Under the pieces are notes generated by a model that was not told the origin of the DNA, did not search any database, and saw only the letters and a program-made list of their open reading frames with translations. The position numbers and the translations under genes are program-made. A stretch of 64,000 nt of DNA from Candidatus Omnitrophota bacterium. GTDB lineage: Bacteria > Omnitrophota > Gorgyraeia > Gygaellales > Profunditerraquicolaceae. Positions within the stretch are counted from its first letter, which is position 1; each line of letters begins with the position of its first letter. This document shows positions 1 to 64,000 of the stretch, piece after piece. The stretch spans positions 234,171 to 298,170 of the forward strand of contig JAKLGJ010000002.1 of NCBI GenBank assembly GCA_022710715.1, written 5' to 3'.

Positions 1-186
1 CGAAGGAATTATGCCTCCGGTTCCGCCGGAAGATGATTCTCCGGTCGAACCGGTTGAGCCGGTCGAACCGGTTGAACCATAGGTGCCTAGTACGGTATCA
101 AAAGCCCAGGCAAGGTCGGTCAAAACCGGGTTAAGAATGAGTGCCAGCGATAAGGTGGCCGCGAGTAAGCTTTTCAGGGGTTTCAT
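1..186 (-). CDS. partial (5' end only) secreted protein: signal peptide MKPLKSLLAATLSLALILNPVLTDLAWA followed by (GST)n repeat. Extends beyond window start.
   Basis: ATG at 186..184 (rc). GGAGG SD 5 nt upstream (plus-strand cctcc at 190-194). Tandem CCGGTYGAACCGGTTGA DNA repeat at ~40-95 encodes GSTGSTG. Confidence 0.5.
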   Translation of the reverse strand, partial: MKPLKSLLAATLSLALILNPVLTDLAWAFDTVLGTYGSTGSTGSTGSTGESSSGGTGGIIPS

Positions 187-189
187 TGT

Positions 190-400
190 TGCCTCCGTTT
201 TGGGATTCTTGTCAAAATAAAAAACCGGATCGCTATCCTTATTCGGCAACCCGGTATCGGAAACAAAAAAGAGAACTTTTGTCTATCGATCCGTGGCTTT
301 GGTCTCTTCAACAAAACAGAAGAAACCCTTTATCGATAAGGTTTCCCAGTCCTCCCCCTGTCCGCTTAGGCGGACATTTCTATATGTCATAACAAGTATG
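190..400 (-). promoter_or_regulatory. conserved leader element, copy 3 (more diverged) of the leader found upstream of the two paralogous secreted-protein genes. Contains AAAGCCACGGATC.
   Basis: Shares blocks aaaa(t/a)ccggat(t/c)gct(t/a)tcct(g/t)at(t/t)tcggcaacccggt, ccgtggcttt and acttttgt(a)tct with 4141-4390 and 6161-6400. Confidence 0.35.
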
Positions 401-486
401 CCAGAAGAACCGGGAAATTTCAAATAGAATAACTAACTTTTGCTTCTATTAACAGAATAAAAAAAGACGATTTAATCCTGTTTGTT

Positions 487-530
487 GGGGCTGTGCCCCT
501 TGGTTTACCGGGGCACAGCCCTTTCGTTGT
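487..530. terminator. GC-rich hairpin (12-bp stem GGGGCTGTGCCC / GGGCACAGCCCC, 10-nt loop). A T-run follows on the + strand. Sits at the 3' end of the 531..2465 minus-strand gene, so possibly a bidirectional terminator.
   Basis: Inverted repeat 487-499 / 510-521, then tttcgttgtttattttagttta. Confidence 0.45.
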
Positions 531-2465
531 TTATTTTAGTTTATTCAATGCTTCACGGGCGGCATCCGCGACTTTCCACCACCAGCCCTGGGGGTCGTAA
601 CACTGCGCATACTTGTATTCGGCGAGAATGGTCTTATATTCGGTTCTCGCCGCTTCATTATCCTTCAAGGTTTTGTAAATATTTCCCAGGATCAGGTGCG
701 CTGTGCCGACGTCGTTCAAAGCCCAGTAATCCGCTGCTTTGCTTTCGGACGCAAATTTCGAAAGTGACGCCTGCTGTTCTTTGGCTTTGTCGCTGTAGCG
801 GGAGACGGCTTCTTTCGCTAGCGCTGCGGCGTTGCCATAGTCCTTTTTATCGAAGTATTTCCAGGCTTTGGCCAGCAGGGATTCGGAATCGGTGTATTTG
901 CTCAAGTCGGTCTCGGTTGCCGGAGGCAATACGCCGTCTGTGTCCGTGTCCGCATCATCCGTATTTGTATCGGTGCCGTTTCCGGTATCGTCGGTGTCGT
1001 CGTCCGTTGAGTTTATGCCCAGCTTGTCCCTGATCTGCTCGGCTTTTTCGGCATCAAGGGTTTCCAGCTCGGAGAGGATCTCTTTTGCCGAGGTTGACAG
1101 CTTGGAGAATCTACTCGAGAGTTTGTCGGCCCATTCGGAATCCAATCCCCAGTCTTCGAAATTGACATTTCTCCAGAAACCATATCTGCCCATGGATTTG
1201 AGAATATCCGCGCATTGATCTACGCTCAACGCATCGTCGGCGAGAATAGCCGCTGCCTTGGCAGAGTCCATGGTTTTGAATATGGCTCCGGCCTTGCTGG
1301 CCTTGAAGCTGCTGTCGGCCAGGACTGCCGCGGCTTTCGCCGGATCCATGTTCGCCAGGATCTCTCCGGCCTGCTTGGTTAAACGGCCTCGCTTGCCGGA
1401 GTTGCCGGTCCAGGGCCACAGATGGTCCCAGAACCCGCCGGAACCATGCCGGGTTTTGCCGGTCATGGACTGAAGTATTTCCGCAGCCCTGGCAGTATCC
1501 AGTCCTTCCATAATATCCGCAGCCTTAGCGGCATCGGCTTTACCCAGGATCGCCGCGGCTTTGGCGGATTTAAAGTCGGTATCCGCGAATATGGCTACGG
1601 CTTTTTCCGTATCCATGGCCGCAACGATGCTCGACGCGGTAGTTGCGGATGTGCTGGTTTTCTTACTGTTGAAAAACGAGCTCAAGTACGTCGGGTAGGT
1701 AGCCATGCTCATTAGTATCGCTCCGGCTTTTTTCACGTCAAGGCCTTCGAGCATGTCCGCGGCTTCTGCGGTATCCATGGTGGGCATGATGCGCGCTACA
1801 GTTCTGGCTGCAAGATCGTCGCTGTTAAGCAGTTGCGTGGCCCTTTCTGTCTCCAGCGCAGCCAGGATCTCTCCGGCCTGCTGCGTTCCTTTGGGCTGGC
1901 GGGTCAGATTGGTGATCACCGCGGCGGCGAATGGGTCGGCGAGGTCATTGACGATATCCGTCTTTTCCGCGGTAGTTTTGTCGTTGAAATTAACCACGCC
2001 GGTGAGCAGCTCTTTGTCTGTGGCGTCGAGCTTGGAGTCGTTGTTGAGGTCCATGGACTCGTCGAACTCTCCTGCGGTGATCTTGGCGTCCATGGCGTCG
2101 ATATCTTCCTGGTCGACTTTTTTGTCTTCGGTGAAGTCGAAAACTTTAGCCAGGGCGCTGTTCGGCCACCATCCGCCCTTCCAGAATGAGCCCCAGTTGT
2201 CGAATGAAGCGCCGTCCGGGAAGGTCCCTCTCTGTCCCGGTTTGTCGCCGTTGTCCCAGTTCCCCAGAGCACCCTGGGAAGCCTCGCCATTGTGGTCGTT
2301 AACATAGGGGATCATTCCGGCGGACGCTTTTATCGACTTGAAATTGGTCGAGGCCCCGGCAGGCACTTTGGCATTTTCTTTGTCGCTCATCTTGAATGAA
2401 GTGGCGTAGGCGGGCGGGCAGCTCAACATGGCGATGACGATGAGAATCAGGTATCTCTTGATCAT
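531..2465 (-). CDS. secreted protein with repeated MgtE_N/MotE-like helical repeats (D..KAA.IL..M x >=6), an Asp/Thr-rich acidic stretch and a C-terminal TPR-like region.
   Basis: Track ORF 531..2510. Preferred start is the ATG at 2465 (MIKRYLILIVIAML... signal peptide, AYA|TS cleavage site) with AAGGAGGA SD 5 nt upstream. Repeats are visible in the translation. Confidence 0.7.
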   Translation of the reverse strand: MIKRYLILIVIAMLSCPPAYATSFKMSDKENAKVPAGASTNFKSIKASAGMIPYVNDHNGEASQGALGNWDNGDKPGQRGTFPDGASFDNWGSFWKGGWWPNSALAKVFDFTEDKKVDQEDIDAMDAKITAGEFDESMDLNNDSKLDATDKELLTGVVNFNDKTTAEKTDIVNDLADPFAAAVITNLTRQPKGTQQAGEILAALETERATQLLNSDDLAARTVARIMPTMDTAEAADMLEGLDVKKAGAILMSMATYPTYLSSFFNSKKTSTSATTASSIVAAMDTEKAVAIFADTDFKSAKAAAILGKADAAKAADIMEGLDTARAAEILQSMTGKTRHGSGGFWDHLWPWTGNSGKRGRLTKQAGEILANMDPAKAAAVLADSSFKASKAGAIFKTMDSAKAAAILADDALSVDQCADILKSMGRYGFWRNVNFEDWGLDSEWADKLSSRFSKLSTSAKEILSELETLDAEKAEQIRDKLGINSTDDDTDDTGNGTDTNTDDADTDTDGVLPPATETDLSKYTDSESLLAKAWKYFDKKDYGNAAALAKEAVSRYSDKAKEQQASLSKFASESKAADYWALNDVGTAHLILGNIYKTLKDNEAARTEYKTILAEYKYAQCYDPQGWWWKVADAAREALNKLK

Positions 2466-2506
2466 GGTATCCTCCTTGTTTTGTCTGTTATTTCTGTTTA
2501 TAGTCT

Positions 2507-4135
2507 TCATTTCCGGTCTCCTGTATCTATAGTAACTAACCGGGCGATAGACTGCATCCCGGGGAGGGGGGAAGAGGATGCAGTCATTACGCCGGTTAAA
2601 TTATGGGGATTAAAAGATGAATCCGATGCTGGCAACCGGACGACAGACGCCACCCTGGGGAGGGGGGTAAAGGATGTAGTCATATCGCCGGTTAAATCCA
2701 GCATCAAATCAATAGAGAGCTGCATCCCGGGGAGGGGGGAAGAGGAAGCAGCTCTCTGCAACGTTAAGTTATCCTTAACGCCGGAAAATGAAAAATCGGA
2801 ATCAGTGATATGGTTAACAAGAGAATTATCGAAAGCAGGATGATGGGTTGGAGAATAAGAGAAAATGTTTGCGTCGGCCTTATGCTGCGCGGATTGGATG
2901 CGGGAAATAGAGGCAAGGCGATTTCCCGGAGGCGAGAGGCCGGTTTTTACATAATTAACCGCGGATACATCAACAATATCCGCTATATTCATCAGAATAT
3001 TATTTTTTTCATCCTTAAGGTTGCTATTGTGAGCCAGGCAGCACTGTTTTTCTCTCGCCGGGTTTTCTTGATTCAGGGTTTTATGCGCATCAACAGGTAT
3101 TTCAACTGGTTCTCTGGTCGAAGAGGCATTTTCCTGCGCAGGGAGCCTTAAATCTGCATCTGTTGTGGCGATGATTAGAGGTGATTGCTCCATGAGCATG
3201 GATTTTAAGATAGGAATAAGGCCAAACATCGCGAATTGAATCTTCTTTTCTTGATCTCCATCAGTTTCGCGGATATCTTTGACCTCGGATTTATTGGTAT
3301 AGACCGTATCAACCGTATCATTAGATATCGAAGTTTGATCCTTGCCCGATAGACTCTCTTTTGATGAAATAGTAACCTTGTTTTTAATTTGCGCTTTTAA
3401 ATGCGTTATTTCTGACTTAACAGATTTATGTAACATGTTTTTATCAGATTGTTCCGCCTTATATCCGTTTTTAAGGAGTGAATTCTGTAATTCAACCTGC
3501 GCGTTCCGAGATGCAATTTCTTCTTTATCGATTTGTGCGAAAGAAACGCCGGTTTTTTCTAAGTGCGTATTAGAAGTGTCGATTTTAGCTTTTTGCGCGT
3601 CCACTTTTAAAGCCACGGTGCTTTTTATAGCCGAATAAGTGGAATTGCTGTTTCGAGTTTCATTTTTCAGGTTTTTTTTGTTTTCCGAGTGCAGAGCGTA
3701 AAACCGTTCTTCCGAACCGCGGGTTTTGCTGAAGTAGTGATTGTTGAACAGGCTGGAAACAGACCGGTCATTCTGACTCGAATTCTTGCCATGGACATGA
3801 CGTTTGCGGCTTGAATCGTTGGAAGTGTGCGCGGACAGGTTTAACCAATTACTTTTGTGACTTGAGTAATTATTGCTGTATGTCGAGAAAAGTTTGAATA
3901 GCGGCGATCGCGAGCCTGCGGAGCTGGAATCTACGTTAGTATTGGTATCGGTCGATCTGTTGCGATAATTCTGCTGGCGGTTTGAGCTGTAGGCTTCTAT
4001 CTGCTTGGAATGTTTGAAAGTGCGTGCGCCGCTGGAAAAAGCGTAGCTGGGAGGCGCCGCCAAAACGGAGAAAAGCGCCAGGATAACAAAGGCGGTCGGG
4101 GTTCTCCAGATTGTCCGGTTCTCTTGCTTCTCCAT
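2507..4135 (-). CDS. hypothetical secreted protein, paralog A (N-terminus MEKQENRTIWR + signal anchor; Ser/Asn/Lys-rich; conserved C-terminal blocks DTVDTV, P(I/L)LKSM..EQ.PL..AT.D..LRLP, VNY.KTGLSPPGN).
   Basis: ATG at 4135 with GGGAG SD. Paralogous to 4754..6154 at both protein and leader level. Confidence 0.65.
   Translation of the reverse strand: MEKQENRTIWRTPTAFVILALFSVLAAPPSYAFSSGARTFKHSKQIEAYSSNRQQNYRNRSTDTNTNVDSSSAGSRSPLFKLFSTYSNNYSSHKSNWLNLSAHTSNDSSRKRHVHGKNSSQNDRSVSSLFNNHYFSKTRGSEERFYALHSENKKNLKNETRNSNSTYSAIKSTVALKVDAQKAKIDTSNTHLEKTGVSFAQIDKEEIASRNAQVELQNSLLKNGYKAEQSDKNMLHKSVKSEITHLKAQIKNKVTISSKESLSGKDQTSISNDTVDTVYTNKSEVKDIRETDGDQEKKIQFAMFGLIPILKSMLMEQSPLIIATTDADLRLPAQENASSTREPVEIPVDAHKTLNQENPAREKQCCLAHNSNLKDEKNNILMNIADIVDVSAVNYVKTGLSPPGNRLASISRIQSAQHKADANIFSYSPTHHPAFDNSLVNHITDSDFSFSGVKDNLTLQRAASSSPLPGMQLSIDLMLDLTGDMTTSFTPLPRVASVVRLPASDSSFNPHNLTGVMTASSSPLPGMQSIARLVTIDTGDRK
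2520..2790. repeat. 3 copies of a palindromic, G-rich element (..ACCGGGCGATAGACTGCATCC CGGGGAGGGGGGAAGAG GATGCAG..CGCCGGTTAAAT..) inside the 3' coding end of gene 2507..4135. Encodes the SSSPLPGMQ peptide repeat. The G-tracts have G-quadruplex potential on the + strand.
   Basis: Direct reading: GGGGAGGGGGG present three times, flanked by inverted arms CTGCATCC/GGATGCAG or AGAGCTGC/GCAGCTCT. Confidence 0.6.
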
Positions 4136-4140
4136 AGGGC

Positions 4141-4392
4141 TCCCGCAAAATAAAAATCCGGATTGCTTTTCCTGATTTCGGCAACCCGGTTAGTCAAAAA
4201 GGGAAACAATTCCATGGAGAAACAAATAATGTTTTCCCTGACCCCGTGGCTTTCCCCCCTCGAGAGGGGCTTTTCGATCAAGAATTTTACTGCGTGTTAC
4301 AAGCAAAGTATACCTTATGCGCTGCGGTTTTTCAATGCGCAAGAACAAACTTTTGTATCTGTTAACGCAGGCGTAAAGCCGGCTGTGCCGGA
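4141..4392 (-). promoter_or_regulatory. conserved ~250-nt leader, copy 1. In the mRNA sense it contains the GC palindrome hairpin CCCCTC-TCGA-GAGGGG, then GGAAAGCCACGGGG, then ...TTGACTAACCGGGTTGCCGAAATCAGGAAAAGCAATCCGGATTTTT, then the SD.
   Basis: ~80-85% identical by eye to 6161-6400. Confidence 0.45.
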
Positions 4393-4692
4393 CTATGCTT
4401 CAATCCGGCCGAGCAGGCTTTGGTAATCCTGGCGCGTTCTGATTATTACCAGATCATTGTTTAAAGCCTCTTGAATCGCATTAAGCACTATGGCAATCAA
4501 ATTGTCATTATCCATCTTTTCCCAGCGTCTGGCCAGGCCGTTGCGCCTGAATATAGAGTTGCTGCCGGCTGAAATGAAGAAAAGATGGATTCTTCCTGAT
4601 AATTCCTCTCTGGCTAGAAATAATATCGCCTGATTCCCCATGCACAGGACACCGTGAATAAACTTGAGCCGCAGAGAATCCGCCTGGTTCAC
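4393..4692 (-). CDS. hypothetical 99-aa protein (MNQADSLRLKFIHGVL...), GTG start.
   Basis: AGGAGG SD 6 nt upstream of GTG 4692. Sits between the two paralog genes. No family recognised. Confidence 0.45.
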   Translation of the reverse strand: MNQADSLRLKFIHGVLCMGNQAILFLAREELSGRIHLFFISAGSNSIFRRNGLARRWEKMDNDNLIAIVLNAIQEALNNDLVIIRTRQDYQSLLGRIEA

Positions 4693-4753
4693 TAAACACC
4701 TCCTGGTTGTGCTTTATCGCGCATAATCGTCGGTTCTCCTTTTAATCGCAAAT

Positions 4754-6154
4754 TTATAACCGGACGATAGGCTGGCCCTGGGGGGTGGGGTAGGGCACAG
4801 CCACATCGCCGGTTAAATTATTCGTTCCCATCGAAGGAAAAGATGCTGGCAACCGGGCGATAGACTGGGCCCTGGGGGGGTAGGGGAAGAGGGCGCCGTC
4901 ATATCGCCGGTTTAATCCAGCATCAAATGAATTATCAGATGTAATGATATGGTTTGTTGAATTGTTTGATGATGTGTCTGGTGCGAAATCAGTGGAATTA
5001 GAGAGATAAGAGGATGAATCCAGGCGGTTATCTTTATGCGAGGTTTGAACGCGGGAAACAGAAGAAAAGTTGTTTCCCGGAGGCGAAAGGCCTGTTTTCG
5101 CATAATTAACCGCAGTCAGAGCAATCAAATCAATGTTATTGAGAAGAGACTGTGAATTCTCAAAGTTATTATCAGGCGATCCGCCAATGTCGAAATGGTG
5201 AAATTGCTTATAGATATCTTCCGTGCGCGATTTATTTGCATCCAGCGGTAAGTCAAAAGGGTCGGCTTCGGGTAATGCTTCCTGGCTAATCGGCAAGCGC
5301 AGGCCTGTATCGGAAGTGGCGAGCATCAAAGGCAATTGCTCAATGATCATGTTTTTAAATATCGGCATAACTCCGTAAGGAGAATTCTGTATTTTCTTTT
5401 GATGTTTTGCGGTATCCTGCAGACTCTTCACCTCAAATTTCTGCGGAGATACCGTATCAACCGTATCGCGGGGCGAAAAAGCATGATTTTCTTTTCCGGT
5501 CAATGAATTCGAGCTATATGCCATCTTATTTTTGATTTCTAACGTCAAATGAACCGTAGATTGATTTTTATCTTTATTTACATCCATTTGCCGGGCTTCG
5601 ACTAAATTTTTCTTGTTTTTATGGTTCAATTCCATTGAGGCAGGGTTGGGAGTATTGATTGATCTGGATTGTTCGGGCTTTATCCTTGTCGCCGCCTCCT
5701 GATGATGCGTCTTCTGATTATTTTGCGTTGGGTTTTTATCAATACATGCTTTAACGCTTAACGCGTGCGTATTTGCGGGATTGGAAGCTTTGGCTCCGTC
5801 GGCCCGATTGGTTGTTGGTTGAACAGTGGAGGGAGTAACTAACCGATTAGCCAGGTTTTTAGTGAATTCTGCGGTACTGGCGGATGTTTTTCTCACGCTG
5901 ACATTGATTTTGGGAGAAGGGGATATCTGACGCAAGGTGAAAGCAGAGTTAAAGCCGTCGCCGCCGCGATCGTAACTCGAGGGAGACACGTCGAATTCTG
6001 CATAGCAAGGGGTTATAATGAGCGAGGAGAAACCTCCGATTATACGCCTGATTGCAATGTCATCAGCCAGTCCGCATTGACTGCTTAAAAATAAAGCGAT
6101 AATCGTAAGATTGACTATCCTGCGCCAGATTGTCCGGTTCGCTTGTTTCTCCAT
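4754..6154 (-). CDS. hypothetical secreted protein, paralog B (MEKQANRTIWR...).
   Basis: ATG at 6154. Shares N-terminus, C-terminal blocks and 3' G-rich repeats with 2507..4135. Confidence 0.65.
   Translation of the reverse strand: MEKQANRTIWRRIVNLTIIALFLSSQCGLADDIAIRRIIGGFSSLIITPCYAEFDVSPSSYDRGGDGFNSAFTLRQISPSPKINVSVRKTSASTAEFTKNLANRLVTPSTVQPTTNRADGAKASNPANTHALSVKACIDKNPTQNNQKTHHQEAATRIKPEQSRSINTPNPASMELNHKNKKNLVEARQMDVNKDKNQSTVHLTLEIKNKMAYSSNSLTGKENHAFSPRDTVDTVSPQKFEVKSLQDTAKHQKKIQNSPYGVMPIFKNMIIEQLPLMLATSDTGLRLPISQEALPEADPFDLPLDANKSRTEDIYKQFHHFDIGGSPDNNFENSQSLLNNIDLIALTAVNYAKTGLSPPGNNFSSVSRVQTSHKDNRLDSSSYLSNSTDFAPDTSSNNSTNHIITSDNSFDAGLNRRYDGALFPYPPRAQSIARLPASFPSMGTNNLTGDVAVPYPTPQGQPIVRL
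4760..4925. repeat. 2 copies of the same G-rich palindromic element as 2520-2790 (..CCTGGGGGGTGGGGTAGGG.. / ..CCTGGGGGGGTAGGGGAAGAGGG..), flanked by AACCGG(A/G)CGATAG ... ATCGCCGGTT(T)AAAT inverted arms.
   Basis: Direct reading. Four G3+ tracts per copy. Confidence 0.55.
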
Positions 6155-6160
6155 TTGGCC

Positions 6161-6400
6161 CCTTAAAAAGAAAAATCCGGATTGCTTTTCCTGATTTCGG
6201 CAACCCGGTCAGTCAATGAAAAGGGAAAATCAAATTGAGAAACAAAAGCAATTCCCCCGACCCCGTGGCTTTCCCCGCCGGAGCGGGGCTTTTCGATCAA
6301 GAATTCTGCTGCATTGTTCAGTCAAAGTATAGCTTACCGCGGGCGTATTTTCAAGGCAGAAAGGCCGACTTTTGTATCTGTTAACAAGCGGGTTAAATCG
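6161..6400 (-). promoter_or_regulatory. conserved leader, copy 2 (hairpin CCCCGC-CGGA-GCGGGG, GGAAAGCCACGGGG, GCGGGTTAAAT x2).
   Basis: Near-identical blocks with 4141-4390. Confidence 0.45.
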
Positions 6401-6406
6401 GGCGGG

Positions 6407-8374
6407 TTAAATATTGATTCCGTATCCGGTGGCTTTTTTGAGTCCGGCTAAGGCCAGGAAGTAGTTGCCCAGGGCCTGGAAATATTTGGTCTGGGCGTCA
6501 GCCAGGCTGAAGAGCGAATCCATGGCTGAAGAAAGGGAAGCGTCGTTGACCATGGCTCTGATCTTGGTGATCTCGGCCTGGTTGCGGCGGAAAGCCATAT
6601 CCGCTGCGGCGGTATTGAGTTGCAATATGGCTTTCTGGTAATTCAAAAAAGAATCCTGGACTTCGAAGGTGATCGTTTTTTTGGTTTCATTGAGATCGCT
6701 GTAAGAACGATGCAGGTCGACGTCGGCTTTTTTCAAAGAGGATATCCCGGCGAAATTATCCAGGATACCCAGTTCTGCGCTGGCAGAGGTGGTCTCGGAG
6801 TTGTTGGTATGCCCGTAGCGGCGCTGCATTTTTTCGTGCAAAAAGGAGCTTTTTAAAGAGCTGGCGCCCAGCATTTTGCTGACTTTGATGCCCGCGGCCC
6901 AGTTCGCGGAATTCTGGAGATCTTCGGTTTTGTAATTGCCCCAGTAGTATTCATAAGAACCCACGGCGTCTATGGCGAAATTATCCTTGTCCAGCTCGAT
7001 CTTCTTGCCGTATTTATTGAACTTGACCATCATCTCGCCGATGTATATTTCCGGCCGGCTTTTCAGGGCTACATCAAAAAGCTCGTCGAGATTAAGATTC
7101 GGCTTGGTGACTTCCGGTTCCGCGAGTTGTATTTCCGGCAAATCCTTGGTGTTGAGCACCTGCTTGAAAGTAAGCTCCGCCAGATAAATATCTTCCTTCA
7201 GACTGGCCAACTGGAATTCGATCTGTTCGAAAGACGATTGCGCGCTTTTTAATTCCAGCGGGATGATCATCCCGATATCGGCTAATTTCTGGATCCGGGT
7301 GAGCAGTTCCTGGGCTTCGGTGCGCAGGGCTTCTTTATAGCGCCAATGGGTGCGCGAAGCGATGAGGTTGTAATAAGCGGTTTCGGTTTTATGGATGATC
7401 TCATACTGCAGGCGGTTGAGGTTCATCTTGGAAACTTCCAGGTTGGCTTTAGCGTGCTCGATGGAATCCAGCAATCTCCCGCCGTAATAGATCGGCTGGT
7501 TTACCTCGATTTTCGCATTCATTTCGCGATAAGGTCCGGAGTAATCACCGTCGGTATAGCTGCTGGAAACTTTAGCCGTGGGCAGAAGATTGCGCATGGC
7601 TTCTTTGACTTTGAACTCCGCCAGGTCCACTTCTTTCTGCGCGACCGCAGTAGGTTTATTATTCTTAAGGGACGTTTGAATGAAAGCGCTTAGTTCTTCC
7701 GGCCAGCGGACCGCAGAAGCTTTGGGTTCATAGCGGGTGGCGATCGGTATGCCTATGTCGACGGGTTGCTGCATGGGAGAGAATGCGGGTTGTTCCGGGC
7801 TTTCTTCTTCCGTCGCGGGCTGCTCTTCCTGTTGCGCGAGTAACTGCTGTAATTCTTCCGGCGAAACTTCGCGCTCGTATACGCCTTCCTGCTCCAGCGC
7901 CATTTCGGATTCGCCTTCCAGCGGCTGCGAGAAATCCGGTTCATAAAAATTCGGTTGCGAGGGCACCTCGATTATATCGCCCAGGTCATCCGTACTAATG
8001 TCGGAGATCGCGTATCTTAACGGTAAAACTATCTCCACTTCTTCGTAGCCGTCATAGTCTTCCGGCAACGGATACGGTCCTGCGTCGCGCACTGCCGTTA
8101 CCGCCTGCTCATCGAGAATGGGGTATCCGGATGATTCGGCGATCATGATAGCTTTGAGGTTCCCATCCGCGGCAATCGTGACTTTAAGAGTAACAATTCC
8201 TTCCCAGCCATTTTCAATAGCTTCATCCGGATAGATGAGCAGGGAATTGATCTTTTGTTGCACAAAATTGAGATATTCAGTATTCAGGGGGGCGAGCTGG
8301 GCAAAGAGGCTGCAAAGCGGCAACGCCAAAGATAAAAAGAATAATACCAATAAGATAATGATTTTTCTCGGCAT
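6407..8374 (-). CDS. TonB C-terminal domain fused to a TolC-like outer-membrane efflux protein (OEP).
   Basis: Preferred start is the ATG at 8374 (MPRKIIILLVLFF signal; GAGGA SD); the track ORF starts at 8422. N-terminal YPDEAIENGWEGIVTLKVTIAADGNLKAIMIAESSGYPILDEQAVTAVRDAG matches the TonB_C pattern. The rest shows TolC-family coiled-coil/beta-barrel repeat character. Confidence 0.65.
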   Translation of the reverse strand: MPRKIIILLVLFFLSLALPLCSLFAQLAPLNTEYLNFVQQKINSLLIYPDEAIENGWEGIVTLKVTIAADGNLKAIMIAESSGYPILDEQAVTAVRDAGPYPLPEDYDGYEEVEIVLPLRYAISDISTDDLGDIIEVPSQPNFYEPDFSQPLEGESEMALEQEGVYEREVSPEELQQLLAQQEEQPATEEESPEQPAFSPMQQPVDIGIPIATRYEPKASAVRWPEELSAFIQTSLKNNKPTAVAQKEVDLAEFKVKEAMRNLLPTAKVSSSYTDGDYSGPYREMNAKIEVNQPIYYGGRLLDSIEHAKANLEVSKMNLNRLQYEIIHKTETAYYNLIASRTHWRYKEALRTEAQELLTRIQKLADIGMIIPLELKSAQSSFEQIEFQLASLKEDIYLAELTFKQVLNTKDLPEIQLAEPEVTKPNLNLDELFDVALKSRPEIYIGEMMVKFNKYGKKIELDKDNFAIDAVGSYEYYWGNYKTEDLQNSANWAAGIKVSKMLGASSLKSSFLHEKMQRRYGHTNNSETTSASAELGILDNFAGISSLKKADVDLHRSYSDLNETKKTITFEVQDSFLNYQKAILQLNTAAADMAFRRNQAEITKIRAMVNDASLSSAMDSLFSLADAQTKYFQALGNYFLALAGLKKATGYGINI

Positions 8375-8410
8375 TATTTCCTCAAATTTAGATATATTTA
8401 GACAAGCTAG

Positions 8411-8439
8411 ATTATATAGCAATGCTTAAAATTTGTCAA
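8411..8439 (-). promoter_or_regulatory. consensus sigma70 promoter for the TonB_C-OEP gene (TTGACA - 17 nt - TATAAT on the minus strand).
   Basis: Plus-strand ATTATA 8411-8416 and TGTCAA 8434-8439. Confidence 0.6.
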
Positions 8440-8447
8440 GAGTTATT

Positions 8448-8474
8448 TGATACGGTATCAGTGATACGGTATCA
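8448..8474. promoter_or_regulatory. two tandem 13-bp perfect palindromes, TGATACgGTATCA (8448-8460 and 8462-8474). Candidate dimeric-regulator operator in the divergent promoter region.
   Basis: Direct reading. TGATAC and GTATCA are reverse complements. Confidence 0.55.
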
Positions 8475-8556
8475 ATTGGTATTATCGGCAAACGTGGCAA
8501 TAAAATCAGTTAATTTAAACTTTTTGTTAAAGCAACAAAAATATAGCTCCGCTGCC

Positions 8557-8591
8557 TTGACAGTGCCCTTTCTGTATGTTACATTTTGTGT
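8557..8591 (+). promoter_or_regulatory. sigma70-like promoter (TTGACA 8557-8562, 17 nt, TACATT 8580-8585). It places the TSS at the A of ATG 8592, giving a leaderless mRNA.
   Basis: Spacing read from the sequence. No SD precedes ATG 8592. Confidence 0.45.
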
Positions 8592-8927
8592 ATGGTATGC
8601 AAACTATGCGGTAATGAATTCCAGCCTAGCAAATATCACGCCAATCAACAGGTTTGCGGCAGCGCGGAATGTCAGAAGACGAGGCAGCTGCAGAACCAGA
8701 AGGAATGGCGCCAGCGCAATCCGGATTATTTTAAATGCCTCGGCCAAGAACAGGCTTGGAAAGAGAAGCGCCGGCGTTATAATCGCCTCTGGAAAGTCAC
8801 GCACCAGGATTTCCTCAAGGACTACGATCAAGATCACAAAGAGCAGCGCAGGGAATATATGCGCGGCTACATGCGCCGCTACCGTAGTCAATCGTTAACA
8901 GAGAAAAAAGTTAGTATAATTACTTGA
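8592..8927 (+). CDS. small basic Zn-ribbon protein (MVCKLCGNEF...QVCGSAEC then a Lys/Arg/Gln-rich tail), FmdB-like flavour. Leaderless start.
   Basis: CxxC..CxxxxC ribbon. The track ORF uses TTG 8586; ATG 8592 is preferred. The TGA stop at 8925-8927 overlaps the -35 of the giant-gene promoter. Confidence 0.45.
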   Translation: MVCKLCGNEFQPSKYHANQQVCGSAECQKTRQLQNQKEWRQRNPDYFKCLGQEQAWKEKRRRYNRLWKVTHQDFLKDYDQDHKEQRREYMRGYMRRYRSQSLTEKKVSIIT

Positions 8928-8952
8928 CATAGCCATTATTAACGATTATACT
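8924..8952 (+). promoter_or_regulatory. consensus sigma70 promoter of the giant gene (TTGACA 8924-8929, 17-nt spacer, TATACT 8947-8952).
   Basis: Direct reading. Confidence 0.6.
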
Positions 8953-9015
8953 TTTGGTGGAACTAAGTGCTTTTTTAAATAAATGTAAATTTATAAAAAA
9001 AGTACTTCTTATACG

Positions 9016-9092
9016 AAAAAGGCAAACCAAGAGAAATCTTGGGACGCAAAGCCACGGATCCTCGAGAGAGAAACTTTCAGGATAGCCGAGTT
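9016..9092 (+). ncRNA. candidate c-di-GMP-I (GEMM) riboswitch aptamer. GGCAAACC (9021-9028); P1 6-bp stem with GAAA tetraloop (9027-9042); GGGACGCAAAGCC (9041-9053); P2 (ACGGATCC ... GGATAGCCGAG, to ~9090).
   Basis: Same architecture and near-identical conserved blocks as the Vibrio Vc2 aptamer, as remembered: GGCAAA-CCAUUC-GAAA-GAGUGG-GACGCAAAGCC. Confidence 0.6.
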
Positions 9093-9120
9093 ACCGAAAT
9101 GAGTAGCTCGGCTTTCTTGT
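9084..9120 (+). terminator. intrinsic terminator / expression platform. AGCCGAG-16 nt-CTCGGCT hairpin followed by TTCTTGTTT. Its 5' arm is the 3' arm of riboswitch P2, so the two are mutually exclusive.
   Basis: Inverted repeat 9084-9090 / 9107-9113, then a U-rich tract. Confidence 0.55.
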
Positions 9121-9138
9121 TTAAACGAGGGTAAGCCA

Positions 9139-9237
9139 ATGTATGCCTGGCGAAAAACAATCTGGTTTAAAACAGTAGCCCTGACCATGGTCGGGGTATT
9201 TCTGTTTTCTGAAGTTACCTGGGCTGCCAGGTCAGAT
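9139..9237 (+). other. domain: N-terminal signal peptide / membrane anchor (MYAWRKTIWFKTVALTMVGVFLFSEVTWAARS).
   Basis: Hydrophobic core and AxA-like site. Confidence 0.6.
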
Positions 9238-12200
9238 TACAGATATACTGTTCCCTCGGTACCGTATCAAGGCAACAACCCGCTGCCTACCGCTCCCAAA
9301 TCGGGTCTAAAAGAGACGATATGGCAGATGTTCCAAAAGATATCTACTGCTCTGATTCCGCAAGCTTATGCCTTCGATTTCGGCAGTTCAGGTTCACCTA
9401 CCAGTCTTTCTTCGGGTTCTTCTTCCGGATCGTCTTCTTTAGGTTCATCTTCACTGGGTTCCTCCTCTTCCGGTTCGTCTTATTCGGGTTCTTCAGGTTC
9501 ATTTAGTTTCAGCAATCCGGTCAGCTTTTCATCCGTATCAAGCAAGGGAACCGTATCAACAACCTCCAGCTCGTTATTCTCGAGCTTAAGCCCATCGTCC
9601 TCTTTAAGTTCGACCAGCTCGAACGGGTTAAGTAGCATTAAATTCTCTACGCCAAGCACCACTTCTTCTTTAATTAACTCCGGCTTAAACTATACTCAAA
9701 CCAGCGCCTTTTCCAATAATTACTCCAGCAATGTGCCGAATTCGCAGTCTACGATCAGTCCAAGCTTTTCCTTAAATAATACATATTCTGCCCAAACCGG
9801 AACAAACGCTGGCGCAGTGCAGGCTCCCAGCTTGAATTTCTCTAACAGCAGCCCTAACGCGCAACCGACTGTAACGATGCCGCAGCCTACTGCTTCTGCT
9901 ACTATTCCGGCACCTGCGAATTCCGCGAACAATGTTCAGAGCGTAGAAAGAGGTCAGAATGCGGCTAATGTGACCGGCGCTTCCGTTACCGGAGCCCAGG
10001 CAGCCCAGCAGTATGCTTTAGCGGTGAAATCGCCTGCAGCCACAACCACCGATGCGATGAAGGCTTTGTCTGCTAACGCGCCGGTTAAAGAGAACGCAAT
10101 AGCCAATGTTGTGAATGACACGGTTAATTCTGCCATTACCGGAGTGAAAGAGTTAGTGGCTGAAGCTAAAGATAATGCCCAGGTTTCTATGGAGCAGGCA
10201 TATCAGACTGCAGAAAACGCCAAAAAAGCGTTATTCGATAAATTAAATGATCAGAGTGCAGCTTTTGAGCAGGCTTTTATAGAGCTTAAACAGAATGCCC
10301 AGGACACCACGCAAACGGCTAAAGAGATCGGTAGTCAGCTGATCGCCCAGGCGAATATGAAAGTTCAGGAAACCTTTGCCAGCTTGAGCGAGCAGGTCAA
10401 AAAAGATATGGAGCAGACTTACAGCGTGATGTACCAGGCTATCGCTACTGCGGTAGATGCTTTCAACAACAATATGAAGATGCCTCCGCTGAACCAGGCG
10501 ATTACGCCGATGGCGAATCGTCAGTCTGCAGTCAACGAAGACAGCCAGGCGCAGCTCGACAAGAGCAACCTCGTTTCTACCGTATATGATGCTCTGACCC
10601 AATATGCCCTGGATAATCTCAACGCGACTAAAGCCGAATATCAGGATTTCAGCAATATACTTATTGAGACGGTTTCGAAACAGTATCAGCCTACCGGTCC
10701 TCCGGCGGCGAACACCACTTCTTCCGCCTCTAAAACTCTCGTCGATAACTATATCACCGGCGCTGCCGGCTTGGCCGCTAAATCCACTGAACTGCTTTCC
10801 GCTCTCCAGGAAGCCAGCTCTTACGTCAAAGAATACATTTCCAATTATAAGCTGAATGATTCTCTCACTCTGCATTCAAATGATCCGCCCTGCGGCGCCG
10901 TAGCTCTCGCTCCTATCCTCGGCGTCAATGCCGGCACATTATCCACGGAGTTATCTTCCTCTAATAATAACCAGAATTCCATGTACGAGCTGCAGACCGT
11001 AGCTGCGAATCATGGAACTACCCTTAACGGCAGGAATATTTCCTATACCGATCTGACCCAGATCAGCGGCGAATCCACTATCGCTTATCTGGATATGGGC
11101 AACAATCAGGGCCACTATGTGACCGTGACCGGCGCTACCGCTGATACGGTTACTTATTGCGACGCCACCGGCTGCAATACGGTTTCCAGCGCGCAGTTCC
11201 AGTCCCAGTGGACCGGCGCGGTTCTGACCACCAATAATACGGTCGGCCAGCCTATGCCTGAAGCTACTTTAAGACAGACGTACGGCGGATATGACGTTTT
11301 GGGTACCATTTCTTCCGGCTTGAGCACAGCGGCTGGGATGGTTACGGGAGCAGCTGGAGCGCTCGTAGGCGGTGCAAGCAGCGCTATAAACACAGCTCTT
11401 TCCGGCGGCAGCTTGCCCCAGACCGTGAATAGCGGTATTTCCGGGGCCCAGAGCGGGTATAATACCGGCTATCAGCTGGGAAGCACGGCAGTTAAGAGCG
11501 CTGCCAGCACGCTTTCTTCCGGCGCCAGCTCGTTGTTGAGCCTGGGTTCATCTTCTTCGAGCAGCTCTTCCAGCAGCAGCCTGGCCGCCAGCGTCAATTC
11601 CAATAAGAGCACTTCCGGTTTGAGCCTTCTTTCCAACGGATCTGTACTCAATACCAATCTTTTCAGTTCCGGCAATAAGACTACCACCCAGACTACTTCT
11701 AAAACGGCATCCAGCCCGAGCGCGCTTACCAGCCTGACTACCTGGGTTAACAGCGGTATTCAGACCGTCAAGCAGGTGGGCGGCGATACCGCGAAAGAGA
11801 TCATGAGCCTGGGCGCGGCCGATACCGTTACCTATAATAAGGCGGCTTCTTCTCCGACATTCAGCCAGGTTGCTTTGGATACCGCCAAAGAAGTGGTTTC
11901 GTTTGGACAGGCCAATACCGTTACCTATAATAAGGTTCCTGCGTCCACTTCGCTGGTTGATTCTGCCAAGTCTGGATTGAATACAGTTACTGCTGCCGGC
12001 ACTGGTTTCCTGAAAGTCGGCGCAGGAGAAACTTTGAAAGTTACCGGTTCTGTGGTCGGCATTGCCGATCCGAACCTGGGCAAAACCATTCAGAAAGTCG
12101 GCGATGCGCTGATCGCAGATGGCGTTGCTTCCAGCCCGGCAGTAGAGGTTGTTGTGGAGCATCCGCTGACCCAGTTTATCGGCCAGAACGTGAATAAGCA

Positions 12201-15200
12201 GGTGCAGGCGGCTACCGACGGGACCAGAGCGGCGATTGATACTGCCGCGAAAATGATCGAATACAAAGCAGGCGAAACGATTAAAGATATTGTCGCTCCG
12301 GTAGTGAACATGGTCAGCCCGGATGCCGCCAAAGCTTTCAGCAAAGTCGGCGACGCGCTGACTACTGATGCGCGCAAAAATCCGGTCGTGGAAACCGTGG
12401 CTAAGACCGAAGAAGCCTTCAAGCAGGCAGTGGTTGATCCGATCATCACCACCGCGAGCAAAGCTATTGCTCCGGTTACGGAAACTGTGGCTAAAATCAC
12501 CTCTTCTTTTGCCCAGCCGGCACAGTCGTCCGAAACCCCGGTTATTATCGCGCAGTCCTCCAACACCACTCCCAGCATATTCAGCAAAGAAAATCAGGCT
12601 CAAGTCAAAGCTTTGATCAACGGAGTGAACAGCCCGATCAGCGCGCAGGCGGCGACTACCCCGAATGAAGGTTATACCTTCGTCAGCGGCACTGCGGTCA
12701 ACGGCACTGCCGCCAACCAGGCCGTTTCTCCGGCGTTCAACCAGACCCAGACCACTTCGAGCCCTTCGATTGTGTCTACTATCGCTTCGGCCATTTTCTC
12801 CTCTTCCACCGTGCAGAATCCTGCTACCGGCGCCGCCACCACGACGTACAGCGTCCTGGGCGTTCCGGTGGCTACCTATAATACGCAGACCCAGAGCGGC
12901 ACTATCGGCGTGGGCGCGGTTACTTTCATGAACTACAATTACAATTCCTCAACCGGCGCAGTTACCTATACTTTTGCGCCCGGCATCGAAACCTCCAGAC
13001 TGACCCCTGGGGCTAATGGGTCGGGGACTGCTTCAACGCAGACCCCGGCCCGTTACACTACTTCCGGCAATACCACGCCGGCAGTGGATGGGGCGTCTGT
13101 TAATAAAGAAGTGCAGACCAGCAATCCCGGGCAGCAGGTTGGCTTAACCGCAGGTCTGGCAGCCATGGCTGCGGTGATGGGGCCGTTGGGCGTGGCTTTG
13201 CTCACCGGCGCGAACCTGTATAACGCGGCCCAGGACTGGACTACCGTTTCTAAACCTGCGGCTGCAGATGTGGCTTCTGAAGACGCCAGCAGAGCCGTGC
13301 AGGCTTCCACCGGCAATGCCCAGCAGACCGGTATACTCGATGGGATCAAGACGTGGTTTAATAATACCTTCAATAAGGACAATTCTACGATCCAGCAGGA
13401 TCAGCTGATCAAGGATCAGAATCAGGACAAGCAGGTTTCCAACGGCGGCAATCTTCTGCCGGTCCTGGATAAAATCAATGCCAACGGTCTGCTCAAGAAT
13501 ATGAGCGCCAGCAAGACGCTTCCGGCCGGCGCTCCCGCAGGCGAAGCCGTTGTGCCCGCCGGCACCGGCGCCAACAACCAGACTAACGACGCTAATAACC
13601 CTACCAGCCAGGTTAAGGATACCAATGTGATCAACCAGTTCATTTCCTGGGTCGGCGGATGGTTCACCGATCCCAATTCGAGACGTACTACCGGTGTGGC
13701 TCCGCCGTCCGATAACTCTACTACTTCTTCTAATCAAACCGCATCGACTTCTGCCACCACCGGCACCAATCCTATCGCTAGCTTCTTAGGCAATGTCTTG
13801 TCCGCCTTCACCGGCAAAAATGATAAAGCTCTTGATCTTGATCAAACTGTAAGCAGCGCTTCTTTGATCTTCACTGCCATAGCTCCTCAAATCCCGGCAC
13901 TGGCCGCTATCTTTACCGGCAAGAATCCTACCCAGCCTGTAATGGACGGTATCGGCAAGCTTCTGAATCCCGAAAAACCAACCACTGCGATACCCGCTTT
14001 CAAAGTCAATGACACTCTGCTGCAGCAGTACAAAACCTCCTGGCCCAACGGTTATGGCGCGGCCATGGCTAATGTTACCGCGAATCAGGCCGTTCTTGAC
14101 CAGAAAGCCAAAGCCCTGGACCAGTATTTTACTGCAGTCGAAGAAAATGGCAAAACCTACTTACAGCCTAAACCGAATGTTAACCAGGCTGCCGCTGACC
14201 AGGCATATCAAGAATTTCAAGAGGCCCATACCAATTATCTCAATGCTACCAAAGCGGCCAATATAGGAGAAGACGGAAAGATTACTCCTGAAGCCGCGAA
14301 GGCTCTTAATGATTTCGAAGAGGCCTATGATTATGCATCCTTCACCGTTAATAATGGCCAGGGCGCGCAGACGTACAACTATGTCGGCGTGAATGGGTCG
14401 GTCTACGGCATTGACAGCAGCAAGGTTTACACCACCCAGAAAATCGCGGATAACACCTATTTGCTCCAGGATAACGGTAAGACCGTGTCCATTCTCACTA
14501 CCGATGCCCAGGGCGCTCCGGTCTCCATGATGGCGGTTGCTCCCAATGCGCAAGTCAGCACTGTGAACGGCCAGGTCGTTTTGACCTCCGGGGATAATAA
14601 ATACAAAGCTACGGTCAGCCCGGTGAAGAACGCCGCTGACCAGACCGTGCTCCAGGTTTCTGCCGAAGAATTCAAAACCTCTTTTGCGGATTTCGCCAAG
14701 AGCTGGGTTTTGAATGCCATCGGCGTGGAAAACACCGCTCCGGGTAATTATGAATCTGTGGGCGCGGTGAGTTTCAATGTGGGTTATACTGCACAGCATC
14801 CTACCGGAGAAACCACCTATACCTATGCCACCAGCATGCCGCAGCCGGGCGTTGTGGAATTTATTCAGGGGCTCATTGGTGCAAAGGTAACAAAGCAGGA
14901 TTACGAGTTACGCGCCAAAGATCAGACCATTATTTCAACCGGTACCGATGGTGCGCAGAATTATTCCGCTGCCAGAAAGACGACCCTGCAGGATTATGCG
15001 CAGATGGTGCTCAATCCGGAGGTTGACCCTACCACCAAAGCTATTGTTGCTGATCAGGCGGTTGCCCGCGAATTTACTCCTGCCCCGCTTGATTATCTCT
15101 GGGCATATATGACCAGCGGCGGAAATCCCGCTTTGGCCACTATGCAGGTGATGCAGAAAACCAGCGATAAAATAGAAACATTCGGCGCTTCCCAGGATCC

Positions 15201-18200
15201 TTCCGCAGTGATTATCCGTGATTATCGCCAGAGCGTGGAGTATCAGAAGACCATTCAGACCGACGCGTATAAGAATCTCGACGGTCAGCATATGAACGCT
15301 GCTTTAATTACCCGCACCGGAACAGGTTTATATGCTTTTGACGCGACTGTAGGCGCGGCAGCGTACACATTAGGCCTGAACAACAAATGGAATCAGTATG
15401 TTTCCGCGAATCAGGATAAGCTGGCAAGCGCTGGCATTGCTCCGGTTCAGGAAATATATACCGTGCTTGATCTCGGGTTCGATATCCTGACCGCGCTGGC
15501 CATTGCGGATATTGCAATTCCTGGCGGCGATGAAGCTTTGGTTATGGCCGCAAAAGCAGGATCTAAAGGCAGCCAGCTGGCCGTTGCCCAGACTGCGAAG
15601 ACCGGTTTGGCGCAGACTTTCAAACAGGGATTTAAGACTGCGGTGCGCGGCATGGCTACGGAATATGTCAAGGGCGGCGCGGCATTCGTGGCCCTGGATA
15701 ACGGTATTAATCTGGTGGCCAATCATCGTTTGAGCACTCCGGAAGAGATGGGGCAGTCTTTCAAGAGTGGTGCGACGTTGGCAGGAAGTGTAAATCTTTT
15801 GGTAAAAGGGGTAGGGTATGGGTTGAAATGGAAAACAGGGATTTCCACCGAAACGATTTCAAAAACGTTAAAATGGAATGAAGAGACCGGCAAAGTCGTA
15901 GACCAGGAAGGCCGACTGTTCAATTCTGTATCCGCCGCCGAAGATGTGCTTAAAAGCACAGAAGCAACCAAACTAAGCAAATTGAGCGCTGCCGGAAGAG
16001 TTGCTGGCGGCAGCGTTGTGGAACGTTTGATCCAGACCACTGTAGCTCCGGAACTGGCCTCGGTCAGTCTCAAGCAGATCGGCAACTGGGCAGGCATCGG
16101 CGTAGCGATGAACGTGGTCAGCGCGGGGATTTTCGAACACAGGCTTCCTTCCTTTGATGAAGTAATTGTTTCCGGTCTTTCTACAGCCAAGGATGCTTTC
16201 TGGCTGCAGCCGATGTTAGGCCTGGGCCAGCTCGACCGCGCAGTATTGCCGAAGACCAATATTCTGAATCGCCTGGCTGCAGAAGGTCATAGCGTGTCCA
16301 GCGTAGTGAAATTGAGCAAAACCGGCACAAAGTTCATCGAAGAGGGTGGAAAGAGATTAACTAACGTCGCTAAGCGTATGCCGACAGCCGGTGTTCCCGG
16401 AAAGATCACGCAGAAAGTTCTATTGCCGACAGTTCGCCAGGTTGCGGGCGTGATGGACAACGCCTTCTTTATTGCTCCGTTGCTGGAAGTAGAGAAGAGA
16501 GGGCTGGATGCTATTCCTGGCGTCGACGGAACGACCGCCGATAAAATCGCTTTCCTTTCCCTGTTATTCTTGCCTGCGAAAGTCGGTCTGATTGATTCCG
16601 CCCGCGCCAAGAAGAACGCCGTTGATACCTATCCGGACATTGTTAAATTAGGCAAGGTCGAGACATTCTATCAGGATGGTTTATTGAAGGCTACGACAGA
16701 AGGGAAAGAATATATAGCGAGTTATTTTGAACCGCTCTACAAGTCCGTCGATCCCGATACTCAAATTTCGTCGGCTACTCGCGATGTGGAGACCAACAAC
16801 GGTTATGTCCAGTATAAGAGTTTCAAACTGATCGAAGCCCGGGAAGAAGCAGAGACCGGTGTGCATATCTTTAGAAGCCTGGATGCGATCGGAGTGTTGC
16901 CTAAAGTGGGAAAATCCATTTCGGTGGGGAAGGTTGATTATCTGGGCGATTATACGAAGCTGAAAGATCAGCCTGCCGATGCCCAGATCAATCCGGATAC
17001 CAAAGGCAAAGATATAGTTACTTCTTTTCTGGCATATGAGGACGGACGGGTTATCGGCGAAGCAGAAGCAAGCGTGGCTTCAGCGGTGAAAGGGGTGCAA
17101 AAAGTTCTGCTGGAGCGCTCTTTGAACGGAAAATCGGATACTGATCTTGCTGCTATTGCTGCCGCCGGGAAAGCCGCGCTTGACAACAGGCAGGAGTTTG
17201 ACAGGTTAGAGGATGCTGATATTAAGCTGGTCGCGGACAGAATGCGCGTGGCTTCTTTTGTCACCCTGGATGCCAAAGCGGCACAGGATGTACTGTTTGC
17301 TCTGGCCGTAGACGAGAATAATGCGTTTGCCCAGAAACGGATTGCCGATGAAATTAAGATCCGTCAGAATCCCGCCATTGCCCAGGAATATGAGAAATTT
17401 ATCGAAGCCAGACGTACCGAAAAAGAGAGCAAAACAAAAATCTCTAACGAACGCGCCTTGAGTTTGTTGATTGCTGCGGGGATCGCGCCTGCGCTTATTC
17501 AGAGTTCGAATAGTTATCAGGAGAGGGAAAAAGAGTGGAAAGCCCTGGTTGAGGCAAAGACTTCCCGTTTGACCGACGAAACCAGAAGCAGCATCGAACA
17601 GCTTATCAAAAACGACCCGAGAGTGCTCTTGACTCAACCCAGAAGTTTTGATGCGGTTATGACGCTGCGCGGCTTGAGGGATTCCAGGGATATCGATTGG
17701 AAAGCCGGGATTGTCACGGAGAATGGCGAGGTTGTCGGTTATGATGCGAAGCAGCTTCCGCAGTTGCATAGCGATAAAGAAATCGACGGCGAGCTCAAAG
17801 AGGAAATTCAAGCCAGCATCGATAGATTCGGGGAAACGCTTGACGGCACCACTACCTTTGACTATACCAAGTTAATCAGACAGATCCCGGCGTTGATTAC
17901 GGAGCCGTTGCGCGTGATGGGTGAAAGCAGCGGCAGGCTGGTGGTTACTGACGCCGGCGCTGAACAGGGTAAGAGCGCTCTCGGTATTCCGTCAATCGCG
18001 CGTTATTTCATGCGTCGGGGCATCAAAGGAGCAGGCGTTAATCCTACGGCAGAGCTCGCCCGGCAAGGGTTCGATAAAATGGTGAAGGTCGATGCCACTA
18101 GAGATGAAGCCCAGGTGGAGGTTGGCGGGGAGAAAAAGAACGTTCGCATCCTGACCAATGACGATACCAAAGATCCTCTTGCCTTGCTCAAATTTGTGGA

Positions 18201-21200
18201 AGACGCTGATTTTCTTTACTACGATCTGGCAACCTACATGAATCTGCGTTTGCGCGCCAAAGATAATCCGGATTATCTGCCCGTGGTCAAGGCTCTGGAG
18301 AACCGCGATTTTACTCTGCTCGATGAAGTGCAGGATTTGATTTCCGCTGCTCCGCATATCGTCGGCTACGACAACAACAAATTGACCCAGGAGCAAAAAG
18401 ACGCGAATAGCAAGCTCCTCAAAGATCTTTTGCCGGCAATGTGGGGGTTGGCCGGCAAGGCCAAAACAAGCGGGTTTACCCCTAAATTCATTGAGGCCAT
18501 TATTGAAAAAGGAAATGACGAATGGCAGGGTATCGCAGAATGGAGCGGTAAAGAGCCCGGCAAGGGTGTTCTGGAGCCGACAGAGAAATTTTTCAACATT
18601 CCGGGTATGGAGGCTTACCGTGACAATACCCAGATGAAAAAACTTGTTTACGGTATGTTCGAAGCGCTGGGAGGCAAAGGCGGCAACGCCATGTCTTTGA
18701 AAGACGGTAAAGTGTATCCTAATCATAACGGCTACCTGCATGAAGATATGCATTTCCAGAGCGTGGAAAGATCCGTAGCCTACCAGATATTCGGACGTCT
18801 GGCTTTAGAGAACGGCAATGCCGCCGCACACTATAAGAACCTGGGAGATAGCAAGTATCTCGATGCCGAACTGGACAAAGTTGATGTCAGCGACAAATCT
18901 TTACAGACTGTGGCTCTGGAGTTATTCGTCAACCTCAAATCACCACTGAAACTTTCTTTCTCTGCTACGCCGGAAAGCATTATTGGTTTAAGCGAAGTCA
19001 TGGGCGTAACTTTGGCTAAAACGCGGGCAGTTGAGGTGGAAGGCGGAGAAGTGCGTATCGAAACCACTGCATCCCCTGTTCTTAACGTCGATAAATTAGC
19101 TGCCAATTTGGCCGGAGAAGTGAAAGCTTTCTGGGACAGCGGCCGTATGGAGATTAAGTCCACCCGCGACCTCGACCAGATCACCCAGAGGATAAAAGAA
19201 TCGCACGATGCTAATAAGCCTGCAGAGCTAAGGAAGCAAGTCACGATCATCGTAGCCATTGACGGCAATCATTACGATCAGATCGTAAGAATGGCCACTG
19301 AAGCCGGCGTCCCTGTTTATAGCATGGTTGCCGAGAATGGCATATTTAAACAGCTTGATGCAGTCAAGTGGGAAAATGCCGCAGTCAAGAACGGCGAGCG
19401 CGTTAGTCAGGATGATTTGGTTAAGCGCATGAAGACGGGCGATGAAATGGTGGTGCTCTATAACCGCCCGCATTTTCAGGGTATTGATAAATTTGTTCCG
19501 GATAAGCGTGCGGACGACAAGACAATGCTTTCTCGCGAGTGGATTGTGATCGCCGATCGCTCGACCACTTTGAAGAAGCTGGCACAGGCCATTAGAAGGC
19601 CGCGTCTGGATGTGAAGAATGAAGCAATCCCGATGGAGCTCTGGCTGCTGGGCAACGGCAAGGAATTTACCGTTAACCAGGCGTTGGATCAGTTCACCCG
19701 GAATGAAATCCAGGAACTTAATGACCTGCGTTTCAAGACGTTGCATGAAGGAGCGGTTATGGGCTATGACCGCGCTTTCAGCGAAGCTTATGATCGCGCC
19801 GAGAGCGCTGCAGAGAAAGAAGCTATCATTAACGCCTGGAGAGAATATTATTCCAAGACTTCTACGCAGGACAGTATTACCAAGAAACAGGATATCCAGG
19901 CGGATCAATTGTTGCAGTCGCAGCTGACCAGCGCTTCCTCCAGGTTTATTGAAGTGTTTGGTGATGACTTCACGTTTAAGGCAAGCCTCAAGCCTGCGGC
20001 GCTGGAAGTGATCGAAGATTATCTGCTTCAGGCGAACGCCATCAAGTCGGGCGTTACTTTCAGAGGCGATGATGTGGCTCTGGCGGATTTCGTCCGCGAG
20101 AATATCGGCTTGGCTAATTTGCGGCCGGCAGATTACATCAAGGTGATCGAGGGCGCGTATAAAGCCGAGGATCTGGCTAAGCTGGAAGTTTCCACCAAGC
20201 GCACCGGCACGCCGGCAGCGGAAGTGGCGGCTCGTGAAGGGGTGAAGATTCTTTCCCAGGCCAAGGCCGAAGGGCGGGATATTACTGCCGGCGAGCTTTC
20301 TACCGAATTGACGCCGGTGCTGCGCGATGCGGGATTTTCCGCCAAGGATATTCGCAGCGGTATCATGGCGTTATTCGGCATACTCTTCAAGGAAAAGGAT
20401 GCCGCCAAGAATAACGATGACCTGGATAAAGTCATCATGGAATCGAAACATGCCATGACCGACGGTCTGAAAGTGTGGGCGAACAGAGCGGATCCGGCGA
20501 ATATTTACGGCAGCAAATCGACCATGACCACTTTTGGCAAAACCGTGATCGATGCCGAGAATTTGATCAATGGCGAAGAGGACAGCCTGTTGATCTTGAC
20601 TGCGGCGGTACATAACATGCCGGAAGGCGCGAAGAAGACCGAAGCGACCAAGCTCCTGGCCGAATTGGTCCAGAATAATCAGGGCACTTTTGCCAGCTAT
20701 CCGAACTGGATGAGTCTGCATACTCTTGGCGTGATGGATGCTTCAGTGATTTCTTCGCTTATCGGTCTTTACGGCATCTTCAAGGATGACGACACCGGTT
20801 CCGCGTCCCCCTATGTGGATACTTTCAAGGATCTGAATAAAGTCTCGGGAGTCGCATTGAAAGATGTTATCGGGGTGGAAGCCGGCGCTGCCGAACAGAC
20901 GTTGTTGAGCATGGTCAAGAATATCGCCGCGCCTGCGTTCGCCAAAGCCGGATTCGACATGCCGGATTTCGCAGGTATGGATACCGCCAACCAGATGCGG
21001 CGGATCAATAACGCGCTGGACATTCTGGAGCTGGGTATCGAGAACTTCCGCACTTTCTCGCCGGCGATCAGCGGTCTGAAAGGTCTGAATGAGAATAATG
21101 ATATCCTGTTCACTTTGACTTCTCCGCTGAATAATCGGCTGTTCGTTCTGGCCGATGCGCTGGCTCGCGTTGACGTGGAACCGCAGGTGCTCAAGACGTA

Positions 21201-24200
21201 TCTGGATAGCTTTAATAATCTTCCTGAAGCGGAGCGGATGAATCGTCCTCCGATCGAGATCGCCACCCTGTCCGGCCTGGACGGCAGCGTTGGCTCAACC
21301 ATCCGCAGGCTGGATATGGAAATCTCGATGACTGCGGACGCTTCCCGCAAGCAAATGCTCCAGAATGCCCGCAATACGCTGGCGACCACTTTGATTGAAT
21401 ATAACGCCAAGAATATGGCGGAAAAGAACCAGGATAAAGATTTCGATATGGAAAAAGAATTCAAGGATAAATGGACTCTCGTAACCGATCTGATGGAACA
21501 GGATGGCGCTTTCGACAATAAGGCTGCCGGCCTGGCGTCACTTATGGGTGCTTTCTACCCGGCCAGGGACATTTCTACTCCGCAGCTGTTGTTCAAACAG
21601 ATTTACGATACCGCAGAAAAAGCCGGTAAGAATGCCTACGATATGATCGCTGGCTCCGAGGTTCGCATTAACAACCTGTACCGTTCGAATAAAGAAGACG
21701 GGGACCAGTTAAAAGGATTATTCCTGCAGATCGGCAAGCAGGTGAACAATGACAACAGCTTTAAGCTTCCCGAAGAATTCGTGAATATTGGTGAGGATGG
21801 CATTGCCAGGATTAACGAAGCGCAGGAACGGGAAGGCAAAACCGCGCTGGATGCCAAGACGCTTGGTCTTGGCAGCACCGCCGCCAAAAAGGTCCTGGGC
21901 GGATTGTTCGAACATCCGCTGTATAAATTTGCGCAGCAGACCGGCGACGCGGATTTTGCCCGGCAGACCCTGAACAACCTGATGATCGCCAGCTACGGCT
22001 ATACACCGGAAATTTATTCCTTCGACACTATCCTGAATCAAGAGAAGATGGGTTGCGTTATGTATTCTTTGACCAACTATATCGGTATGAGGCTGAATGG
22101 CATCGCGGATGAAGATATCGTGATCAGCCGTCTGGAATCCAGCCGGAACTCCTACAGCCACGTTGTGGCAGGCAACATCTACGAACGCAATGCGGAGAAT
22201 CCCGATGATTATAAAGCCACCTATTATGATCCTACTCCGTTAGGAGTAAGACGCGGACTGAAAGTCGCCCTGGATTTCGGTCAGCTGGCTAAAGATTCCT
22301 CCGCCCCGGATAAATTTGCCCTCAAGGGTCTCAACACCGGCAACGCCTATTTCGATACCTATGATACCATTCGGCATATTTCCAACGGCAAAGGTCCGGA
22401 TGGTCTTTTTGCCGCGATCCTGCGCAACCGTCCGGCAATCATGGAGAATTACCATGCTCTGCAGGCCGCCACACAGCTTGATCCTTATGACATGGGCGCA
22501 AAGAGGAAGTTCGACAAGGTCAACGCGCCGGTAGAGCAATTCAACAGGGTATTGCAGGGTGCTGTGAATAAAGCGAAGGCAGAGGCTGCGGCAGCTGCCG
22601 CAGAATCAACCGAAGCGCAAGATTCCAAGTCTGGTGAGACGCCCGTACCTTCATCCTCCTCGGGGACCCCCGGCTCACCGGCTGTTAACAACGCTAACGC
22701 CGGCAACAGCAACGAAGAAAACGCCGTCGTTACCGATACCGATAGGGGCAACGCTCCTCAAGCAGTCAGCGGAGCAACTGAAGCAGATGTCACTCCTGCC
22801 GCAGAAGAAATCGGCAGCTCACATAATCGCGGTCCTCCGGCAACTGAAACCACTACTTCTTCTGAATCAGAGAATGCAGTGAAGAATGCAGAAGATGAAG
22901 AAAATGACGGAGGTAAGAAATGGTCAAATTCACTTATCAAGAACTCCAGATCAACCATCTGGTCAGCTTCAAGCAGGACGACAGCATACTCGCAGCGTGC
23001 CGAGAGAACGGCAAATCGCGCTTATTCATGGCTTTCCCGGACAGGGTTTACGTCCATACCGCAGGCAATTGGGAACTTCTCGAGGAGACCGCAAGCACGG
23101 ACATCCTTAGCCGGATCCAGCAAGCGGTCCAGCGCGGCATCACTATCTTCCATCTCGACAGCAGCGTCGCGGTCACGCAAGGAAGATTTAACAACTAGCA
23201 GGAAAGTTTCAGCAACCGGCTTCATACCTTTCATAAAGAATCTCTTCCGCGTTGGCGCGTATGTCGCCAACGTGTTGACGGTCATATATACGAAGTTCAC
23301 CGAGCTGCCCATATCCCTATCCACCGTGGCTGGTAGGAGAGAGATTACCGGGCAGCTCATTAATTTTAACGGCCTTAGACAGACTCTCGATCATGCTTCA
23401 CTTTCCGTGGCTGGTGAGGGGCATAGATTTATCGAGAACACTGCTAAGGCCGTGACTATTTTCGTGCAATCACTTCGGCTGCCTGTTGCACTGCTTTCCG
23501 TGGCTGGCAGGCACTTTGCGCAGGCAGCCGGTAGATTTGGCTCCAGATCAAGCGAAATCAAAGCTTCACCTTCCGTGGCTGGTGGGGAGCAAAAGATTAC
23601 CGCTTCTGGAGCCTCTTATTCTTGGTCCGGGTTCAGCCCTGATTATGCATCACTTTCCGTGGCTGGTGAGGGGTATAATTTTGCGGCTTCCCGGACCTCT
23701 TTGGATTATTTTGGGCTGCCTGCATCTCTATCTACCGTGGCTGGTGGAGACGTGCAGGCGGCCTTTACCTTTGGCTCCGGCTTCAATTATCAATTCGCTT
23801 CATCTTCCGTGGCTGGTGAGGGGCAGATTGATGAAGCCGGAGCTTTTGATTCCAACGCGTTCCTGGGTCGGAACGCACAACCGGCTGTCCTGACGTTCAC
23901 CCGGGCGGGTGACGCAGTACAGACGGACAGAACTGTTGTTATGGGCGGCGAAAAAAGAGTCCCTACCTCCGGGAAATCTGACCCCTCTTTGAGTAGTCGC
24001 CCTAACAACGAAATCGGAGGTGTCACATGGTCAAGGTCAACGGGAACTGGATCGAGCTCAAACACCTGGTCGTATTCGACAACGGCAGCAAAATCTTCGC
24101 AGCAGGAAGAGAATGCAGCAGCAACAGCAGAAAACAGCTTCGCTTATTCCTTATCAACGAGCATACCGGCGAGATATTCTCTCGTAACGGCAGAGCAGAA

Positions 24201-27200
24201 TCATGGGAACTGGTCAGCGATTCCGCAATCCGCGACAACATCTCCGGAACCGTCTACAGCGCTTACCAGACCCGCAACATCCCGGTCTACAGGATCCACG
24301 GCGAATTCAACGCATAATATCGGCGGCGCCTTCTTCAGCGCAGCCGCGATGGCGCCTCTAAGCATGACGGTGGTGAATCCTGAAGCAATCACTAACGCAG
24401 GCAACGTAGGGATTGTCGGATTCATCACCATGATCGGCGCGTTCACCTTATCCATACTGTTGAGCGCGCATAAGGACAGCGTCACGGTGATCAGAGCCGG
24501 ATTGATCAGCCTGGCCGCAACCGGGGTTGTTGTGGCCGTGCTGATGTTCGGCAATATCGATCTTGCCGGGATCGCGAGCTACCTGGCGGATTCAGCCGTT
24601 TCCGTCATTTCCAGCCTGCCGGCTGTTCTGGGCGTGGTCGGTTTCGCCGGTAAACCGTCATTCGACAAGGAACTTGACGGCGGCAGATCGCAGAAGCTGT
24701 TCGCGAAGATGACCATTCTCGGGCAGAAGATATTCGAGGCGTTGCAAAAACTGTGGCGTTACGGCGCAGTGGTGGCTATGTTCGGCACCCAGGAAAGCTT
24801 CGATTTGAGAGAAGTTTCCGTGATCCCCGTGGAAGCGAGACGCCGGCAGGAGAACGAATTCGGCGACGGCGGAAGACACGGGAATACCCACAGCGACCCG
24901 TTACGCGCCGTGATCAATGATCCCAGCTTGATGGGCGTAAAGATCAGGGGGAGAGAAGATGATTACGCGAGGATCTTTGCTCTGAAAATCGACATGGCGC
25001 TGGATGCTTTGAAGAAAAACATCGCGCCCCGTACCGCGCTGGTGATCGGCCCCGGTTCTACTGTGGTGGAGCCGCAGACGCTGGCAGCCAGATTCCCGTC
25101 GCTGGCAGATATTTACATGGTAGAGCGTGCGCCTATGAATCTGTCGCTTCTGGGTAAGCAGTATCTCGAGGCATTCGGCGAGTCCACCGCGCGGATACAT
25201 CTTATATACGGAGATGTCCGTTCCTTGCCTTTCGCGGATGACTCGATCGACCTGGCAGTCGGATTCAAGGTTCTGGTCGGCGAAATTTTCAGGGAGGAAG
25301 ACGACCTGCGCTCCGCCTGGAAAGAAACGGAACGGGTTTTGAGCAGCGAGGGGACCGGCATTGTCTATCAGACCCGCTTCCCGGATTTCGAACAGAGAGC
25401 AACGTTCAAATATTTGCAGCTCACGCTTTCTTTAGGACCGGAGCAAGCGAGCTTTAAGCAGCGTATTGCTTACCGCGCGCAGCTGGATGCGCCTGAACTC
25501 AACAGCTGGGCCGGCGACCATATCGGCGATATCGTGGTCTGGACCAAGGCAGAGGACGGCGGCAGAAAACTGACCGACGATGAAGCGATCGCTATTGTCA
25601 GGCAAGCGTACGCCTCCAGAGGGATTTATTTCGAAAAATTAAGCGGCAATGACGCGCAGGAGATTCTCGCGGCAGCGGTTAAGCAGGCGCAGGCAAGAGC
25701 CGACACTATGGCGAATCCGCAGGAGCAGAGCGAATCGCTGCCGGGGCTGTACCGCCGGGCGAATCAGGCTTTGCTGGTCCTGGTGCCGCTCGGATTGATC
25801 GGCCTGGGCGGGGTGATGGCGAAGGATCAACTGCATTTCGCCGAAGAGGGCGATATCGCCAAAGATATCGTCAAAGCTATTTACGCCGTCAGCGCGATCA
25901 ACGACCAGATCAACGAATTCAATCCGCTCATCGCTTCTGCGGCAGTCACCGGTCATCACATCGAATTGGGGAAAAATCCCCGCTGGGAATCATATTCCTG
26001 GGATCTGGATCAGACCACTGATGTCCGGACCCGAGAAGAAATAGTGGTCAAGCTGGATAATAACCAGGCAGGCAATAAAATCGTGGTCCAGTTATATGAC
26101 ATCAACACCCTGGATGACGAAAGCCGGGGTCGTTCCAGCGCGATTGTATTGAACGAGACCGGGGTCCAGGAAGTCCGCGTGCCCATCGACAGTATCATGG
26201 GAGCCAATCGAACCATTATCCGCAGGATCGGCGTGCATGTGGGCCGCGAAGTCTGGGGTCAGGATAACAATCCTGCGACTGCCAGGATCACCGTGCTGGA
26301 CATTGATCTCGCCGGAGAGCGGCCGCTGCCCGGAACCGGCGCGCCTTCAGTCATCCCCGGGTTCGGGCTCTGGGAAGTGTTCGGCGCTTTGATTGCCGCA
26401 ACCGGCATCATTCATTTACGCAAAATTATCTTCACCAGCCCGCAGGAAGATATCGTCAGAACAACCTTAACTGAAGGAGCTGTAGATATCCGCGGGCCTC
26501 CGTCTTCCGACACCGAAACCGATCCGGATGGCGGTAAAGTCACCGCGCGTGACGTCGCAGCCAATGCCGTTATCTTCGGACTCGGGGCTGGAATAATTTC
26601 ACTGATCGTGTCTTTCTTCGGATTGCCTCTGATCGCAGGTTCAGGCGTAGTCGTCTTAGCCACTCTGGCCATAATCGCCGTGGCCTTCGGCGCTTACTGG
26701 TTATTCACCACCAGACTGAATTCCGAGACCACCCAGACCTTTAACCAGGCGTTGAATAAGGCCCTGGAAGCCAACGAAAAATATCAGAAGCTGGATTCGA
26801 AAGAACAATCCAGGATCCGCACTCTGGTCAGAAGAGCCAAAAACGCGCTCTTCATCAAAGATCAGCAGCTGGCTTTCTCCCCGGCAGCCAAATTTCTGTC
26901 CAATCGCGATATCAAAACCGGACGCCTCGCCGGTTACGCTGTTTCCGCAATCGATGCCGTGTTCCAGGTCGTATTCATGCTGGTGCTGTATACCTTCCTG
27001 CTCAAGCATTACCTGGTGCCTTCGGCCCAGGCGATCAACGCGTTTTCCTCCATGATTCCCGAGGATACGCTTGACGCCATGGTCAAAGATGCCATTCGCG
27101 ACCTCAAGGAAAGCCAGCAGCTTTCCCCGGCTATGCAGAAAGCGGTCACCGCCAAAGACATCCTCACCTTAAAAGTACTCTTCGATTACATGGATGAACA

Positions 27201-30200
27201 GATCGATCATTTCGGCGAGCTGACCGTCGAGAATAAACTGTATATCGTTCCGCTGGCTTATTTCGTAGGCGCCAAAGCGTTCTTCTCTCTGGTAACCCAG
27301 AGAATCGTGATCGCCATCGCTTCCGGCTATATCGCCGGTATCCTGCTGCCTCTGGCTATTCCCGCATCTATTCTGACTACGGAACTCTGGTCTACGATGC
27401 TTCCGCTGTCCATCAAATTTACCGTCACGCCGTATCTGATCCTGAACAGCTTTATCGTCATCTATCTATTGAGCCTGCAGCAGCTCTGGGATGCCAACCT
27501 GCCGTTGGTGCGCGCTTTTGAAGCCGGCAGGATCACCGGATTGAGAATGCTTGGCCTGGCCCTGATCAATTCCGCGATCATCCTGATCCCGGGCACAATT
27601 TCGATGATGCTGGTTTCCGCGGAAATCGAAGCCGCTTTAAAAATAAGCGCTCCGTTCCCGTTTCTCAGAGATGCCATGAAATGGATGGAAGAGATTATTT
27701 ACGGCGCCAACGGCAGGACCGGTCTTGGCCAGGCGATCCTGGTGAAGGTAGGCGATTTCCTGGGCATCCAGCTGGTGCCGACGGTCTATGATCCTCTTGC
27801 CGCGGCACTGGGCCGGCCGGATTACCAGACTACCGGAGTATTGATGAATCTGTATACCGGCCAGCAGGCTGCCCAGAAAGCCGGCGATCCGCTGAAAGTT
27901 TCGTTGCTCAACGCGCTTATCCGCGGCGTCGAATCCGGCGATATCAAATTCTCGATCGATAATCCGCTGATTCCCAGCGCCGCCGCCGCCGAGATCACCG
28001 ATGCGAATGTGCTGAAGACCGTAACCTTGCCCCAGACCATCGATGTGGCGGCTGCCGAGAAGTTCATTGCCAACTCCAAAGGCGAATACGGCCTGTATGC
28101 CAGCCATAACGGCGAGAAGGCGGCATATACCTATGATCAGGCGCTGGTGGTGATGACCTTTATCGCCAAGGGCGACGAAGCCAATGCCCGGGCATTGCTG
28201 GATATTTACGCGAATAAAATTCCGAAACACGCCAGCTCCCTGTATTACAACGGTTATTACGCCGACAGCCAGTCCTATGCCGTTCAGGAAGGCATCGTGC
28301 ATGTCGGACCGAACGCCTGGATGGCCCTGGCTATGGCCCAGTACGACACCCGTTTCAACAGCGATCGGTATACCGGAAACATCAAAGGGATTGCCGACGC
28401 GATCAAACTTTACCAGAGACCCAACGGCAGTATTTACGGGGGTCCCACTGTCAGTTGGGTCTCTACCGAACATAACCTGGACGCCTTCGTCCTGTATAAT
28501 TACCTGGCCACCACTTCCGGCGAGGCCAAGTATGTTGAAGCCCGCGACAAAGTCGAGAACTGGCTGCTTACCGAAGCTTACTCCAACGGTTCGTTCTTGA
28601 GAGGCCAGAACGACAATATATTCGCCACCGACACCCAGGCCTGGGGCGCTTCGATTCCTGAATTACCGCAGCAGGTCGATCGCCAGGCATTGCTGGCTTC
28701 CGCCGAGCAGAATGCTCAAGTGACCGTTACCTTCAACGGAAAACAGGTGACCGGATTCGATTACGACCGCAGCTCGCAGCAGGGTACGCCGGTGATGGTC
28801 ACTCCGGAATGGACCAGTGAAATGGTCATTGCCTACGCTATCAACGGCCAGCAGGCCAAGGCCGAAGCGACTTTGAAAGAACTGGCTAAACTGCAGCTGG
28901 CTAACGGCGGATTCCCCTATGCCACCCAGGCGGGCGCCGACACCGGCCACGGCTGGAAGACTCCCGGAACCGGCGGTTCCTTAGCCGGCACCACCTACGC
29001 GATCATGGCCCAGAAAGTATTCAATCCGTTCGACATTTCCGGCACGAGCGTTCCCGCTACTGCGCAGCCTTCTCCTGTGACGACTCCTGTGACGACTCCG
29101 GTGACGGTAACTCCGGTAATCACCGCGCCGGAAACTACCGCGCAGCCTGTTCCGTTCACCACTTTGCCGGTGCCCTTCGTCAACGGCACAATCAATGTTA
29201 CGACCAACTGGACGTTCGTCAATCAAACCGTCAACGGGACCGAGATCAGAGGGCCTCCGGCGTTCAACATTACCGCGAACCAGACTGCTACCAACGCCAC
29301 TTCTTTCGCGCAGGCCGTGTTTACCGACGCGCTGAACGTACATCCGAACGCATTAAGGATCGACCCGGCCGCCGTAGCCAATCTTACCGTTCCCGATGTC
29401 TACACCTTTGCCAACAGCAAGGACATGCTGGTCAGCTTCGACGCCGACCGTACCGACGCAAACACCACCTATATTTATTCCGTAACTCCCGTAGCCAAAG
29501 CGCAGGCCCTGGCGCTGCTGACCGAAAAAGCCAATGCCGCTGCTACTCCGGAAGAACGCCAGTCCTACGAAACCAGGATCGCAGCCTACAACCAGGATTA
29601 CGGCTATACCCTGACGCCGGTGGCCGAGAAATCCTCTTACTCCTCCCAGACTTTCTACAATCTGGACCAGGGCATGTATGTGCTGGAAGTCTGGAAAACC
29701 GGCGTGGATCTTACCGATAAAGACAGTGAAGTCGCTTCTCTGGAACGGGTCACCCAGCCGGTGCTGGTGGATGTGGTTATCGATACCGCCAACCGCTTCC
29801 CGGCCCTGACTACCCACGTGGGGTATCCGGCGGGCGACGGATTCGGCGGCGCCACCGTGGAGAAGATCCTTGAAGTCAACCCCGAGACCAACCTCAAGAC
29901 TACCCGCGACCTGTATACAGTCAGCAGCAACGCGGTGAAACTGAACTTCGATTTCGCCGGCATCAAGGACGGCACTAAGGCCGCAGCGTTGAAGAAAGAT
30001 ATCGCCGGGATGATCGTGCTGCGCACCGATACCGGCACCAGCCGCATCGAATCGTTCGCCGTGCCCAAGTCCGATGCCGCGCAGGTCTATCCTTTCGAAT
30101 TCGTGGATACCACCACAGAAACCGGGCATACCTATGAATATACCGCTTATGTCTACGGCAACAATTACACCAGCAGCGAGGAATCCGAGCCGGTGCTGGT

Positions 30201-33200
30201 CAAAGTGGGCAATCTGGTTGAGCCGATTTCCCAGGCGCCGACGCTGACCGTATACGGCACGGAAGGCAAGCTGCATGTGATGATCGAGTTGACCGAGTTC
30301 AAGGATAAGGTCGGCACCAGGTACAACGGCCCGCTGGTGGGCGCTTACGAAGTCAAGATTATCGATACGAAGACCGGCGTGGAAGCGTTCAGCGAGGTGA
30401 TCGGCGCCAATTACGACGCTTCCAAGCATAACGGCCTCTGGGACGAAGAGATCCGGCCACACCTGGCTCTGGACCTGGGCGCCGGCGATTACGATCTGAT
30501 GGTCAAAGCCTGGGAGCGCAATCCGCTGGAGTACAGCAATTTCAAGGGTTCCAGTCCGTGGGCAGTCAAGCATATTTCCCTTGAAGCCGAGAACGCCTGG
30601 CAGACCAGGATCTACGAGAATGAAGCTCCGTTCTTCACCCAGGAAACCAGGGATATGAAGCTCAAGGACAACACCCGCGATTTCTACGTCACCTGGGATG
30701 CTCCGATGGAAGCGGATTTCGACAATTATATTTTCCAGTTCTCCTTTGACCAGAAGTACTCCACCGACGCCGCTAAAACCTGGTACACCTTTACCCTGCC
30801 CAAGAGCCAGCAGGGCTTCCATGTCGCGGTCATGCCGGAAGACGTGAAGAACTACTTCACCCTGGCTAACGGCGTGTACAGCGGCAAGGTGGACTGGAGG
30901 ATCAAGAACGTCCGCGATACGGATTCCGTCAAGATCGGAGACATCTCCTCGGATTACGTCTTCATGAGCCGCAACCTGAATATTCGCGCCGAGGATGTGG
31001 ATGCGTTCTCGCGGGATATCGCCGCTCGCCAGCATTCTCTCCAGGACGTCGGGTATGTCTATAATTCCATCCCGCACACCCTGCTGGTGGAGAACCGCTT
31101 CAGCGAGACCGAGGACAACAAAACCTATCAGTATGCGCTTCAGCGTAATTACGAGATTTTGACCGGCAACAAGACCGAGCTGTTCAGCAGCGAGCTGTAT
31201 CGCATCGAAGGCAATAAAGAATGGACCTTCATCCACGGTCTGTACCCCCGCGAGAATAAAGAAGCGGTTTTCAACGGCAGGATGACTTTTAGAGAAGCCG
31301 CCACTATGGAAGGGATCAAGCTTCCGGGTTCCATATCTTCCGAATTCCGCGCAATCTATCCCGAAGAGACCGAGTTCAATTTCTACACCGAGACCATCCG
31401 CGGCATGGAGATGTACAAATTCTATCATCCGTCTTATTCCCGTCTGCCGGCTCTGGAATTCACCCGCGACGGCATCTCCGTCTACGACATCGCCACCCAG
31501 GAGAAAGCAGCTTACTACAAGACAACCAGCGACCTGGTATTCAACGAGCATCCCGTCGGAGTTATCCAGGGCGCCGATATGTCCACCGAGCTGATGGCCT
31601 TCCTGGAAGCCAAGGGCGTGCGTATCAACGCCGGCCGCAAAGATAATTTCAAGGCGGTCCTGGATCAGACCATCAGCCTGATGCCCAAGGCGATCATCTG
31701 GGAAAAGGCAGCCTCCAACGGCAAGACTTCGTATCTGATCTACGACAGCATTCATGACGAGCCGGCCATCGTCGTGGACGATAAAGTGTTCTTCACCCAG
31801 GTCCTCTGGAAGGGCATGATTGTGCAGTACGTGTTCAGTAAGGAATACCGCGATATCCCGCAGACCACCCCGGTGATCGCCGACGGCAGCATGAAGGTTA
31901 AGAGCGGGTCGGACTCTTTTGCGGTCAACGTGTGGGATCCGGCGACCAATCAGACTTCTCTGCTGATGCCGGAGACCGTGGTGGATACCTATGAAGTCCG
32001 CGACACTGCCAACAACATTCTCTTCACCGCCTTGCTCGAAGCCAACTCCCAGTTCGGCCGGGTGCTCGCCCAGCAGTCGAAAATGAAAGACGCCGCGGGC
32101 AATGAAGCAACCTATATGTACGTGGTGACCAAATTCTCTGAAAAGGATATCTACGAACCCCTGGAGTCGGTGTTGCTCAAATATAACGCCGGTAAACAGG
32201 TCTGGGAGAAGGTGACCGGGACTACCACCGAAGCCAAAGAATCTGCGCAGGCAGTCGCGCAGTATAATGACATGCCGGAATGGATGCAGCAGGAAGTGGT
32301 TAACGTTACCGCGTTCATCAGCCATACCCAGAAGCCGGCGAACCTGGTCAAGTCCGCCGTGGTAACCACGGAAGGCGAAGTGTACCATACCTGGGTGGTC
32401 GAGGGCGACGCCGAAGGCCGCATCGTGTTCATGGATCGCGGCGGCGATTTCACCTTCAACGCGGATTTCTTCGGCTACAGCAATACCCCGCTGCGCGGAT
32501 ACATCATCAATAAGGCCAGCGGTAAGATCTACGCTTTCGAGAACAAGGACGGCAAAGAATCAAAGATCCTGCTTAACGGCGCGGAGTATATGCTGGCTAA
32601 CGATGAAGATGACGATTTCATGCGCGTTATGTTCCAGGGCCTGGACGCCGCCGGCGCCAGAACCGACGCGCCGTTCTTCAGATGGTATCCGTCGTTCGAT
32701 CCCATCGGCGGAAGATACAATTACGAGCAGAGAGGGTATTTTACCATTACCGGCCAGTCCGCTACCTGGGTGCCGTTCGAGCAGACCGACGCCAGCTGGT
32801 TCGACAACAAATACGTGATCCAGGAAGCTAAAGTCTACAAGCTGGAGATGATGCCCGACAGCAACCAGGTGGAAAAGAGATATTCCCACAGCATCTTTGG
32901 TGACGCGCTGATCTCCAGCACCGCCCAGACCGCAGAACTCCAGGGCTTGGGCACGCTGGCTCGCACCGCTCCCAACGCCGGCGTCCTGGATAATCCCGTT
33001 TACCTGACCGCGCAGGAACAGGTCGAGCTTTCCGATCTGCTTGCCAACGGCTTCCCGGCCCGCAAATCGCCGGTCGAATATGCGAATGGAAACAAACTTG
33101 TACGGTATTATCCTCTGACTTTTGGTCGCACCGAGCAGATTGTGGAAAGCGTTAATGAATACGTCATTAACCTTAACTGGCAAGAAGATCCGCAAGGCGG

Positions 33201-36200
33201 ATATTACGCCAAAGCTGTGGTTCTTGATAAAAATGGTTTGGGGGTTAAGAAGGTAATTTCTACTCCATCAAACCAAGTGGTCTATGGGGAATTGGTGAAT
33301 AATACTATACGTGTAGCATACAATGTCGCAACGCATGAAGATTTAGACGGATATATTCATTCATATGCTCAAGCATATGGAGAGAATGGGGATGAATTGG
33401 CTTTACGTCAGAGGATCATTTATAAATTCCTTCCTATTTCGGGTGAGGATCAGACTGCTAATTTAAGCACTGTCGCAATCCCGATGCAACAATATTATTT
33501 GGCGCAGGATCAATTTGCGGATTCACTCATAGAAAAGAGTCCGGTTTCGGAAAGGGAAAGCCAAACCACAGTTAAAATATGGCAATATCGTTTAGAAGAT
33601 ACCTTTGGTATTATGCCGCGAGCTGTTTCTTACTCCAGCGAAGAAATCGAATTGGTCGAATTTGATCATAAACAGAAAGAGGTTGGGTTATACAATACAA
33701 CAACCGCGACAATAGAGACAATTCCGGTTAATCAAATATCGCCTTTTGACTATGCGCTGGTTTATAACGTCCAATCTTTGAACGCAGAAAAAGTTTCTCA
33801 TCAAGAAATCCGGTTGCCTAATAATGTGAAAGTTCAGGATATTTACGAATCCCAAATCGGCCGCGCGGTCAATAAGTTGCCTTGGACGTCCGGCACTGAA
33901 ACTATACAGTATAACCGCGATCTCCCCTACGAAGATCCGGTGATATCGTTTAATAGGGCCACCGGCCAGTGGACCAAGAAGTGGGATCGGAAGATTTACG
34001 ATCCTAGCAAAGAGGCGTACGCGGAATTCAAAACAACCGAACGTGAGCTGCAGGCCCCGGATAAAGTTGCCACTTGGACTCACACATTTGATGTGTACGG
34101 TAAGGAAAAACTTCATAAAGACGTAATTGGGGATGCGTCAAGAGAAGTCGTGGCCGGAATTAATTCTTTGCTGGGCAATGTGTGGCTATTGATGGCTTTG
34201 GCGGTGGGGATCGTAACATGGTTAAGTATTCTCTTGGGGGTTCCCCGCATAATCAGATGGATGAATGAGGGCAAGAAAAAGCAAGGTGTTCGGTCCGAGA
34301 TTGACTCGGCGGATATCGATTCAACGGATGCAGCAGCGGACCAGCGTTTAATTAATCGGGATATGATTCTTGAAGTGTTGGAATCATTCGTTAATAAAAA
34401 AGGTGAGATCAAGAATAACCTGATTATAATCGATGCCATGGAACGAGTTGGTGCTGTATTGCCGGCAGATTATAGCCTTGAAGATATCGAGAACTTGATG
34501 GGTTACGAAGCGCCGATTAAAGATTTGAAAGAGTGGATCACCCGCAATAGAAATGAGGAGTTGGCTGCTTTGTTGACAAAGGCCAATATTAGCGCCTTCG
34601 AATTTACCGTATTGACACTTGTCATTTATAGCATCGGTAAAGAATACAAATATGCGAATCCCCCGGTAATGTATTATCTTATTGATAAAGCAATCAGAAT
34701 GATTATTCAGGGCAAACGGAACGAGATAATTCCCGAAATCCGTTCTGATGTAGAAGCCATGAGAGATTTCTTGAACAGAAGCTATCCGCCTGTTCCTCAA
34801 GGCGGTATGAGCAAAGATTGGTTGCGTCGATATAGCAGTATTGATGAAAAAGGGCGAAAGAAGGAAGAATTGCGCGGCGGTTTGTATGAATCGTTCCTTA
34901 TGAGCGAGCGCAGCGGTTTGACTGTAGCGCAGAAGGCAACGTTGAGGAAAGATTTGGAAATTTTGCGCGCTCATGAAGCCGCGATGGATGATCTCGATCG
35001 AGAAATCGACCTGTTAAAACATCAGAAAGAAATTACTGCCGGGGAAAAAGATAAGGATAATCTAACCGTACAGATTGACAAGTTATCCGGTCAGCAGAAA
35101 GCGAACAAGGATATCAAGGCAGCCATAGAAGAGCAAATTAGGAATCAATTCTGGCTGAATCCCATTAAGAAATACTACGTTACATTTGAAGATCTCGAAG
35201 ATCGGTTGAATGGCTATAAAGAAGATTTTGATCTGATTGCTGAATGGGATGCGCTTGAAGGCAACAGTAAAGAAGACAAGAGAGACTATCTCATAGGGAA
35301 AGGATTGAATTTAAAGACTTATCCGGATGAAGTCGGAATCAGACAATTCTTAAAGAATATCTGGCCTGTTATTATTCCGGTTATTCCTTCGGTACTCGCG
35401 GTTACCTTTGTGCCATTGTTTGTGTCCATGCCTTGGGGGTTGCTAATTGCGCTTGGGGTTGCTTTAACTGGTTTAATACCTTTAATTAAAGGGGATTTGG
35501 GCTACAGCAAGAGCATGGGGCCGCTTTCTTTCGATCAAACCCGCCAGATAAGAAACACCTACATTGCGTTTACTTTGTTTACTGTCGGATACACCGTATG
35601 GAATTTTGTGTTACTTTCGTCATCTTATCCGGTTGTGGGGACGATTTTGTTGACTTTTAACCCCGCCTTAATGGTGACTACAATTATGATCTTTGGGTTG
35701 GTTTATTTCTTCTCTGTTTTGGCAATTTGGGCAATTATGCCGATCATTCTTACTCAATTTGCCTATGTGCAAGGAAAAATTGACGGGATTGGAGCGATTA
35801 GAGATTGGAAAGAAGCGTTGCAGCAAGATAATATTAATGCAGCTAAGAAGCGATTTACGAGTTTCTTGCCAAACCAGTTAAGAACGCGGTCTGACGACCT
35901 GTGGAATGTTTTTGTAGATACGTACATCAATAAGATGGGAGAATTTAATAAGATTAGAGCTGAAGATAGGGAGCTCTTAAAGAAGATCCTGAAAGCAGAA
36001 AAATTAACTGAAATAGAAGTCGCGCAGAAAAATAAGATGCTAATAGAAGGTTTGGGCGATAACGAGGCACATGATAGAATACGGCGATTTATTGGAGCCT
36101 GGTTTATTGAATCTCCAGTGTCTTTTATCTGGGACGAATGGCCCATGTTAACAGCGATTATTACTTGTTTTGACGAAGCAATTATTACGGAATTCAAAAC

Positions 36201-39200
36201 CCTCAATTCTTTGCAGAATGGAACCGTTCCCCTGAATTGGTTTATTAAAACTTATGGGCGGGATTGGGTGAATTTTGTCAATACCCTGCCAGAACCGGCC
36301 AGAGGAGTGCTGTTAAAGCATTATGAAGAGAATGTCAAAAAAGGCAAGTTGTATATTCGACTTGAAGGTGATTATATAGATGCAACGCTTGAGGAACAAA
36401 TTGTAAAGTGGGTTGGTCTCCACTTTATTCGTCCGGACAAAAGTCTTGCCGAAGCGAATGAGATGTACGCGGTGTATAAATTCTGGGCTATGGCGAGGTT
36501 CTTTGAAGGGAAGAGATATGAAGAATTAAACGAAGAAGACCGAGCCTACTTAAATGGCAAGATTAAAGAAAAATTGCAGATATTGCTCATATACGAAGCT
36601 TATGAATTCGCATCCTTTGTAAATAGAATGGCGTTAATACAAGCTTTGGCCCAATATCCTTTCACTGAGCTTTTCCTGGGATATGGGAAGTTGTATCAAA
36701 TCAAAGAAAGTTATATTGGGCAATCTTACGCAGAGATAGTGGCAAAAGGAAAGCAATTTAAAAAAGAGGTTCAAGAAAGAGATGAATTCTTAGAAGAAAT
36801 TAACTCCAGCTTGGGCGAATTTGGTCCGCATGCAGCGGTCAAACCAAACCGCATCATGAAGGGTAAGACTATTGGACAGAATGCCGGAACTGAATATGCC
36901 AGAGGCGATGTTTGGATTTTCTTTGATTCCAACGCTTCAATGAGATTTGAAGAACTCATAAGAATCCCTGCAGCTTTGGCTGAATTCAAGAGAAATCCCC
37001 GGGTTAAGCTGGTTCTTTTCGGAGAATACATTAATACCAAAGAATATTCCTGGATGGCTGGGTGTTTGGCGTTTGGCGAAGAAGCATGGACCCAGGTAAT
37101 GCAGCGCAGCCTGGATTCTTTTGGGGCTTGCGGATTTTATGGCCACAGTGCATTTATCAGGGCTGATGCAATGAAAGCCGCTGGCGGATTGTTAAGTTTC
37201 TACGCTTCTGAAGACTTGCTTTTAGCTATACGCTTATGGGGCAATGGTTCTTTAACCGCTCACAGAGAGTATATTTTGTTTGGTAAAGGAAGAGAAAGAG
37301 GGTATATCGCTTCGAATGTTCCGCTGGGAAGATGGTCGGAAGGGTCGTCAGAGCTGATTCTTGGTCGACAGGTGCAGCGTGCCCTGAAGGGAAATAATTT
37401 GCACATGGGGCAGAAGATGATGCTGATCTATGCTTTGTCTTTCTTCTCCAAGAAACCTTTGGTCATCGTTGCCAATAATTTATATCTATTCTTACTTATC
37501 TTCCTCGGTTTCAGTCCGTTTATTGGATTTCCGTTAGCATTAATGTTCGGAGTAATAGGAATACTTATTTCTCAAGCTATCAATACAACGGGATTGCTTT
37601 ATCTGATTGAGAATATGGGGGTGTGGAACGGAACTATTGAATTTTTGCATATGTTCCCCAAACTGTACACGTTCTTTGTTGCCGAAATCACGCCGTATGC
37701 CCAGAGATTTCTTAATGGCGCTATTAGTGGCGCCAGCGGTTTTGCTATGAGCTTACGTGGTTTGGATTTGGAATTCGTGAAATTCGATGATATCTGGGTT
37801 AACGCGACCACAACGCCTTTACGGCATACTGCTATTGCTACTATTATTTTGAGCAGCTTTTTGTTTATCGGTTCAGCAGTAAGTTTCCTTGCCCCTGTTC
37901 TTCCCGAGATACTTTTAATTACTCCTTTAATCCCGGCCATCACTTTACTGTCGATCATAGGTCTGGGAATCCTTCCTATTGTGGCTGTGGCAGTGTGGCA
38001 TAAATTGTTCCTCGGTCCCAAAGGCGTAGCGGTAAGATTGCAGATGACTTTGTCTATTCCGATGATGGCTTATGTTATCCTGGGCATCTGGTTCTGGGGT
38101 GGTGTAGGCACGAGTTTGGCTTTTGGATTCGGATGGCTGGCTTTATTTGCGACGTTATTCATTTATGGATTTGGTAGTTTTAGAGACAACAAAGTAATCA
38201 GCATGGGTGGCTTACTGCTATTCTTAGCAACCATTGCACTTACTACTTATTTTATCGCTCCCATATTCTTGCTTTTCTCGTTCTCCTTGTTTTACTTGAT
38301 CATGCCTTTTGACTGGTTCTTCATGCCGATACTTGCTCATCCAAGGATGCTGCATAATTTTCGCTATTGGAGAGCCAACGAACGGTATCTTAAGGAGATC
38401 CGGAATTTGGCGCGAGATGGGAAAGTGATTAAAGAAATGACCTCAATAATCATGGCGACCCAAGAATATGCGGAGCTTGCCCAAGAAGGAAAAATCATTG
38501 ATTTGTTTACGAAAGAACTCCCCAGGGTCCGTTCGTTAAAGGATGATTCGATCTGGCAATATCTGTCTGCGCAATCGCAGAAATATTTGGTTGCAATAAC
38601 CGGGAATCAAGAAAAAGAAATTCGCGCTAAATTCTTCTCAGAACTGTTGGCAATTGAAATTGAAAGCAAAGGAAAAACAGTGACCATCTTAGACCGCGAA
38701 ATCAACTTGAAAGGCAAGAAAGATACCATTGCCCAGATAGTTCAGGCGCGAGTAAAAGAGTTGTTGGAGAGAAACAAGGTGGAAACATTTGATGCCGCAT
38801 TGCCTGATGCTCAGGATGTCGAAGTTACTATGGAGGCCGAAAAAGGCAATATTCTTGACGTTATGATTCCTGCCGAGCTAACCCAAGGAATGGTTGCCGA
38901 TATCCAGGATGCCGTAAAAGAAGGCAGAATCAGCATTCATGGCAAGTCAGGCGATATCGAGACACCGGAGAATATTCTTACCGGGGTGGATATTAGCGTC
39001 AAAGATGACAACGACGGTGGAACTGTTTCGGCCATCTTTTATGGAATAGGGATGTTAGCCGAAGACATCATCAGCATTTATTTCTGGATGCCCTTGATTG
39101 CTGCAGCCATCGCGGGGGTAACTATATATGGGATTTTGCAGCTTTTGTTATATCCCGGCAGAAGAACAGAAACCTTATTTACTATTCAGAGTTTTAAGGA

Positions 39201-42200
39201 TTGGGGCATATGGTTTATAACTGGTCTGACCGTGGGGACTGTTACAGCACTGTTGAGATATGCTTTGCCAATGGGGTGGGGCATGGTGAACGCGGGCAGC
39301 ATATTTATTTTATCACTTGAACCCGGCATCGCTTGCGGGGTTGCGGGTATCCTTTTAGCTAGAGAGCTGAAGAAATATACCATTAATAAACCAGCTTCTT
39401 CTTTGCGCCATCAACTCCCCTATAAAGCTCTTTCTTTGCAGGGAGTTTTAGTTATGATGGGTGGATTTATTGGGTTAGTTTCTGGGACAATCTTTGAAGC
39501 GTTAATAAGCACGCATTTATGGACAGCCGATCCGCTCGATTTAACAATATTTACTGTCTTGCAGATTTTGTCGCCGATTCTGGGAGCGTTGTTTGGAGCC
39601 AAGATCAGCGGTTTATTGACCAGACCCCTTGCTCCTTCAGTCAACACGGCTACTTCTTCCCGTGAAAATGATAATGATGGAGGCAAAGCCCAGCTACGAA
39701 AAATTATAGCGACTATTCTTGCTGCTTGGAAACACCTTCAAGACACCGTGATCAGCACTTTCGGTGCATTGGTAACTACTCAGATGACACTGACGCATAT
39801 CAAGCAGAATCCAATGTACAGCGATCTGGATGTCGACGTGATAGTTCGCAAGATCGAAGTCGGACAGTTGGAATTGAGAGGCGAGGACCTTGATATCGTG
39901 GATGAAAATGATCAGCCGATAGCCGCGCTAGACAGGAATATCGCGCATGAATATGGATTGGCGCATAGGGCTGCTAATGCTATGGTAGCGATAGTCGAAA
40001 ACGGAAAGCTCGAATTTGTACTGCAACGCAGAGCTCATCATATCAAGAGGTTCCCGTTGCACTTATCGCTCTACGGAGGGCATGTGACAAGCGGTGCGAC
40101 GTACCAGCAAACGATCATTCACGAGATACAGGAAGAATTATTCCGGGGACAGGTGGCGGGCTTGAAGGGTACATTCAAGGAGATCGAGCTTAAAGACCGT
40201 TATTCCAAGGATCCGGAGAACAGGAACAATGAATTTCGCAGGCTTTATGTTTATGTGACAGCGGATGCTCAAGAAATCGGCATTATTCGTGCATACGCCC
40301 AGGAGCTCGATGAGAAGAAAAAGACCCTTACTGCAGAAGAATTTAAGCAATGGCTGGAAGAGGAAGCTCAAAAAGAGGGATATGGCGAAATCTGGAGCAT
40401 GCTTTTTGTTGACCTGCAGACACTTCTTACTGCCCCAGAATCGGTTGAAGAGAACCAGCCGGCAGCTAATAAATATATTGACCTTAAAGCAACAGATAAG
40501 TTGGCAGGATTTGAGCAACAGGAAGCAGGGCAGTATGCTCATGCGCAATTTACTCCCGATCTGCTTGATCCGTTGTTGAGGAATGGAGATGTTCTCGCGG
40601 TTTTAAAACAACTTGAGCCTGGTATTCCTGGGGCCGTTTCTGCGGTAGGAACAACGTTTGAATCAAAAGCGAAACCCGGCACGGTTCCCATGGAAATTCA
40701 TTTTAAAGTTGATTTGAAAAAGCTCCCGCCTGGAACTTACGATGCGCTAGAGATAGTCTGGGGCAACAAAAAACGCACCATTACCTTGCCGCAATCTATT
40801 GAAATCAAAGCGAACGTTGAGGAAGCCAAACAAGAAGCACAACCTGATAAGCAGGCTCCTCCTGAGAATGTCGCCGAGCCCATTGTTAATGAACAGACTT
40901 CAAGAGATCATTCAAAATCAGGCAGCATGGAAGGTAACGACGGCGGCGAGATCAGGACCGATAAGACCGAGATCAGGATGATCGAGCAGTGGGAAAAGAG
41001 ATTTGATGCCGAGACGGATGAAGATGTTCTGCGCACATCCGAGCCTAGATTGCGCTATGATCTCACGGCGTATCCCAAGATCGCGCAATTTGTTCCCGTT
41101 ACTCCCGGGAGAATATTGGAAGTGGGATCGGCCAGCGGGCGTTGGTTGTTACGGTTCGCCGGGCTGCATAAAGATTATGAGGCGTTTGGCCTGGATGTCT
41201 CCCGGAAATTATCCCAGGTTGCCAGAAGAGGCGCTTTGTTAAGAGAATTTCTCAATGTGGATATCGTCAAAGCCGATGCGTTGAATATTCCTTATAAAGA
41301 CGATGTTTTCGAGGCAACCACATGCTGCGGATTGATTGAACATTTCAAGCGCGAAGAGCAGCTAAAGATTGTCCGGGAAATGGTCCGGGTAACCCAGCCC
41401 GGCGGAGTGATTATCGTCGCCACGCCGAATTATTATTGCCCGTCCCTGATCGTTTCCATGCTCATAAGCGGCCTGGACTGGAGAAATGTCGAAAAACGCG
41501 AAGGCTGGAAGAAATGGACGTTCGGTTATGAACAGCCGCAAAAGCCCGAGGTTCTAATCGGCATATTGAAAGAGCTCGGATTGAAGGATATCGAAGCCGA
41601 TGGTTGGCTGCCGTGGTACGGGCTCGAGGGAGTGCGCAAATGGCATGAAGACACGGGCGCCGTTACATTCCCGTGGTATGCGCCTTTCTTGAAGCGTTTT
41701 GCGCAGGTATTAGATCTCGCGACGCCTTTCCTGGATACGATCTCGCATAACAGATTTTCTGCCCGGTTTGGATATGAGATCGTGATTAAGGCGACTAAGG
41801 ATGTACAAGACGGCGGCACGGCCGGAAAAATCGACATCGTTTCCCGCCTGATCGCGGCCTGGAGAACGCTGGTGGATGATTTTGAAAGCACCTTCGGCGC
41901 AGTAATGATGATGTTCGGCCAGCAGAGTGTCGTTCGGGTTCCTTCCTGGAGCGATGTGATAGACGGCGGCATGACGGTTGAAGACATCCGGATGCTGGAA
42001 GCGGCTCTGCGGATTGCGGAAAAGAATCGCAGCGCCGAGAATAAGCATGCCGTGGGCGCGGTCATATTCGACTCGAACGGACAACCGGTAGTGACCGCTA
42101 CCCGTGAGATGATCGCGGACGGCATCTATCAGCACGCTGATCGTCAGGCTATTCTGGAGGCGGATAAATTAGGGATCAAGGATTTCTCAACATACACCAT

Positions 42201-45200
42201 GGTGCTGACTGCCGAACCGTGCCAAACCTGCGCGCATTGGATCGCCCGCCGTAACTTCAAGAAGGCTATTATCGGTACCCTGGATACCAACATGCTGGAT
42301 ATTTTCGGCGCAGGGGTAATGATCCTGCGGGAAGCCGGCATTGAGGTGGCGGTTGCTCAAGGCGAGTTGCAGCGCGAGAGCAAAGCTTTGTTTACCGAAG
42401 ACCGCACGGTGGCTCAAGAGCAGAAGGACAATATGGCGTTGAGCCCGAGAGAACTTGAAACGCTTATTGCCGCGATGCTGGAATATCGCGCTAACGGCAT
42501 CTATCCGCTTTCGCCGGAAGTGGACGCTTTGATCAACAAAGCGCTGCACGCGGATTCGAATTTCATCCTCGGCCAGATCCAGGCTGCGCGCCGCGAGAAT
42601 AATATCGTCCGGTTCGAATATTTAACGAAACGCTTAGGCTGGTTGATGAACCCCCTGAATGCGCTCTATGCTTTTGACGCCGATCTCGAGAAAACCGAAG
42701 AAATAGAGCACCTAATTTTGAGACAGCGGATCCGCGGCGCCGGCCCGGACATGGCTGTTGCCATGGTTGTAGGTTCGATTGCTGCGCGGCAGGCGTTCAA
42801 AACAGCTTTACTCAACGGGAACTATTTTGCTCCGGGACACGTTTTCGAACTGGCTAACTTGGGCAAGCCGGGAGAAGAAGGGATTAATGACGGCGGCAAG
42901 CTGAACGAGGAAGAGTATAGAGATGGTTTCCGGTCCCTGGTCGGCCTTACTGCGGAGCAGATTGAGCAGAGACTGCATTCCGGACGGGTGAAATTTGATT
43001 CTAAGACACTTGAACCGATCGATTTTGCCGGAACGTCGGTTATCTTCTTCCTGGAAGACGCGCAACTGGTGGCTCAACTGCAGAAGAAAGCGCAGCAGTT
43101 CAAGGACGCACTGCGAGACGCCGGCCTGGACGATAAGTTCGCCCTGGTCAGTTTCGACTCGTTCCATGTCACCACATTCGATCTGGTCTGTGTCGAGGAT
43201 ATCAAGAAGAAAGACGGCCAGCGGGATGACGCTTTATACGGCCAGGTGTTCCCGGCAGTCAAAGCCGCGGCCGGCGCATTCATGAGCCGTGAGCCGCTTA
43301 AGGATATCAAAGCCCAGGTGACCGGTATTTCGATGTTCGCGCCTATCGTGTTGAAGCTGGCCGTGCAGATCGGCGATGCGGATCAGGCGGAACTGATTGA
43401 TTACCGGATGAGGCTGAATCAGGAACTCACCGGCATTCCCGGCTATCCTCGCAGCGCCGAGTGGAACCCGGGATACTCCGCGCATATCACCTTCGGTTAT
43501 ACCGTCAACCCGATGAACGAGCGGGAGATCGAGAAGTTTATCGCTCTTCTGAAGAAATTCAACGCGGAGTTCGAGCCGATCGCATTCGTGATGAATAAAG
43601 GCCGGGTGATGGATTTCTCGGATATGGACCATTTCTTTGATGGCGGGGATGCGACGAAAACCAGAAGCGCTTCCCGGCTGGTCGCGGCCTGGAGAACGCT
43701 CTGGGATACGTTCGACAGGGTCCTTTTCGGCGCGCTGGTGATGACCTTCGGCCAGCAGACCCGCATGCAGGATTGGAATATGATCAGCATGATCGGCAGT
43801 TACAGGACTTCCGGTCAATTCGCAACCCGAACCGGCGAGTATTCGCAGATCCAGGATATGCTGGAGCATAGTGTGATCGCGCGCGGGCCTCCTGCTGCCA
43901 GCGCCTTTTCCTATTCATTCGCATATTCAAATCCCGCGAACATATTTACCCGCTATTCTACCGGCGAATCCCTTCCTTATGACGGTCGCTCGCTGCCTTT
44001 ACGGCCTGACGCGAACGTCGATGATTTCACCTTTACCCATATACCTCTAATTACCATAAAGCAGGCTCCGACTTCCTCTACCGTGGCGGAGATGATTTCG
44101 GGGCCTGCTGGTAATTTGAGGGATCTGATGGACGGCGGCATTGCCCGGCGCATCGCGCAATTGCGCCAGGATTGGCATTTACCGTTCACCGACCAGGAGT
44201 TGCAGGCGCTTGACGCCCGTTATGCGCGGTTTACTTCCGCATCGCCGATATCCGCAGCGGAGCACGCAGCTGCACAGGTTTCCCGCCACCAGCGGACCAT
44301 TGCTCCCTTTGAAGGCGTAACTTTTACCGGCACAGGTTGGCATTCAGGCAAACAGATATCGATGACGCTTAAGCCCGCTCCCGCAGGGACCGGGATCGTA
44401 TTCGTACGTACCGATCTGCCGGGTCGTCCGCAGGTCAGGGTTATCCCGGAGAACGGCAAACAGATCTTCAAGACCGTGGCTCTGGAAGAGAACGATGTGC
44501 GCGTGCTCACCGCAGAGCATTTGCTCGCCGGCCTGGCCAGTCTGGGCATCGACAATGCTTTCATCGAGCTTGATTCAGAAGAAGTCCCGATCATGGACGG
44601 CAGCGCAATAAGCTACAGCTTGCTGGAGCTGCGCGCGCACGAGCTTATCCGCGAATTGGATGCGGACAGATCGATTGTTCCCGGTCTCGCTTCTCCGGTT
44701 ATCTACTCCAAGGAGTTCGATAACGGAGCGGTAGTCGCTCTGCCGTCGCAGGAACCGGGTTTGAAGCTTACCTATATAATCGACTTCGGTCCGCAAAACG
44801 AAATCGGCGGACAGGCGATCAGCCTGACCATCACGCCGGAGATTTTCTGGAATTATATGGCATTCGCCCGCACCTTTGTGGTGGAGAATCCGGAGATCGA
44901 CGAGCTGCGCAGATTCGGTTTCCTGCGCGGAGCAAAGCATAATACCACCGCGATCTTCGTGCCCGAGCAGAAGGTTCGGGGAGAGAAGAGGTTTGACCGG
45001 ACAGATGCGCCGGTGCTGCATAAACTGCTCGATCTGTACGGCGATCTGCAGGTGCTGAACAATCGTCTCGAAGGCGTGCATGTCATCGCCATTGAAGCCG
45101 GACACACCGATCATCTCAATTTTGTGAAGAAGCTGGATAGAACGCTGCGCGCAGAGGAATCCCGGCCGTTTACCGCCGAAGATGTCGCGCGGGTCAGCGA

Positions 45201-48200
45201 CAGGCTGGAATATTTATACACTGCCAAAAAAGCCCTGTCCGGGGATTTATACCGGCAATTGCGCAGCGAGCTGGCACCTTACGCCGGCACGCAGGACGAT
45301 GATTCGGTATACGCGCAGCTGCTCGCCGAGCAGTCGGATCCGCAAGCCTTCATCCAGGACCTGCGCAGCAAATTCGTGCATAATCAGATCGACGCCGCTT
45401 CCTATGGCCGGTTGATGCGCGCCGCCGGCAGAGAACCGTTCGTATTCCTGGGCGGCGTAGAGTTGAGCCGGGCCAGTATTGAAGGCATGGCTGAAGCCGG
45501 GTATATTCCGGATGTGGTATTCTGCTATGATCCGGAAAAATGGTCGCATATGGTCGGATTTGCCAGATTCGACGATTTAGCCGAACGTTACGGATTCAAA
45601 CTGATACCTGTAGCTACTATCAACAGTCCTGCTGTAGTCGAATTTATCCGCGATCTGCATCCGAGAGTCATGCTCATCGGCGGCTGGTCGCAGCTGATCA
45701 AGCAGGAGATCATGGATATCCCGCAGTGTTGCATCAATATTCACCCCACCGCTCTGCCGAGAAACCGCGGCCAGGCTCCTTTGCCCAATACCTTCTTCGG
45801 TCTGCAGGATAAGCTTACCGGCACCGGCGCAGTGAGCATGGTGTTTGTGGTTCCCGGAGAGCCGGATTCCGGCCCGATCATCGGCCAGAAATCTTTTGAG
45901 ATCACCGCTGTCGATACCAGCGCCACCATTTATGAAAAGGTTAAACAACTGCATAAAGAGCTGGTTCAGGAGAATATCGCGGACATCCTGAACAATCCTT
46001 TCTCGGTGCGTACCGTCAAACAGAATGAGCGCCAGCGCGTTTTGAGCAAAGCCCGGTATCCTTACGACGGCTTGATTGATTGGTCGCTTTCTGCCAATGA
46101 GATCTATAATTTCATCCGGGGGTTAGGCAAGCCGTATCCCGGCGCATTCACCGGTTACGGAACGAGCAAGCTGTTTATCTGGAAAGTAGCCGCGCCGGTT
46201 GAAGATATCGGAGTTGCGGCCGGACAAGCCGGAGAGATCATCGTAAAAGACGGCGCAGTTTACGTAGCGGTCAAGAACGGTTATCTGCAGTTACAGCAGG
46301 TCAGTTTTGACGATGAAGCGAGAATGTATGAACCGGAAGAGCTTGTTGCCTCCGGTCGCCTCATCTCCGGTGAAATGTTGGACAACAAGCAGGTGATCGA
46401 ATCGGATCTGCTCAATATCGACCTGGAACCTTCAACGACACGGCAGACTCTGGGATTGCGCATGCTCGCCCGGAATGTGGTCAAGGTTGCCGGTCAGGAT
46501 AAGGCTTATGCTCTGCAGACGCTGGATTCCATTCTGGCTAAAGTCAATATTCTGTACGCCAGGGGATTAAGGGGCGGCTTCATTCTCTTCCCGGATATCG
46601 CGCAGAGTTACATGCTCCTGGGCCAGGAGAAATTGGCCCGGGATCGTCTGGAAAAGACCCTGGATACTCTTGGTACAGAATATCTCGCGGCCAGACAGGA
46701 AAAGATCGAAAGCCTGCCGCAGATCCGGGAATGGGTATATCTTGCCCAGGCCTACAGCTATTTCGCGCCGCAGAAAGCCGCGACCATACTCCTGTACGCG
46801 GTGAAAGAATTACGCTGGATCAAATGGTTCTCTTACGAAAAATATGAAGATCTGGCCCAGGATGCGTTCGCTTTCGCGCAGGCCATCACCGAAGGCGCGG
46901 AACGGCTGAATCCGAATCAAGCCAGGACCGTGCTCGCTGCGCTGGAAGAAATCCCTGCCGAATCTCTGTTTGCCCACCGGCAGCATGTCCGCTTCTTCAG
47001 AACCATAATTTTTAAAGGCTACATTCACGCCGGGCTGGAAAAAGAAGCGCAAGCTCTGCAGGAACGCAATCGGCATATGTCGCTGGCGGAAGACCGTGTC
47101 GCCTTGATGCCCGTCATGCCCGAAGGATTGAGCATGGAGGAGATCGAAGAATTTGTAGACTCATTCCCGTTCGGCCGGACGCCTGCCGGTTTCATTGCTG
47201 TGATGCTGGGTCTTCTGGCCACATCGGTGATCGCGGGCTTGCTCGTAGGGACTTATTATCCCGCAGCCTGGCCGGTGCTGATAGCCGTTATTCTGGGTTC
47301 GATCTATCTGACGAAATATTTAGACAAAGCGGTGCTTTTTGTCCAGGATTTTATCCGCGACCATAAATTCCACTCCTACGAAGACTCTATCGCGGATGTT
47401 TTTGGCGCACCGACCGGCAATGACGGCGGGAGAGCCGTTCAGGCGATCTTGAAGAAAGCGCAGTCCATCGGCTATGTCCTGCTCGAGAAACTCGAACAGT
47501 GGCTTTTCGGCGCGGTGGTCAGGACCGAGGGGAGCATCACCTATCTGAATACGAACGACGCGGCAGTAAGCCTCTTCGAGCCGGTAATGACCGAAGGCGG
47601 CGCCATCGCAGCCCTCATCTCGCATTTTGCCGGGCAATTGTCCGGATTGAGCAAGTTCACACCGTTGACCCAGGATACCAGCCTGCCCTTCCAGGTAGCC
47701 ATCAATAAGGGCAAGAAGGGAGATAAAGGAAAATTCGTGCATTACCACACTCCTGCGCCGGGTCAGATCGCGCCGCGTCAGGAAATTCTCATTGTGCTCG
47801 ACGGCCAGATCAAAGGTCTGGTATACGATCTCAACGGCAAGTTCATCAAAGAAACCATAGTCGATCAGGGCGAAGCCATCCAGTTTATCCAGGCGCATAA
47901 CATCGAATTCCTGGAAGATTCGACCATACTGGAGATCAAGCAGGGGCCGTTCCCCGGTCCGGATAAGGACAAAGTGGTGTTTGATGCTCCGGATGGCGGC
48001 AGGTCGGCGGACTATCTTTGGACCCTGAAATGGCTGGAGCCGGGAAAAACGCTTAAAGTCAGCGCCAGGGCGTACCGCGATGATCTGCTGGCGGCCAGCG
48101 GCGACGTAACTATCGACAGCGCCGGCGCGCGGGTGTACAGTTGCTGGCTGGAATATTTTTCGGACGATCATGGCGCTGACTTGATCAGAACCCTTTTCCG

Positions 48201-51200
48201 GGGCGCCGCCGGACTGGGTAGAAACTTCGGTCTCAATCCCGAATGGGCGTTTGTGTATGCGCAGTCCCAGGAGCTGGAGGATTTCAGCGATCTGGATACG
48301 ATCAATGCGGTGATGCGTCATATGGGATTCGTTGCGGACAGCAATCACGTGGCGCGCGAGCAGATGCGCAACCCCAATCTGGATCGGTTGATCGCGCTTT
48401 CCAGCGCGGAGTTTTCATGTCTGCTGGGCTATGCTTACTGGTTCAGTCCTCTGTCCGCTTTCGCGCAGGAAAGCCCGGCGTATACGTTCGACGCAGACGG
48501 CGGGGCATCGTTCATCCTTTCGTTCGACGAGCCCGGCGCGCGGGATGTGGCTCTGGTCGGCGGCAAAGGCGCAAGTCTCTCCGAACTGGCCACCATTCCC
48601 GGAACCAGGGTGCCGGAAGGATTCGATCTGACGGTGAAAGCTTACGACCGTTTCATTCACCGCAACAATATTTCTCCGCTCATAGCGCGACTGGATATTC
48701 TTTCCGAACGGTGGATTGCGGCTTCGCTCAACGGCGATGTCCAGCTGGCGGAAGAGCTGGAGAAAGAAGTCTTCGCGCAATCGCTGGTAATAAGGGAAGC
48801 GATGCTTGCCGGGGTCATTCCCGCAGACGTGCGCAGGGAATTGGAAGAGGCGTATGTCCGGATGGGCGAAGGTTCGGTGGCCATCCGCAGCTCCGCTACC
48901 GCCGAAGACCTGCCCAACGCTTCTTTCGCCGGCAGACAGGAGACGTTCCTGAATATCAGAGGCAAAGACAACGTGGTGGAAAAAGCCAGAGAATGCATGG
49001 CCTCGCTGTTCGGCGACCGCGCCGTGTATTACCGCAATAACGATTTGAGCCTGGAGGCGATCAAAGAAGCGCGCAAGGCCGGAAAGCCTCTGGATGATGC
49101 TCTGATGGAATCCGGAATTTTGCGCCACAGTTCGGTCAAGCTGGCAGTGGTGGTTCTGCGCATGATCTATCCGTATGGCGCCGGCGTCGGGTTCAATGTG
49201 GATGTCCGTAACGGCGAGGAGGCTATTCTTATCGAAGGCAATTACGGGCTGGGAGAATCGGTGGTCAAAGGCATAGTCGAGCCTGATCTGTGGGTGCTGG
49301 ATAAAGAGGGCGCAGAGATCATTGAAAAGAAGATGGGCACCAAGACGCTGAAGATCATTTTCAGCGATCAAGGGACCGTCGAGGTCGAAGTCCCGGCTGA
49401 AGACAGAAACAGGCTCTTCCTGGATGACGCCACAGTCAAAGCCCTTGCCGCGCAGATCCGGGTTATCGGAGAGCATTACCGGTCCGCGCACGGGTATAAG
49501 TTCATGGATATCGAGTTCGTCATCGATGCGGACGGGACGATCTATTTCGTCCAGGCCCGGCCTGAAACGGTGTGGTCGAACCAGGAACTGGTCAGCCGCG
49601 GGATTCCCGTGGAAGTCGCCCGAAAAGCGAAAATCATTTTTGAAGGCGGCACTGCCGGCTTCCCGGGCGTGGTCAGCGGCACGCTGCGCATCTGCTCGAC
49701 TCTGGAAGAAGCCAGAGAAAAAGTCAAAGCCGGCGACATCCTGGCGGCCAAGGTGACCGATCCCGAATGGAACATCGTCATGTCGAAAATAGTCGGCGTG
49801 ATGGTGGACATGGGCGGGATCACCAGCCATACCGCGATCGTCAGCCGCGAAGCAAAAATCCCGAGCCTGGTGGCTACCGGCGACGCTACAGTCATGCTTG
49901 CAGGCCTGGAAGGGCAAGTCGTTACGCTTGACGCCAATAACCGGGTGGTATATCTGGGCGGCCTGGAAATAGTCGAAGGCCCGCTGGCCGAGTTCGCCCG
50001 CGACGACATTCAGCGCCGCGAGCGGGAGATCCGGACCAACGTGGTGCACAAGGAGAACGCCGAAGGCAAATGGATCGGTAAGCCGGAATATCCGCTCTCC
50101 GGCTGGCAGCTCTATTGCTACCTGCAGGCGATCAAGCTGATAGAAAAAGAATTCGATTTCGCGTTCCCGTCATTACACGTCGATCAGGGGATCATTTATA
50201 TCAAGGAAGAGGAGATCAATACCCGGTTTAACGCGCACCTCAAGAGCCTGGGCATCGATCGGCTGGAGCAGGTGCTTGCCGACCGCAAGGAAACGCTGCG
50301 CCGGTTCCTGGAGCTGGTCGATGTGCTTACGCTCACCCCCGCACAGTTCGAAGAACTCACGCAACTGTATATCCGGCTGATCATGCATTTCCATATCCGC
50401 TGGGGATTCGGCGCCGTGGTCATGGAATCTTTGCAGAGAGAACAGGTGCAGCAGTTGCCCGCCCAGTTGCAATCGGAGATCATGCAGTATTTTCATCCGT
50501 TCGAATTCAGCGAGACCAAGAAGATGGGATGGGATTTCAATGCTCTGGCCGCCGAATCCAGGGAGTTTGCCGGGCTGTTCCAGGGTAGCGTGGAAGAAAC
50601 GATCGCGGCTTTACAGCGGCAGGCTCCTGCGCTCTGGAAAAAGATCGTCCGTCACGCCAGCCAATACAAGTACGACAGCGACGATATCCGTCTGCCGGTC
50701 CCGGTGCTTAAAGTGGTCAAGAACCTGCAGGATAGAGTGCAGTCGCCGGAAGCCGCTGCCGCGGCAACGCCTGTTGCCGAAACCAACGGCGCGGAAGCTC
50801 CGGAAGCGCTCTTAAGGGAAGTCAGAAAACACGTTCGGGATTTCGACCTGTTCGTCCGCGTGCTGCAGTTGACTCACGAGCAGGCCATGCAGAAAGAGAA
50901 CGAGCATCATTTCCAGGTGAGAAAGCAATGGATCATCAGAGAGCTTTTCCTGGATTTCGGCCGGATGCTGGCCGAGCGGGGCGTGCTGGCGCAGGCGGAA
51001 GATATCTTCGACACAAACGCCGCGGATATGCTGCGGTACGTCGAAGAATACGCGCCTGCGGGATTGGATCAGACGGACGGCGGAAAACGTCAGGAAGCGG
51101 AAGCCGTTTTCCGGAAAGCGGACCGGAGCTGGAATGCGCAAGATTTCGCGGCAGCGCAAGTCCTCTACGAAGCGGCGCGCCGGCTATACGCGGAATTGAA

Positions 51201-54200
51201 CGATCAGGACAACGTGAAGCTGTCGGCGATGAGAGCGCAGGTGGCAGGCCGGGCAGTAGAAGAGCGCCGGAGCCTGGCGGACGTGTATTCTCCGGACGGC
51301 AGCTCCATAGTCGGACAGGTGACTAAGGAACAGGTGCATTTGCGGGGCGAACCGCATGCGACTTATGGCTTGCAGGTGATCACTCCTCTGGGCCGCGCGC
51401 TGTTCCAGATCAGGGATAGGGAAAAGAACAACTTTGCCGGCGCCGCCACTTTGACTTTGTGCGGGCATACGCAACCCGGCGAGAGCGCTCTGGCCGCTTT
51501 GGCCAGGGATCTCAAGAAGAACCTCGGGCTCGATCGTTTCGATCCGGTCCGCCTGACCAAGTTCGTCCTGGTCCCCGGCCAGGAATACGACCTCTACGGC
51601 TATCTGGAGATGTACACTTTCATCGCTCTGAACGCAGAGCAGGACAACGCGCTCATCGAGCTCGCCGCAGATACAATGGCTTCCGGTCGGCGCAACGGCA
51701 ACAAGCCGCTGGATCAGGTCATGGCGGTGTATCAGCCCGGCTGGCATACGCTGTCGGTTTATATCTTCCGGGAAAACAGCCGGGAAGCGCTTGAGCGCGC
51801 GGTGCGCCGGATCAGTGCGCTGACGGGTATCGGTCATACCGACCATGTGGTCAACCGGGAATGGAAAGCTATCTATCAGTATGCGATGAGCGGCGAGGAG
51901 TTATCCCGCGTATTGAATTCGGCGAACGGCGCGCAGTTTGCCCAGCGCGACCTGGAAGAAACGATCACTGATTTTAACGCCAACCCGGAGAATTATACCG
52001 ATACGTTTGTTCCCCTGTTTACCGATCCCCGGTTAGCTGGGCAGTTCAAAGAAGGTCTGGTTGTCCTTTCCGACGGCGGAGATACGGACGCTTTGCTGCC
52101 GGAAGACGAAATGTCCGAAGCGCGAGTTGAGCTGGGCAGGGACCGGTATGATCATGACCTGTATTATTTCGCCAAAAAGGGTATGTATGGACGGATCCCG
52201 CTTATCGATTTGTTGCTCGATGAGCGGATCAACGATCTGTCATTCACCTGGGACGGCGATCTGCGGCTGGGAGACCGGCAGTTCTTCTTCGCGAACGAAG
52301 CGACGCCTATCGAGAGCTTCGCCAGGGGATATCTGTCCCGGCACTCTGCCATCGTTTCCTTCAACAATCTCGGCTTCTTGAGGGAATACGCCGCCTGGAA
52401 AAGAGGCGTGCTCTACCGGAATCCGCAATCCGTCAGCCGGCAGTATTACGGCCTGGTGCACTGGAAAGAACGGTACCGCGAAAACATGTTCGAACCGTTG
52501 ACCGGGGAGCTGATTTCGTTCGAAGGCGACCGGGTGATCCGCGAAGAGGAAGATATCAGCGACGAAGTCGATTTCGCCATCTGTCCCTGTCCGATCGTGA
52601 TCAACGGCAAGCCCGTTCCGCTTACCGCGCTGGCCGACTGGTTTACCGATCTGCGTCACGCATTCATTCTTCCCAACGTGCAGGCGCCCGAGAGCGCGGC
52701 GCAGGCAGCCGGACAACAGAGCGCTTTCCGCCAGGAAATGCTGCTGGGCAGATGGGAATTGTCCAATGATCGCCGCATGCTGGAACAGGCGTTGCTGGGT
52801 ATGCCGGTGAGCTTCGACCTCTCCGCATATCTCGAAGTCAGCGGCGCAGCGTATATCCAGTCGCAACTCCGGAAGTTTGCGTACAAACCGGCTGCCGGCA
52901 TTCCGGCCCGTCGCGGTCAGTACCGCATCGACGGCAATGAAATCTCCATCAACTTCAGGGAGAGCAGATTCCCTCATCAGGTTATCGGCCTGCAGGACCG
53001 TCAGCCGGCGTTCTATTCCTTCCTGGGCGTAAGTTCCCTGTATAAGGGGCCGACGTTCAAAGAAATGCAGAAGATACTTATTGCTGATCGCGTGAGCGAC
53101 GCATTTATCCTGGTCAACGGCCGGGACGTTTTCATCAAGCAGGGCAGCGGTCCGGTGTTCGATGCCCGGTATTTAAGCGAAAGACTGCGCATCAAGCCTT
53201 CGTATGCGGACGATATCAAGAGCCACCGCGACGAAATCATGGCTGCCATCGTGCTGGTAGACGGAGGGACGTTCGCGCAGGCGATGATAAGGAAGGCCCA
53301 GTCGATCGGGTATATTATTCTGGAAAGACTCGAGGAAATGCTCTTCGGCGCGGTGGTGATGACCATGGGTAAGGTGTCGTATGTCATGCTCAAGGGCGGG
53401 GTATGGGGAGGGTTGGATCCGCTTACGCGCGAACAGATCAAGCAGCGGCTGACCGGCACCTATGCGGTTTTCGAAGGCGAAGTCAAGCATGAGACCATTA
53501 ACGACGTCATCGAACGCTGGGGCCATACTTCGTTTACCTATACGCTCACGGCAATGGAAGAATCTGGCGAATTCGATCAGGATGATGTTGAATGGGGCAG
53601 AATGCTCGTTGCCCAGCGTGACGGAGAGGGTTTTGCCGCCTGGTTCAAGGAGATGAGAGCCCGGTATCCGCATAATGCCATTCTGCGGGAGTTCGATCTC
53701 TGGCTGCAATACAGCCTGAAAGGATCGCAGAACCTTATGCTCATCCGTACGGCTTCCCGCCGGGACGTGTTGAAGGCCTTCGGGCTGGATGTCAAACAGG
53801 CACAGTCCCTGCTCAAAGGCAGGAATCCGTTTGAGGTTGATGAGCAGGATTTCGTCAAGGCGATTGTGGTCGGCGCAACCGATGTGAGCGCGGCGCATGA
53901 AGGCAGCTTGCGCAATGCGGTGTTGAAACGTTATCAGATCCCGGGGAGCCTGGCGGACTTTGCGGCTATCGCGATCGCCAACGGCGTTGCCCGGGATAAA
54001 GTAAGCAAGCTCTTTAACGCCGTGCATTGCGCGGCTGCCGGCGAAGAGCTGGTCATCGAATTCGGCCTGATGAAGGAAACCGAGGCCGGGTACTTTGCCG
54101 ATCAGTTAGTTCGGGCTGCCCGTCAGAACGAGGATTTAGACGGCGGCGATCGTTATCCGACCAGCCAGGGAAGAGACCGTCACATCCATCTGGAAGGTTC

Positions 54201-57200
54201 GATATCGTCTCGAGCAGTCAGACAGATAGCGCAGTTGATCGAGGCGCGGGCCACGGAAGAACAAAAGGCGGATTTCTGGCAGTGGATGCTTTATCACGAG
54301 CCTTACGGCGCGAAGGTGCACAGATTTAACGATATTAATACCGTTGAACAGGCCAAAGATCTTTTGCTGTCCGGCGATATCAATAGACTGAAGGATTATA
54401 TCGAGTATTCGGAAGGCATAGCCAATCATTCCAGCCGGGGAATAAAAACAAAGTTCGACAGCTTTATGCACCGTTTTTACGGTATACGCGCCGTTCTGTT
54501 CAGAACCGGCGCTCCGAGATTTGACCCCGAGCTCCAGGCGAAGATCTGCGAGATCGCGATGAATGATGTAGCGCAAGAAGCTCGAAATCAGGGTATCGTA
54601 GAGCTTGATTTGAGGGTGAAACTGGATACGACCAATAAGTCTCTGGCGGACGAACGGTGTATGGAATTCGTGAATGCCGTGATCGCTGCGGCTGAACAGG
54701 CCGAAGCGCAGTACGGGGTTAAGATCAACCTGGTCATTCCTTTCCGCCGCGACCTGATCGCCCAGGCTCTTGATCAGGGCTATACCGCCGATACCATGGA
54801 GCAGTGGATCGAAGAACGCTGGATCGCGCCGCTCAAGACGCTGGATGCCGTAAAGCTGTCCAGATTCACCGGTATCGACCTGGTGGGCAATGAACTGGGT
54901 AATAAGCCGCAGATCGAAGCGTCCGTAGCGCATTTCGATACCATGGCGGAGAAATTGAGCGTCGTGACCGGCAATCAGATCGAAATCCACGCTCATGCCG
55001 GGGAGAATTTCGATCACGACTGGGACTGGGGCATCCGCAGCATCGAAAATCTGGTGTATGGTTTGAATCACCTCAAATATATCGTGCATGGCGCGGCGCT
55101 GGCCAATGCCGATGAAGCGCGTTTCAACAGGATCTGCTGCGTCATGAAAGAGAAGGGCGTGGAAGTGCTGATCAGCATCAGCTCGAATTTGCACACCGGC
55201 GCGCTCGAGGATATGCGTCAGCATCCCGCTCCCCGGTTGCGCGACGCCGGAGTCAAAGTCATCGCCACCACCGATGATCCCGCTTCTTCCGGCATGATCA
55301 CTCTCGCCGGAGAGGAAGCTCTCCTCCGGGAGCTTTACCGCAATGACGGCGGCAAAGATGAGCTCCTGAATGAGGAGGCTGCGCGCGGGTATATTGACAA
55401 TGGCTGGCCGTTTAATTTTAAAGAAACCCTGAAACAGGCTTATCGCCAGGAATGGGAGAAAACCATGCGCACGGCTGCCGGCGATATCGCGGCAGGAACG
55501 TTGAATAAAAACAACTGGTTCAATCCCGCCATCAACCCGAACCAGGAATTCGTCACTTTTGTCATTCATCCGGACCGGGAAACCGCCCGCACCATTCACG
55601 ACGTGACCAGAAGCCTCGAAGATCTTATGCCCGAGGTTGCGCCGTCAGAGTTGCGCAGCGCCGGCATAGATGATCTGCCTGCGATGTCCGCGTGGTATCA
55701 GGCGCCGAATACGTATCATACTACCGTCTTTGCCGTCAAAGGTTTTCTGCCCCGGAAGCAAGCCGTCGAATTGTACCGATCGGTGATGTCAAGAGAGAAT
55801 CAAATCAGCCGGGCGTTGGCGAAGATACCGTCATTTGAAGTCTTTATGGAAGGGTTGATGATGACGTCTAACGGGACCTTGTTCGCCAAAGGTATTATCA
55901 CCAGCGGTAACTTCTTCCATGTCAAGAAGCTGCTTAAGGAAATCAGCTCTGAAGCGGATCCGGTATTTGCCAGACAGCCCACGCTGCTGTTTGCGCATAT
56001 GAGCCTGGCCAGGATCGTGGGAAAACTTGATCCCGCGGCCTTCGAAGCTCTTAAGGAAGAGATCAGCCAGCGGCAATATCTTAAGATGGGTTCATTTACG
56101 GTCAGCGCGGTGCGCTTCGCACACACCAACTCATACATGGACTGGGCGGACAGCGACTACACACTATTCGACCTCAACGACGGCGGATTAGTTGAAGAGA
56201 TCACCAGCGATGACCAGAAGCTGGCAGCCGTCCTCTACCATATCGCCGGGCAGCTCTCTATCGAGAAATTCAAGGGTTTGACCCCGGACGAAACCCTGTC
56301 TATGCAGGTGGGGATCAACCGGGGTAAGGCAGGGACATCCGGCCCGATGATGCATTATCTTTCGCCCAGGGCCGGGGAAGATAAACCCAGAGAGATAATT
56401 ATCTACGTGCTGGAAGGCGCGATCGAAGCCGTGGAGCTTGACCGTGCGACTTTGCAGGAGAAGACCCAGGTGATCCAAGCCGGGGAATTAGTGCAGTTTA
56501 TCGGACCGCATACCATTCGTTTCCTGGAAGATTCTCTCTTGCTTGAAATCAAGGAAGGGCCGTATCCCGGACCCAGGAAAGACAAGGTTCTGGTATCGGT
56601 TATTCCCGACAGCAAGGTGATCGCGGAGATCGTTGACGCCACGGGCGAAGTGAATGATCTGCTGGCGGGTTTGTCGGCCGCGGTCAAAGCGCTCGATGAT
56701 AACAACGATTTCATCAAAAAGCTCAATATCGCGTTGCGCATTGTGGATAGCGAGAAATTACCGGTCGCATTTACCATTAAGGTCCAGGAAAATGTCGGTT
56801 TGCTGGGCGCGGTGGGAGAGGATAAGAAATCGGTTTTGATCGATTCGAGTATGCTGGCCAGAGGCCCCCCGCAACTCGCCGCTTTTGTCCTCCTGCTTAA
56901 TGCGTACTCCATGGCCTATCCGGAGCAACTCGAGGCCGTGAAAAGAATCGTTCTGCGCGCCCTTTTCAGAGAGCATGTCTATAATCCCGAACCCGCTCAA
57001 AGCATTCTCACCAGAATGCTGGAGCAGGCTTCGCTTCCCGCGGACTGGCTTGATTCCCTGCGCGAGTTGCAGTCGGTGATCGACATGCGTCTTCCTTCCA
57101 TCCTGAACAATCCAGCCGCATATACAAAGCTCTACGACTACCTTACCTATATGGCGGTTATTGCCTATGACCCGGCGCAGGGCCTGGGAACCAAATCCTA

Positions 57201-60200
57201 TTTCGGCGGCCTGATCAAAGCGGTATATTCGCGCGTGCGCGCTGATCGTCCCGGCGCCGCCTTTACCTATAATTATCCGGCCACGCAGGATATTAAGAAT
57301 CCGGCAACGGGAGCAGATCTTCTCGCCGCGCGGGCCACGCATCCCGCAGCCGACAAATTCTGCGAGCTCTGTAACAACGTCGCCATCAGGATCGAAGAAC
57401 TGGCTTTGATGGCGTTCATCCCGGCCGTTCATCGGATCTGGCGGTTGCGTCCCAATCAATTCCCCATTTATCGTAATCATGTGTTGCTTGTTGCTCTGGA
57501 TGACGACGGCGAGCTGGCGATAGACGGCCAGCGGATGACCGCGGAATACCTGGAAGACCTGATCTATATCAGCAAGAACTATCCGCTGCTGAAGATGTTC
57601 TTCAACGGCTACGGCGCAGGCGGGACCCAGCCGCATTTCCACGCCCAGGGATTGTTCGAGCATCAGCTGGGCTTCGAGACCCAGCCGCGTGAATTTGTCG
57701 GTACGTTCGACGGAGTGAAAGTTTCCCGCATCCGGGAGTATCCTGCGGTGGTCCTGGTCCTGGAAAGCTCAAACCGCAAAGCCCTGGCGCAAACCGCCTA
57801 CGGATTCGTCGAGTATCTTAACGCGCAATCCAATCCGCACAATATCTTCTTCATCAACGGCGCAGTCTATCTCTTCCCCAGAGAATGGGAGATCCCGCCG
57901 CAGCATTTCCCCAGAGTCCGGTTCGGCTCGCTGGAAATGGGAGGCGAGATGATCCTGTCTTTCTGGGTGGATTACCTGAATATCAGCCAGGCAATGAAAA
58001 CCATGGTGCTGCAGGTGCTGGATAAGGTCAAGAATACAGCTGCATTGAAGCAGGACCCGCAGCAGCCCACCAGAGGAACTATCGATGAGGTATTGGCTGC
58101 AGCCGGCGTTGAAGAACGCGATGAGGTTGAGCAGATTTTTGCGGACATCAAGGCCCGCGGCGTGGATATTATCAAACCGGCAACACTGGAGCCGCTGGGC
58201 GATCTGATCGATCCGAACCTCGGCCAGAACATCCTCGACGCCATCAAGTACGTTACCATGACCGAGGAGCATTACGCGCAGATGATCGCCTGGGCCGGCG
58301 AAACGTTTAACGACGGCGGATACGTGTTCGCTCTTAACGGCGAGCATGGCGCGGGCAAAAGTACGCTGGCCAAAAAGCTGGTCGAGCTTACCGGCCTGGT
58401 GAAGTTCAGCGGCGGCGCGATGATGCGCCAGTTCGCCGCGCAGCGCGGCATGAGCCTTACCGAGTATACCGATACCTACCTGCTTTTGCCGGAGAATGTG
58501 CAGGAGAATGACAAAGTCAACGCCGCTATCGACGAAACGCAGGAGAAAGCTATTCTGGACGGCGATATCATCACCGAAAGCAGCCTGGGCGTTTATTTCG
58601 CCGGCAAGCACAAAGAAACGCTGTCTGGCCGGGGGATCAAAGTGGTCCGGGTGCTGCTGGTTGCGGATTCCCGCGCGCGGGCCGAGCGTTCGGTCAACGG
58701 CATCATGAATGGGACGCGTTCAAACGACCGACTGATGACTGTGAATGAAAAAGAAACGGAATTGATCGGCAGGGATATGTTCGATCAAAAGAAATTCCTG
58801 GGCATGACTAACGGCGAATTCGATATCTTCGAAATCCTGAATTACGAGATAGTTTTGAACGTCAGCGATACAACGCTGGAAGACGTTCCTGCGATGGCGC
58901 GGGCAGTGCTTGCCTTCGCCGGTTACCGGCAGGACGGCGGTACAATGAGGATCGCTAGAGAGAATGTTTCGACAAAAATAGTTATGGCGCGGGCTCCGGG
59001 TACATCTACCGTGGCAGGTGAGGATTCGGGGTCCGCGCTTTTCCATACTGACGGCGGCGAGATTGATCATCTGGTTGGTTCTATTGAGCAGAATGTGGAT
59101 TCCGGGTTAGGAGAGATTTTATATGGTAAAAATTGGCGGAAAGCCCTGGTAGCTTTTACTGATGCGCTGAATCAAGCTCAGCGTTTGTTGCAATCTGCCG
59201 AAGAGGAGAGTTATTCCGATCTCATCAAGCAGTATTATGCGAAAAACAGGTTTTTAACCGGCCGTGCTTTTTCCGGCAATACGAAAGAAGCCGTGCGACA
59301 GTTAATTACTCTCATTCGCAAAAAACGTCTTGAGGTCCTGGGAAATCTTTTGCTTCAAGAGGCTTTAAATAATCGGTATTTCCATCGGCCTGTTTATCTG
59401 GGCAAAGACGACTTGACTCTTATTCCATACGTGCATCAATTATATACGAGGTTGAATGAAGCGGAAATCCGCGACATTATAGCCGCGGCATTGTGGAAGA
59501 TGGGCGAGGAGACGCCGGCCGGACGAGCTTTAAAACAGACGGTAATAGATGAAACTGGAACGGAAGCAATAAAAGCCAGCATTAGAGATGCCCTCGGGTT
59601 TGTTAATAGGGAAGTGGGGATTGAAGGATATGAAATGCCCGGCGTTGATTACTATACGGCGCAATTAAGCAGAATAACATTTGAGAGAGATGATCCGCTG
59701 ATGGAAAAAATGAACGAGATAACCAGGGCCTTCTTGCAGGAATATCCTCAGACTGCCACTATAATCGATATGGGTGTGTGTGACGCAAGCTCTACGCTTG
59801 GTTTGGCAATGATGCTTGAGGGGAAGAATAAAGTGGTCGGGACCGATCTTTTGCTGAATTTCTATATTCTGAGTGACGGAGAATTCAAGTATGTTTTTGA
59901 TGCGTTCGGAAATCTTATGCAGATGCGGGCCGACTATATCCGGGCGGTGAAGCTGGGCCATTGGTTAGTGAAAGGCCGGGACAGCGTTTATGATTATGTG
60001 GAGTGGATTAAGTTCTCCCGCGAGTACGAAAAAGAAATATACCTGGATAGCAGCAATAGAGTAGAGACCGAAGTGGAGTACCGGGATTATCCATTATCCC
60101 GGGGCATTCAAGATGGGGAGGAAATTGAAATTTTCTCCGGTTTCGCCCGACTTGAAAGCATAGAGCGCTTATTCAGGAAGATGTATCTGGAAATGCTGCG

Positions 60201-63200
60201 AAAAGGCCAGGATAGCTATCATTGGCAGCGCTATTCCCTTCATCAGGTGAGTTTTTTGAATCCCGCGGTTTATGTGTTTAAACCCGAGAATCTCTCTTTT
60301 AAGGCGTGGGATCTTTTTGTTCCGTATCCGGAGAAAGCCAGTCTGATACGCTGTTTCAATGTATTGCGAGCGGAGTCTTATCGTCCGTATACCGACCGGG
60401 AGATACAACAGGCGCTGAAAGTGATGGGGAATTCGCTGATCAATAACGGGATCTTGATTGTTGGGAAAGCCTGGTATTCGGCGGGCGACAGAACCCGGAG
60501 CAGCATGGAGTATGACGTGTATAGGCGTGTTGGAGATGAGCTTGTATATGATCATTCGAAAGAATTGAAGCTTGCGGATAGAGGTTTCTCCATACAGTGC
60601 GTAGAGAGGCAATGGGCGCACAACAAGGAAGCCATTGATTTGTCCCGCGAGTATGCGGATATGGCCTCGCGACGCAGGATACTATCTTCGCAAACCATGC
60701 AGGAGCTGCGATTATGGAAGGATGCGATTGCTCCTTCTCAAACCAGGATGGAATTGCTCGATGAACTGAGGGCAAGGGAAAAGGCCGGTGATGTGAATAA
60801 AGAAATCGCGATAAAGCGGACTCTTGACGCGCTGGAGAATGGTGAAATAGATCTTAGCGCATTCCCGGAATACCAGGACGGCGGGATCAAGGTTAAGTAT
60901 TACAAAGGCAACGGCGAAGGCGCGCTGGTGCACAAGATCGCCGGGGATATCCAGAGCGAAGGGTTGATCAAAAAGCTGTTTGATTCCGAGCTGAAATGGT
61001 GGGATAGCGTCAAGAAAGCGTATATCGATAACAAAGAGCGCCTGGGATGGCTGGATATCCTGACCCGGCTGGAGAAGAAAGGGACGCTGGACTATATCGC
61101 CGGCCTGATCAAAGAGGCCCGCGCCCAAGGGATCGAATATGTGGTGAATATCGGGATCGGCGGCTCGGGCAACGGCGCAGTGTCCCTTAAAGGATTGTTC
61201 AAAGGAGTTCCGGAAACGGATAACTTCTTTGTGCTCGGATCGGTCGAACCCACGGTGATCGCCAATCTGGAAAGATCATTGAGCGACGCAAGCGGAGAAG
61301 TGCGTATCGACAAGTCGCTGTTTATCATCATTTCAAAATCCTGGACCACGGTGGAGACCGACCAGCTTAAGAATCATTTCTACGGCCTGGCCAAACGTTT
61401 CTATGAAAAGGAATACCCGCAGGCCGATGCCGAAGAGATCGCCGAAAAAGCCGGCCGTCATTTCATCGTTATCTGCGATCCGGGCAAAGCCGAAAATGAA
61501 CTCCGGGAAAAACACTTCCGGGCTGTGGTCGATCACGATTTGACTACCGGCGGTCGCTTCGCATCCTATTTCGACGTGGTCGGGCTTCTGCCTGCGGCGG
61601 CCATGGGGATCATGGATGCGCTGGTAGCTTCCGGTAAAAAAGGCATGCAAGCTTGCCGGCAGCCGGAGGTATTCAAATCCACCGGCGAGATCGTTAACTA
61701 CGGCGCATTCCTGGCGGCATTCCTTTATATTAATGAGATGAAACGGCGCCACGCCACATTCATTTTGCCGGGCGCGCTCAAGGATTCCTATACCTGGCTC
61801 GGCCAGATCTTCGTGGAGTCGCTGTGCAAGAAAGACCGCTACAACGATAAACGCGGCATTTTCACCGTGCTGGCCGACGATAACCTGGATCCGGCAGCCT
61901 GGGATGCTACCGAGAATTTCTTCATCTATATCCATCTCAAAGACGACGTTTCCCGGCAGCAGGAAGCGCTCAAGCTTGGTCGCAGCGGTTTCTCCGTGCT
62001 GGAGATCGTTCTCGACAGCAAAGAGGATATCGGCGAAGTGATCGCGATGTTCAATACCGGCATCGCTTTGACCGGCTACCTGATGAACGTGAATTTCGCG
62101 GATGAACCGGGGGTCTGGGTGTCCAAGGATCTGGTGCTGAAAGTGTTCATTCCTCTTCTGGAAAAGAATTTCCGCGGTCTCAAGAGCGAGTTCCTTAAGA
62201 TGATCGTCGGGCTGGCCGAGCACAAGGAGAAGCTGGAAAGCGAGCACCTGGTGCTGGATTATTGCTATATCTTGAAGGAAAAGTATCTCAACGCCGAATT
62301 TGAAGCCATGCTCGAGCAGATCAGCCTGGCGGAAGGCAAGCATGTAGAGACTATCCGCAAGGACATGCCGTCGGTCCTGGCGGCAGTACTTCTGGTCGCA
62401 GCCCGTCACCGTCCGCTCTTCGATATGCTCATTTACGGAGACGTCGACAGCTACGCCGGAGTGATGGCTGATTTCAGTTCCCTGGTCAGAGGACAGCTCA
62501 AAGTCAATCCCGGCGCCTACGCCGAGCCGGAAGCCCAGCACTGGTTGCACCAGGGGCTGCAGGACAGCCGGTCGTTGAAACTCCTGATCATCCTGGGCGT
62601 GCTCAATTACCGTTCGAAGGATATCGCCACTCCCAGCTACAGTCTGGATTTCGGCGAGCTGACCCTGCTCCAGCGGTTGGCAAACTATCTGATCCTTTCC
62701 GGCGGGTTGCCTAAGCTGTACGAGGCTCTGGAGAATGAACCGGTGGCCCGGGAATTCTTCGACAAAGTAGCCGGTCAGGGCCTGCTGGAAGCGGCTTCTC
62801 CCCAGCTGGGGATCAACATCGATCTGAAGGAGCATAGTCCAGAAGCGCTGGCCGAACTGCAGTCGCTCTTCGAGAAATCATCGGATATCGTGGAAAAGAT
62901 GCTGCGCATTCAGCGCGGCGAGCGTATCTCCGTCGCGCAGGTCGTGGCGGAAACCGTGGAGATCCTTGCCAGACATATTGCCGATATCGCGGATAATCTT
63001 GACCTGGAGGATACGGGAAAACTGCTGGATATGCTTCAGGAAACCCGCGAACTGATTATCGCGGGAGTGGGCAGAAGCGGCATCGCAGCGCAGATCAGTA
63101 AGTTGTGGCTGAAGAAAGTGGGCATCAGGGCTGAAGTGATCGAAGCCGGCGACGACTCTGTGTCTTACGATTACGGCAGAAGCCCTGCGGACCGGTTCAT

Positions 63201-64000: not shown

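Follow-up and report, generated by a model that had tools for sequence, protein, structure and literature searches.

A recurrent Asp-Gly-Gly motif at the junctions between enzyme units of a giant Omnitrophota protein

Peptidases of family C39 are known for their specificity for cleavage after Gly-Gly. In PCATs, which process double-glycine leaders, the C39 peptidase domain is cytoplasmic, has a papain fold with Cys and His, and acts on a small peptide with one N-terminal leader, the canonical form of which needs hydrophobic residues at P4, P7 and P12. MARTX toxins are very large exported proteins that carry an array of enzymatic effectors together with a built-in cysteine protease, which cuts the short inter-unit linkers and so releases the units; this C80-family protease has inositol hexakisphosphate as its activator and cleaves after Leu residues. 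In viral polyproteins, papain-like proteases cut at Gly-Gly, for example coronavirus PLpro at LxGG, and ubiquitin-type processing takes place at RLRGG.

Among cellular proteins, the giant Omnitrophota proteins classed as 'Archaeovorin' or 'multi-enzyme metabolic cluster' (West-Roberts et al. 2023, 10.1101/2023.11.21.568195; 2026, 10.64898/2026.06.07.730766) have much in common with the gene described here: an ORF that exceeds 50,000 aa, a C39 domain behind an N-terminal signal peptide, numerous transmembrane (TM) segments, and a single chain lined with glycosyltransferase, methyltransferase, NUDIX and sugar-metabolism enzymes. Cleavage of such giants by C39 or S8 peptidases was already proposed, and these papers state that the cleavage points are not known. 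The cleavage-related passages of the 2023 report name no cleavage points; the 2026 preprint was found to contain nothing about motifs, linkers or junctions, and Seymour et al. nothing about cleavage or peptidases. Within these portions of the Omnitrophota giant papers, the seam motif reported below and its lineage-specific equivalents are not described.

The giant ORF and its C39 domain

The stretch of DNA that we analysed (the window, 64,000 nt) contains an ORF of 18,299 codons (9103..64000, + strand) that is open to the window end. This is the N-terminal third of the gene, with a further 36,000 residues beyond the window: the whole amounts to about 54,000 codons, and gene calls in independent assemblies put the product at 54,154 aa, with 54,149 aa in one other. 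The product combines many complete enzymes in one chain, with an Asp-Gly-Gly (DGG) tag at the seams, and begins with the following features:

9139..9228, + strand: probable Sec-type signal peptide, called by eye (MYAWRKTIWFKTVALTMVGVFLFSEVTWA, then cut before A)
10876..11238, + strand: Peptidase C39 domain, aa 592-712 (Pfam PF03412, E 2.8e-8)

The C39-like call of the earlier note was thus borne out by a profile match of 34.1 bits (cut-off 22) over profile positions 8-130 of 133, with candidate catalytic residues Cys597 (PPCGAVAL), His671 (GHYVTV) and Asp687 read from the sequence. The same region weakly matches TIGR03796, the peptidase part of the NHLP bacteriocin exporter. No protease domain other than C39 was detected in the 18,299 aa, and none of the five neighbouring genes encodes a protease.

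This arrangement resembles PCATs in having a C39 domain of papain fold that contains Cys and His, and a Gly-Gly just before the proposed scissile bond. It differs from them in several ways: the sites recur within the chain, P4 is occupied by Asn or a polar residue rather than a hydrophobic one, no amphipathic leader helix precedes the GG, no ABC transporter module was detected in the 18,299 aa, and the C39 domain lies behind a signal peptide. To MARTX toxins it is a functional analogue, an enzyme array and a built-in cysteine protease sharing one very large protein, although MARTX toxins are some ten times smaller and possess RTX repeats and a C80 protease, neither of which was detected in the 18,299 aa. 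With viral polyproteins it shares an embedded clan-CA cysteine protease, short GG-ending sites repeated where functional units meet, and lineage-dependent variation in the site sequence; unlike them, it is a cellular bacterial gene for ordinary metabolic enzymes, with Asp and Asn at P3 and P4.

Enrichment and sequence of the DGG sites

DGG occurs 26 times in the giant ORF protein, compared to 5.45 in 5000 residue shuffles (largest 14; Poisson P = 1.5e-10) and 5.3 when shuffling was confined to 300-aa blocks (largest 15), and is the most over-represented of its Cys-free tripeptides. GG as such is not enriched (82 observed vs 94 expected); Asp precedes 26 of these 82, and NDG continues into NDGG in nine cases out of nine. 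The sites are confined to aa 4602-5809 and aa 9971-17259, the remaining 8,760 residues of the window ORF having none, and the enzyme array holds 21 of them vs 2.75 expected (P = 2e-12). At the nucleotide level GAYGGMGG is found 29 times in the window on both strands together, 26 times on the + strand, as against 11.4 +/- 3.4 (largest 23) in dinucleotide-preserving shuffles; 25 copies lie in the frame of the giant ORF, each encoding DGG, in agreement with the single-frame excess claimed earlier, and the 26th DGG, at nt 39013, has a GGT codon and falls outside the pattern. The earlier note had placed its sites to within about 7 nt and had overlooked two (24676 and 39013); its spacing of mostly 500-1,300 nt holds for 15 of the 25 DGG-to-DGG intervals. 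The sites, all DGG unless stated, are as follows:

22906..22914, +, aa 4602: EENDGG, then KKW
24676..24684, +, aa 5192: start of junction module copy 1
24865..24873, +, aa 5255: end of a 63-aa module piece
25555..25563, +, aa 5485: pattern match
26527..26535, +, aa 5809: TM-like, hydrophobic segment follows
39013..39021, +, aa 9971: GAC GGT GG, followed by TM-like segments
39676..39684, +, aa 10192: start of module copy 2 and of the enzyme array
40939..40947, +, aa 10613: N-terminal boundary of methyltransferase unit
41809..41817, +, aa 10903: methyltransferase unit end + 4 aa; start of module copy 3
41962..41970, +, aa 10954: IDGG, then MTVEDIR; N-terminal boundary of deaminase unit
42889..42897, +, aa 11263: deaminase unit end, 2H-phosphoesterase unit start
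43639..43647, +, aa 11513: 2H unit end; start of module copy 4
44131..44139, +, aa 11677: LpxC core 52 aa downstream
47422..47430, +, aa 12774: start of module copy 5
47593..47601, +, aa 12831: variant seam EGG, aligned to the DGG of the internal paralogue (aa 15693) and of L013/P0047
47992..48000, +, aa 12964: C-terminal limit of cupin-like unit 1; kept in L013/P0047
48496..48504, +, aa 13132: matches the native N-terminus of PEP synthase (2ols residue 4 = aa 13136)
51076..51084, +, aa 13992: PEP-synthase unit end + 4 aa (P0078 alignment to 13988)
52072..52080, +, aa 14324: pattern match
53260..53268, +, aa 14720: start of module copy 6
54139..54147, +, aa 15013: 11 residues before HIHLEGS, opening motif of the adenosine-deaminase-like unit
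55345..55353, +, aa 15415: 17 aa beyond where the A_deaminase profile match stops
56179..56187, +, aa 15693: N-terminal limit of cupin-like unit 2; kept in L013/P0047
58312..58320, +, aa 16404: FNDGG, then YVFALNGEHGAGKST; first strand and P-loop of the kinase unit follow directly
58933..58941, +, aa 16611: pattern match
59050..59058, +, aa 16650: pattern match
60877..60885, +, aa 17259: about 6 aa ahead of where, by extrapolation, the phosphoglucose-isomerase (PGI) unit would naturally begin

Numbering residues on the assumption of a cut after the second Gly (second Gly P1, Asp P3), we found Asn at P4 in 9/26 sites (P = 1e-6), Asp or Glu at P6 in 12/26 (P = 2e-5) and Lys or Arg at P1' in 11/26 (P = 2e-5), which gives an extended seam motif of [D/E]-x-N-D-G-G followed by K/R. 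N-D-G-G-(K/R/E), earlier put at about eight sites, occurs at six, and the mismatch to the canonical double-glycine leader that the earlier note had conceded is real, P4 being hydrophobic at just six sites. Six of the 26 DGG lie within one repeated junction module of about 45 aa (DGG, amphipathic helix, FGAVV-type strand) and are thus not independent of one another:

24676..24819, +: junction module copy 1
nt 39676, 41809, 43639, 47422 and 53260, +: starts of copies 2-6

Enzyme units and their seams

The DGG sites were then set against 15 homology-defined units (30 ends) in a placement test of the 21 array sites with 20,000 randomisations. None of the 21 falls inside a unit (8.6 expected; 0/20,000 randomisations as extreme), and 11 of the 30 unit ends have a DGG within 15 aa, compared to 2.2 expected and a largest random value of 9, in keeping with the junction placement proposed earlier. 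Enzyme units with their coordinates are these:

40948..41808, +: methyltransferase unit, aa 10616-10902, DGG on both sides
41971..42888, +: dCMP-deaminase-containing unit, aa 10957-11262, DGG on both sides
42898..43638, +: 2H phosphoesterase unit, aa 11266-11512, DGG on both sides
44293..46377, +: LpxC (aa 11731-12015) and ArnA-type formyltransferase (aa 12124-12425)
48505..51075, +: PEP synthase unit, three domains complete, aa 13135-13991, DGG on both sides

The methyltransferase unit is co-linear over its whole length with free-standing proteins of 282-298 aa, among them an ORF of 293 aa (L008); these begin and end no more than a few residues from the DGG at aa 10613 and 10903. The deaminase does open right after IDGG, as had been noted, aa 10954 preceding the dCMP-deaminase profile start by five residues. 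No DGG lies between the PEP synthase domains or between the N and C domains of the formyltransferase, so that the units marked are whole enzymes, not the single structural domains to which the spacing had been attributed. The A_deaminase match ends at profile position 282 of 330, and the DGG at aa 15415 may therefore fall within the last helices of that fold. Some seams are without DGG, namely LpxC-to-formyltransferase, PGI-to-SIS and the one where cupin-like unit 2 ends; the 109-aa linker of the first lacks any GG, and LpxC and the formyltransferase would thus remain fused.

Seam motifs were also found in other giants. In a related giant fragment (L013/P0047), with units 32-58% identical to those of the window, DGG occurs just three times in 4,656 aa, all three at seams homologous to the window's and within linkers that are otherwise unconserved. 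Three large multi-enzyme proteins each have a seam motif of their own: SSP[VIAM] (including SSPV) in P0024 (12 vs 0.22 expected), on both sides of the deaminase unit; [GAS]AR[LM] in P0001 (15 vs 0.65 expected); and [AT]E[VL]R in P0006 (6 vs 0.22 expected), flanking the methyltransferase unit, with the seam form SAR-x-EVR. Neither a C39 match nor DGG punctuation is present in the complete P0001 or in the initial 4,473 aa of the L007 giant, and several other multi-enzyme proteins compared show no seam motif. A second relative, L015, has one DGG within a deaminase fold.

To summarize, DGG very probably is peptide punctuation between gene-sized enzyme units, a selected junction signal.

Proposed processing and its alternatives

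With moderate confidence, we infer that the most likely function of DGG is that of a cleavage site. The motif would be recognized and cut endoproteolytically after the second Gly, so that the giant product would act like a bacterial polyprotein and yield near-native enzymes; each released enzyme would end in a short ...DGG tail, while the one after it would begin 0-15 residues upstream of its own natural N-terminus. The polyprotein idea fits all the findings here and the published proposal, and the DGG tags are the first concrete candidates for the cut points of such a giant protein. The leading candidate protease would be the in-cis papain-fold C39 domain (aa 592-712), C39 being the only family present that is known to cut behind Gly-Gly; we regard this assignment as tentative.

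Several observations run against this scheme: the polar P4 and the absence, before the GG, of the amphipathic hydrophobic leader of C39 substrates, the seams that lack DGG, the six sites that share one module, the DGG within a fold in L015, the multi-enzyme proteins with no seam motif, and a probable separation of the C39 domain from the array. The signal peptide upstream suggests that the N-terminal region, C39 domain included, is exported, probably long before the array is translated, and the array enzymes depend on ATP, SAM, PEP and UDP-sugars, a requirement that indicates the cytoplasm; the C39 domain would thus probably occupy a compartment other than that of the array.

It is rather unlikely that DGG is an uncut structural seam, a flexible hinge or helix cap in a tethered multi-enzyme chain. 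The flexibility of Gly-Gly would suit such a role, as would the helices predicted downstream of many sites (partly at low confidence) and the flanks, whose hydrophilicity is marginally above average (z about -1.9); yet a hinge needs neither an invariant Asp nor Asn at P4 nor Lys/Arg at P1', and whole-enzyme boundaries are marked whereas the interdomain linkers of PEP synthase and formyltransferase are not. Chemically unrelated motifs, moreover, occupy the same seams in other lineages, and AARLA and SSPV have no hinge-like property in common, which agrees with recognition by a sequence-specific factor.

Equally in the unlikely range, and a shade below the hinge, we place cutting at DGG by a protease other than the N-terminal C39, be it cytoplasmic, trans-acting or encoded in the further 36,000 residues. 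The compartment mismatch, the non-canonical residues from P4 to P15 and the seam motifs of lineages with no recognisable protease domain in the same protein all speak for it, but C39 is the sole protease domain detected here or next door, and the agreement of GG with C39 specificity would become a coincidence.

We consider it improbable that DGG is a scar of gene assembly, either a translated intergenic remnant (for example Shine-Dalgarno GGAGG) or a recombination junction of fused genes. The units do appear to be former free-standing genes, DGG lies near former start positions, with Met directly after it at aa 10954, and the flanks of the P0002 methyltransferase unit share QARP...QAPPI, resembling a duplicated linker. 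Against this, all sites use a single reading frame and the motif includes Asp and Asn as well, 22/26 have GGCGG rather than GGAGG as their core, the peptide is constant while its third codon varies synonymously (GGC/GGA/GGG/GGT), sites are kept in the 32-58% identical relative, and the motif also lies close behind unit C-termini, which a Shine-Dalgarno remnant does not explain.

Very improbable is a signal in the nucleic acid, with GACGGCGG as a DNA motif or as a site of internal ribosome binding or pausing, despite the strong strand and frame bias and a spelling shared by 19/26 sites. Asp before any Gly is GAC in 39/51 cases and the first Gly of other xGG is GGC in 44/56, proportions matched at the DGG sites; the GAC-GGC preference is a general codon-context effect of the giant gene, and the DGG signal is peptide-level. 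The Shine-Dalgarno-like role once offered as an alternative was rejected, as a suitably spaced in-frame start follows only 2/26 sites (19% background), GGCGG pairs poorly with the canonical anti-Shine-Dalgarno sequence, and the gene has 8,760 other codons without a site. The SSP motif of P0024 uses both Ser codon families (AGY and TCN), and is thus likewise a peptide-level signal. Chance or composition, for which the six sites common to one module might be cited, has a negligible probability and was rejected, given shuffle maxima of 14-15 vs 26 observed, a P of 1e-6 for the 20 non-module sites by themselves, and a junction placement unmatched in 20,000 randomisations. The embedded frame-0 gene once proposed at 22906 proved to be an ORF of 92 codons that lies in frame 2 of the giant ORF and has no support as a gene.

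Extent and content of the giant gene

The + strand of the window carries one unbroken reading frame of 18,299 codons, running from nt 9103 to the window end. On a 914-kb contig the same ORF was called at 54,154 aa, on a 591-kb contig at 54,149 aa, and the window therefore holds the initial third of a genuine giant gene. The ORF breaks off after 6,663 aa where it is truncated, in the NCBI MAG GCA_035453765.1 and a JGI contig. Anaerobic-digester-type samples such as JGI 3300009776 and ENA ERZ27257456 hold this contig, and the remaining ~36,000 residues lie on contig k141_570614 of ERZ27257456; a neighbouring gene was present on nine contigs and, among the four places listed, the assemblies were those of ENA, NCBI and JGI.

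The N-terminus of the product has the look of a Sec signal peptide and is followed by a Ser-rich stretch and then by a C39 peptidase domain (aa 592-712), the protease being encoded in the same polypeptide as the DGG (Asp-Gly-Gly) sites. After the C39 domain come ~4,000 residues without profile hits, and then TM-like clusters and a GT2/glucan-synthase-like domain; a crude hydropathy scan gave 49 TM-like segments in the ORF product, a count too uncertain for establishing parity. A dense array of ordinary enzymes begins at ~aa 9,970, and its members include two NUDIX domains, a SAM methyltransferase, a dCMP-type deaminase, a 2H phosphoesterase, LpxC, an ArnA-type formyltransferase, a PEP synthase, an adenosine-deaminase-like domain, a P-loop kinase, a phosphoglucose isomerase (PGI) and a SIS domain. 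Features within the ORF, in window coordinates (+ strand), are as follows.

9380-9700: Ser-rich low-complexity stretch (SSGSSSLGSSS...), between the signal peptide and the C39 domain
24676-24819, 39676-39819, 41809-41952, 43639-43782, 47422-47565 and 53260-53403: copies of a junction module
44293-46377: LpxC and ArnA-type formyltransferase, joined by a 109-aa linker without any GG

An ORF of more than 30,000 aa, a signal peptide, an N-terminal C39 domain, many TM segments and tiled GT, MT, NUDIX and sugar enzymes were thus all found here, as in Omnitrophota giant proteins; the published giant multi-enzyme proteins have a similar make-up, including the N-terminal signal peptide and C39, in the part of the source consulted (West-Roberts et al., bioRxiv 10.1101/2023.11.21.568195).

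The G+C content was 0.42-0.44 at 34000-40000 and 0.50-0.58 elsewhere, the dip corresponding to the TM-rich and glucan-synthase-like part of the ORF. Inside the giant gene, an antisense ORF of 1,011 codons (29353-32388, - strand) is codon-aligned with the sense frame; sense TTA, CTA and TCA occur over it once in 1,012 codons, compared to 15 per 1000 gene-wide, and it is therefore a shadow ORF, the local codon usage still being unusual. The divergent neighbours at 531-8422 (- strand) comprise a fusion of TonB_C with an outer-membrane-efflux (TolC-like) protein at 6407-8422, two proteins without hits, and a MgtE_N/FliG_M-like repeat protein at 531-2510. Another protein with MgtE_N-like repeats, of at least 2,320 aa, was found outside the window (locus L001).

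Distribution of the DGG motif across the enzyme array

The earlier note had described recurrent in-frame DGG as punctuation at domain junctions, and counting against shuffled controls confirmed and strengthened this observation. The nucleotide pattern GAYGGMGG was found 29 times in the window where 11.4 were expected, and 25 of its 26 occurrences on the + strand lie in the ORF frame, each encoding Asp-Gly-Gly; one further DGG is spelled with GGT. At the peptide level, DGG occurred 26 times compared to 5.45 expected from residue shuffles (maximum 14, or 15 for shuffles within 300-aa blocks), making it the top tripeptide among those without Cys in the giant ORF product. Gly-Gly itself was not enriched (82 compared to 94 expected), one third of all GG being preceded by Asp, and every NDG in the product is an NDGG. 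The motif is confined to aa 4602-5809 and 9971-17259, with none in the remaining 8,760 residues, so that no whole-protein bias accounts for it.

To describe the flanks, we assumed a cut after the second Gly and named this residue P1, which makes Asp P3 and the next residue P1'. Asn was found at P4 in 9 of the 26 sites, Asp or Glu at P6 in 12 and Lys or Arg at P1' in 11 (P 1e-5 to 1e-6 for each position), and these trends persisted in the 20 sites outside the repeated module. Flank hydropathy showed a weak trend at most (z about -1.9). The sequences directly after the sites include MTVEDIR..., ASFILSFDEPGAR... and YVFALNGEHGAGK..., and two junctions read SWSDVIDGG-MTVEDIR and AYTFDADGG-ASFILS.

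We then defined 15 array units solely from the extent of their alignments with Pfam profiles, with solved structures and with homologues in databases, and asked where the 21 array sites fall relative to them. None of the 21 lay inside a unit, compared to 8.6 expected, a result equalled by 0 of 20,000 random placements; 11 of the 30 unit ends had a DGG no more than 15 residues away (2.2 expected, random maximum 9). The claim that DGG sits at junctions is thus borne out: a short site recurs at the boundaries of functional units and is absent from their interiors.

Judged by alignment, these units are whole proteins rather than single folds. Over its full length, the methyltransferase unit between DGG 10613 and DGG 10903 is co-linear with free-standing proteins (282-298 aa), among them a stop-to-stop ORF of 293 codons on a separate contig. 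In the PEP synthase, residue 4 of the structure 2ols aligns one residue past DGG 13132; the unit, 857 aa long, stops 4 residues short of DGG 13992 and has no DGG between its three domains. The deaminase unit and the 2H phosphoesterase unit are each bracketed by DGG, the first strand of the kinase begins directly after DGG 16404, the phosphoglucose isomerase starts ~6 residues past DGG 17259, and at one site a former initiator Met directly follows the motif. The PGI-to-SIS seam and the one that closes the second cupin-like unit lack DGG. LpxC and the ArnA-type formyltransferase, both lipid-A-related enzymes, would remain fused under a cleavage model, their linker holding no GG.

The two cupin-like units (47566-48012, aa 12826-12966; 56152-56607, aa 15687-15831) are internal paralogues that share 58% and 47% identity, respectively, with the same unit of P0047, a related giant fragment. 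The opening tripeptide is EGG in one of them and DGG in the other, and one ends with DGG and the other without such an ending. An AlphaFold2 prediction made without an alignment for aa 10880-11540 was uninformative (mean pLDDT 36), and we gave no weight to its placing the four DGG of this stretch in non-regular positions between predicted helices.

Six of the sites open the junction module, which is 45 aa long and consists of DGG, an amphipathic helix (e.g. ...RLIAAWRTL...) and FGAVV-x-T-x-G, with no Pfam match. In four of the six copies a further xGG closes the piece after 44-63 aa, and these therefore look like short spacer pieces: two are closed by DGG 51-63 residues on (aa 5255 and 10954), one by EGG (aa 12831) and one by KGG or WGG (aa 14764 and 14768).

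Level of the signal and seam motifs of other giants

A nucleic-acid role for the motif, as a Shine-Dalgarno (SD) sequence, had been raised as an alternative, and the DGG sites do prefer the spelling GAC-GGC (P 1e-6 and 2e-4 relative to bulk codon usage). This spelling, however, equals the usage of the whole gene over 9103-64000, where Asp before any Gly is GAC in 39 of 51 cases (76%, compared to 37% overall) and the first Gly of any other GG is GGC in 44 of 56 (79%, compared to 49% overall), GGA being rare; such a codon-pair context would avoid internal GGAGG-like strings. The third codon of DGG varies freely, the GGCGG core present at 22 of the 26 sites is a poor Shine-Dalgarno match, and an in-frame start codon at suitable spacing follows only 2 of the 26 (background 19%). 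We therefore rejected both a nucleotide-level signal and internal initiation, and concluded that the signal is the peptide. The "embedded frame-0 gene" proposed at 22906 fared no better, being a 92-codon ORF in frame 2 without support as a gene.

When aa 10560-11729 were searched against 1.8 billion representative proteins, the ranges of the hits coincided with the DGG-delimited segments. A homologue search with the array segment at E 1e-10 returned nothing, and one for the unit alignment returned two free-standing methyltransferases only, the index apparently not reaching giant proteins. A related giant is P0047 (locus L013, 13,971 bp of contig JAQUPT010000018.1, MAG GCA_028716445.1), a single open frame (4,656 codons) in which, as in the window, an enzyme array comes after a glucan-synthase-like domain. 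Its units are 32-58% identical to ours and its linkers are otherwise unconserved, yet its three DGG (of 10 GG in total) all lie in the array at homologous seams, one ahead of the deaminase unit and one at each end of the cupin-like unit. L015 (contig DAOTDK010000033.1, MAG GCA_035453615.1, with an accession prefix similar to that of the MAG of the window) is a fragment of a further related giant with one DGG at the seam after its deaminase unit and one inside a deaminase fold (MIVHKDGGVVATG), which shows that the tripeptide can be an ordinary turn of a fold as well.

Other giants carry other motifs at their seams. P0024 (L014:88-11163), which covers the last 3,691 aa of a giant, has 12 SSP[VIAM] compared to 0.22 expected, and these bracket its deaminase unit just as DGG does in the window. 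P0001 (L005:1686-15401), complete at 4,562 aa, has 15 [GAS]AR[LM] compared to 0.65 expected, one of them at the natural N-terminus of a mannose-6-phosphate isomerase unit. In P0006 (L018:1-4704), SAR-(A/T)-EVR stands on either side of a methyltransferase unit, with 6 [AT]E[VL]R compared to 0.22 expected. The Ser (AGY and TCN in P0024) and Arg of these motifs are drawn from both codon families, so these too are peptide-level signals, and the units that they bracket are homologues of those in the window. No protease domain was detected in P0024, P0001 or P0006.

A seam motif is not universal among related large proteins: we found none in the first 4,473 aa of L007, in P0004, P0005, P0029, P0039, P0052, P0078 or P0093, and none of such kind in several proteins of 1,000-2,200 aa. 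L007:7463-20881, on a 726-kb metagenome contig, is another giant ORF of at least 4,473 aa, which carries a signal anchor and, early in the chain, an array of enzymes (methyltransferase, APH kinase, DUF218, metallophosphatase, PEP-utilising domains and HPr); neither a C39 domain nor a detectable seam motif is present in the part available. The two C39-less proteins checked, P0001 and the N-terminal part of L007, show no DGG punctuation, which lends weak, though consistent, support to a link between C39 and GG.

The C39 domain and possible processing at DGG

The C39-like peptidase read from the sequence by the earlier note held up in a profile search, matching PF03412 with 34.1 bits (cut-off 22, E 2.8e-8) over positions 8-130 of 133; the peptidase part of TIGR03796 gave a weak secondary match to the same region. 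Cys597 (PPCGAVAL), His671 (GHYVTV) and Asp687, read by eye, are candidate catalytic residues. A phmmer search of the PDB with this region returned noise only and no C39 structure, and a homologous-protein search returned no match, in an index that apparently does not reach giant proteins.

The hallmark of the C39 family is cleavage after Gly-Gly, with Gly-Ala and Gly-Ser as alternatives at P2-P1, and Gly-Gly occupies these positions in all 26 sites. The leaders of C39 substrates are further marked by hydrophobic residues at P4, P7, P12 and P15 on an amphipathic helix. Here the likeness ends at the GG, the upstream residues being unlike canonical leaders: P4 is Asn in 9 of the 26 sites and hydrophobic in 6, with no hydrophobic enrichment over P4-P9. 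The setting differs as well, in that C39 in PCATs is the N-terminal domain of an ABC exporter, whereas here a signal peptide stands ahead of it and no ABC transporter transmembrane or ATPase domain scored above threshold in the 18,299 aa. Nor did Pfam find in these 18,299 aa the C80 protease and RTX repeats of MARTX toxins.

We propose that DGG is most likely a recognition site for a sequence-specific factor, given that it is short and specific, stands between gene-sized units, is absent from their interiors and from intra-enzyme linkers, is conserved amid unconserved linker and is replaced elsewhere by chemically unrelated motifs. The obvious candidate factor would be a processing protease, in the role such proteases play at unit junctions in viral polyproteins and MARTX toxins, and a cut behind GG would leave the freed enzymes with N-termini close to the native ones. 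The candidate protease would be the C39 domain in cis, which has the Cys and His motifs and belongs to a family known to cleave after GG.

Of the polyprotein interpretation, then, the junction punctuation and the peptidase call stand, and the nucleic-acid alternative and the embedded gene fall away. Cleavage at DGG is a well-motivated hypothesis. More tentatively, and at somewhat less than even confidence, we suggest that giant multi-enzyme ORFs could be stop-codon-free operons and true polyproteins, in which lineage-specific tags (DGG; SSPV, [GA]AR[LM], SAR-x-EVR) would be cut by a cognate protease, here the built-in C39 after Gly-Gly. Such a design would mirror viral polyprotein logic, but in a cellular genome.

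The C39 step is weakened by the non-canonical residues before GG, the missing exporter module and the signal peptide, and DGG is possibly recognised by another protease. The C39 domain should be exported long before the array is synthesised, and the array enzymes use ATP, SAM, PEP and nucleotide sugars; possibly the array is exported as well, for instance into prey. It is also possible that the sites stay uncut. GlyGly-CTERM/rhombosortase-type sorting was considered because two sites (aa 5809 and 9971) precede TM segments, but this is not general and the idea is unsupported. Nothing favours spontaneous Asn/Asp-Gly chemistry or 2A-like peptide-bond skipping.

In the portions of the literature consulted, papers describing bacterial proteins of 30,000-150,000 residues pose one chain or many products as an open question, one of them states that missing cleavage points block further analysis, and cleavage of such giants by C39 or S8 is proposed without sites (West-Roberts et al., bioRxiv 10.1101/2023.11.21.568195); no report of a junction motif in giant proteins was found there. 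The C39 domain, GG sites and polyprotein logic are known parts; their setting, a 54,000-codon cellular gene with a lineage-specific tag between enzymes, is not described in these sources. A statistically solid short motif at whole-enzyme boundaries makes the question of chain or pieces simply testable, and DGG gives a rule by which giants can be divided for annotation and for predicting structures unit by unit. Should the lineage-specific motifs prove sound, they would point to co-evolving protease/site pairs in cellular polyproteins.

A YGG (RQTYGG/YDVLG, 11278-11286, aa 726-728) lies 14 residues past the C39 domain, and it is pure speculation on our part that it might be a self-cleavage site.

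Follow-up and report, generated by a model that had tools for sequence, protein, structure and literature searches.

A giant Omnitrophota gene downstream of a predicted cyclic-dinucleotide riboswitch encodes a serial array of unrelated enzyme domains in a single reading frame

Giant genes of Omnitrophota fill roughly a tenth of very small genomes. Their protein products were first described in 2022-2023 (Kizina 2022; Seymour 2023, PMC10066038; West-Roberts 2023, bioRxiv 10.1101/2023.11.21.568195), and a protein of Ca. Velamenicoccus archaeovorus LiM with 39,678 aa serves as the Archaeovorin type (Kizina et al. 2022, cited from Seymour et al. 2023). For such proteins, West-Roberts 2023 reported a signal peptide and a C39 peptidase, many transmembrane (TM) helices, and glycosyltransferase (GT), methyltransferase, NUDIX, PPDK_N, phosphoglucose isomerase (PGI) and IDI-fold domains. 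Most of the detected domains were predicted to be extracellular, in predictions that were called unreliable in the same study. A 2026 preprint (bioRxiv 10.64898/2026.06.07.730766), with a catalogue centred on groundwater and Baltic Sea members of class Gorgyraeia, added long Omnitrophota proteins of a 'multi-enzyme metabolic cluster' class, with up to 147,155 aa.

The window, i.e., the whole stretch of 64,000 nucleotides analyzed here, covers the first third of a ~163-kb gene, with ~36 kaa of the product lying beyond its end. This giant protein is encoded by a single uninterrupted, non-repetitive reading frame. Frame +1 contained no stop codon over positions 9103-64000 (54,901 nt) compared to 398-1188 stops in the other frames, and the codon-usage log-likelihood was higher for frame +1 than for all other frames, unannotated stretches included. 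Self-BLAST of aa 1-18,287 (numbered from the Met at nt 9139) gave no off-diagonal match at E<1e-3, revealing neither internal repeats nor a shared linker. The first-pass annotation had described one polypeptide rather than an operon with lost stops, and not a repeat-type adhesin; both points hold, but the start it gave (24349) does not, as the ORF begins at 9139 and continues past the window end. The product was called at 54,154 and 54,149 aa on public contigs of 914 kb and 591 kb, respectively; counted from the conserved ATG at 9139, it would comprise ~54,380 aa. Across the 16 kb shared with the window, both contigs were 100% identical to it, which held in general for the assemblies from ENA (two), JGI and NCBI; the contig of the NCBI MAG stops 6,663 aa into the gene. 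An artefact, be it mis-assembly, stops missing by chance or an operon in which sequencing errors had erased them, is extremely improbable given the stop-free 54.9 kb, the identical independent assemblies, of which the two longest agree on gene length, the coding statistics, and the syntenic giant ORFs of relatives. No support for it was found, although gene callers do differ on the start codon (9817, 9832 or 9877). On the opposite strand, seven long ORFs of up to 1,011 aa had no Pfam match and poorer coding statistics and were therefore rejected as shadow ORFs. Approximately 85% of the sequence remained without family assignment.

The first-pass annotation knew of no described protein with this organization. 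However, Omnitrophota giants of like organization appear in West-Roberts 2023 and in the 2026 preprint, and the protein matches the described 'Archaeovorin'/multi-enzyme class; it is not a new kind of system. The assignment to Archaeovorin was made by host, size, architecture and domain set. Shared features comprise the Omnitrophota host, a product of more than 30,000 aa, many TM helices, an N-terminal region that carries a signal peptide and then a C39 peptidase but no other annotated domain, mostly 'dark' sequence that is poorly conserved between relatives, and GT, methyltransferase, NUDIX, PPDK_N, PGI and IDI-fold modules. Of other domains known from Archaeovorin-type proteins, HEAT/TPR repeats, GT1/GT5, glycoside hydrolases and divergent SecA_DEAD or SecA preprotein-binding domains were not found in the first 18.3 kaa of ~54 kaa; HEAT/TPR repeats are the most frequent domains of that type, and two thirds of the present protein lie outside the window. 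The text of West-Roberts 2023 mentions no LpxC, ArnA-type formyltransferase, deaminase or 2H module. With the multi-enzyme class of 2026 the protein shares the tiling of the chain by many distinct Pfam families, none of them dominant, a content of sugar-metabolism, kinase/phosphotransferase, methyltransferase and NUDIX domains, and the combination of signal peptide and TM topology, whereas the domain set and order differ. New here are the lack of internal repeats, the occurrence of LpxC among varied neighbours in other long proteins, a sharp split in cysteine content, and a c-di-GMP-I-GGC riboswitch with terminator.

The host is probably an uncultured Omnitrophota bacterium of anaerobic-digester-type metagenomes, its phylum being assigned from the relatives of a neighbouring gene. 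All six loci related through the adjoining, divergently transcribed TolC-TonB gene belonged to Omnitrophota MAGs (Candidatus Omnitrophota or Ca. Undivivens), and the two closest TolC-TonB relatives (61-62% identity) carry a syntenic giant ORF with matching signal peptide and leader. The signal peptide was the only part of the ~1,700-3,100 N-terminal aa available from the giant ORFs of loci L005, L006 and L009 that could be aligned to the window. No relative with identical domain order was found: a genome scan with the LpxC-Fmt segment and a metagenome scan with the PGI-SIS segment gave no match, and a metagenome scan that used aligned LpxC modules as query returned 80 loci, all of them ordinary lpxC genes in ORFs of at most 725 aa and none a collinear relative. 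Word-index protein searches, which do not reach relatives of the giant protein, gave two weak PPDK matches for aa 11700-13620 and no match for aa 501-800 (the C39 region) or aa 15990-16380.

The giant gene appears to be under cyclic-dinucleotide control, as predicted from a match to the full RF03167 model (positions 1-80) well above its gathering score of 59. The putative c-di-GMP-I-GGC riboswitch and an overlapping terminator sit directly upstream of the start codon, and L005 and L006 also carry RF03167 in the equivalent position ahead of their giant ORFs (64 bits); in the more distant relatives L007-L009, no riboswitch was found. The terminator hairpin is part of the ligand-free minimum free energy fold (z -4.55). 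The 3' strand of the aptamer doubles as the 5' arm of this hairpin, which would thus serve as expression platform. Cyclic-dinucleotide control is typical of surface and attachment genes. As with c-di-GMP-I (GEMM) riboswitches that precede surface, adhesin and pilus genes, the aptamer lies in the 5' leader, here of a giant gene associated with the envelope, and a terminator forms the platform; differences are the GGC variant family with its putative ligand and the size of the gene controlled. An upstream riboswitch was not reported for Archaeovorin-type proteins in West-Roberts 2023, and riboswitches are not mentioned in the 2026 preprint.

Table 1 Features of the giant-gene locus in the window (aa numbered from the Met at nt 9139)
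Feature	Position (nt)	Strand	Evidence
Sigma-70-like promoter of the giant gene, TTGACA-17-TATACT	8924..8952	+	11/12 matches; both hexamers invariant in alignment with L005, L006
Predicted c-di-GMP-I-GGC riboswitch aptamer (Rfam RF03167), 5' leader	9012..9099	+	71.6 bits, E 5.5e-15, model 1-80
Terminator-like hairpin and U-tract	9084..9123	+	11-bp stem, then TTCTTGTTTA; kept in L005, L006
Giant ORF, first 18,287 codons	9139..64000	+	No stops; ATG and signal peptide conserved in relatives; extends past window to ~54,150-54,380 aa
Signal peptide / N-terminal anchor (MYAWRKTIWFKTVALTMVGVFLFSEVTWAA)	9139..9228	+	Read from sequence
Unannotated N-terminal region, presumed exported	9229..24318	+	Profile scan and composition
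Peptidase C39-like domain, Cys (PPCGAV) and His (GHYVTV) kept	10876..11238	+	Pfam E 3e-8, 34 bits (cut-off 22)
TM clusters A and B, ~12-13 hydrophobic helices	24319..27615	+	Kyte-Doolittle scan; flank weak methyltransferase
Weak class-I methyltransferase, aa 5315-5407	25081-25359	+	Methyltransf_11, 24.4 bits (cut-off 21.2)
2,190-aa soluble stretch, no Pfam match, 0 Cys, presumed extracytoplasmic loop	27616..34185	+	Frame +1 favoured coding frame
GT2/glucan-synthase-like segment between ~4 and ~11 TM helices; low GC3 (0.44-0.45)	34186..39597	+	Profile and hydropathy
GT2 glycosyltransferase domain, aa 9219-9457	36793-37509	+	Glucan_synthase 38.5 bits, Glyco_transf_21
Nudix/IDI-like domain, aa 10249-10384, degenerate Nudix box (HEIQEE)	39883..40290	+	NUDIX E 3e-6; YfcD, IDI matches
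Class-I SAM methyltransferase (UbiE/MenG-like), aa 10659-10756 as domain match	41080..41514	+	Methyltransf_25 E 4e-16
Cytidine-deaminase-fold domain, aa 10949-11046	41983..42276	+	dCMP_cyt_deam_1 E 3e-12
2H phosphoesterase, aa 11285-11480, both HxTx motifs (HVTT, HITF)	42991..43578	+	2H-phosphodiest 21.1 bits (cut-off 21)
LpxC-type Zn deacetylase, aa 11719-11999	44293..45135	+	E 7e-57 to 6e-56
ArnA/Fmt-type formyltransferase, N and C domains, aa 12108-12419	45460..46395	+	Catalytic N-x-H and D retained
Hydrophobic hairpin, two short helices joined by TYYP	47191..47304	+	Hydropathy; inside enzyme array
WbuC-like cupin, weak, aa 12867-12941	47737..47961	+	TIGR04366 E 3.4e-6, 26.9 bits (curated cut-off 42)
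PEP-synthase-type ATP-grasp (PPDK_N) and phospho-His swivel (TSH kept), aa 13138-13601	48550..49941	+	E 1e-83 to 1e-82, and 1e-16
Second IDI/Nudix-like domain, aa 14056-14164	51304..51630	+	IDI E 1e-9; NUDIX 0.011
Adenosine-deaminase-like amidohydrolase, aa 15136-15388, HAGE, HG, DDP motifs kept	54544..55302	+	Profile and PDB searches
Motif-only candidates: second 2H (HTTV...HMSL, aa 15527), GalT/HIT-like PHFHAQ (aa 16166)	55717..57648	+	Motifs
CMP/adenylate-kinase-like P-loop domain (GEHGAGKST), aa 16398-16587	58330..58899	+	Pfam, NCBIfam
Phosphoglucose isomerase, aa 17264-17668, GIGGS, SKS..T.E, GGRF kept	60928..62142	+	E 8.5e-43
SIS domain, 6-phospho-3-hexuloisomerase-like, aa 17943-18111	62965..63471	+	HxlB E 7e-22

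The chain changes in character along its length. Its first 2,000 aa are rich in Ser, Thr and Asn with ~1% Arg, compared to ~6% Arg in the enzyme array. Only four Cys occur in the unannotated N-terminal region, three of them within the C39 domain, and over aa 1-9000 as a whole the count is 4 Cys, compared to 35 over aa 9001-18287 (Fisher p 4e-7). A crude, untrained Kyte-Doolittle scan located ~35 hydrophobic 19-mers in clusters over the part of the protein covered by the window; the only hydrophobic element within the enzyme array is the two-helix hairpin. The GT2 synthase, of a processive type, is placed between TM bundles.

Starting at ~aa 10,150, the chain is a continuous succession of small-molecule enzymes, at least 13 in number and unrelated to one another. 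Pfam, NCBIfam and PDB searches of the translated frame +1 supported 15 of the 19 domain calls of the first-pass annotation in the order it gave. Its total of at least 20 folds was not reached, the verified count being 15, or 17-18 when sub-domains and C39 are included, and its second cupin found no profile, PDB or homolog support. Likewise, the second 2H and the GalT/HIT-like candidates had no Pfam, NCBIfam, PDB phmmer or homolog support, and AlphaFold2 on aa 15400-16400 without alignment gave an unusable model (pLDDT 34.5). At least 15 distinct families tile the chain in the window, and none dominates by copy number.

Judged from sequence, the catalytic residues of the modules appear mostly intact. 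The cytidine-deaminase-fold domain keeps its Zn ligands (H...PCQTC), whereas the catalytic Glu is replaced by Asp (HAD); together with the degenerate first Nudix box, this suggests that not every module need be active. The formyltransferase matched ArnA best in the PDB (E 5e-21; ArnA model 1.6e-36). In the PEP-synthase-like module the PEP/pyruvate TIM-barrel domain is absent, as matches end at about residue 511 of the 846 of PEP synthase, so that the module would resemble a PEP-utilizing phosphotransferase rather than PEP synthase. Compared to stand-alone LpxC, ArnA/Fmt, PEP synthase or rifampicin-phosphotransferase-type enzymes and PGI, the modules show 31-43% identity with retained catalytic residues, but they are internal and have no start codon of their own. 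The LpxC block, as previously noted, begins ...SRHQRTIAPFEG without a Met.

The sharp split in cysteine content suggests an exported N-terminal half and an enzyme array that faces the cytoplasm, a topology based on composition and a crude hydropathy scan. SAM methyltransferases, ATP-grasp enzymes, P-loop kinases and Fmt/ArnA need cytoplasmic cofactors. We therefore consider it fairly probable that this Omnitrophota giant protein of the 'Archaeovorin'/multi-enzyme class is a riboswitch-controlled, membrane-anchored chain whose enzyme array forms a tethered metabolon on the cytoplasmic face. The leader terminator would hold off transcription until a cyclic-dinucleotide-type ligand binds the aptamer and releases it. 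The Cys-poor, Arg-poor and S/T/N-rich N-terminal ~9,000 aa would be threaded out by Sec to form the surface part, while the TM clusters would anchor the chain and the array would be kept where it has access to ATP, SAM, formyl-THF, UDP-sugars and sugar phosphates. There it might provide the embedded GT2 exporter and the cell coat with sugar-nucleotide and glycolipid precursors, or modify such precursors. A conceivable route would lead from N-deacetylation by the LpxC domain to N-formylation by the adjacent ArnA-type domain, although comparison gave this pathway no support, as no relative shares the domain order. An envelope/sugar-nucleotide theme, as already proposed in the first-pass annotation, is reasonable in view of LpxC, ArnA-type Fmt, WbuC cupin, GT2, PGI and SIS. 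The value of this example lies in unusually recognizable enzyme modules with catalytic residues kept, a clean outside/inside split in composition and the riboswitch upstream, which make cyclic-dinucleotide control, the cytoplasmic-face topology and LpxC/Fmt/PGI activity directly testable hypotheses.

The literature on the class favours a different reading, in which the whole chain is exported as a cell 'coat' and the enzyme array is displayed on the surface or inserted into prey during epibiotic predation, degrading or rewiring envelope and sugar metabolism. The signal peptide, the C39 domain and the apparent cyclic-dinucleotide control are in line with such a function, and prey molecules are plausible targets for LpxC or another deacetylase and for a 2H, Nudix or deaminase domain. 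Attached cells were reported to show a 3-fold rise in peptides of the V. archaeovorus giant protein, and most domains were placed outside by TMHMM (Seymour 2023; West-Roberts 2023). However, methyltransferases, ATP-grasp, P-loop kinase, Fmt, PGI and SIS domains require SAM, ATP, formyl-THF or sugar phosphates that are absent outside cells, the Cys and Arg content of the array is of cytoplasmic type, unlike that of the N-terminal 9,000 aa, and Pfam scans of the window detected no glycoside hydrolase, lytic transglycosylase or adhesin family. Delivery into the prey cytoplasm would, hypothetically, reconcile the cofactor needs with export. For these reasons, we regard the prey-directed array as possible but rather unlikely for this protein.

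A polyprotein that is cut into separate enzymes after synthesis, e.g., by its own C39 peptidase, would make the fusion no more than a device for co-expression and co-delivery. This was raised by West-Roberts 2023 and would fit the retained catalytic Cys and His of the C39 domain as well as the long unannotated linkers between domains. It seems improbable here, as the 18,287 aa contain no double-glycine leader-type cleavage motif (1.2 expected by chance), self-BLAST revealed no repeated linker or junction sequence, and the C39 domain is distant from the array, within the part presumed to be exported. The first-pass annotation also considered an array of polymorphic-toxin-like effector cassettes, given that deaminase, 2H, Nudix and methyltransferase folds do occur as toxin payloads; a weak MafB19-deam match (E 3e-4, below cut-off) points the same way. 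Against this, Pfam scans of the 18.3 kaa revealed no RHS, LXG, PT-TG, TPS, filamentous-haemagglutinin or other trafficking or pre-toxin domain, no cassette family was found, and the composition of the array is of cytoplasmic type. The deaminase, its catalytic Glu lost, fits the housekeeping family dCMP_cyt_deam_1 (E 3e-12) far better. Most modules are of anabolic housekeeping types, and to our knowledge LpxC, Fmt, PGI, SIS and PEP-synthase-like modules have never been seen as toxins. Within the window, no immunity-gene pattern was seen, the C-terminus and downstream genes lying beyond it. A toxin array is thus very improbable.

Extending the preferred reading of a membrane-tethered, cytoplasm-facing metabolon, the protein might be a complete assembly line gated by a cyclic dinucleotide: the N-terminal part would form an exported coat, the array of catalytically intact enzymes (LpxC-type deacetylase, then ArnA-type formyltransferase, besides cupin, PGI, SIS, kinase and PEP-dependent phosphotransferase modules) would make unusual N-formylated or otherwise modified sugar or glycolipid precursors, and the embedded GT2 would polymerize and export them. 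We consider this complete version unlikely. If true, the enzymes would constitute a tethered biosynthetic pathway and would not act as effectors that degrade prey; the current 'extracellular cell-wall degradation' view of the class would then be overturned.

In LpxC, the Zn ligands are H79, H238 and D242 and the catalytic residues E78, H265 and T191 (E. coli numbering). Compared to solved LpxC structures (chains such as 6mo5, which we take to be Pseudomonas LpxC; E 5e-35, ~40% identity as estimated from the alignment), the module of the giant protein conserves the catalytic motifs AEH, ARTF, HKLLDLYGD and AGH with their metal-binding and catalytic residues. Its score falls below the NCBIfam equivalog cut-off (150 vs 187 bits), suggesting that the substrate may differ. 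Other long proteins also embed LpxC, among different neighbouring domains. The catalytic residues are invariant across five LpxC modules from long proteins, and the module studied here has a C-terminal extension and an IEAGHxDH motif in common with those of other long proteins.

Between 9103 and 64000 (54,901 nt) frame +1 is free of stop codons, compared with 398-1188 in the other five frames. In composition the giant ORF resembles an ordinary protein rather than a low-complexity repeat, and when a codon-usage model was trained on its recognisable domains, frame +1 scored better than every other frame in all unannotated stretches tested. The single polypeptide-coding frame of the first-pass annotation was borne out. 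Long antisense ORFs within the giant ORF (up to 1,011 aa) gave no match in a Pfam search. The 1,011-aa antisense ORF at 29353-32388 (-) was rejected as a gene on this ground and because its coding statistics are less favourable than those of frame +1; it is a shadow ORF, a by-product of high GC3 in the sense frame.

The frame had been thought to begin at 24349, whereas the likely start is the ATG at 9139. GAGGG stands before it, and the sequence after it, MYAWRKTIWFKTVALTMVGVFLFSEVTWAA, looks like a signal peptide. Two related genomes keep this ATG together with the signal peptide and the entire leader. Automatic gene callers place the start later (9817, 9832 or 9877); we prefer 9139 because the ATG, the signal peptide and the riboswitch are conserved. 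Public calls for the giant gene thus start 226-246 codons too late, and public annotation also sets a spurious small ORF opposite its Ser-rich N-terminus. Third-position GC is 0.44-0.45 in the TM/GT2 segment (33139-39138, aa 8001-10000) and 0.62-0.75 in most other parts of the ORF; GC is likewise lower in the flanking genes (0.46). The giant gene is a compositional mosaic, and its modules may differ in origin.

The translated ORF was searched as overlapping 4.8-kaa pieces and 1-kaa pieces against Pfam, NCBIfam and PDB sequences. The first-pass annotation, which had claimed a fusion of at least 20 enzyme folds, proved very accurate: its observation was confirmed, with 15 of its 19 domain calls recovered in the order proposed. 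For the second 2H and the GalT/HIT-like calls, the motifs are present (HTTV...HMSL and PHFHAQ), but PDB and homolog searches of the stretch that holds them were empty. The second cupin, called in the same stretch, found no support in these searches, and a single-sequence AF2 model of the stretch was unusable (pLDDT 34.5). Of the 18,287 residues, only some 13-15% fall within recognised domains, and no two segments of the protein share BLAST-level likeness.

Features of the giant ORF and its leader (aa counted from the Met at nt 9139; L005 and L006 are the loci of the two closest Omnitrophota relatives)
Feature	Position	Remark
C39 peptidase	aa 580-700	upstream of the region first annotated
Class-I MTase	aa 5315-5407	weak
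GT2/Glucan_synthase	aa 9219-9457	
Nudix/IDI-like	aa 10249-10384	
UbiE-like MTase	aa 10659-10756	E 4e-16
CDA-fold deaminase	aa 10949-11046	E 3e-12
2H phosphoesterase	aa 11285-11480	
LpxC	aa 11719-11999	E 7e-57
ArnA-type formyltransferase, N + C domains	aa 12108-12419	ArnA is the top PDB and NCBIfam match
WbuC-like cupin	aa 12867-12941	E 3e-6, below cut-off
PPDK_N + PEP-utilizers	aa 13138-13601	E 1e-83
Second IDI-like domain	aa 14056-14164	E 1e-9
Adenosine-deaminase-like domain	aa 15136-15388	
CMP-kinase-like P-loop	aa 16398-16587	
PGI	aa 17264-17668	E 8.5e-43
HxlB-like SIS domain	aa 17943-18111	E 7e-22
Hydrophobic clusters	aa 5061-5171, 5543-6159, 8350-8867, 9450-10153	Kyte-Doolittle scan
Two-helix hairpin	aa 12685-12722	Kyte-Doolittle scan
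c-di-GMP-I-GGC aptamer (RF03167)	nt 9012-9099 (+)	71.6 bits, gathering score 59, E 5.5e-15 (Rfam)
Riboswitch + terminator	nt 9012-9123 (+)	
Leader riboswitch in relatives	L005 9305-9406 (-); L006 9304-9404 (-)	
c-di-GMP-I riboswitches in relatives	L005 11946-12099, 19251-19327; L006 11941-12035	above threshold

Catalytic residues are mostly kept. Compared with solved LpxC structures, the LpxC module retains the E-H pair, the T-F pair, HKxxD..D and the final GH; N-x-H and Asp are kept in the Fmt module, HAGE, HG and DDP in the ADA-like domain, and GIGGS, SKS..T.E and GGRF in PGI. Both HxTx motifs of the 2H domain are there, as are Walker A, MTase motif I and the Cys/His of C39. The PEP-synthase-like module keeps the swivel TSH histidine and the ATP-grasp RSSATAEDLPxASFAG and is without the PEP/pyruvate domain. 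In the CDA-fold deaminase (HAD...PCQTC) Asp takes the place of Glu, and the first Nudix box is degenerate. From these motifs, the modules look like working enzymes rather than fossil scaffolds.

With aa 11650-12849 (LpxC, Fmt and linker) as the query, an exhaustive HMMER search across 1.84 billion representatives returned 18,789 matches, and none of the best 150 matches the LpxC part and the Fmt part together. The top match, P0003 (6,777 aa), contains an internal LpxC with 43% identity, and LpxC is also embedded in two more long matches, P0040 (5,180 aa) and P0009 (1,744 aa). The architectures of the three are MTase-MTase-LpxC-Pkinase, Bac_transf-HATPase_c-HEAT-DUF218-LpxC and MTase-LpxC-MTase. 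Whether domain order is conserved or shuffled was checked around LpxC: the domain recurs in long proteins and its neighbours differ, making it a recurrent module in shuffled surroundings. All catalytic residues are kept in the LpxC modules of these proteins and of P0013 (807 aa). An IEAGHxDH motif and a C-terminal extension are common to the embedded modules and that of the window, which points to a distinct 'embedded LpxC' subfamily.

Composition is a signal of topology independent of the hydropathy scan, whose TM parity is untrustworthy. Only 4 Cys occur in aa 1-9000 (three of them within C39) versus 35 in aa 9001-18287 (p 4e-7). Arg makes up about 1% of the first 2,000 aa and about 6% of the enzyme array, and S+T+N declines from roughly 35% to roughly 13%. 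The composition switch coincides with the GT2 catalytic domain. Processive GT2-type synthases hold their catalytic domain on the cytoplasmic side, and enzymes of the array type require cytoplasmic cofactors. Given the composition, the position of its switch and these cofactor needs, the best reading is that the N-terminal half would be exported, while the enzyme array would face the cytoplasm, tethered beside the GT2 exporter. His shifts in parallel with Cys, Arg and S/T/N along the ORF.

A serious rival to this cytoplasm-facing array is that the enzymes of giant proteins are extracellular or prey-directed, as in the literature. Omnitrophota are known for their giant ORFs, and the V. archaeovorus LiM protein (39,678 aa, 42 TM helices), which is commoner in attached cells, was proposed to be a coat or a degrader of prey-surface polymers (Seymour 2023, PMC10066038). 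A polyprotein cut after synthesis gains no support from cleavage motifs, and the toxin array that had also been suggested is unsupported.

The first-pass annotation further stated that no protein of this organisation had been described, which is wrong, since the window's protein fits two published descriptions. One reports 46 proteins of >30,000 aa and defines Archaeovorins by an N-terminal signal peptide and C39 with many TM helices, SecA_DEAD domains, GT, MTase, NUDIX, peptidase and an IDI fold, often PPDK_N and sometimes PGI, TPI, FBPase and PGM (West-Roberts et al. 2023, bioRxiv 10.1101/2023.11.21.568195). The other describes a class named 'multi-enzyme metabolic cluster', with proteins reaching 147,155 aa (2026 preprint, bioRxiv 10.64898/2026.06.07.730766). 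The protein thus belongs to a published, still enigmatic class, for which a beta-helix tubule has been reported, and the earlier interpretation was partly right. LpxC, formyltransferase, deaminase and riboswitch are absent from the text of both preprints; the module set therefore extends the repertoire and founds no new kind.

A 914-kb ENA contig gives a full product of 54,154 aa and a 591-kb contig one of 54,149 aa, or about 54,380 aa from the conserved ATG, so the window covers about one third of the protein. The complete gene (~163 kb) lies on ENA ERZ27257456 contig k141_570614. The flanking 466-aa protein is identical on nine public contigs, and the window is 100% identical to all four loci compared across 16,154 nt; the NCBI MAG GCA_035453765.1 and a JGI digester metagenome contig stop 6,663 aa into the giant gene. 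The divergent neighbour (6407-8374, -) is an unusual protein in which TonB_C (residues 64-138) is fused to an OEP outer-membrane channel of the TolC type. Its relatives among species-representative genomes all come from Candidatus Omnitrophota MAGs (6 of 6), the two closest (61-62% identity) from sludge-digester-type samples. In both of these, a syntenic frame stays open for at least 3,100 aa and runs past the end of the locus. Only the first ~80 residues of their giant ORFs, and of that at the related locus L009, can be aligned to the protein in the window, which shows how extremely the N-terminal region has diverged. The TolC-TonB fusion is conserved beside giant ORFs in related Omnitrophota. 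Large proteins with MgtE_N/FliG_M-like domains (659 and 2,320 aa) are encoded by nearby genes at 531-2510 (-) and at locus L001 16671-21401.

The giant gene is preceded by a riboswitch, outside the region first annotated. A sigma-70-like promoter (11/12) lies 60 nt upstream of the aptamer, which ends 40 nt before the ATG. The aptamer's 3' strand also forms the 5' arm of a terminator hairpin, whose 11-bp stem precedes a U-tract. As the ligand-free MFE fold includes this terminator, the predicted structure implies an ON switch. Before their giant ORFs, L005 and L006 retain the promoter, aptamer, terminator, SD and ATG, and base changes in the first aptamer stem appear to keep pairing; the riboswitch was missing from the more distant relatives searched. 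The conserved leader suggests that putative cyclic-dinucleotide control licenses transcription of a ~163 kb gene, an association with no mention in West-Roberts 2023 or the 2026 preprint.

A 267-nt repeat (81% identity; 4106-4366 and 6125-6385) takes in the 5' end of each of two minus-strand genes and the sequence upstream, and the products of these genes (542 and 466 aa) had no Pfam match. One copy contains a weak GGC-riboswitch-like match (4176-4279, -; 25.8 bits, E 0.003), and c-di-GMP-I riboswitches occupy the syntenic position in both closest relatives. The entire locus may be a putative cyclic-dinucleotide regulon.

Follow-up and report, generated by a model that had tools for sequence, protein, structure and literature searches.

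The giant ORF and its features

The window, that is, the whole stretch of 64,000 nucleotides analysed here, carries a giant open reading frame (ORF). By frame scan, frame 1 is free of stops from nt 9103 to nt 64000 (18,299 codons) and runs to the window end, whereas the other frames contain 142–1,188 stops over the same 54.9 kb. Counted from ATG 9139, the window portion of the gene comprises at least 18,287 codons. In public assemblies of the same locus (ENA contigs), the product has been called at 54,154 or 54,149 aa, i.e., the gene has about 54,000 codons and exceeds the size by which giants are recognised (> 30,000 aa). Four independent assemblies share the locus with no mismatch across 14 kb, and two of the four hold the full gene; the start codon differs among public gene calls. 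The proteins encoded upstream are identical to HRZ14058.1, HRZ14060.1 and HRZ14057.1 (NCBI: Candidatus Omnitrophota bacterium), which places the locus in an Omnitrophota genome. The region considered below is a membrane-embedded stretch of this single giant gene, which belongs to an already described class. Its features are listed in Table 1. In the C39 domain, a His is read in place of the oxyanion Gln.

Table 1. Features of the giant ORF in the window (in, out, outer, cytoplasmic and extracytoplasmic denote predicted sides)
Feature	Position (nt)	Strand	Basis or remark
Giant ORF, runs off the window; likely start ATG 9139, GAGGG 7 nt upstream	9139..64000	+	
Sec-type signal peptide, MYAWRKTIWFKTVALTMVGVFLFSEVTWAA	9139..9228	+	Read from sequence; depends on SD-supported start
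Peptidase_C39 domain, Cys (PPCGAVAL), His (QGHYVTV), Asp (YCDATG)	10876..11238	+	PF03412, 34 bits
Cluster A0, 3 helices (out to in), 4 if weak segment at 24319 is included	24403..24651	+	Hydropathy, charge
SAM methyltransferase domain, taken as cytoplasmic marker	25081..25359	+	Pfam
Two helices (25762-25824, 26362-26430) around outer loop of ~180 aa	25762..26430	+	
DGG motif, N-terminal limit of super-module	26527..26535	+	Motif scan
Cluster A, 7-helix bundle, N-terminus in, C-terminus out	26563..27618	+	Helices 3-7 conserved in homologue P0021
Extracytoplasmic domain, 2,187 aa	27619..34179	+	GH76-like part, Pro/Thr linker, beta-rich part
GH76-like (alpha/alpha)6 part of ectodomain	28000-29052	+	
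Pro/Thr linker with 10 N-x-S/T, in ectodomain	29050-29472	+	
Beta-rich part of ectodomain	29500-34122	+	
Helix B, single, out to in; then RIIRWMNEGKKKQGVR	34180..34245	+	Hydropathy
Cytoplasmic 364-aa segment	34246..35337	+	Conserved in homologues P0001, P0009, P0037
Cluster C, 4 helices ahead of catalytic domain	35338..35757	+	K+R 12:0
FKS/GT48-like (GT2-fold) glycosyltransferase domain, cytoplasmic; motifs FFDSNAS, SED, GRWSEG	35758..37404	+	Pfam, alignment, model
Cluster D, 8 helices and interface helix past catalytic domain	37405..38334	+	K+R 17:0
Charged cytoplasmic tail, ends at DGG 39013-39021	38335..39012	+	Sequence
Cluster E, separate DGG-bounded 221-aa unit, 4-6 helices	39025..39606	+	6-helix model K+R 16:0
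DGG motif; cytoplasmic enzyme series begins past it	39676..39684	+	
NUDIX, methyltransferase, cytidine deaminase, 2H phosphoesterase, LpxC, ArnA/Fmt-like formyltransferase	39979..46326	+	Pfam
LpxC	44293-45135	+	193 bits; catalytic residues kept
Two-helix hairpin, brings chain back to same side	47176..47319	+	K+R 4:0
PEP-synthase-like domains, adenosine deaminase, P-loop kinase, PGI, SIS	48550..63327	+	

The sequence-only reading had noticed five clusters of hydrophobic helices (at about 26.5–27.65, 34.17–34.24, 35.33–35.76, 37.42–38.34 and 39.05–39.65 kb), all of which were recovered by Kyte-Doolittle (KD) and Wimley-White scans, at 26.56–27.62, 34.18–34.25, 35.34–35.76, 37.40–38.33 and 39.03–39.61 kb. 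Further clusters lie beyond that span, at 24.4–24.65, 25.76, 26.36 and 47.18–47.32 kb. Weaker hydrophobic peaks occur at soluble domains as well, namely at aa 10770 in a methyltransferase, at aa 17492 beside the PGI match and at aa 18099 just past the SIS match. The noted region contains 15 non-overlapping 19-mers with KD >= 1.9, compared with a mean of 3.1 and a maximum of 8 in 300 shuffles; such 19-mers number none in the first 5,000 aa and one in aa 10,183–18,299. About 33–36 helices are found within nt 24.4–47.3 kb, in keeping with the numerous transmembrane regions of Omnitrophota giants. The hydrophobic clusters are real membrane helices, most of which are part of a membrane module that resembles glucan synthases and has a large domain facing outward.

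The glycosyltransferase module and its relatives

The stretch at nt 26.5–39.0 kb (aa 5812–9970) is a single super-module, at the centre of which is a glycosyltransferase (GT). The GT matches PF02364 (Glucan_synthase) with 44.2 bits, above the curated gathering cutoff of 37.2 in Pfam, and its homologues score 87–101 bits against the same family. Compared with BcsA (4HG6), the GT region gives an E-value of 1e-5 over an alignment spanning FDSNA/FDADH, sED/tED and GRWSEG/GRWATG. D536, E631 and D632 are present and nearly invariant across an alignment of 44 sequences, and GRWSEG aligns with QRGRWATG of BcsA, i.e., the catalytic acidic motifs and the RW motif are there. The DxD motif reads DSN, its second Asp being Asn, which is the same as the family consensus. 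An AlphaFold model of the GT with its helices, built from the 44-sequence alignment, has a pLDDT of 82.9 and a pTM of 0.86. Its best matches in the PDB are FKS1/FKS2 (E 7e-20, TM 0.50), followed by cellulose synthases; against 9WZV, 8JZN and 7XE4, the E-values range from 7e-20 to 1e-11 and the TM-scores from 0.44 to 0.52, which identifies an FKS1-like fold.

FKS1/FKS2 (GT48; PDB 7XE4, 8JZN, 9WZV) thus provide the best structural match, and share with the GT a cytoplasmic catalytic domain between helix bundles as well as the ED and RW motifs. However, the identity is only 13–14%, and the number and arrangement of helices differ, since the model has 4 helices ahead of the catalytic domain and 8 behind it, compared with 6 + 11 in the larger bundle of FKS1. 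Moreover, the GT lies within a giant bacterial ORF, in company with a 2,187-aa ectodomain and an N-terminal bundle of 7 helices. It should be filed as FKS-like, and not as an FKS orthologue. BcsA resembles it in sequence over the catalytic motifs and in the 4 helices ahead of the catalytic domain. Both also have a large periplasmic part that is related to carbohydrates and anchored by a single helix, fused here and supplied by BcsB there. By contrast, 8 helices follow the catalytic domain here but 4 in BcsA, and the ectodomain is GH76-like and beta-rich rather than BcsB-like and precedes the synthase in the same chain. No PilZ domain was matched by Pfam in the tail (nt 38335–39015), and no BcsB-like match was obtained in the ectodomain by searches that included Pfam.

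The family profile of the ectodomain matches GH76 alpha-1,6-mannanases (E 2.5e-9), and at least 14 homologues combine the GH76-like domain with the GT. The segment at 29.1–34.1 kb had been described as NxT-rich, beta-rich and extracellular-looking. It is indeed predicted to be extracytoplasmic, and its composition is beta-rich (the ratio of beta-formers to alpha-formers is 0.85 versus 0.5–0.6 in the cytoplasmic parts), but the enrichment in N-x-S/T is only local: 10 N-x-S/T sites fall within about 100 aa (nt 29.18–29.46 kb), while the next 1,541 aa contain just 8, about the chance level.

In total, 250 homologues of the module were found, and complete stand-alone ones include P0003 (961 aa), P0006 (1,447 aa), P0008 (3,065 aa) and P0009 (3,131 aa). 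For example, P0009 begins with a signal anchor and a 1,600-aa ectodomain; one helix and 300 aa come next, and then 4 helices, the GT and about 10 helices. With 26–37% identity, the stand-alone homologues follow the same order as the window copy, i.e., (signal anchor), GH76-like ectodomain, one helix, cytoplasmic segment, 4 helices, PF02364-type GT and 8–10 helices. They differ in being whole proteins with their own start and in having a single anchor where the window copy has the 7-helix bundle, whereas the window copy is fused in frame between other units. These sequences, which share the layout at 1–3 kaa, mark the GT module as a natural unit. In analogy to FKS1 and BcsA, the FKS-like domain would polymerise sugar from a cytoplasmic nucleotide-sugar, and the sugar chain would be pushed outward via the synthase's own helices. 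On the outer side, the GH76-like and beta-rich ectodomain could in turn bind the product or remodel it.

Membrane topology

Downstream of the clusters, the sequence-only reading had placed enzymes that are normally cytoplasmic (LpxC, PGI, kinase), and the Pfam matches bear this out: LpxC scores 193 bits, PGI 36 bits, the AAA_17 kinase 39 bits and PPDK_N 281 bits, with further matches to formyltransferase, NUDIX, methyltransferases and deaminases. In LpxC, the zinc ligands are retained, as are the catalytic residues. No credible membrane helix was found by hydropathy scan in nt 48550..63327, and the 221-aa unit of cluster E has no family match.

The model that we favour, and consider probable, is a single giant chain, in which the super-module is composed of the 7-helix bundle, the outward 2,187-aa domain, a return helix, the cytoplasmic segment, 4 helices, an FKS1/BcsA-like processive GT, 8 helices and the tail. 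A unit of 4–6 helices comes after it, and the downstream enzymes are cytoplasmic and membrane-tethered. Every unit past nt 24.7 kb would cross the membrane an even number of times, and the chain would re-enter the cytoplasm after each. Therefore, LpxC, the formyltransferase, the PEP-synthase-like domains, the kinase, PGI and the other enzymes would all be cytoplasmic. The Lys and Arg residues of the loops lie almost solely on one face, that of the catalytic domain, with K+R ratios of 12:0 in cluster C and 17:0 in cluster D, so that charge and even helix counts together argue for a cytoplasmic location of the nucleotide-dependent enzymes. For cluster E, the ratio is 16:0 when read as 6 helices, 14:2 as 5 and 13:4 as 4, i.e., the 5-helix reading is also strongly biased. 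For cluster A, it is 10:5 as 7 helices and 10:4 as 8, and the odd count is supported by parity together with a weak charge bias. For the N-terminal 5,000 aa, the predicted topology hinges on which start codon is used and on hydrophobic segments that are weak. The continuity of the ORF, the identities of the domains, the fold, the homology with stand-alone proteins and the bias in charge are thus shown, while the sides of the membrane, the helix parity of clusters A and E and the product of the synthase are inferred.

The earlier expectation that a single chain would place large domains on either side of the membrane holds under this model. Since the helices lie in recognisable membrane-protein modules with even counts, a simple topology places every enzyme in the cytoplasm; the "puzzle" has a self-consistent solution, and an "unprecedented" assembly is not needed.

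DGG motifs and the fate of the chain

Past aa 4500, DGG is the most over-represented tripeptide (26 copies against 4.1 (4–5) expected, P 3e-13), and it is absent from the first 4,600 aa. Asn precedes the motif at 9 of the 26 sites, acidic residues occur at –2/–3, and K, R or T at +1. None of the 26 sites is inside a Pfam envelope (P 0.01). Some are located 4–15 aa ahead of deaminase, P-loop kinase and PPDK_N domains, about where the native N-termini of these would fall, and one reads DGG|MTVED. The limits of the noted region coincide with DGG at nt 26527 and 39676, with another at 39013. In a relative with 53% identity and 33% GC, three DGG spaced 240–300 aa apart come right after the GT module, encoded by different codons.

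Could the chain then be a polyprotein, which is cut after DGG into about 25 or more products within the window, so that the clusters become independent membrane proteins and the enzymes soluble ones? This possibility, which we regard as open to considerable doubt, is compatible with the topology model and differs only in the later fate of the chain. The distribution of DGG described above speaks for it, as does the fact that the module enclosed by two of the motifs has stand-alone homologues. The ORF also encodes a C39 (double-glycine) peptidase domain with Cys, His and Asp, the only protease domain seen. As in the C39 double-glycine processing of bacteriocin/PCAT ABC exporters, Gly-Gly recurs at unit boundaries. 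However, the C39 domain here does not belong to an ABC transporter, and the hydrophobic –4/–7/–12 register of double-glycine leaders is absent at the DGG sites, where the residue before Asp is mostly Asn or Gln. In the preferred topology, moreover, C39 follows the signal peptide and is predicted outside, while 25 of the 26 sites are predicted inside. For the two to share a compartment, the chain would have to re-enter the cytoplasm somewhere between C39 and nt 24.3 kb, or its true start would have to lie downstream of ATG 9139. Most of the distant homologues show no DGG enrichment past the GT module (24 observed versus 17.9 expected) and no other punctuating tripeptide, and DGG could be a mere conserved inter-domain joint.

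It is tempting, though somewhat unlikely, to see here a "one-gene proteome", in which dozens of once independent proteins (the FKS-like synthase with its ectodomain, LpxC, PGI) have been fused in frame with lineage-specific DGG punctuation on the cytoplasmic face, and are released by a putative Gly-Gly-specific protease. If true, a bacterium would here use a cellular polyprotein strategy with defined sites of cleavage, sites that the literature about such genes reports as not known.

Alternatively, the enzyme domains might be displayed outside the cell, in the periplasm or on the surface, with host or prey material as their target, which seems very improbable. The signal peptide at the protein start would suit such a display. 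The catalytic domains of FKS1 and BcsA, to which the GT is homologous by its fold, are cytoplasmic; the even helix counts tie the face of the GT to that of the downstream enzymes, and K+R ratios of 12:0, 17:0 and 16:0 mark this face as cytoplasmic. The enzymes also require ATP, SAM, UDP-sugars or acyl-UDP-GlcNAc. Counter to the cytoplasmic model, surveys with TMHMM/DeepTMHMM put most domains of related giants, many enzyme domains included, outside, and cultured relatives are epibiotic or predatory according to the survey papers (West-Roberts et al. 2023, bioRxiv 10.1101/2023.11.21.568195; Nielsen & Lui 2026, bioRxiv 10.64898/2026.06.07.730766). Yet the first survey itself describes such localisations as "highly unlikely". 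An artefact, either an assembly chimera or buried cores of soluble domains mistaken for helices, is largely refuted and hardly worth entertaining: a few weaker peaks do lie in or beside soluble domains, and the gene calls disagree over the start codon, but four independent assemblies are identical at every base of their shared 14 kb, two with the full gene, the frame is without a stop over 54.9 kb, clusters C and D form the membrane helices in an FKS-like fold that was modelled with confidence, and the helix clusters are conserved in homologues.

Place among the Omnitrophota giants

The gene is an Omnitrophota giant of the "Archaeovorin" or "multi-enzyme metabolic cluster" type, a known kind. 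Like the giants described in the two surveys, it has an Omnitrophota host, an ORF of > 50,000 aa and many membrane helices, and its N-terminal part bears a signal peptide and a C39 peptidase; the type is marked by a peptidase of either C39 or S8 kind at this place. Glycosyltransferase, methyltransferase and NUDIX domains, which also mark the type, were found by Pfam, and PGI and pyruvate-phosphate-dikinase-type domains are likewise shared. A divergent SecA_DEAD domain is present in most members, and HEAT repeats also mark the type; neither was matched by Pfam within the window's 18,299 aa, the remaining ~36,000 aa of the gene lying outside it. An FKS/glucan-synthase-like module, LpxC, and DGG or double-glycine punctuation are mentioned in neither paper. 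The architecture is the published hallmark of these giants, and the idea of an "unprecedented envelope-spanning assembly" is not supported. Both papers acknowledge the localisation of the enzymes as unsettled, whereas the module-level parity here argues for a cytoplasmic enzyme face.

The open reading frame

Frame 1 of the forward strand stays open from nt 9103 to the end of the window (54.9 kb, 18,299 codons), and every other frame holds 142-1,188 stops of all three types. Verbatim copies of one upstream protein occur on ten public contigs, and the four fetched loci (ENA ERZ27257456, ENA ERZ761563, NCBI GCA_035453765.1 and JGI 3300009776) match the window without a difference in the 14,135 bases they share with it, the gene being called at 54,154 and 54,149 aa on the two long contigs. 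Therefore, the frame is real and no assembly artefact. The neighbouring proteins are labelled "Candidatus Omnitrophota bacterium" at NCBI, and no internal repeats or paralogous modules were found within the ORF.

The first ATG lies at nt 9139, with GAGGG 7 nt upstream, and similar motifs precede the starts of the five neighbouring genes. With this start, the protein begins with a Sec-type signal peptide, MYAWRKTIWFKTVALTMVGVFLFSEVTWAA. Public gene calls place the start at three different downstream codons (9817, 9832 and 9877), all without a Shine-Dalgarno motif; these later starts would drop the signal peptide, and the first 5,000 aa and the Peptidase_C39 domain (C39) would then be predicted on a different side.

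An FKS-like synthase super-module

The five hydrophobic clusters noticed by the sequence-only reading were reproduced by Kyte-Doolittle (KD) and Wimley-White scans (Table), which also revealed clusters at 24.4-24.65, 25.76, 26.36 and 47.2 kb. The region of 26.5-39.65 kb contains 15 19-mers with KD >= 1.9 (3.1 on average in shuffles, 8 at most), while there are none in the first 5,000 aa and one in aa 10,183-18,299. Weaker peaks at aa 10770, 17492 and 18099, in or just beside soluble domains, are probably buried cores.

Table. Positions of the features discussed, with helix counts and Lys+Arg (K+R) counts on the two faces. K+R were counted in loops; for long loops, 15 residues per side were taken.
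Feature	Position (strand)	Helices	K+R, N-terminal face : other face
TonB-TolC/OEP gene	6407-8422 (-)		
C39 domain	10876-11238 (+)		
Helix group	24403-24651		
Helix pair	25.76/26.36 kb	2	6:2
Cluster A	26563-27618 (+)	7 candidates	10:5
Ectodomain (2,187 aa)	27619-34179		
Helix B	34180-34245 (+)	1	4:6
Cluster C	35338-35757 (+)	4	12:0
GT domain	35758-37404		
Cluster D	37405-38334 (+)	8	17:0
Cluster E	39025-39606 (+)	6 (or 4)	16:0 (or 13:4)
LpxC/formyltransferase unit	44131-47424 (aa 11677-12774)		
Hairpin	47.2 kb	2	4:0

This 13-kb stretch is newly identified as comprising two parts: a synthase super-module, FKS-like and equipped with a GH76-like ectodomain, and a small helix unit. The sequence preceding cluster D matches PF02364 (1,3-beta-glucan synthase) over the curated threshold and aligns with the cellulose synthase BcsA through the catalytic motifs. 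HMMER, run exhaustively with aa 8740-9790, recovered 250 homologues, whereas a word-indexed protein search with two queries of ~1,050-1,100 aa gave no match. Complete stand-alone homologues, with PF02364 scores of 87-101 bits, include P0003 (961 aa), P0006 (1,447 aa), P0008 (3,065 aa) and P0009 (3,131 aa). An AlphaFold model built with a 44-homologue alignment reached a pLDDT of 82.9 and a pTM of 0.86 (the model without alignment, pLDDT 40, was useless). Compared with the PDB, it agrees best with the fungal glucan synthases FKS1/FKS2 (E 7e-20, TM 0.50); cellulose, hyaluronan and chitin synthases come next. In the model, the catalytic domain is preceded by four membrane helices and followed by eight helices plus an interface helix. 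Helix counts for clusters C and D were ambiguous from hydrophobicity scales alone and were settled by this model.

The N-terminal part of the ectodomain is present in no fewer than a dozen homologues besides P0008 and P0009. Its profile matches GH76 alpha-1,6-mannanases (E 2.5e-9), and Pfam Glyco_hydro_76 is matched in five of eight aligned members; no PDB sequence match was obtained for the GH76-like part (single-sequence query) or for the beta-rich part. The segment had been described as NxT-rich, which holds locally, for a Pro/Thr-rich linker at 29.18-29.46 kb with 10 sequons, but not for the next 1,541 aa, where 8 sequons are close to chance. In P0009 the order of parts is a signal anchor, a 1,600-aa ectodomain, one helix, 300 aa, four helices, the GT domain and about ten helices, which is the same as that of window nt 27.6-38.3 kb. 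Another relative, P0021, conserves helices 3-7 of cluster A together with the ectodomain junction, at 33% identity.

Some further features of the relatives and of base composition were observed. In P0021 (3,046 aa, residues 931-2103), the cluster-A-like bundle and the ectodomain start come after a GT module and not before it; consequently, super-modules may occur in tandem in other giant proteins. The GC content is 0.42-0.44 at nt 34000-40000, the half of the super-module with cytoplasmic, GT and helix parts, compared with 0.50-0.58 on both sides, the ectodomain half included. P0007/L006, which ranks among the nearest relatives of this low-GC part, derives from a contig of 33% GC, and the low GC may reflect a mosaic origin. 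A metagenome scan with a closer alignment returned a single 4-kb contig. In the 4-kb metagenome contig of the closest relative (L006, 1-670), the GT-module frame has nine stops in the first ~65 codons and becomes open midway through the cytoplasmic domain, the four helices ahead of it being absent; truncation of the module, a frameshift or a faulty assembly could account for this.

Topology of the chain

The GT domain of FKS1 and BcsA faces the cytoplasm. By analogy, that of the giant ORF must do so as well, which would place the segment between helix B and cluster C in the cytoplasm and the 2,187-aa segment before helix B outside. No segment of the region is more hydrophobic than helix B, after which comes RIIRWMNEGKKKQGVR. 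An outside ectodomain requires an odd helix count in cluster A, and seven fits, with a charge bias that is only slight there. Cluster D and then cluster E would each bring the chain back to the cytoplasm, and from 39.6 kb to the window end the 47.2 kb hairpin provides the only credible helices, so that all nucleotide-dependent enzymes would be cytoplasmic. This placement is argued from helix parity and charge bias; it is least certain in whether clusters A and E have odd or even helix numbers and in which side the first 5,000 aa take.

The sequence-only reading was correct in what it observed. It saw a topology puzzle in these alternating helices and enzymes, to be explained by processing into separate products or by an unprecedented assembly; the view of a paradox, or of something unprecedented, is not correct, and one simple topology fits the whole chain. 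That reading would have given way to enzymes on one side combined with buried cores: the enzymes do fall on one side, while the clusters are genuine membrane helices.

The N-terminal part has peculiarities of its own. Cys is nearly missing in the first 9,000 aa (nt 9103-36100, n=5), and the count in the enzyme part is 0-4 for every 500 aa. No N-x-S/T sequon occurs in the 2,500 residues of aa 2001-4500 (nt 15103-22602), compared with ~13.5 expected from composition; this part is highly charged and rich in alpha-formers, unlike the first 2,000 aa, which are Ser/Thr/Asn-rich with 32 sequons. Three weak hydrophobic segments (nt 13144, 13858 and 15463) may be helices that were overlooked. In that case, aa 2001-4500 and one further Asp-Gly-Gly (DGG) tripeptide, at nt 22906, would be cytoplasmic, as would the 24.3-24.65 kb cluster in its four-helix reading (K+R 9:0).

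Enzymes after the clusters

Pfam and NCBIfam confirmed the LpxC (193 bits), PGI and kinase (P-loop) domains already recognised after the clusters, and also identified PPDK_N with its mobile domain (281 bits), an ArnA/Fmt-like formyltransferase, NUDIX, two SAM methyltransferases, cytidine and adenosine deaminases, a 2H phosphoesterase and SIS. Clusters A and E, the tail and the small DGG units have no Pfam match. The zinc ligands and catalytic residues of LpxC are retained in an alignment to the P. aeruginosa enzyme. A scan of genome contigs returned solely a Nanoarchaeal PEP synthase.

A single DGG-bounded unit combines the intact LpxC, the formyltransferase (N and C domains) and the two-helix membrane hairpin, and is a membrane-tethered lipid-A-type sugar-modification set.

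The DGG motif and processing

DGG occurs 26 times, compared with 4-5 expected (P 3e-13), and is the most over-represented tripeptide after aa 4500, with no copy in the first 4,600 aa. The limits of the 26.5-39.65 kb region coincide with DGG at nt 26527 and 39676, and another lies at 39013. None of the 26 falls in a Pfam envelope (P 0.01), and several lie 4-15 aa ahead of a domain start, as expected for the start of a free-standing enzyme. Position -1 often carries Asn, positions -2/-3 acidic residues and position +1 Lys/Arg/Thr. A relative on a 33% GC contig (GT module 53% identical) has three DGG spaced by 240-300 aa directly after the module. Most of the distant homologues show no DGG enrichment, and a search in other lineages for a different punctuating tripeptide found none.

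Cutting of the giant chain is a live, though unproven, hypothesis. The C39 domain retains its Cys, His and Asp. However, following a signal peptide it is expected outside, while 25 of the 26 DGG are expected inside, and the sites lack the hydrophobic register of double-glycine leaders. An internal Shine-Dalgarno sequence (GGAGG) was rejected, as most sites read GACGGCGG. A purely nucleotide-level signal was also rejected, since the relative codes the same residues by GATGGTGG, which points to a signal at the protein level.

The codons themselves are biased: over the 26 sites (nt 22906-60885; e.g., 24676, 40939, 48496 and 58312), GAC-GGC-GGN is far above the codon-usage prediction. In 40-64 kb, GAC is found in 17 of 19 sites, where the background is 41%, and GGC in 18 of 19, where it is 52%. 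All 19 plus-strand copies of GACGGCGG are in frame 1, against 2.7 expected for both strands together. The first Gly codon is GGY in 23/26 sites here and in 3/3 of the relative (GAT-GGT-GGW). Avoidance of GGAGG-like sequences is one possibility.

Relation to known giant proteins

Giant genes of Omnitrophota have numerous membrane regions, an N-terminal C39 near signal peptides, and glycosyltransferase, methyltransferase, NUDIX, PGI and PPDK domains (West-Roberts et al., 2023, bioRxiv 10.1101/2023.11.21.568195). The window gene shares their testable defining features and belongs to this already described kind; SecA_DEAD and HEAT were not seen in the third of the gene lying within the window. A catalogue of 916 giants defines a class named "multi-enzyme metabolic cluster" and, by topology, an SP+TM class (Nielsen and Lui, 2026, bioRxiv 10.64898/2026.06.07.730766). 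Neither preprint mentions the FKS-like module, LpxC or Gly-Gly punctuation. What is added here is the module identity, the parity and charge-bias argument, and the coincidence of module limits with DGG.

Across hundreds of Omnitrophota giants, the two preprints disagree on or leave open the side of the enzymes and the cutting of the chain: localisation predictions were called unreliable and cleavage points not known (West-Roberts et al., 2023), while the metabolic content of the largest example was read as periplasmic via DeepTMHMM (Nielsen and Lui, 2026). The window is a worked example in which a helix-rich stretch becomes a known-fold module with free-living homologues, which would anchor everything downstream on the cytoplasmic face, and the DGG sites are concrete candidate boundaries, testable by proteomics. 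If the cytoplasmic reading is general, such genes would encode membrane-tethered (or polyprotein-encoded) biosynthetic machinery and not displayed degradative enzymes, and the proposed predation role would change.

In addition, the divergent gene upstream fuses a TonB C-terminal domain to a TolC/OEP outer-membrane channel and, together with the N-terminal C39 of the giant, is reminiscent of type I secretion system parts.

Follow-up and report, generated by a model that had tools for sequence, protein, structure and literature searches.

Results

The giant gene and its leader

The window analyzed here, a stretch of 64,000 nucleotides from a Candidatus Omnitrophota bacterium, is largely occupied by the 5' part of a giant gene of about 163 kb. 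Its non-repetitive product of about 54,000 amino acids (aa) has many transmembrane (TM) segments and includes C39, methyltransferase, NUDIX, LpxC, formyltransferase, PPDK, PGI, and SIS domains. A single frame is free of stop codons from position 9103 to the window end at 64,000 (18,299 codons). The gene calls of public assemblies, 54,154 or 54,149 aa, start at window positions 9817 or 9832; the true start is likely the ATG at 9139, as suggested by a GAGGG ribosome-binding site and an encoded signal-peptide-like N-terminus. The locus occurs in four assemblies with 100% identity across 22 kb. The products of a MEGAHIT k141 contig (914 kb) and a SPAdes NODE contig (591 kb), 54,154 and 54,149 aa, respectively, differ by five residues due to the start-codon call alone. 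Because of this agreement, an assembly error behind the compositional island described below is unlikely.

A c-di-GMP-I-GGC riboswitch was observed directly 5' of the giant open reading frame (ORF), in its leader:

9012-9099, plus strand: c-di-GMP-I-GGC riboswitch aptamer (Rfam RF03167; 71.6 bits, gathering score 59; E 5.5e-15)
9084-9122, plus strand: terminator-like hairpin, then a U-tract (folding dG -25.6 kcal/mol, z -4.1)
9139-64,000, plus strand: giant ORF, 5' part (stop-free frame, assembly comparison, N-terminal translation)

Since the 5' arm of the hairpin is the 3' strand of the aptamer, the hairpin is a candidate expression platform, and the riboswitch is probably an ON switch that would control the whole giant gene via antitermination.

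An AT-rich island inside the gene

The preliminary description had reported, by eye, a GC drop at 33,180-40,900 with the reading frame preserved throughout. Both observations are confirmed, and the compositional features of the ORF are as follows:

33,073-40,917, plus strand: AT-rich codon-usage island (GC 0.44, GC3 0.448; GC3 partition and codon usage)
33,058-33,088, plus strand: left compositional breakpoint (2-log-likelihood support interval of the likelihood profile), within the motif PVEYANGNKLVRYY
40,909-41,383, plus strand: right compositional transition (broad support interval, poorly resolved)
58,963-60,867, plus strand: second, weaker low-GC3 patch of the same ORF (GC3 0.51)

In 1-kb windows, overall GC is 0.54-0.57 at 24-33 kb, drops to 0.40-0.47 over the next 8 kb (33-41 kb), and returns to 0.52-0.59 beyond 41 kb; the average declines from about 0.56 in the flanks to 0.44 in the island while the frame remains open. 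The loss is concentrated at codon position 3, where GC3 is 0.71-0.76 in the flanks versus 0.45 in the island (0.73-0.76 immediately to the left, 0.36-0.52 within). The optimal partition by GC3 isolates 2,615 codons between the segments 29,743-33,072 (GC3 0.760) and 40,918-58,962 (GC3 0.673). The left edge is sharp, with GC3 falling from 0.78-0.85 to 0.28-0.45 inside approximately 80 codons and a support interval of about 30 nt; the right transition extends from about 65 codons ahead of the methyltransferase domain into that domain.

Codon usage follows the same boundaries. The two flanks correlate with each other in RSCU at r = 0.91, whereas the island correlates with them at only r = 0.21-0.24. 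Against a composition background of about 73 kb of this genome, the flanks resemble neighboring genes (g659, g671, and a gene for 2,320 aa; 0.71-0.92), and the island shows values of 0.48-0.57 with low-GC relatives and 0.44-0.57 with other low-GC3 genes of the locus. The fraction of GC-ending codons is lower in the island for all 17 of 17 synonymous families, and four-fold sites shift from A.07, C.45, G.33, T.15 in the flanks to A.20, C.22, G.26, T.32. Such a uniform synonymous shift fits a different mutational background rather than selection on particular codons. Flank and island also differ in GC1 (by 0.06-0.11) and in GC2 (by 0.03-0.05), in proportion to the GC3 difference, as expected if the sequence equilibrated in a lower-GC genome. 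Amino-acid composition is nearly constant, K/(K+R) being the same and only I/(I+V) rising in the island.

GC3 is uneven within the island, reaching 0.60-0.62 across the Nudix core. Membrane content as a cause of the dip was rejected, because a TM cluster outside the island (24.4-27.6 kb) has GC3 of 0.62-0.69, whereas the lowest value within it, 0.36, belongs to its soluble start. The first 15 kb or so of the giant gene have GC3 of about 0.57-0.59 and several neighboring genes 0.38-0.48; together with the second patch, this makes the island one patch among others in a compositionally mosaic locus.

Domains in and around the island

27,964-29,073, plus strand: (alpha/alpha)6 toroid domain, GH76-like (AF2, Foldseek, profile against PDB)
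31,282-34,356, plus strand: conserved soluble block spanning the left breakpoint (frame aa 7394-8418; BLASTP)
34,147-34,242, plus strand: single TM segment (hydropathy scan)
35,320-38,382, plus strand: FKS1-like (GT48) membrane glycan synthase module (Pfam, AF2, Foldseek, profile against PDB)
35,347-35,739, plus strand: N-terminal TM bundle of the synthase (hydropathy)
36,859-37,509, plus strand: Pfam core of the cytoplasmic glycosyltransferase (GT) domain of the synthase (PF02364, 39.1 bits; cut-off 37.2)
37,459-38,271, plus strand: C-terminal TM bundle of the synthase (hydropathy)
39,070-39,597, plus strand: further TM cluster (hydropathy)
39,979-40,287, plus strand: NUDIX domain (Pfam PF00293, E 5.6e-5 / 5.7e-6)
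41,113-41,406, plus strand: SAM-dependent methyltransferase domain at the right edge (Pfam PF13649, E 1.4e-15)

Hydropathy recovered the TM helix noted earlier at 34.17 kb and the TM clusters (35.35-35.74, 37.46-38.27, and 39.07-39.60 kb), and the domain first called IDI-like is a NUDIX domain. The proposed GT2 catalytic region is indeed a glycosyltransferase region by Pfam, but of another family. GT2 was rejected, since the Pfam models for GT2 do not reach their cut-offs and the family profile matches FKS1/2 (E 1.8e-100) far more strongly than BcsA (E 8e-13). The AF2 model (pLDDT 82, pTM 0.87) likewise has FKS1/2 as its best Foldseek matches (E 5.5e-19, TMq 0.55). By these profile and model comparisons the synthase is an FKS1/GT48 homologue, with 251 homologues in the representative library. 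Its GT-A domain, in which K, D, and E-D residues are conserved, lies between one TM bundle and another that would form a channel. The enzyme would polymerize a UDP-sugar into a beta-glucan-like polymer and thread it through the membrane, and it would act alongside the GH76-like toroid encoded 2,000 codons upstream.

The toroid lies in the high-GC3 left flank, outside the island. Its AF2 model has pLDDT 89.5, its profile matches GH76 mannanases in the PDB at E 1e-6, and its stand-alone homologues are PilZ fusion proteins. A GH8/BcsZ-like assignment was rejected: BcsZ ranks only 44th in Foldseek (TMq 0.50), behind GH76 and other clans. As judged by homology, toroid and synthase form a conserved pair, linked in about ten other giant-protein fragments (P0007, P0008, P0010, P0037, P0041, P0049, P0115, L014, possibly P0074, and P0034, where the order is reversed). 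The pairing suggested earlier therefore stands, while its resemblance to BcsA/BcsZ is one of analogy, not membership, because the synthase is of the FKS1/GT48 type and the toroid GH76-like. Module shuffling is frequent in this giant-protein family.

The soluble block is homologous to residues 3525-4585 of P0041, a complete 7,886-aa protein of a low-GC, GC-flat genome, and, from aa 7728 on, to P0021 (BLASTP). Both of these distant homologues are collinear with the giant ORF and align without gaps along the conserved stretch PVEYANGNKLVRYY...NLNWQEDPQGGYYAKAVVLDKNGLGVK, in the middle of which the left breakpoint falls. The order toroid, block, synthase, methyltransferase is the same in P0041 and the giant ORF, and the adjacency is therefore ancestral; the methyltransferase of P0041 (residues 6131-6228) is a weak match (25% identity, E 2e-6, BLASTP). 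The edges of the island (aa 7991-10605) differ from those of the conserved synthase supermodule (about aa 8130-9755). Flanking repeats, tRNAs, mobile-element matches, and phage or plasmid similarity were sought at the island, and none was found.

The segment of approximately aa 9760-10600 (38.4-40.9 kb), which comprises the further TM cluster and Nudix, is without a counterpart among the 150 relatives retrieved, none of which has a detectable homologue of the TM cluster itself; it is absent from P0041, where synthase and methyltransferase are about 365 aa apart versus 914 aa here. A gain of this sub-part at some time is thus possible.

Relatives of the island and its flanks

Among proteins holding both domains, P0041 comes out as the nearest relative of the window by toroid (flank) in 284 of 300 bootstraps; by FKS core (island) it does so in 0 of 300, and L014, P0037, or P0008 is nearest instead. 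The phylogenetic comparison proposed in the preliminary description thus gives different nearest relatives, with a weak signal; the p-distances of this nine-taxon comparison are near saturation. Paralogy could contribute, given these distances and the incongruence elsewhere in the family, where P0049 pairs with P0115 by toroid and with P0041 by FKS. Sites shared by two of the three sequences (window, P0041, P0021) number 98/37/73 left of the edge and 41/40/87 right of it (chi-square p=3e-5), a comparison that measures branch lengths and would look similar under faster evolution of the window lineage in the island.

The closest relatives of the island protein (L008, L009, L016, and P0002; 46-57% identity over the module, 68-74% over the core) are located in low-GC contigs (GC 0.32-0.36). 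Most retrieved homologues belong to low-GC loci (GC 0.32-0.44) with low GC3, and only L012 and L015 have GC of about 0.51-0.52. The searches yielded neither a donor nor a near-identical source sequence; protein identity to the best relatives is only about 50%. Neither a junction-spanning query against the JGI contig collection and GTDB species-representative genomes nor a second one against the protein database gave a match, so that these searches yielded no independent junction copy.

Discussion

Origin of the island

As its synonymous sites shift uniformly and its left breakpoint can be placed to within about 30 nt, the tract has a separate compositional history, which is hard to explain without recombination. 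With moderate confidence, we favor homologous replacement of the tract through recombination with an Omnitrophota relative of lower GC, because the left edge lies in a conserved collinear stretch, the order is ancestral, and repeats, tRNAs, and mobile-element matches were not found. A matching tract of a homologous giant gene would have replaced about 7.8-8.3 kb in frame at homologous positions, with the left crossover within PVEYANGNKLVRYY, and the donor lineage would have had roughly 43-46% GC at equilibrium. The exchange would have covered the C-terminal half of the soluble block, the membrane anchor, the FKS1/GT48 synthase, the second TM bundle, and Nudix, leaving the domain architecture unchanged and altering only the sequence history of the tract. 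Recombination between sequences so different at third positions is mechanistically demanding. The island appears to be the imported part, though an older island with imported flanks is formally possible.

It is rather unlikely that the tract was always part of the gene, with its synonymous GC held low by a local substitution regime or selection, be it less GC-biased gene conversion or recombination, or selection for slower translation over the membrane synthase. The GC3 of L012, a high-GC Omnitrophota locus, declines around the FKS module from 0.695 to 0.550, a weaker step in the same direction that could reflect a systematic cause rather than a one-off transfer, but L015, of about 0.52 GC, is flat. 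A mild amino-acid shift, the lack of a donor among the sequences searched, and the heterogeneity of the locus agree with a native tract; however, a selection or mutation gradient would not give an edge as narrow as 30 nt midway through a conserved soluble domain, nor does it suit the uniform shift of all codon families. Within the island, soluble and TM parts are equally AT-rich, the outside TM cluster is GC3-rich, and one ORF implies an equal expression level for all its parts.

We regard as improbable an opposite polarity, in which the island would be what remains of a low-GC ancestral gene, while most of the locus, including the GC3-rich flanks, would have been imported or converted later. 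The low-GC state is probably ancestral for the family, because most homologues reside in low-GC loci. Nevertheless, flank codon usage matches that of unrelated neighboring genes (r up to 0.92), so that the resident style of the genome seems to be a GC3 near 0.7, and the nearest relative of the flanking toroid, P0041, is itself low-GC.

The preliminary description had proposed in-frame gain of a foreign domain cassette, an event that would have made the gene longer and brought domains into new adjacencies. Its separate compositional history stands, whereas cassette gain is contradicted at the left junction, where the breakpoint is inside an ungapped conserved alignment and the adjoining domains are ancestral neighbors. 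The atypical composition, the shuffling common in the family, and the segment lacking at the P0041 position speak for such a gain, but the mismatch with the supermodule edges and the absence of direct repeats, tRNAs, mobile-element genes, and phage or plasmid similarity at the island make it more improbable still.

Least probable of all is an assembly chimera of homologous giant genes from two co-occurring Omnitrophota populations differing in GC: although the sequence is metagenome-derived, composition and relatedness switch together as expected of a homologue chimera, the JGI contig of the same organism terminates within the gene (about window 29,867), and the junction queries lacked an independent copy, the two assemblers agree on the product except for its start, both joins are in frame at homologous positions, and the exact shared k-mer of 55-141 nt is implausible given the strongly different third positions and, if present, would itself imply recent exchange between the populations.

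Comparison with known systems

The gene resembles the Omnitrophota giant genes of the "multi-enzyme metabolic cluster" class with an N-terminal peptidase C39 (bioRxiv 10.1101/2023.11.21.568195; 10.64898/2026.06.07.730766) in its size of about 54,000 aa, non-repetitive character, many TM segments, C39 domain, wastewater or digester-type source samples, and synthase-core relatives labelled Candidatus Omnitrophota. Searched by term, the 2023 preprint (10.1101/2023.11.21.568195) gave no match for "glucan synthase", "glycosyltransferase", or "horizontal", and the 2026 preprint (10.64898/2026.06.07.730766) none for "recombination", "mosaic", or "horizontal", its sole "glucan" match being a lectin/glucanase Pfam name; no mention of "riboswitch" was found in either.

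With fungal beta-1,3-glucan synthases FKS1/FKS2 (CAZy GT48; PDB 7XE4, 8JZN, 9WZV) the synthase shares a profile match over FKS residues of about 643-1529, a predicted fold matching over the entire module with the GT domain between two TM bundles, and conserved GK..Q, D.N, and S-E-D motifs without a canonical DxD. In contrast to these enzymes, it is bacterial and forms a module of some 1,000 residues within a giant polyprotein; a Rho1 partner is not expected; the N-terminal 640 or so FKS residues are unmatched save for a marginal 14.7-bit stretch, and identity in the structural alignment is only 13-14%.

Like BcsA, it is a predicted membrane synthase of the processive type, its SED motif being TED-like and its GRW motif aligning to BcsA, and the pairing with an (alpha/alpha)6 hydrolase-like domain and the c-di-GMP theme across the locus recall BcsA with the BcsZ endoglucanase. 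However, the structural match is weaker than for FKS (TMq 0.29 versus 0.55), as is that of the profile, the island is without a PilZ domain, and both enzyme domains belong to one polypeptide rather than to separate operon genes.

Atypical GC and codon usage and a sharp edge are shared with classical genomic islands and acquired cassettes; here, in contrast, integrase, tRNA, and flanking repeats are lacking, the island is not a separate gene, and gene and domain order agree with relatives.

Interspecies homologous recombination gave rise to the mosaic penicillin-binding-protein genes found in Streptococcus and Neisseria. The gene considered here is far larger (about 163 kb with a block of about 8 kb), no donor was found among the sequences searched, and block and flanks diverge much more at synonymous sites than in classical mosaic cases. 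Like those genes, it carries an in-frame block of other composition and ancestry inside an otherwise native gene, with the architecture intact and breakpoints within conserved coding sequence.

Composition of the island

The preliminary description had noted a fall in GC within the giant ORF, with the reading frame preserved, and this AT-rich island is confirmed as a whole. GC drops from 0.54-0.57 to 0.40-0.47 at 33-41 kb, so that the profile is not flat, and the frame remains open throughout. Most of the drop is carried by third codon positions, with GC3 of 0.73-0.76 directly before the island and 0.36-0.52 within it. The optimal GC3 partition places the island at 33,073-40,917 (GC3 0.448, against 0.760 and 0.673 in the neighbouring segments); by binary segmentation it extends over 33,076-41,343. 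The support interval of the left edge is about 30 nt wide (33,058-33,088); the right edge is resolved only to about 470 nt (40,909-41,383).

Codon usage separates the island in the same way: the two flanks correlate with each other at r = 0.91 and with neighbouring genes of the GC3-rich type at r = 0.71-0.92, whereas the island correlates with the flanks at only 0.21-0.24. The shift towards A/T-ending codons was observed in all 17 synonymous families, and four-fold sites, which are C/G-rich outside, become T-rich in the island. The decreases in GC1 and GC2 scale with that in GC3, and amino-acid usage changes modestly, chiefly in I versus V. The left flank (24298-33072) has no cysteine in 2,925 codons; the residue occurs four times in the 2,615 island codons and 24 times in the next 6,015.

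The composition of the island is atypical of the resident genome, as judged against a background of about 73 kb. It is the largest low-GC3 patch of the ORF, not the sole one, and three others were found. In addition, the first 15 kb or so of the gene have GC3 of about 0.57-0.59, compared with 0.67-0.76 further on, and GC3 in the neighbouring genes lies between 0.38 and 0.69.

Other patches of low GC3 within the giant ORF
9103-10287, forward strand: GC3 0.458
22753-24297, forward strand: GC3 0.485
58,963-60,867, forward strand: GC3 0.51

Another GC3 change point, at 29,743 (0.678 to 0.760), lies close to the place where JGI contig Ga0116154_10000041 from the same organism stops inside the giant gene (about 29,867); the proximity may be accidental, or the site may vary between strains.

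Domain architecture in relatives

An exhaustive search with the synthase module (35,320-38,382) retrieved 251 related cluster representatives, nearly all of them long proteins or fragments of such, and the best 150 of these were compared with the whole ORF. Relatives of the synthase core come from MAGs labelled Candidatus Omnitrophota and, in some cases, "uncultured Planctomycetia" or "Elusimicrobia". One of the 150 compared, P0041, is a complete protein of 7,886 aa encoded on a flat low-GC contig, and has the same order of domains as the window: an (alpha/alpha)6 toroid, a soluble block of about 1,000 aa, the synthase, and a methyltransferase. The alignment of P0041 with this block (aa 7394-8418, counted in the stop-free frame from 9103) crosses the left edge of the island without a gap, in a well-conserved stretch. 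A second distant homologue, P0021, likewise aligns gap-free across this edge, from aa 7728, and the linkage of a toroid followed by a synthase recurs in about ten fragments.

Distant relatives are thus collinear through the left junction, where no new adjacency has arisen. This contradicts, at that junction, the earlier reading of the island as the in-frame gain of a domain cassette; the foreign origin that was proposed along with it is plausible as recombinational replacement. The conserved synthase supermodule covers aa 8130-9755 approximately and the island aa 7991-10605, and neither edge of the island is a module edge. Around the island we found only short chance repeats, with no tRNA, integrase, or transposase and no flanking repeats, and a search for phage or plasmid similarity gave nothing beyond a weak NUDIX match. 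No paralogue of the island exists elsewhere in the ORF, and therefore it is not a duplicated segment.

One sub-part, a TM cluster with a NUDIX domain at aa 9760-10600 approximately, has no counterpart among the best 150 of the 251 relatives. It could have been acquired at some point, and nothing links such a gain to the compositional edges. In the closest low-GC relatives (L009, L016, and P0009), a domain resembling aa 12880-12971 lies about 450 aa behind the synthase module; in this ORF (47740-48015) it sits some 3,100 aa further downstream. Thus large blocks, comprising the TM cluster, NUDIX, methyltransferase, deaminase, LpxC, and formyltransferase domains, differ between lineages.

Origin of the island

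The compositional break is resolved to about 30 nt, lies within a conserved soluble domain, and is equally present in all codon families, which speaks for two stretches of DNA with separate histories that recombination has brought together. Since the architecture is unchanged, the homologous tract of another lineage would have taken the place of the original. The flanks have the same style as unrelated genes in the vicinity, which makes the island the more likely import. The nearest relatives of the island protein (the loci L008, L009, and L016, and the protein P0002) are encoded on low-GC contigs; at 46-57% protein identity over the module, even these best relatives identify no donor lineage. 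Junction-spanning queries (300 aa in the protein database, 600 aa in GTDB genomes and JGI contigs) gave no match, and neither an independent copy of the junction nor a close relative was retrieved from these three sources. A locus scan of the JGI contigs with a trimmed five-sequence alignment of the core found only two loci.

The phylogenetic signal agrees weakly with replacement. Among proteins carrying both domains, and at distances near saturation, the toroid of the window is nearest to that of P0041 in 284 of 300 bootstraps; for the FKS core, at distances similarly near saturation, P0041 never comes out as the nearest, and the grouping is with L014, P0037, and P0008. In the comparison of the window, P0041, and P0021, counts of sites shared by two sequences only change across the edge from 98/37/73 to 41/40/87 (p = 3e-5), which for three taxa reflects branch lengths only. 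We considered this pattern as a change of topology and rejected it, because three taxa have a single unrooted tree; it shows only a longer window branch inside the island. Paralogy or faster evolution could produce the same signal, given the three taxa, the near-saturated distances, and other incongruences within the family.

A systematic cause of the GC3 dip at the synthase is also conceivable: in L012, another high-GC relative, GC3 also steps near the synthase, if more mildly, which leaves room for such an effect, although GC3 in the relative L015 is flat. A chimeric assembly is a very improbable source of the junctions. The same gene length was obtained from two assemblers, both joins keep the frame and fall at homologous positions, and third positions as different as these make long shared k-mers implausible. 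Expression level does not explain the dip, being the same across one ORF. Finally, TM content was rejected as its cause: GC3 is lowest in the soluble start of the island, the soluble parts of the island are as AT-rich as its TM parts, and the TM cluster at 24.4-27.6 kb, outside the island, is GC3-rich.

The giant gene and its leader

The single stop-free frame opens at 9103 and is still open where the window ends (18,299 codons). Traced through an upstream gene of 659 aa, the locus is present in four public assemblies (ENA MEGAHIT, 914 kb; ENA SPAdes, 591 kb; JGI; and Logan contigs), which are identical across 22 kb; the window is an exact match to the ENA MEGAHIT contig, and one source run belongs to a US wastewater sample set. 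The ORF product is 54,154 aa in one of the two long contigs and 54,149 aa in the other, the gap of 5 aa being due to the choice of start codons 15 nt apart. In the window the protein has peptidase C39, methyltransferase, NUDIX, deaminase, LpxC, formyltransferase, PPDK, kinase, PGI, and SIS domains. Such a content is in keeping with the "multi-enzyme" class of giant proteins in Omnitrophota (bioRxiv 10.1101/2023.11.21.568195; 10.64898/2026.06.07.730766). Long antisense ORFs, such as 29,353-32,388, have no Pfam match, and we regard them as shadow ORFs in GC3-rich coding sequence.

Features near the start of the giant ORF and at a related locus
531-2510, reverse strand: MgtE_N/FliG_M-like repeat protein, upstream neighbour
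4100-4380 and 6119-6399, reverse strand: 281-nt leaders, 86% identical, preceding genes 2507-4135 and 4754-6154
6407-8422, reverse strand: fusion of a TolC-like outer-membrane protein with a TonB C-terminal domain, upstream neighbour
9012-9122, forward strand: c-di-GMP-I-GGC riboswitch aptamer (Rfam RF03167, 71.6 bits, gathering score 59), then terminator-like hairpin
20363-20459 of locus L011 from a related MAG, forward strand: canonical c-di-GMP-I riboswitch (61.6 bits), immediately downstream of where another giant ORF ends

The gene probably starts at ATG 9139, which is preceded by a GAGGG ribosome-binding site. The encoded N-terminus, MYAWRKTIWFKTVALTMVGVFLFSEVTWA, is signal-peptide-like and continues into a Ser-rich low-complexity linker, so that the public starts at 9817 and 9832 are probably too far downstream. 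A start at 9139 would add about 226 aa to the protein and bring it to about 54,380 aa.

The RF03167 match is full-length (model positions 1-80 of 80) and ends 40 nt upstream of this ATG. It is followed by a strong, terminator-like hairpin with a U-tract (dG -25.6, z -4.1), whose 5' arm is the 3' strand of the aptamer. This reuse of the aptamer strand suggests ligand-dependent antitermination, and the predicted riboswitch is probably an ON switch. Such an element suggests a signal for the timing of transcription of a 163-kb gene. The riboswitch at L011 indicates that this type recurs in these loci; we found no literature linking riboswitches to Omnitrophota giant genes.

The genes behind the two 281-nt leaders are low-GC3 paralogues (35% identity, E = 1e-44) without Pfam matches, and their N-termini (MEKQxNRTIWR...) are similar to that of the giant protein (RKTIW). 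One of the leaders has a weak c-di-GMP-I-like match (25.8 bits, E = 0.006). The TolC-like/TonB and repeat-protein neighbours, together with the peptidase C39 domain near the N-terminus of the giant protein (frame aa 592-712), hint at a type-I-secretion-like export context.

An FKS1/GT48 homologue beside a GH76-like toroid

The synthase module had been described as GT2; it is instead a homologue of fungal FKS1/FKS2 (GT48). PF02364 matches the ORF with 39.1 bits (cut-off 37.2, E = 3.6e-10) and the module alone with 38.5 bits, which for a single sequence is marginal. A profile built from 34 members of the family reaches E = 1.8e-100 (340 bits) against FKS2/FKS1, compared with E = 8e-13 against BcsA; single-sequence phmmer matched only BcsA (E = 2e-5). 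The GT2 models stay below their cut-offs (PF00535, 16.7 versus 23.3 bits; PF13506, 21.5 versus 21.7). The 13 best Foldseek matches of an AF2 model of the module (pLDDT 82, pTM 0.87) are all to FKS1/2 (lowest E 5.5e-19; TMq 0.41-0.55, against 0.29 for BcsA). In this predicted model, and by hydropathy, a cellulose-synthase-like GT-A domain lies between TM bundles.

The residues K516, D536, and E631-D632 are at least 90% conserved among the 34 homologues, and the motifs FDSN and SEDLLLA align with DaNQD in FKS2 and with FDAD and TED in BcsA. The position of the DxD motif is occupied by D-S-N; a review of the FKS proteins describes FKS1 as deviating from the canonical DxD. Judging from these residues, the synthase appears catalytically competent, and the sequence and model together predict a processive enzyme that would make and export a beta-glucan-like polymer.

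The toroid at 27,964-29,073 is predicted with confidence to be an (alpha/alpha)6 barrel. By profile it is closest to GH76 mannanases, and by fold to several families of glycosidases and epimerases. Stand-alone homologues (P0151-P0208) are Omnitrophota proteins of about 640 aa, many of them with a c-di-GMP-binding PilZ domain; in some, the (alpha/alpha)6 domain is assigned by Pfam to GH76 (PF03663) or GH127 (PF07944).

Significance and comparison with known systems

With regard to the way in which giant genes are built and maintained, a sharply bounded tract with its own history within a single ORF would show that they change by internal recombination between lineages, besides domain accretion. 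Events of this kind are known from mosaic genes, and the setting is new. In the two preprints on Omnitrophota giant genes cited here, we found no mention of mosaic composition, a glucan synthase, or a riboswitch.

The content of the island matters independently of its origin. This bacterial FKS1/GT48 homologue, found nearly always in very long proteins (251 cluster representatives), is a compact relative, of about 1,000 residues, of an antifungal drug target, and offers a clue to how eukaryotic beta-1,3-glucan synthases originated. In its broadest form the proposal is speculative, and we rate it as rather doubtful: that Omnitrophota giant genes swap internal tracts of several kilobases between lineages, recurrently in the synthase region, and carry a bacterial clade of FKS/GT48 glucan synthases, each fixed beside a GH76-like toroid and here under a c-di-GMP-type riboswitch. 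If true, the GT48 family, which is mostly regarded as eukaryotic, would have a sizeable prokaryotic branch, with a bearing on the origin of both fungal and plant beta-1,3-glucan synthases.

The synthase and toroid had been likened to a BcsA/BcsZ-type pairing of cellulose synthase and glucanase. As for the motifs of BcsA, SED of the module aligns with TED and GRW with RGRW, whereas D-S-N stands in place of DxD and QxxRW lacks its Q; BcsZ ranks 44th among the fold matches of the toroid. BcsA has a C-terminal PilZ domain, in contrast to the giant ORF, which has no PF07238 match anywhere within the window. PilZ was seen only in the stand-alone toroid homologues, and these fusions are a second c-di-GMP link to the synthase-toroid pair.

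Follow-up and report, generated by a model that had tools for sequence, protein, structure and literature searches.

The closest known counterparts of the protein studied here are the giant proteins of the phylum Omnitrophota, namely the "Archaeovorin" type (bioRxiv 10.1101/2023.11.21.568195) and the "multi-enzyme metabolic cluster" class (bioRxiv 10.64898/2026.06.07.730766). Features common to these giants and the present protein are a length above 18,000 aa, a signal-like segment at the N-terminus with a C39 peptidase domain behind it, a long unannotated N-terminal region, many transmembrane (TM) segments, and tiling with diverse metabolic Pfam domains, including NUDIX and methyltransferase domains. 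West-Roberts et al. (2023; bioRxiv 10.1101/2023.11.21.568195) reported Omnitrophota as predators or parasites, hypothesized that C39 or S8 domains cut the giants, and stated that information on cleavage points is lacking. The 2026 preprint describes the multi-enzyme giants as inner-membrane-anchored enzyme arrays (bioRxiv 10.64898/2026.06.07.730766). Term searches of the text of the two preprints found no cleavage or junction motif.

C39 peptidases (PF03412/MEROPS C39) cut after Gly-Gly. Their substrates are canonically read through an amphipathic leader helix upstream of the GG, with hydrophobic residues at -4, -7, -12, and -15, and class II bacteriocins are the classical products of this processing. 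In MARTX proteins, a cysteine protease frees effector domains from its own chain, and viral polyproteins are cut after GG by papain-like proteases.

The window (the whole 64,000-nucleotide stretch that was analysed) comes from a Candidatus Omnitrophota MAG and encodes one such giant, a membrane-anchored protein made of many enzymes.

Results

A frame scan revealed a single stop-free frame that runs on past the 3' limit of the window (Table 1); its likely start codon is the ATG at nt 9139. The Pfam matches in the product comprise C39, methyltransferases, glucan synthase/GT, NUDIX, dCMP deaminase, 2H-PDE, LpxC, formyltransferase, PPDK, adenosine deaminase, P-loop kinase, and PGI/SIS. The protein is built like a polyprotein, with about 25 enzyme-sized units and short DGG marks between them.

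Table 1. Features of the giant reading frame in the window; rows for module copies begin at the D codon of DGG
Feature	Position (nt)	Strand	Remarks
Giant ORF	9103..63999	+	18,299 codons
Peptidase C39 (double-glycine peptidase) domain	10876..11238	+	aa 592-712; PF03412
Span of the 26 DGG sites	22906..60885	+	
DGG sites 1-13 (D codon)	22906, 24676, 24865, 25555, 26527, 39013, 39676, 40939, 41809, 41962, 42889, 43639, 44131	+	
DGG sites 14-26 (D codon)	47422, 47992, 48496, 51076, 52072, 53260, 54139, 55345, 56179, 58312, 58933, 59050, 60877	+	
Module copy aa 5192	24676..24810	+	13 aa past a cluster of three TM-like segments
Module copy aa 10192, subtype 1	39676..39810	+	27 aa past a TM cluster; ahead of NUDIX unit
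Module copy aa 10903, subtype 1	41809..41943	+	second DGG 51 aa on, immediately before dCMP-deaminase unit
Module copy aa 11513, subtype 1	43639..43773	+	after 2H-phosphodiesterase-like unit; next DGG 164 aa on, before LpxC
Module copy aa 12774, subtype 2	47422..47556	+	43 aa past a TM segment pair; ahead of cupin-like copy A
Module copy aa 14720, subtype 2	53260..53394	+	N-terminal extension of divergent NDK-like unit
Cupin-like domain copy A	47596..47994	+	aa 12832-12964; ends at DGG 12964; E 1e-38 to copy B
Divergent nucleoside-diphosphate-kinase (NDK)-like domain	53362..54138	+	aa 14754-15012; between module aa 14720 and DGG 15013
Unit between DGG 15415 and DGG 15693	55354..56178	+	two H-x-[TS]-x motifs (YHTTV, AHMSL)
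Cupin-like domain copy B	56188..56619	+	aa 15696-15839; starts at residue after DGG 15693

DGG was observed 26 times in aa 4601-18299, against 4.0 expected (P 3e-13; maximum of 10 in 500 shuffles), at intervals of 39-4162 aa with a protein-sized median of about 290. It is absent from the first 4600 aa, where 1.4 would be expected, and this absence is hence not significant alone. None of the 26 sites falls inside a Pfam match, and nearly every enzyme unit is flanked by DGG, which lies 7-18 aa ahead of the deaminase, PPDK, and kinase domains and 17 aa past the adenosine-deaminase domain. A previous reading made from the letters and open reading frames (the sequence-only reading) had treated DGG as the prefix of a helix module; the counts reverse that weighting, because DGG is the dominant signal, always lies between units, and occurs in a protein that has a C39 domain. 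The extended consensus is [DE]-x-[N/x]-D-G-G-[K/R/x], with an acidic residue at P6 in 12 of the 26 sites, Asn at P4 in 9, and Lys or Arg at P1' in 11. The codons used at these sites are those expected from D-G and G-G pairs in general, and the signal is thus at the protein level.

Homologs place the boundaries similarly. Matches to aa 14650-15849 mostly begin shortly after a DGG or stop shortly before one, within a few residues in either case (in query numbering, spans from about 365-374 to 748-765 and from about 1038-1049 to 1179-1190), and in about two dozen free-standing cupin homologs (about 125-150 aa) the initial Met falls on, or no more than a few residues from, the residue that follows DGG 15693. 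When the two cupin-like copies are aligned, the DGG of copy B falls in a stretch of eight residues (DLNDGGLV) that copy A lacks, suggesting that a short motif was gained in a linker.

Over 55 homologous fragments, DGG occurred 30 times against 31 expected, which confines the enrichment to this lineage. The DGG-rich exceptions are both from Omnitrophota (P0003, 5 against 0.37 expected; P0015, 3 against 0.29), and their sites mark the same boundaries: DGG precedes the deaminase in P0015 and stands directly before and directly after the cupin in both. Other marks recur at domain-size spacing elsewhere, with (S)SSP[IVL] 17 times in P0007 (SSSP 13 against 0.08 expected), [ST]KSHPAG five times in P0013, and LQTSSTRK six times in P0102; in P0014, SSPI directly precedes and directly follows the cupin. 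Because these sequence-specific marks differ by lineage, recognition by a co-evolving factor fits them better than a passive linker does.

The C39 domain near the N-terminus matched PF03412 with an E-value of 1.2e-7 and 32.1 bits, above the Pfam cut-off of 22. Inspection of the sequence identified C597 (PPCGAVALA), H671 (QGHYVTV), and D687 as candidate catalytic residues, the Cys and His lying in the usual motifs, and the domain is followed by TYGG at aa 726-729. A relative with 85% identity, P0001, also has PF03412. The C39 exporters (PCATs such as ComA, PCAT1, and LahT; PF03412) resemble the giant protein in these motifs and in that its candidate sites, too, end in Gly-Gly. Unlike in PCATs, the C39 domain in the window is not fused to an ABC transporter, and its candidate substrate is the chain to which it belongs, where 26 internal sites take the place of a single N-terminal leader. 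Nothing comparable to a leader helix is conserved upstream of the DGG sites; Asp is invariant at P3, and the conserved helix is downstream. The N-terminus of the giant protein is signal-peptide-like (a positively charged n-region, a 15-residue hydrophobic stretch, and TWA-A), and the C39 domain is therefore possibly outside the cytoplasm. The enzyme units, of SAM-, ATP-, and PEP-dependent types, look cytoplasmic, which could put the protease and the DGG sites across the membrane from each other. Both this topology and the lack of an upstream leader helix count against cleavage by the C39 domain.

Because the giant protein has its own predicted double-glycine (C39) protease and DGG separates its units, the DGG marks are candidate cleavage points. 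The explanation that we favor, to which we give somewhat less than an even chance, is a polyprotein cut after DGG by its own C39 domain or another Gly-Gly protease, with the module acting as a probably membrane-associating N-terminal extension of some products or as a free peptide. A different explanation is that DGG is a flexible hinge between fused enzymes, in which case the product would be an uncut, membrane-tethered enzyme string and the modules ordinary juxtamembrane or interdomain helices. This agrees with the description of Omnitrophota giants as inner-membrane-anchored enzyme arrays (bioRxiv 10.64898/2026.06.07.730766), with the nature of Gly-Gly as a hinge, with the three modules that come after TM clusters, and with a C39 domain that may sit across the membrane from the enzyme units. 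A hinge, however, needs neither an invariant Asp nor Asn at P4, an acidic P6, or a basic P1'; GG that lacks the Asp before it shows no enrichment (82 GG overall, about 94 expected); and a hinge would not give way, where other lineages have equivalent boundaries, to different marks that are just as specific (SSSP[IV], KSHPAG, LQTSSTRK). We consider an uncut string unlikely, though less so than the readings given below.

The helix module follows 6 of the 26 DGG marks. The sequence-only reading had described five copies in two subtypes, and all five were recovered at its positions in the stop-free frame; a sixth lies outside the range it had covered (aa 5192; DGGRSQKLFAKMTILGQKIFEALQKLWRYGAVVAMFGTQ). 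Searches of genome and metagenome collections and word-based protein searches yielded no further copies, and outside the window the module was found in one other sequence, in part: P0003 has LGALVRTVG after an 11-residue spacer and a separate NGG-...AAAW... helix.

The module comprises about 45 residues: an amphipathic, mostly cationic helix, with 25 residues from DGG to FGAVV, followed by a short hydrophobic [FY]GA[VL][VM]-x-[TM]-x-G and then a strand. In all six copies, [FY]GA[VL][VM] begins 28 (once 29) residues past the D of DGG, and six of the eight pentapeptides of the form [FYW]GA[VLIM][VLIMA] in the whole protein are so placed (binomial P about 1e-13). The hydrophobic moments are 0.49-0.61 and exceed the background 95th percentile of 0.52 in 4 of 6 copies. 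The net charges are +5, +3, -1, +2, +2, and 0; the negative charge, in copy 10903, counts against a membrane-tether role. Three of the six modules lie 13-43 aa past TM clusters.

Likeness within each subtype is beyond chance, at 53% identity over 49 aa between copies 10903 and 11513 (E 5e-9) and 48% over 62 aa between copies 12774 and 14720 (E 1e-12). Between the subtypes the likeness is slight: only DGG, the spacing, and FGAVV are common, and an HMM of one subtype gives the other only 3-4 bits. The module is a genuine element, reused where methyltransferase, NUDIX, deaminase, cupin-like, and NDK-like units and one unassigned unit meet their neighbors. In the one copy modeled with AlphaFold2 (aa 14720), the module had pLDDT <50, against >94 for the following domain, and was not packed onto it, which fits a linker-borne helical element.

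An unpacked module would also be expected of an element that binds in trans, and the module might be a docking element (exosite) for the processing protease that marks some of the DGG sites to be cut early or efficiently, with the 25 residues from the scissile bond to FGAVV serving as a ruler. The constancy of the distance from DGG to FGAVV despite diverged spacer sequence speaks for this proposal. Against it, C39 peptidases of the ComA/PCAT1/LahT type read the side upstream of GG, not downstream; 20 of the 26 DGG sites have no module; and the spacer ahead of LGALVRTVG in P0003 is just 11 residues. We judge an exosite improbable.

The top 43 of the 50 PDB matches listed by Foldseek for the NDK-like domain were NDKs (TM-score on the target, 0.44-0.64). 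The helix of the copy at nt 53260 stands where free-standing NDK-like homologs have an N-terminal extension of their own, about 25-35 residues long, and FGAVVMTMG is inserted after helix alpha-0 and before strand beta-1, which is otherwise seen only in fragment P0003. The modules could be functionless leftovers of this extension (alpha-0 and the first strand), partly duplicated and spread by unit shuffling. Free-standing and fused NDK-like homologs carry an extension of similar length before strand beta-1, copy 12774 stays similar into the first strand (GSITYL against GKVSYVML) without the rest of the domain, and the paralogous cupin copies show that units were shuffled. Nevertheless, the six copies kept DGG, the exact spacing, amphipathicity, and FGAVV.T.G while the rest drifted past detection by the subtype HMM, which argues for selection on few features rather than decay; we see little chance that the modules are leftovers.

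Two modules are bracketed by DGGs (aa 5195-5257 and 10906-10956), the second DGG of the former, 63 aa after the first, standing just before a methyltransferase unit. These copies could be free 51-63-residue membrane-active peptides resembling class II bacteriocins. The helices, amphipathic and for the most part cationic, run into a G/A-rich hydrophobic stretch; P0003 likewise has helix peptides of 39 and 30 residues between [DN]GG sites, and a predatory or parasitic life has been reported for Omnitrophota (bioRxiv 10.1101/2023.11.21.568195). However, no known bacteriocin family showed similarity, four of the six modules stay joined to an enzyme unit, and copy 10903 is net negative, which makes a bacteriocin-like role quite improbable.

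The sequence-only reading likened the modules to encapsulation peptides or docking helices. A role as encapsulation or targeting peptides or PKS/NRPS-style docking helices, which would bring enzymes to a compartment or assembly line, draws on the size (about 35-45 aa), helical character, and reuse ahead of different enzymes, but it is highly improbable, since no PKS, NRPS, or shell-protein domain was found among the Pfam matches of the giant protein or in the four genes upstream, nothing else points there, and targeting of units in one chain would matter only after cleavage.

The sequence-only reading had also paired the module twice with a cupin. The two cupin-like domains are indeed paralogs (E 1e-38, with 41% identity over 170 aa), and the pairing reflects duplication of this unit, not functional coupling. 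The supposed module at nt 56185 matches the part of copy A that comes after the module and is thus the N-terminal strand/helix of copy B; the shared FLEDS...KDKV stretch lies about 350-550 nt after DGG, not about 250 nt. As for the name, sub-threshold Cupin_1/2/3 Pfam hits occur in free-standing homologs, and the window copies themselves have no Pfam hit. The unit ahead of copy B has motifs typical of 2H phosphoesterases, which make it a putative member with no Pfam hit; its C-terminal strands align weakly with the segment after the module in copy A.

Discussion

Under the cleavage model that we favor, the N-terminal C39 peptidase of the giant protein, or another Gly-Gly-specific protease, would cut after DGG. 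The module would then become the new N-terminus of the NUDIX, cupin-like, and NDK-like units and one unassigned unit, and in the two places where a second DGG follows 51 or 63 residues on, it would be released as a free small peptide. From its amphipathicity and position, we infer that the module may keep its unit at the membrane surface; three copies follow immediately on TM clusters, and the remaining ones would tether soluble units again.

MARTX proteins, in which an internal cysteine protease domain (CPD, MEROPS C80) frees the effector array, resemble the giant protein in being very large bacterial proteins with unrelated enzyme domains in a string, their own cysteine protease, and short linker sites between domains. 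They differ in the protease and site (C80 and after Leu, as opposed to C39 and after DGG in the window). In contrast to MARTX, the giant protein has no detected RTX repeats, and most of its units are enzymes of metabolic type, not known toxins; it is also far longer and contains many TM segments.

The viral polyproteins (coronavirus PLpro with LxGG, arterivirus PLP2, alphavirus nsP2) offer a parallel of mechanism only, drawn from general knowledge. As in the window, a clan CA-type protease is encoded in cis, GG-ending marks stand between enzyme units, the site consensus varies by lineage, and amphipathic helices lie beside the sites (membrane-anchoring in viruses; beside candidate sites in the window). 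The giant protein is, however, cellular and bacterial, about ten times longer, and has no sequence relationship to them.

What the present analysis describes is the punctuation by DGG with its extended consensus, the module that follows DGG, and the alternative marks of other lineages. With the DGG marks, giant bacterial proteins of this kind have their first explicit candidate cleavage points.

The giant protein and its locus

A frame scan of the window revealed a giant frame of 18,299 stop-free codons, open at its 3' end at the window edge. The Pfam searches placed a C39 peptidase domain near the N-terminus and a string of unrelated enzymes from approximately residue 5300 onward, and a crude hydropathy scan detected 37 TM-like segments. 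Class 1 of the Omnitrophota multi-enzyme giants comprises Omnitrophota proteins longer than 10,000 residues that are tiled by many Pfam families, none of them dominant, and have TM anchoring (bioRxiv 10.64898/2026.06.07.730766). The giant protein is of Omnitrophota origin and combines 18,299+ residues with approximately 15 enzyme families and TM-like segments; it matches the "multi-enzyme metabolic cluster" class of that 2026 preprint, which covers 916 long proteins, and its N-terminal C39 architecture matches that in West-Roberts et al. 2023 (10.1101/2023.11.21.568195). The coordinates of the features are listed in the table.

Features of the giant protein and its surroundings (nucleotides are those of the window)
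Feature	Nucleotides	Residues	Strand	Remarks
Giant frame	9103-63999		+	likely ATG at nt 9139
Signal-peptide-like N-terminus	9139-9240		+	
Ser/Asn/Thr-rich low-complexity region	9300-10000		+	long
C39 peptidase (PF03412)		592-712	+	profile positions 8-130 of 133
TYGG	11278-11289	726-729	+	approximately 14 residues after the C39 domain
RGPP (n = 5)	22828, 26491, 29248, 43882, 56860	4576, 5797, 6716, 11594, 15920	+	
Pfam units, first group			+	methyltransferases, glucan-synthase-like glycosyltransferase, NUDIX, dCMP/cytidine deaminase, 2H phosphodiesterase
Pfam units, second group			+	LpxC, formyltransferase, pyruvate-phosphate-dikinase N-terminal and mobile domains
Pfam units, third group			+	adenosine-deaminase-like domain, P-loop kinase, PGI/SIS
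Deaminase unit	41980-42280	10961-11058	+	counterpart in L006, aa 3747-3840
Divergent NDK-like domain	53362-54138	14754-15012	+	nucleoside-diphosphate-kinase-like; helical insertion; no Pfam match
Cupin-like copy A		12832-12964	+	
Cupin-like copy B		15696-15839	+	after DGG 15693
Divergent upstream genes	6410-8422, 534-2510		-	
Antisense ORFs	47320-50049, 52240-55599, 56758-58611, 61333-62835		-	245-544 aa

One of the genes upstream of the giant frame was found as an identical copy on a 914-kb ENA contig (k141_570614) and also on NCBI and JGI contigs. Among the divergent upstream genes, one encodes a fusion of a TolC-like outer-membrane efflux protein with a TonB C-terminal domain, and the product of another carries MgtE_N and FliG-like domains. 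The TolC-TonB gene likewise lies upstream of the giant gene in an 85%-identical relative (locus L004, GCA_025490955.1), and this recurrence hints at a link with export. In L004 (nt 3871-7856), the giant gene was called as two genes of 706 and 624 aa with an altered C-terminal tail at the break, which looks like a frameshift or an assembly error of the contig. Within the giant gene, the G+C content changed from approximately 42-44% at nt 34000-40000 to 55-58% at nt 42000-58000, so that cassettes captured from different origins may make it up as a mosaic. The antisense ORFs opposite the high-GC part are most likely not genes but frames left open by chance where the coding sequence is rich in GC. 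Against the MafB19-like toxin deaminase family, the deaminase unit scored below threshold (E 2.7e-4), and its counterpart in L006 passed the 27-bit cut-off (E 3.9e-8). It is therefore possible that not all units are housekeeping enzymes and that some act as effectors or toxins.

DGG tripeptides at unit boundaries

Between residues 4601 and 18299, the tripeptide DGG occurred 26 times, whereas 4.0 occurrences were expected from composition (P = 3e-13; maximum of 10 over 500 shuffles); the first 4600 residues contained none, with only 1.4 expected. The dipeptide GG was not itself enriched, and 26 of its 82 copies were preceded by Asp. None of the 26 DGGs lay within a Pfam match. The recognised enzymes were nearly all bracketed by DGGs, which stood a few residues ahead of the deaminase, PPDK, and kinase domains and shortly after the adenosine-deaminase-like domain, and the intervals between them were protein-sized (39-4162 aa, median approximately 290). 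Relative to the presumed cut after the second Gly, P6 was acidic at 12 of the 26 sites, P4 was Asn at nine, and P1' was Lys or Arg at 11.

The choice of GAC and GGC codons at DGG did not differ from that at D-G and G-G pairs elsewhere, and no bias was seen in the codon of the second Gly. This finding places the signal at the protein level rather than the DNA level, and a DNA-level repeat or recombination scar was rejected on the same ground. Two further candidates were discarded: a GlyGly-CTERM/rhombosortase-type signal, because a TM helix followed DGG at only two of the 26 sites and none was C-terminal, and RTX calcium-binding repeats, because no tandem nonapeptides were present. We also compared the sites with double-glycine leaders of the bacteriocin, NHLP, and Nif11 type. 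All 26 sites, being D-G-G, share the Gly-Gly (or GA/GS) at -2/-1, but they differ from such leaders in lacking the upstream amphipathic helix (hydrophobic at -4, -7, -12, and -15) and the position at the N-terminus of a short precursor; the sites are internal, and no hydrophobic periodicity precedes them, only the Asn at P4 and the acidic P6.

RGPP was also over-represented in the giant protein (5 vs 0.09-0.23 expected), and two of its copies precede a DGG by 12 and 26 residues. Unit boundaries in many further giant fragments likewise carry R[AG]PP or GPPA. Examples are the homologous fragments P0027, P0038, P0042, and P0047, where it immediately follows the NDK-like domain, and P0008, where it follows units of TM segments plus a helix.

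The module after DGG

The sequence-only reading had described five copies of an amphipathic module after DGG, in two subtypes. All five were recovered at their positions, and a sixth was identified outside the range it had covered, at nt 24676. Within each subtype the likeness was significant: the copies at DGG 10903 and 11513 (numbered by the Asp) were 53% identical (E 5e-9), and those at 12774 and 14720 were 48% identical (E 1e-12). Between the two subtypes the likeness was weak, with cross-subtype HMM scores of 3-4 bits, and the subtypes are linked by a fixed spacing common to both. In all six copies, the pentapeptide [FY]GA[VL][VM] started 28 (once 29) residues after the Asp of DGG; the giant protein has only eight such pentapeptides in all, and six of them stood at this 28-29-residue spacing (P approximately 1e-13). 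Because this constant spacing links the subtypes structurally, we defined the module by its layout: DGG, a 25-residue amphipathic helix, [FY]GA[VL][VM]-x-[TM]-x-G, and finally a strand of short length.

The helices were strongly amphipathic, with hydrophobic moments of 0.49-0.61 compared with a background 95th percentile of 0.52, and were mostly cationic. Three copies lay 13-43 residues after TM clusters, and two were bracketed by a second DGG 51 or 63 residues on. In the copy preceding the NDK-like domain, the helix occupies the place of the N-terminal extension (approximately 25-35 residues) of free-standing NDK-like proteins, and FGAVVMTMG is an insertion relative to the NDK-like homologs that was common only to the Omnitrophota fragment P0003 (LGALVRTVG). 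The AF2 model of this one copy was confident for the NDK-like domain and left the module unpacked, with a pLDDT below 50. P0003 also contains an NGG followed by a helix (EFAAAWSML) that ends at a DGG and resembles the subtype 1 copy at 10903, which itself lies between two DGGs.

The alignment of the six copies was too divergent to yield a search pattern. The module HMMs, a check proposed along with the original description, detected only P0003, and weakly, among 151 fetched homologs. When the six-module alignment and aa 10170-11700 were queried in a word-indexed protein search, no match was returned, not even the giant protein, which that index evidently does not contain. For the module region, scans of genome and metagenome collections, using single proteins and the two subtype pairs with patterns that included FGA[VL][MV]M[MT]F and [KR]KAQSIGY, retrieved no relative. 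Part of this silence arises because the NCBI and JGI contig copies stop within the giant gene, at approximately window nt 29,870.

Cupin-like and NDK-like units

The two cupin-like units, proposed as paralogs, were indeed true paralogs, with 41% identity over 170 aa (E 1e-38). The same alignment revealed that the "related module" reported at nt 56185 is the first strand and helix of the cupin-like domain itself; in copy B, the DGG lies inside an eight-residue insertion (DLNDGGLV) relative to copy A. The name cupin is tentative: the window copies had no Pfam match at E <= 0.5, whereas free-standing homologs gave repeated sub-threshold matches to Cupin_1/2/3 (E 2.5e-4 to 0.04; P0003 vs Cupin_2, E 0.0015), and an HYH...E...G motif is visible in the sequence. 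Approximately two dozen free-standing homologs of approximately 125-150 aa began with a Met at, or a few residues from, the residue after DGG 15693; DGG thus stands where other proteins have their natural N-termini.

The NDK-like domain was modelled by AF2 with a pLDDT above 94, and the best Foldseek matches listed were almost all NDKs. Giant fragments widely contain this domain, in many cases behind a P-loop kinase, and free-standing proteins of approximately 280 aa have it as well; its conserved motifs are LKGG..GG, RW, EQDFVK..VVG.TN...AH.GSLR, and NA.H.P.

Lineage-specific marks in related giants

With aa 14650-15849 as the query, a full HMMER scan covering 1.84 billion representatives returned 152 matches, many of them 1,000-7,000-aa fragments of other multi-enzyme giants. 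The matches were bounded by the DGG sites of the window, and the matched families included the NDK-like, adenosine-deaminase-like, and cupin-like domains. DGG was not generally enriched in the homologs (30 observed vs 31 expected in 55 fragments); it was enriched in the Omnitrophota fragments P0003 (5 vs 0.37 expected) and P0015 (3 vs 0.29), at the boundaries where the window has it, namely directly before and directly after the cupin in both and also before the deaminase in P0015. Fragments of other lineages carried other motifs, no less specific and spaced at domain size: (S)SSP[IVL] occurred 17 times in P0007 (SSSP, 13 vs 0.08 expected), [ST]KSHPAG five times in P0013, and LQTSSTRK six times in P0102. 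In P0014, SSPI stood directly before and after the cupin-like domain, exactly where the window has DGG. These results indicate that equivalent boundaries carry different short marks by lineage. Own recurrent marks at 150-550-aa spacing were observed in P0007, P0014, P0071, P0013, P0046, P0102, and P0010, and EMR is possibly a further mark in other giant fragments.

The C39 peptidase domain

The C39 domain matched PF03412 at E 1.2e-7 (32.1 bits, cut-off 22), and P0001, an 85%-identical relative, has a precomputed PF03412 annotation. By inspection, the candidate catalytic residues are C597 (in PPCGAVALA), H671 (QGHYVTV), and D687 (YCDATG), all kept in P0001; an oxyanion Gln six residues ahead of C597 was not evident by the same inspection. 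The AF2 model, built from an alignment of only two sequences, had a mean pLDDT of 48, and Foldseek returned no significant match for it, with C39-like domain, PCAT1, and HlyB entries among the matches. A phmmer search of the PDB gave nothing significant (7n87, E 0.98; 3k8u, E 1.7). The domain differs from the PCAT architecture, in which C39 is fused to or partnered with an ABC exporter: no ABC transporter domain was found among the Pfam matches of the 18,299 residues or of the four upstream genes, which include the TolC/OEP-TonB_C gene. TYGG, downstream of the domain, is conserved in P0001; the protease could release itself at this site, which has Tyr instead of Asp at P3.

The N-terminus resembles a signal peptide or signal anchor (MYAWRKTIWFK-TVALTMVGVFLFSEV-TWA|A) and precedes the low-complexity region; this resemblance suggests that the C39 domain may lie outside the cytoplasm. 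The enzyme units, by contrast, look cytoplasmic, and the possible difference in location bears on the access of C39 to the DGG sites.

Cleavage at DGG and its alternatives

C39 peptidases cut after Gly-Gly. With moderate confidence, we propose from these sequence features that the giant protein is a polyprotein cut after DGG; the presence of a C39 domain whose Cys and His stand in their customary motifs supports this proposal, as does the mark itself, which is enriched at boundaries, specific in sequence, and variable by lineage and hence agrees more with a protease site than with a passive hinge. The protease would cut the giant chain after DGG and free the enzyme units. The module, an N-terminal extension, would become exposed after cleavage and would keep the attached unit at the membrane surface, or stay there itself as a free peptide; this is the best-supported reading of the module. 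Caveats to the polyprotein proposal are the lack of a conserved leader-type helix upstream of the DGG sites, the possible separation of the C39 domain from the enzyme units by the membrane, and the low confidence of the C39 fold model.

A different GG-specific enzyme, rather than this C39 domain, may cut at DGG. A caspase-like enzyme may instead cut between D and G; the acidic residue three positions ahead of the Asp at 12 of the 26 sites yields a DxxD-G pattern, but the invariance of both glycines better fits a GG-specific enzyme. A passive hinge between units is a less likely explanation, given the three properties of the mark. For the module, a protease exosite with a ruler-like spacer and a functionless remnant of partial duplications are both improbable, and release as bacteriocin-like peptides is more improbable still.

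Extending the polyprotein proposal, we tentatively consider, as a possibility short of an even chance, that Omnitrophota giants are true polyproteins whose lineage-own marks are read by a co-evolving in-chain protease. The marks would be DGG in the window, P0003, and P0015; (S)SSP[IVL] in P0007, P0014, and P0071; [ST]KSHPAG in P0013 and P0046; and LQTSSTRK in P0102. The DGG lineage would combine its mark with membrane-binding N-terminal modules, some released as membrane-active peptides.

The likeness to MARTX effector arrays is functional only: MARTX carry a CPD (C80) and RTX repeats and are cut after Leu, whereas the giant protein has no CPD or RTX Pfam match. The analogy with encapsulation peptides or PKS/NRPS docking helices, drawn in the sequence-only reading, gained no support: no shell-protein, PKS, or NRPS partner domains were found by Pfam in the giant protein and upstream genes.

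The largest known bacterial proteins, of tens of thousands of residues, are mostly from Omnitrophota, and West-Roberts et al. 2023 proposed that these giants are cut by their own C39 or S8 domains (10.1101/2023.11.21.568195). The giant proteins, their C39 domains, and the cleavage idea are thus already published. That gene description left open whether the product is one chain or is cut, and where, and cleavage points were then lacking; their lack also blocked structure prediction of the giants unit by unit. Text searches of 10.1101/2023.11.21.568195 and 10.64898/2026.06.07.730766 turned up neither the DGG punctuation and its consensus nor the family of post-DGG modules or the alternative marks specific to lineages. 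In one protein, the DGG marks now provide 26 positions that are explicit and can be tested, along with a candidate cognate protease, and a general rule is suggested by the alternative marks of other lineages. Should it be confirmed, this arrangement would parallel, in a cell, the polyprotein expression of viruses and would offer a practical way of splitting the giants into working parts for structure prediction, proteomics, and biochemistry, and the post-DGG module would serve these polyproteins specifically as a signal for sorting or tethering.
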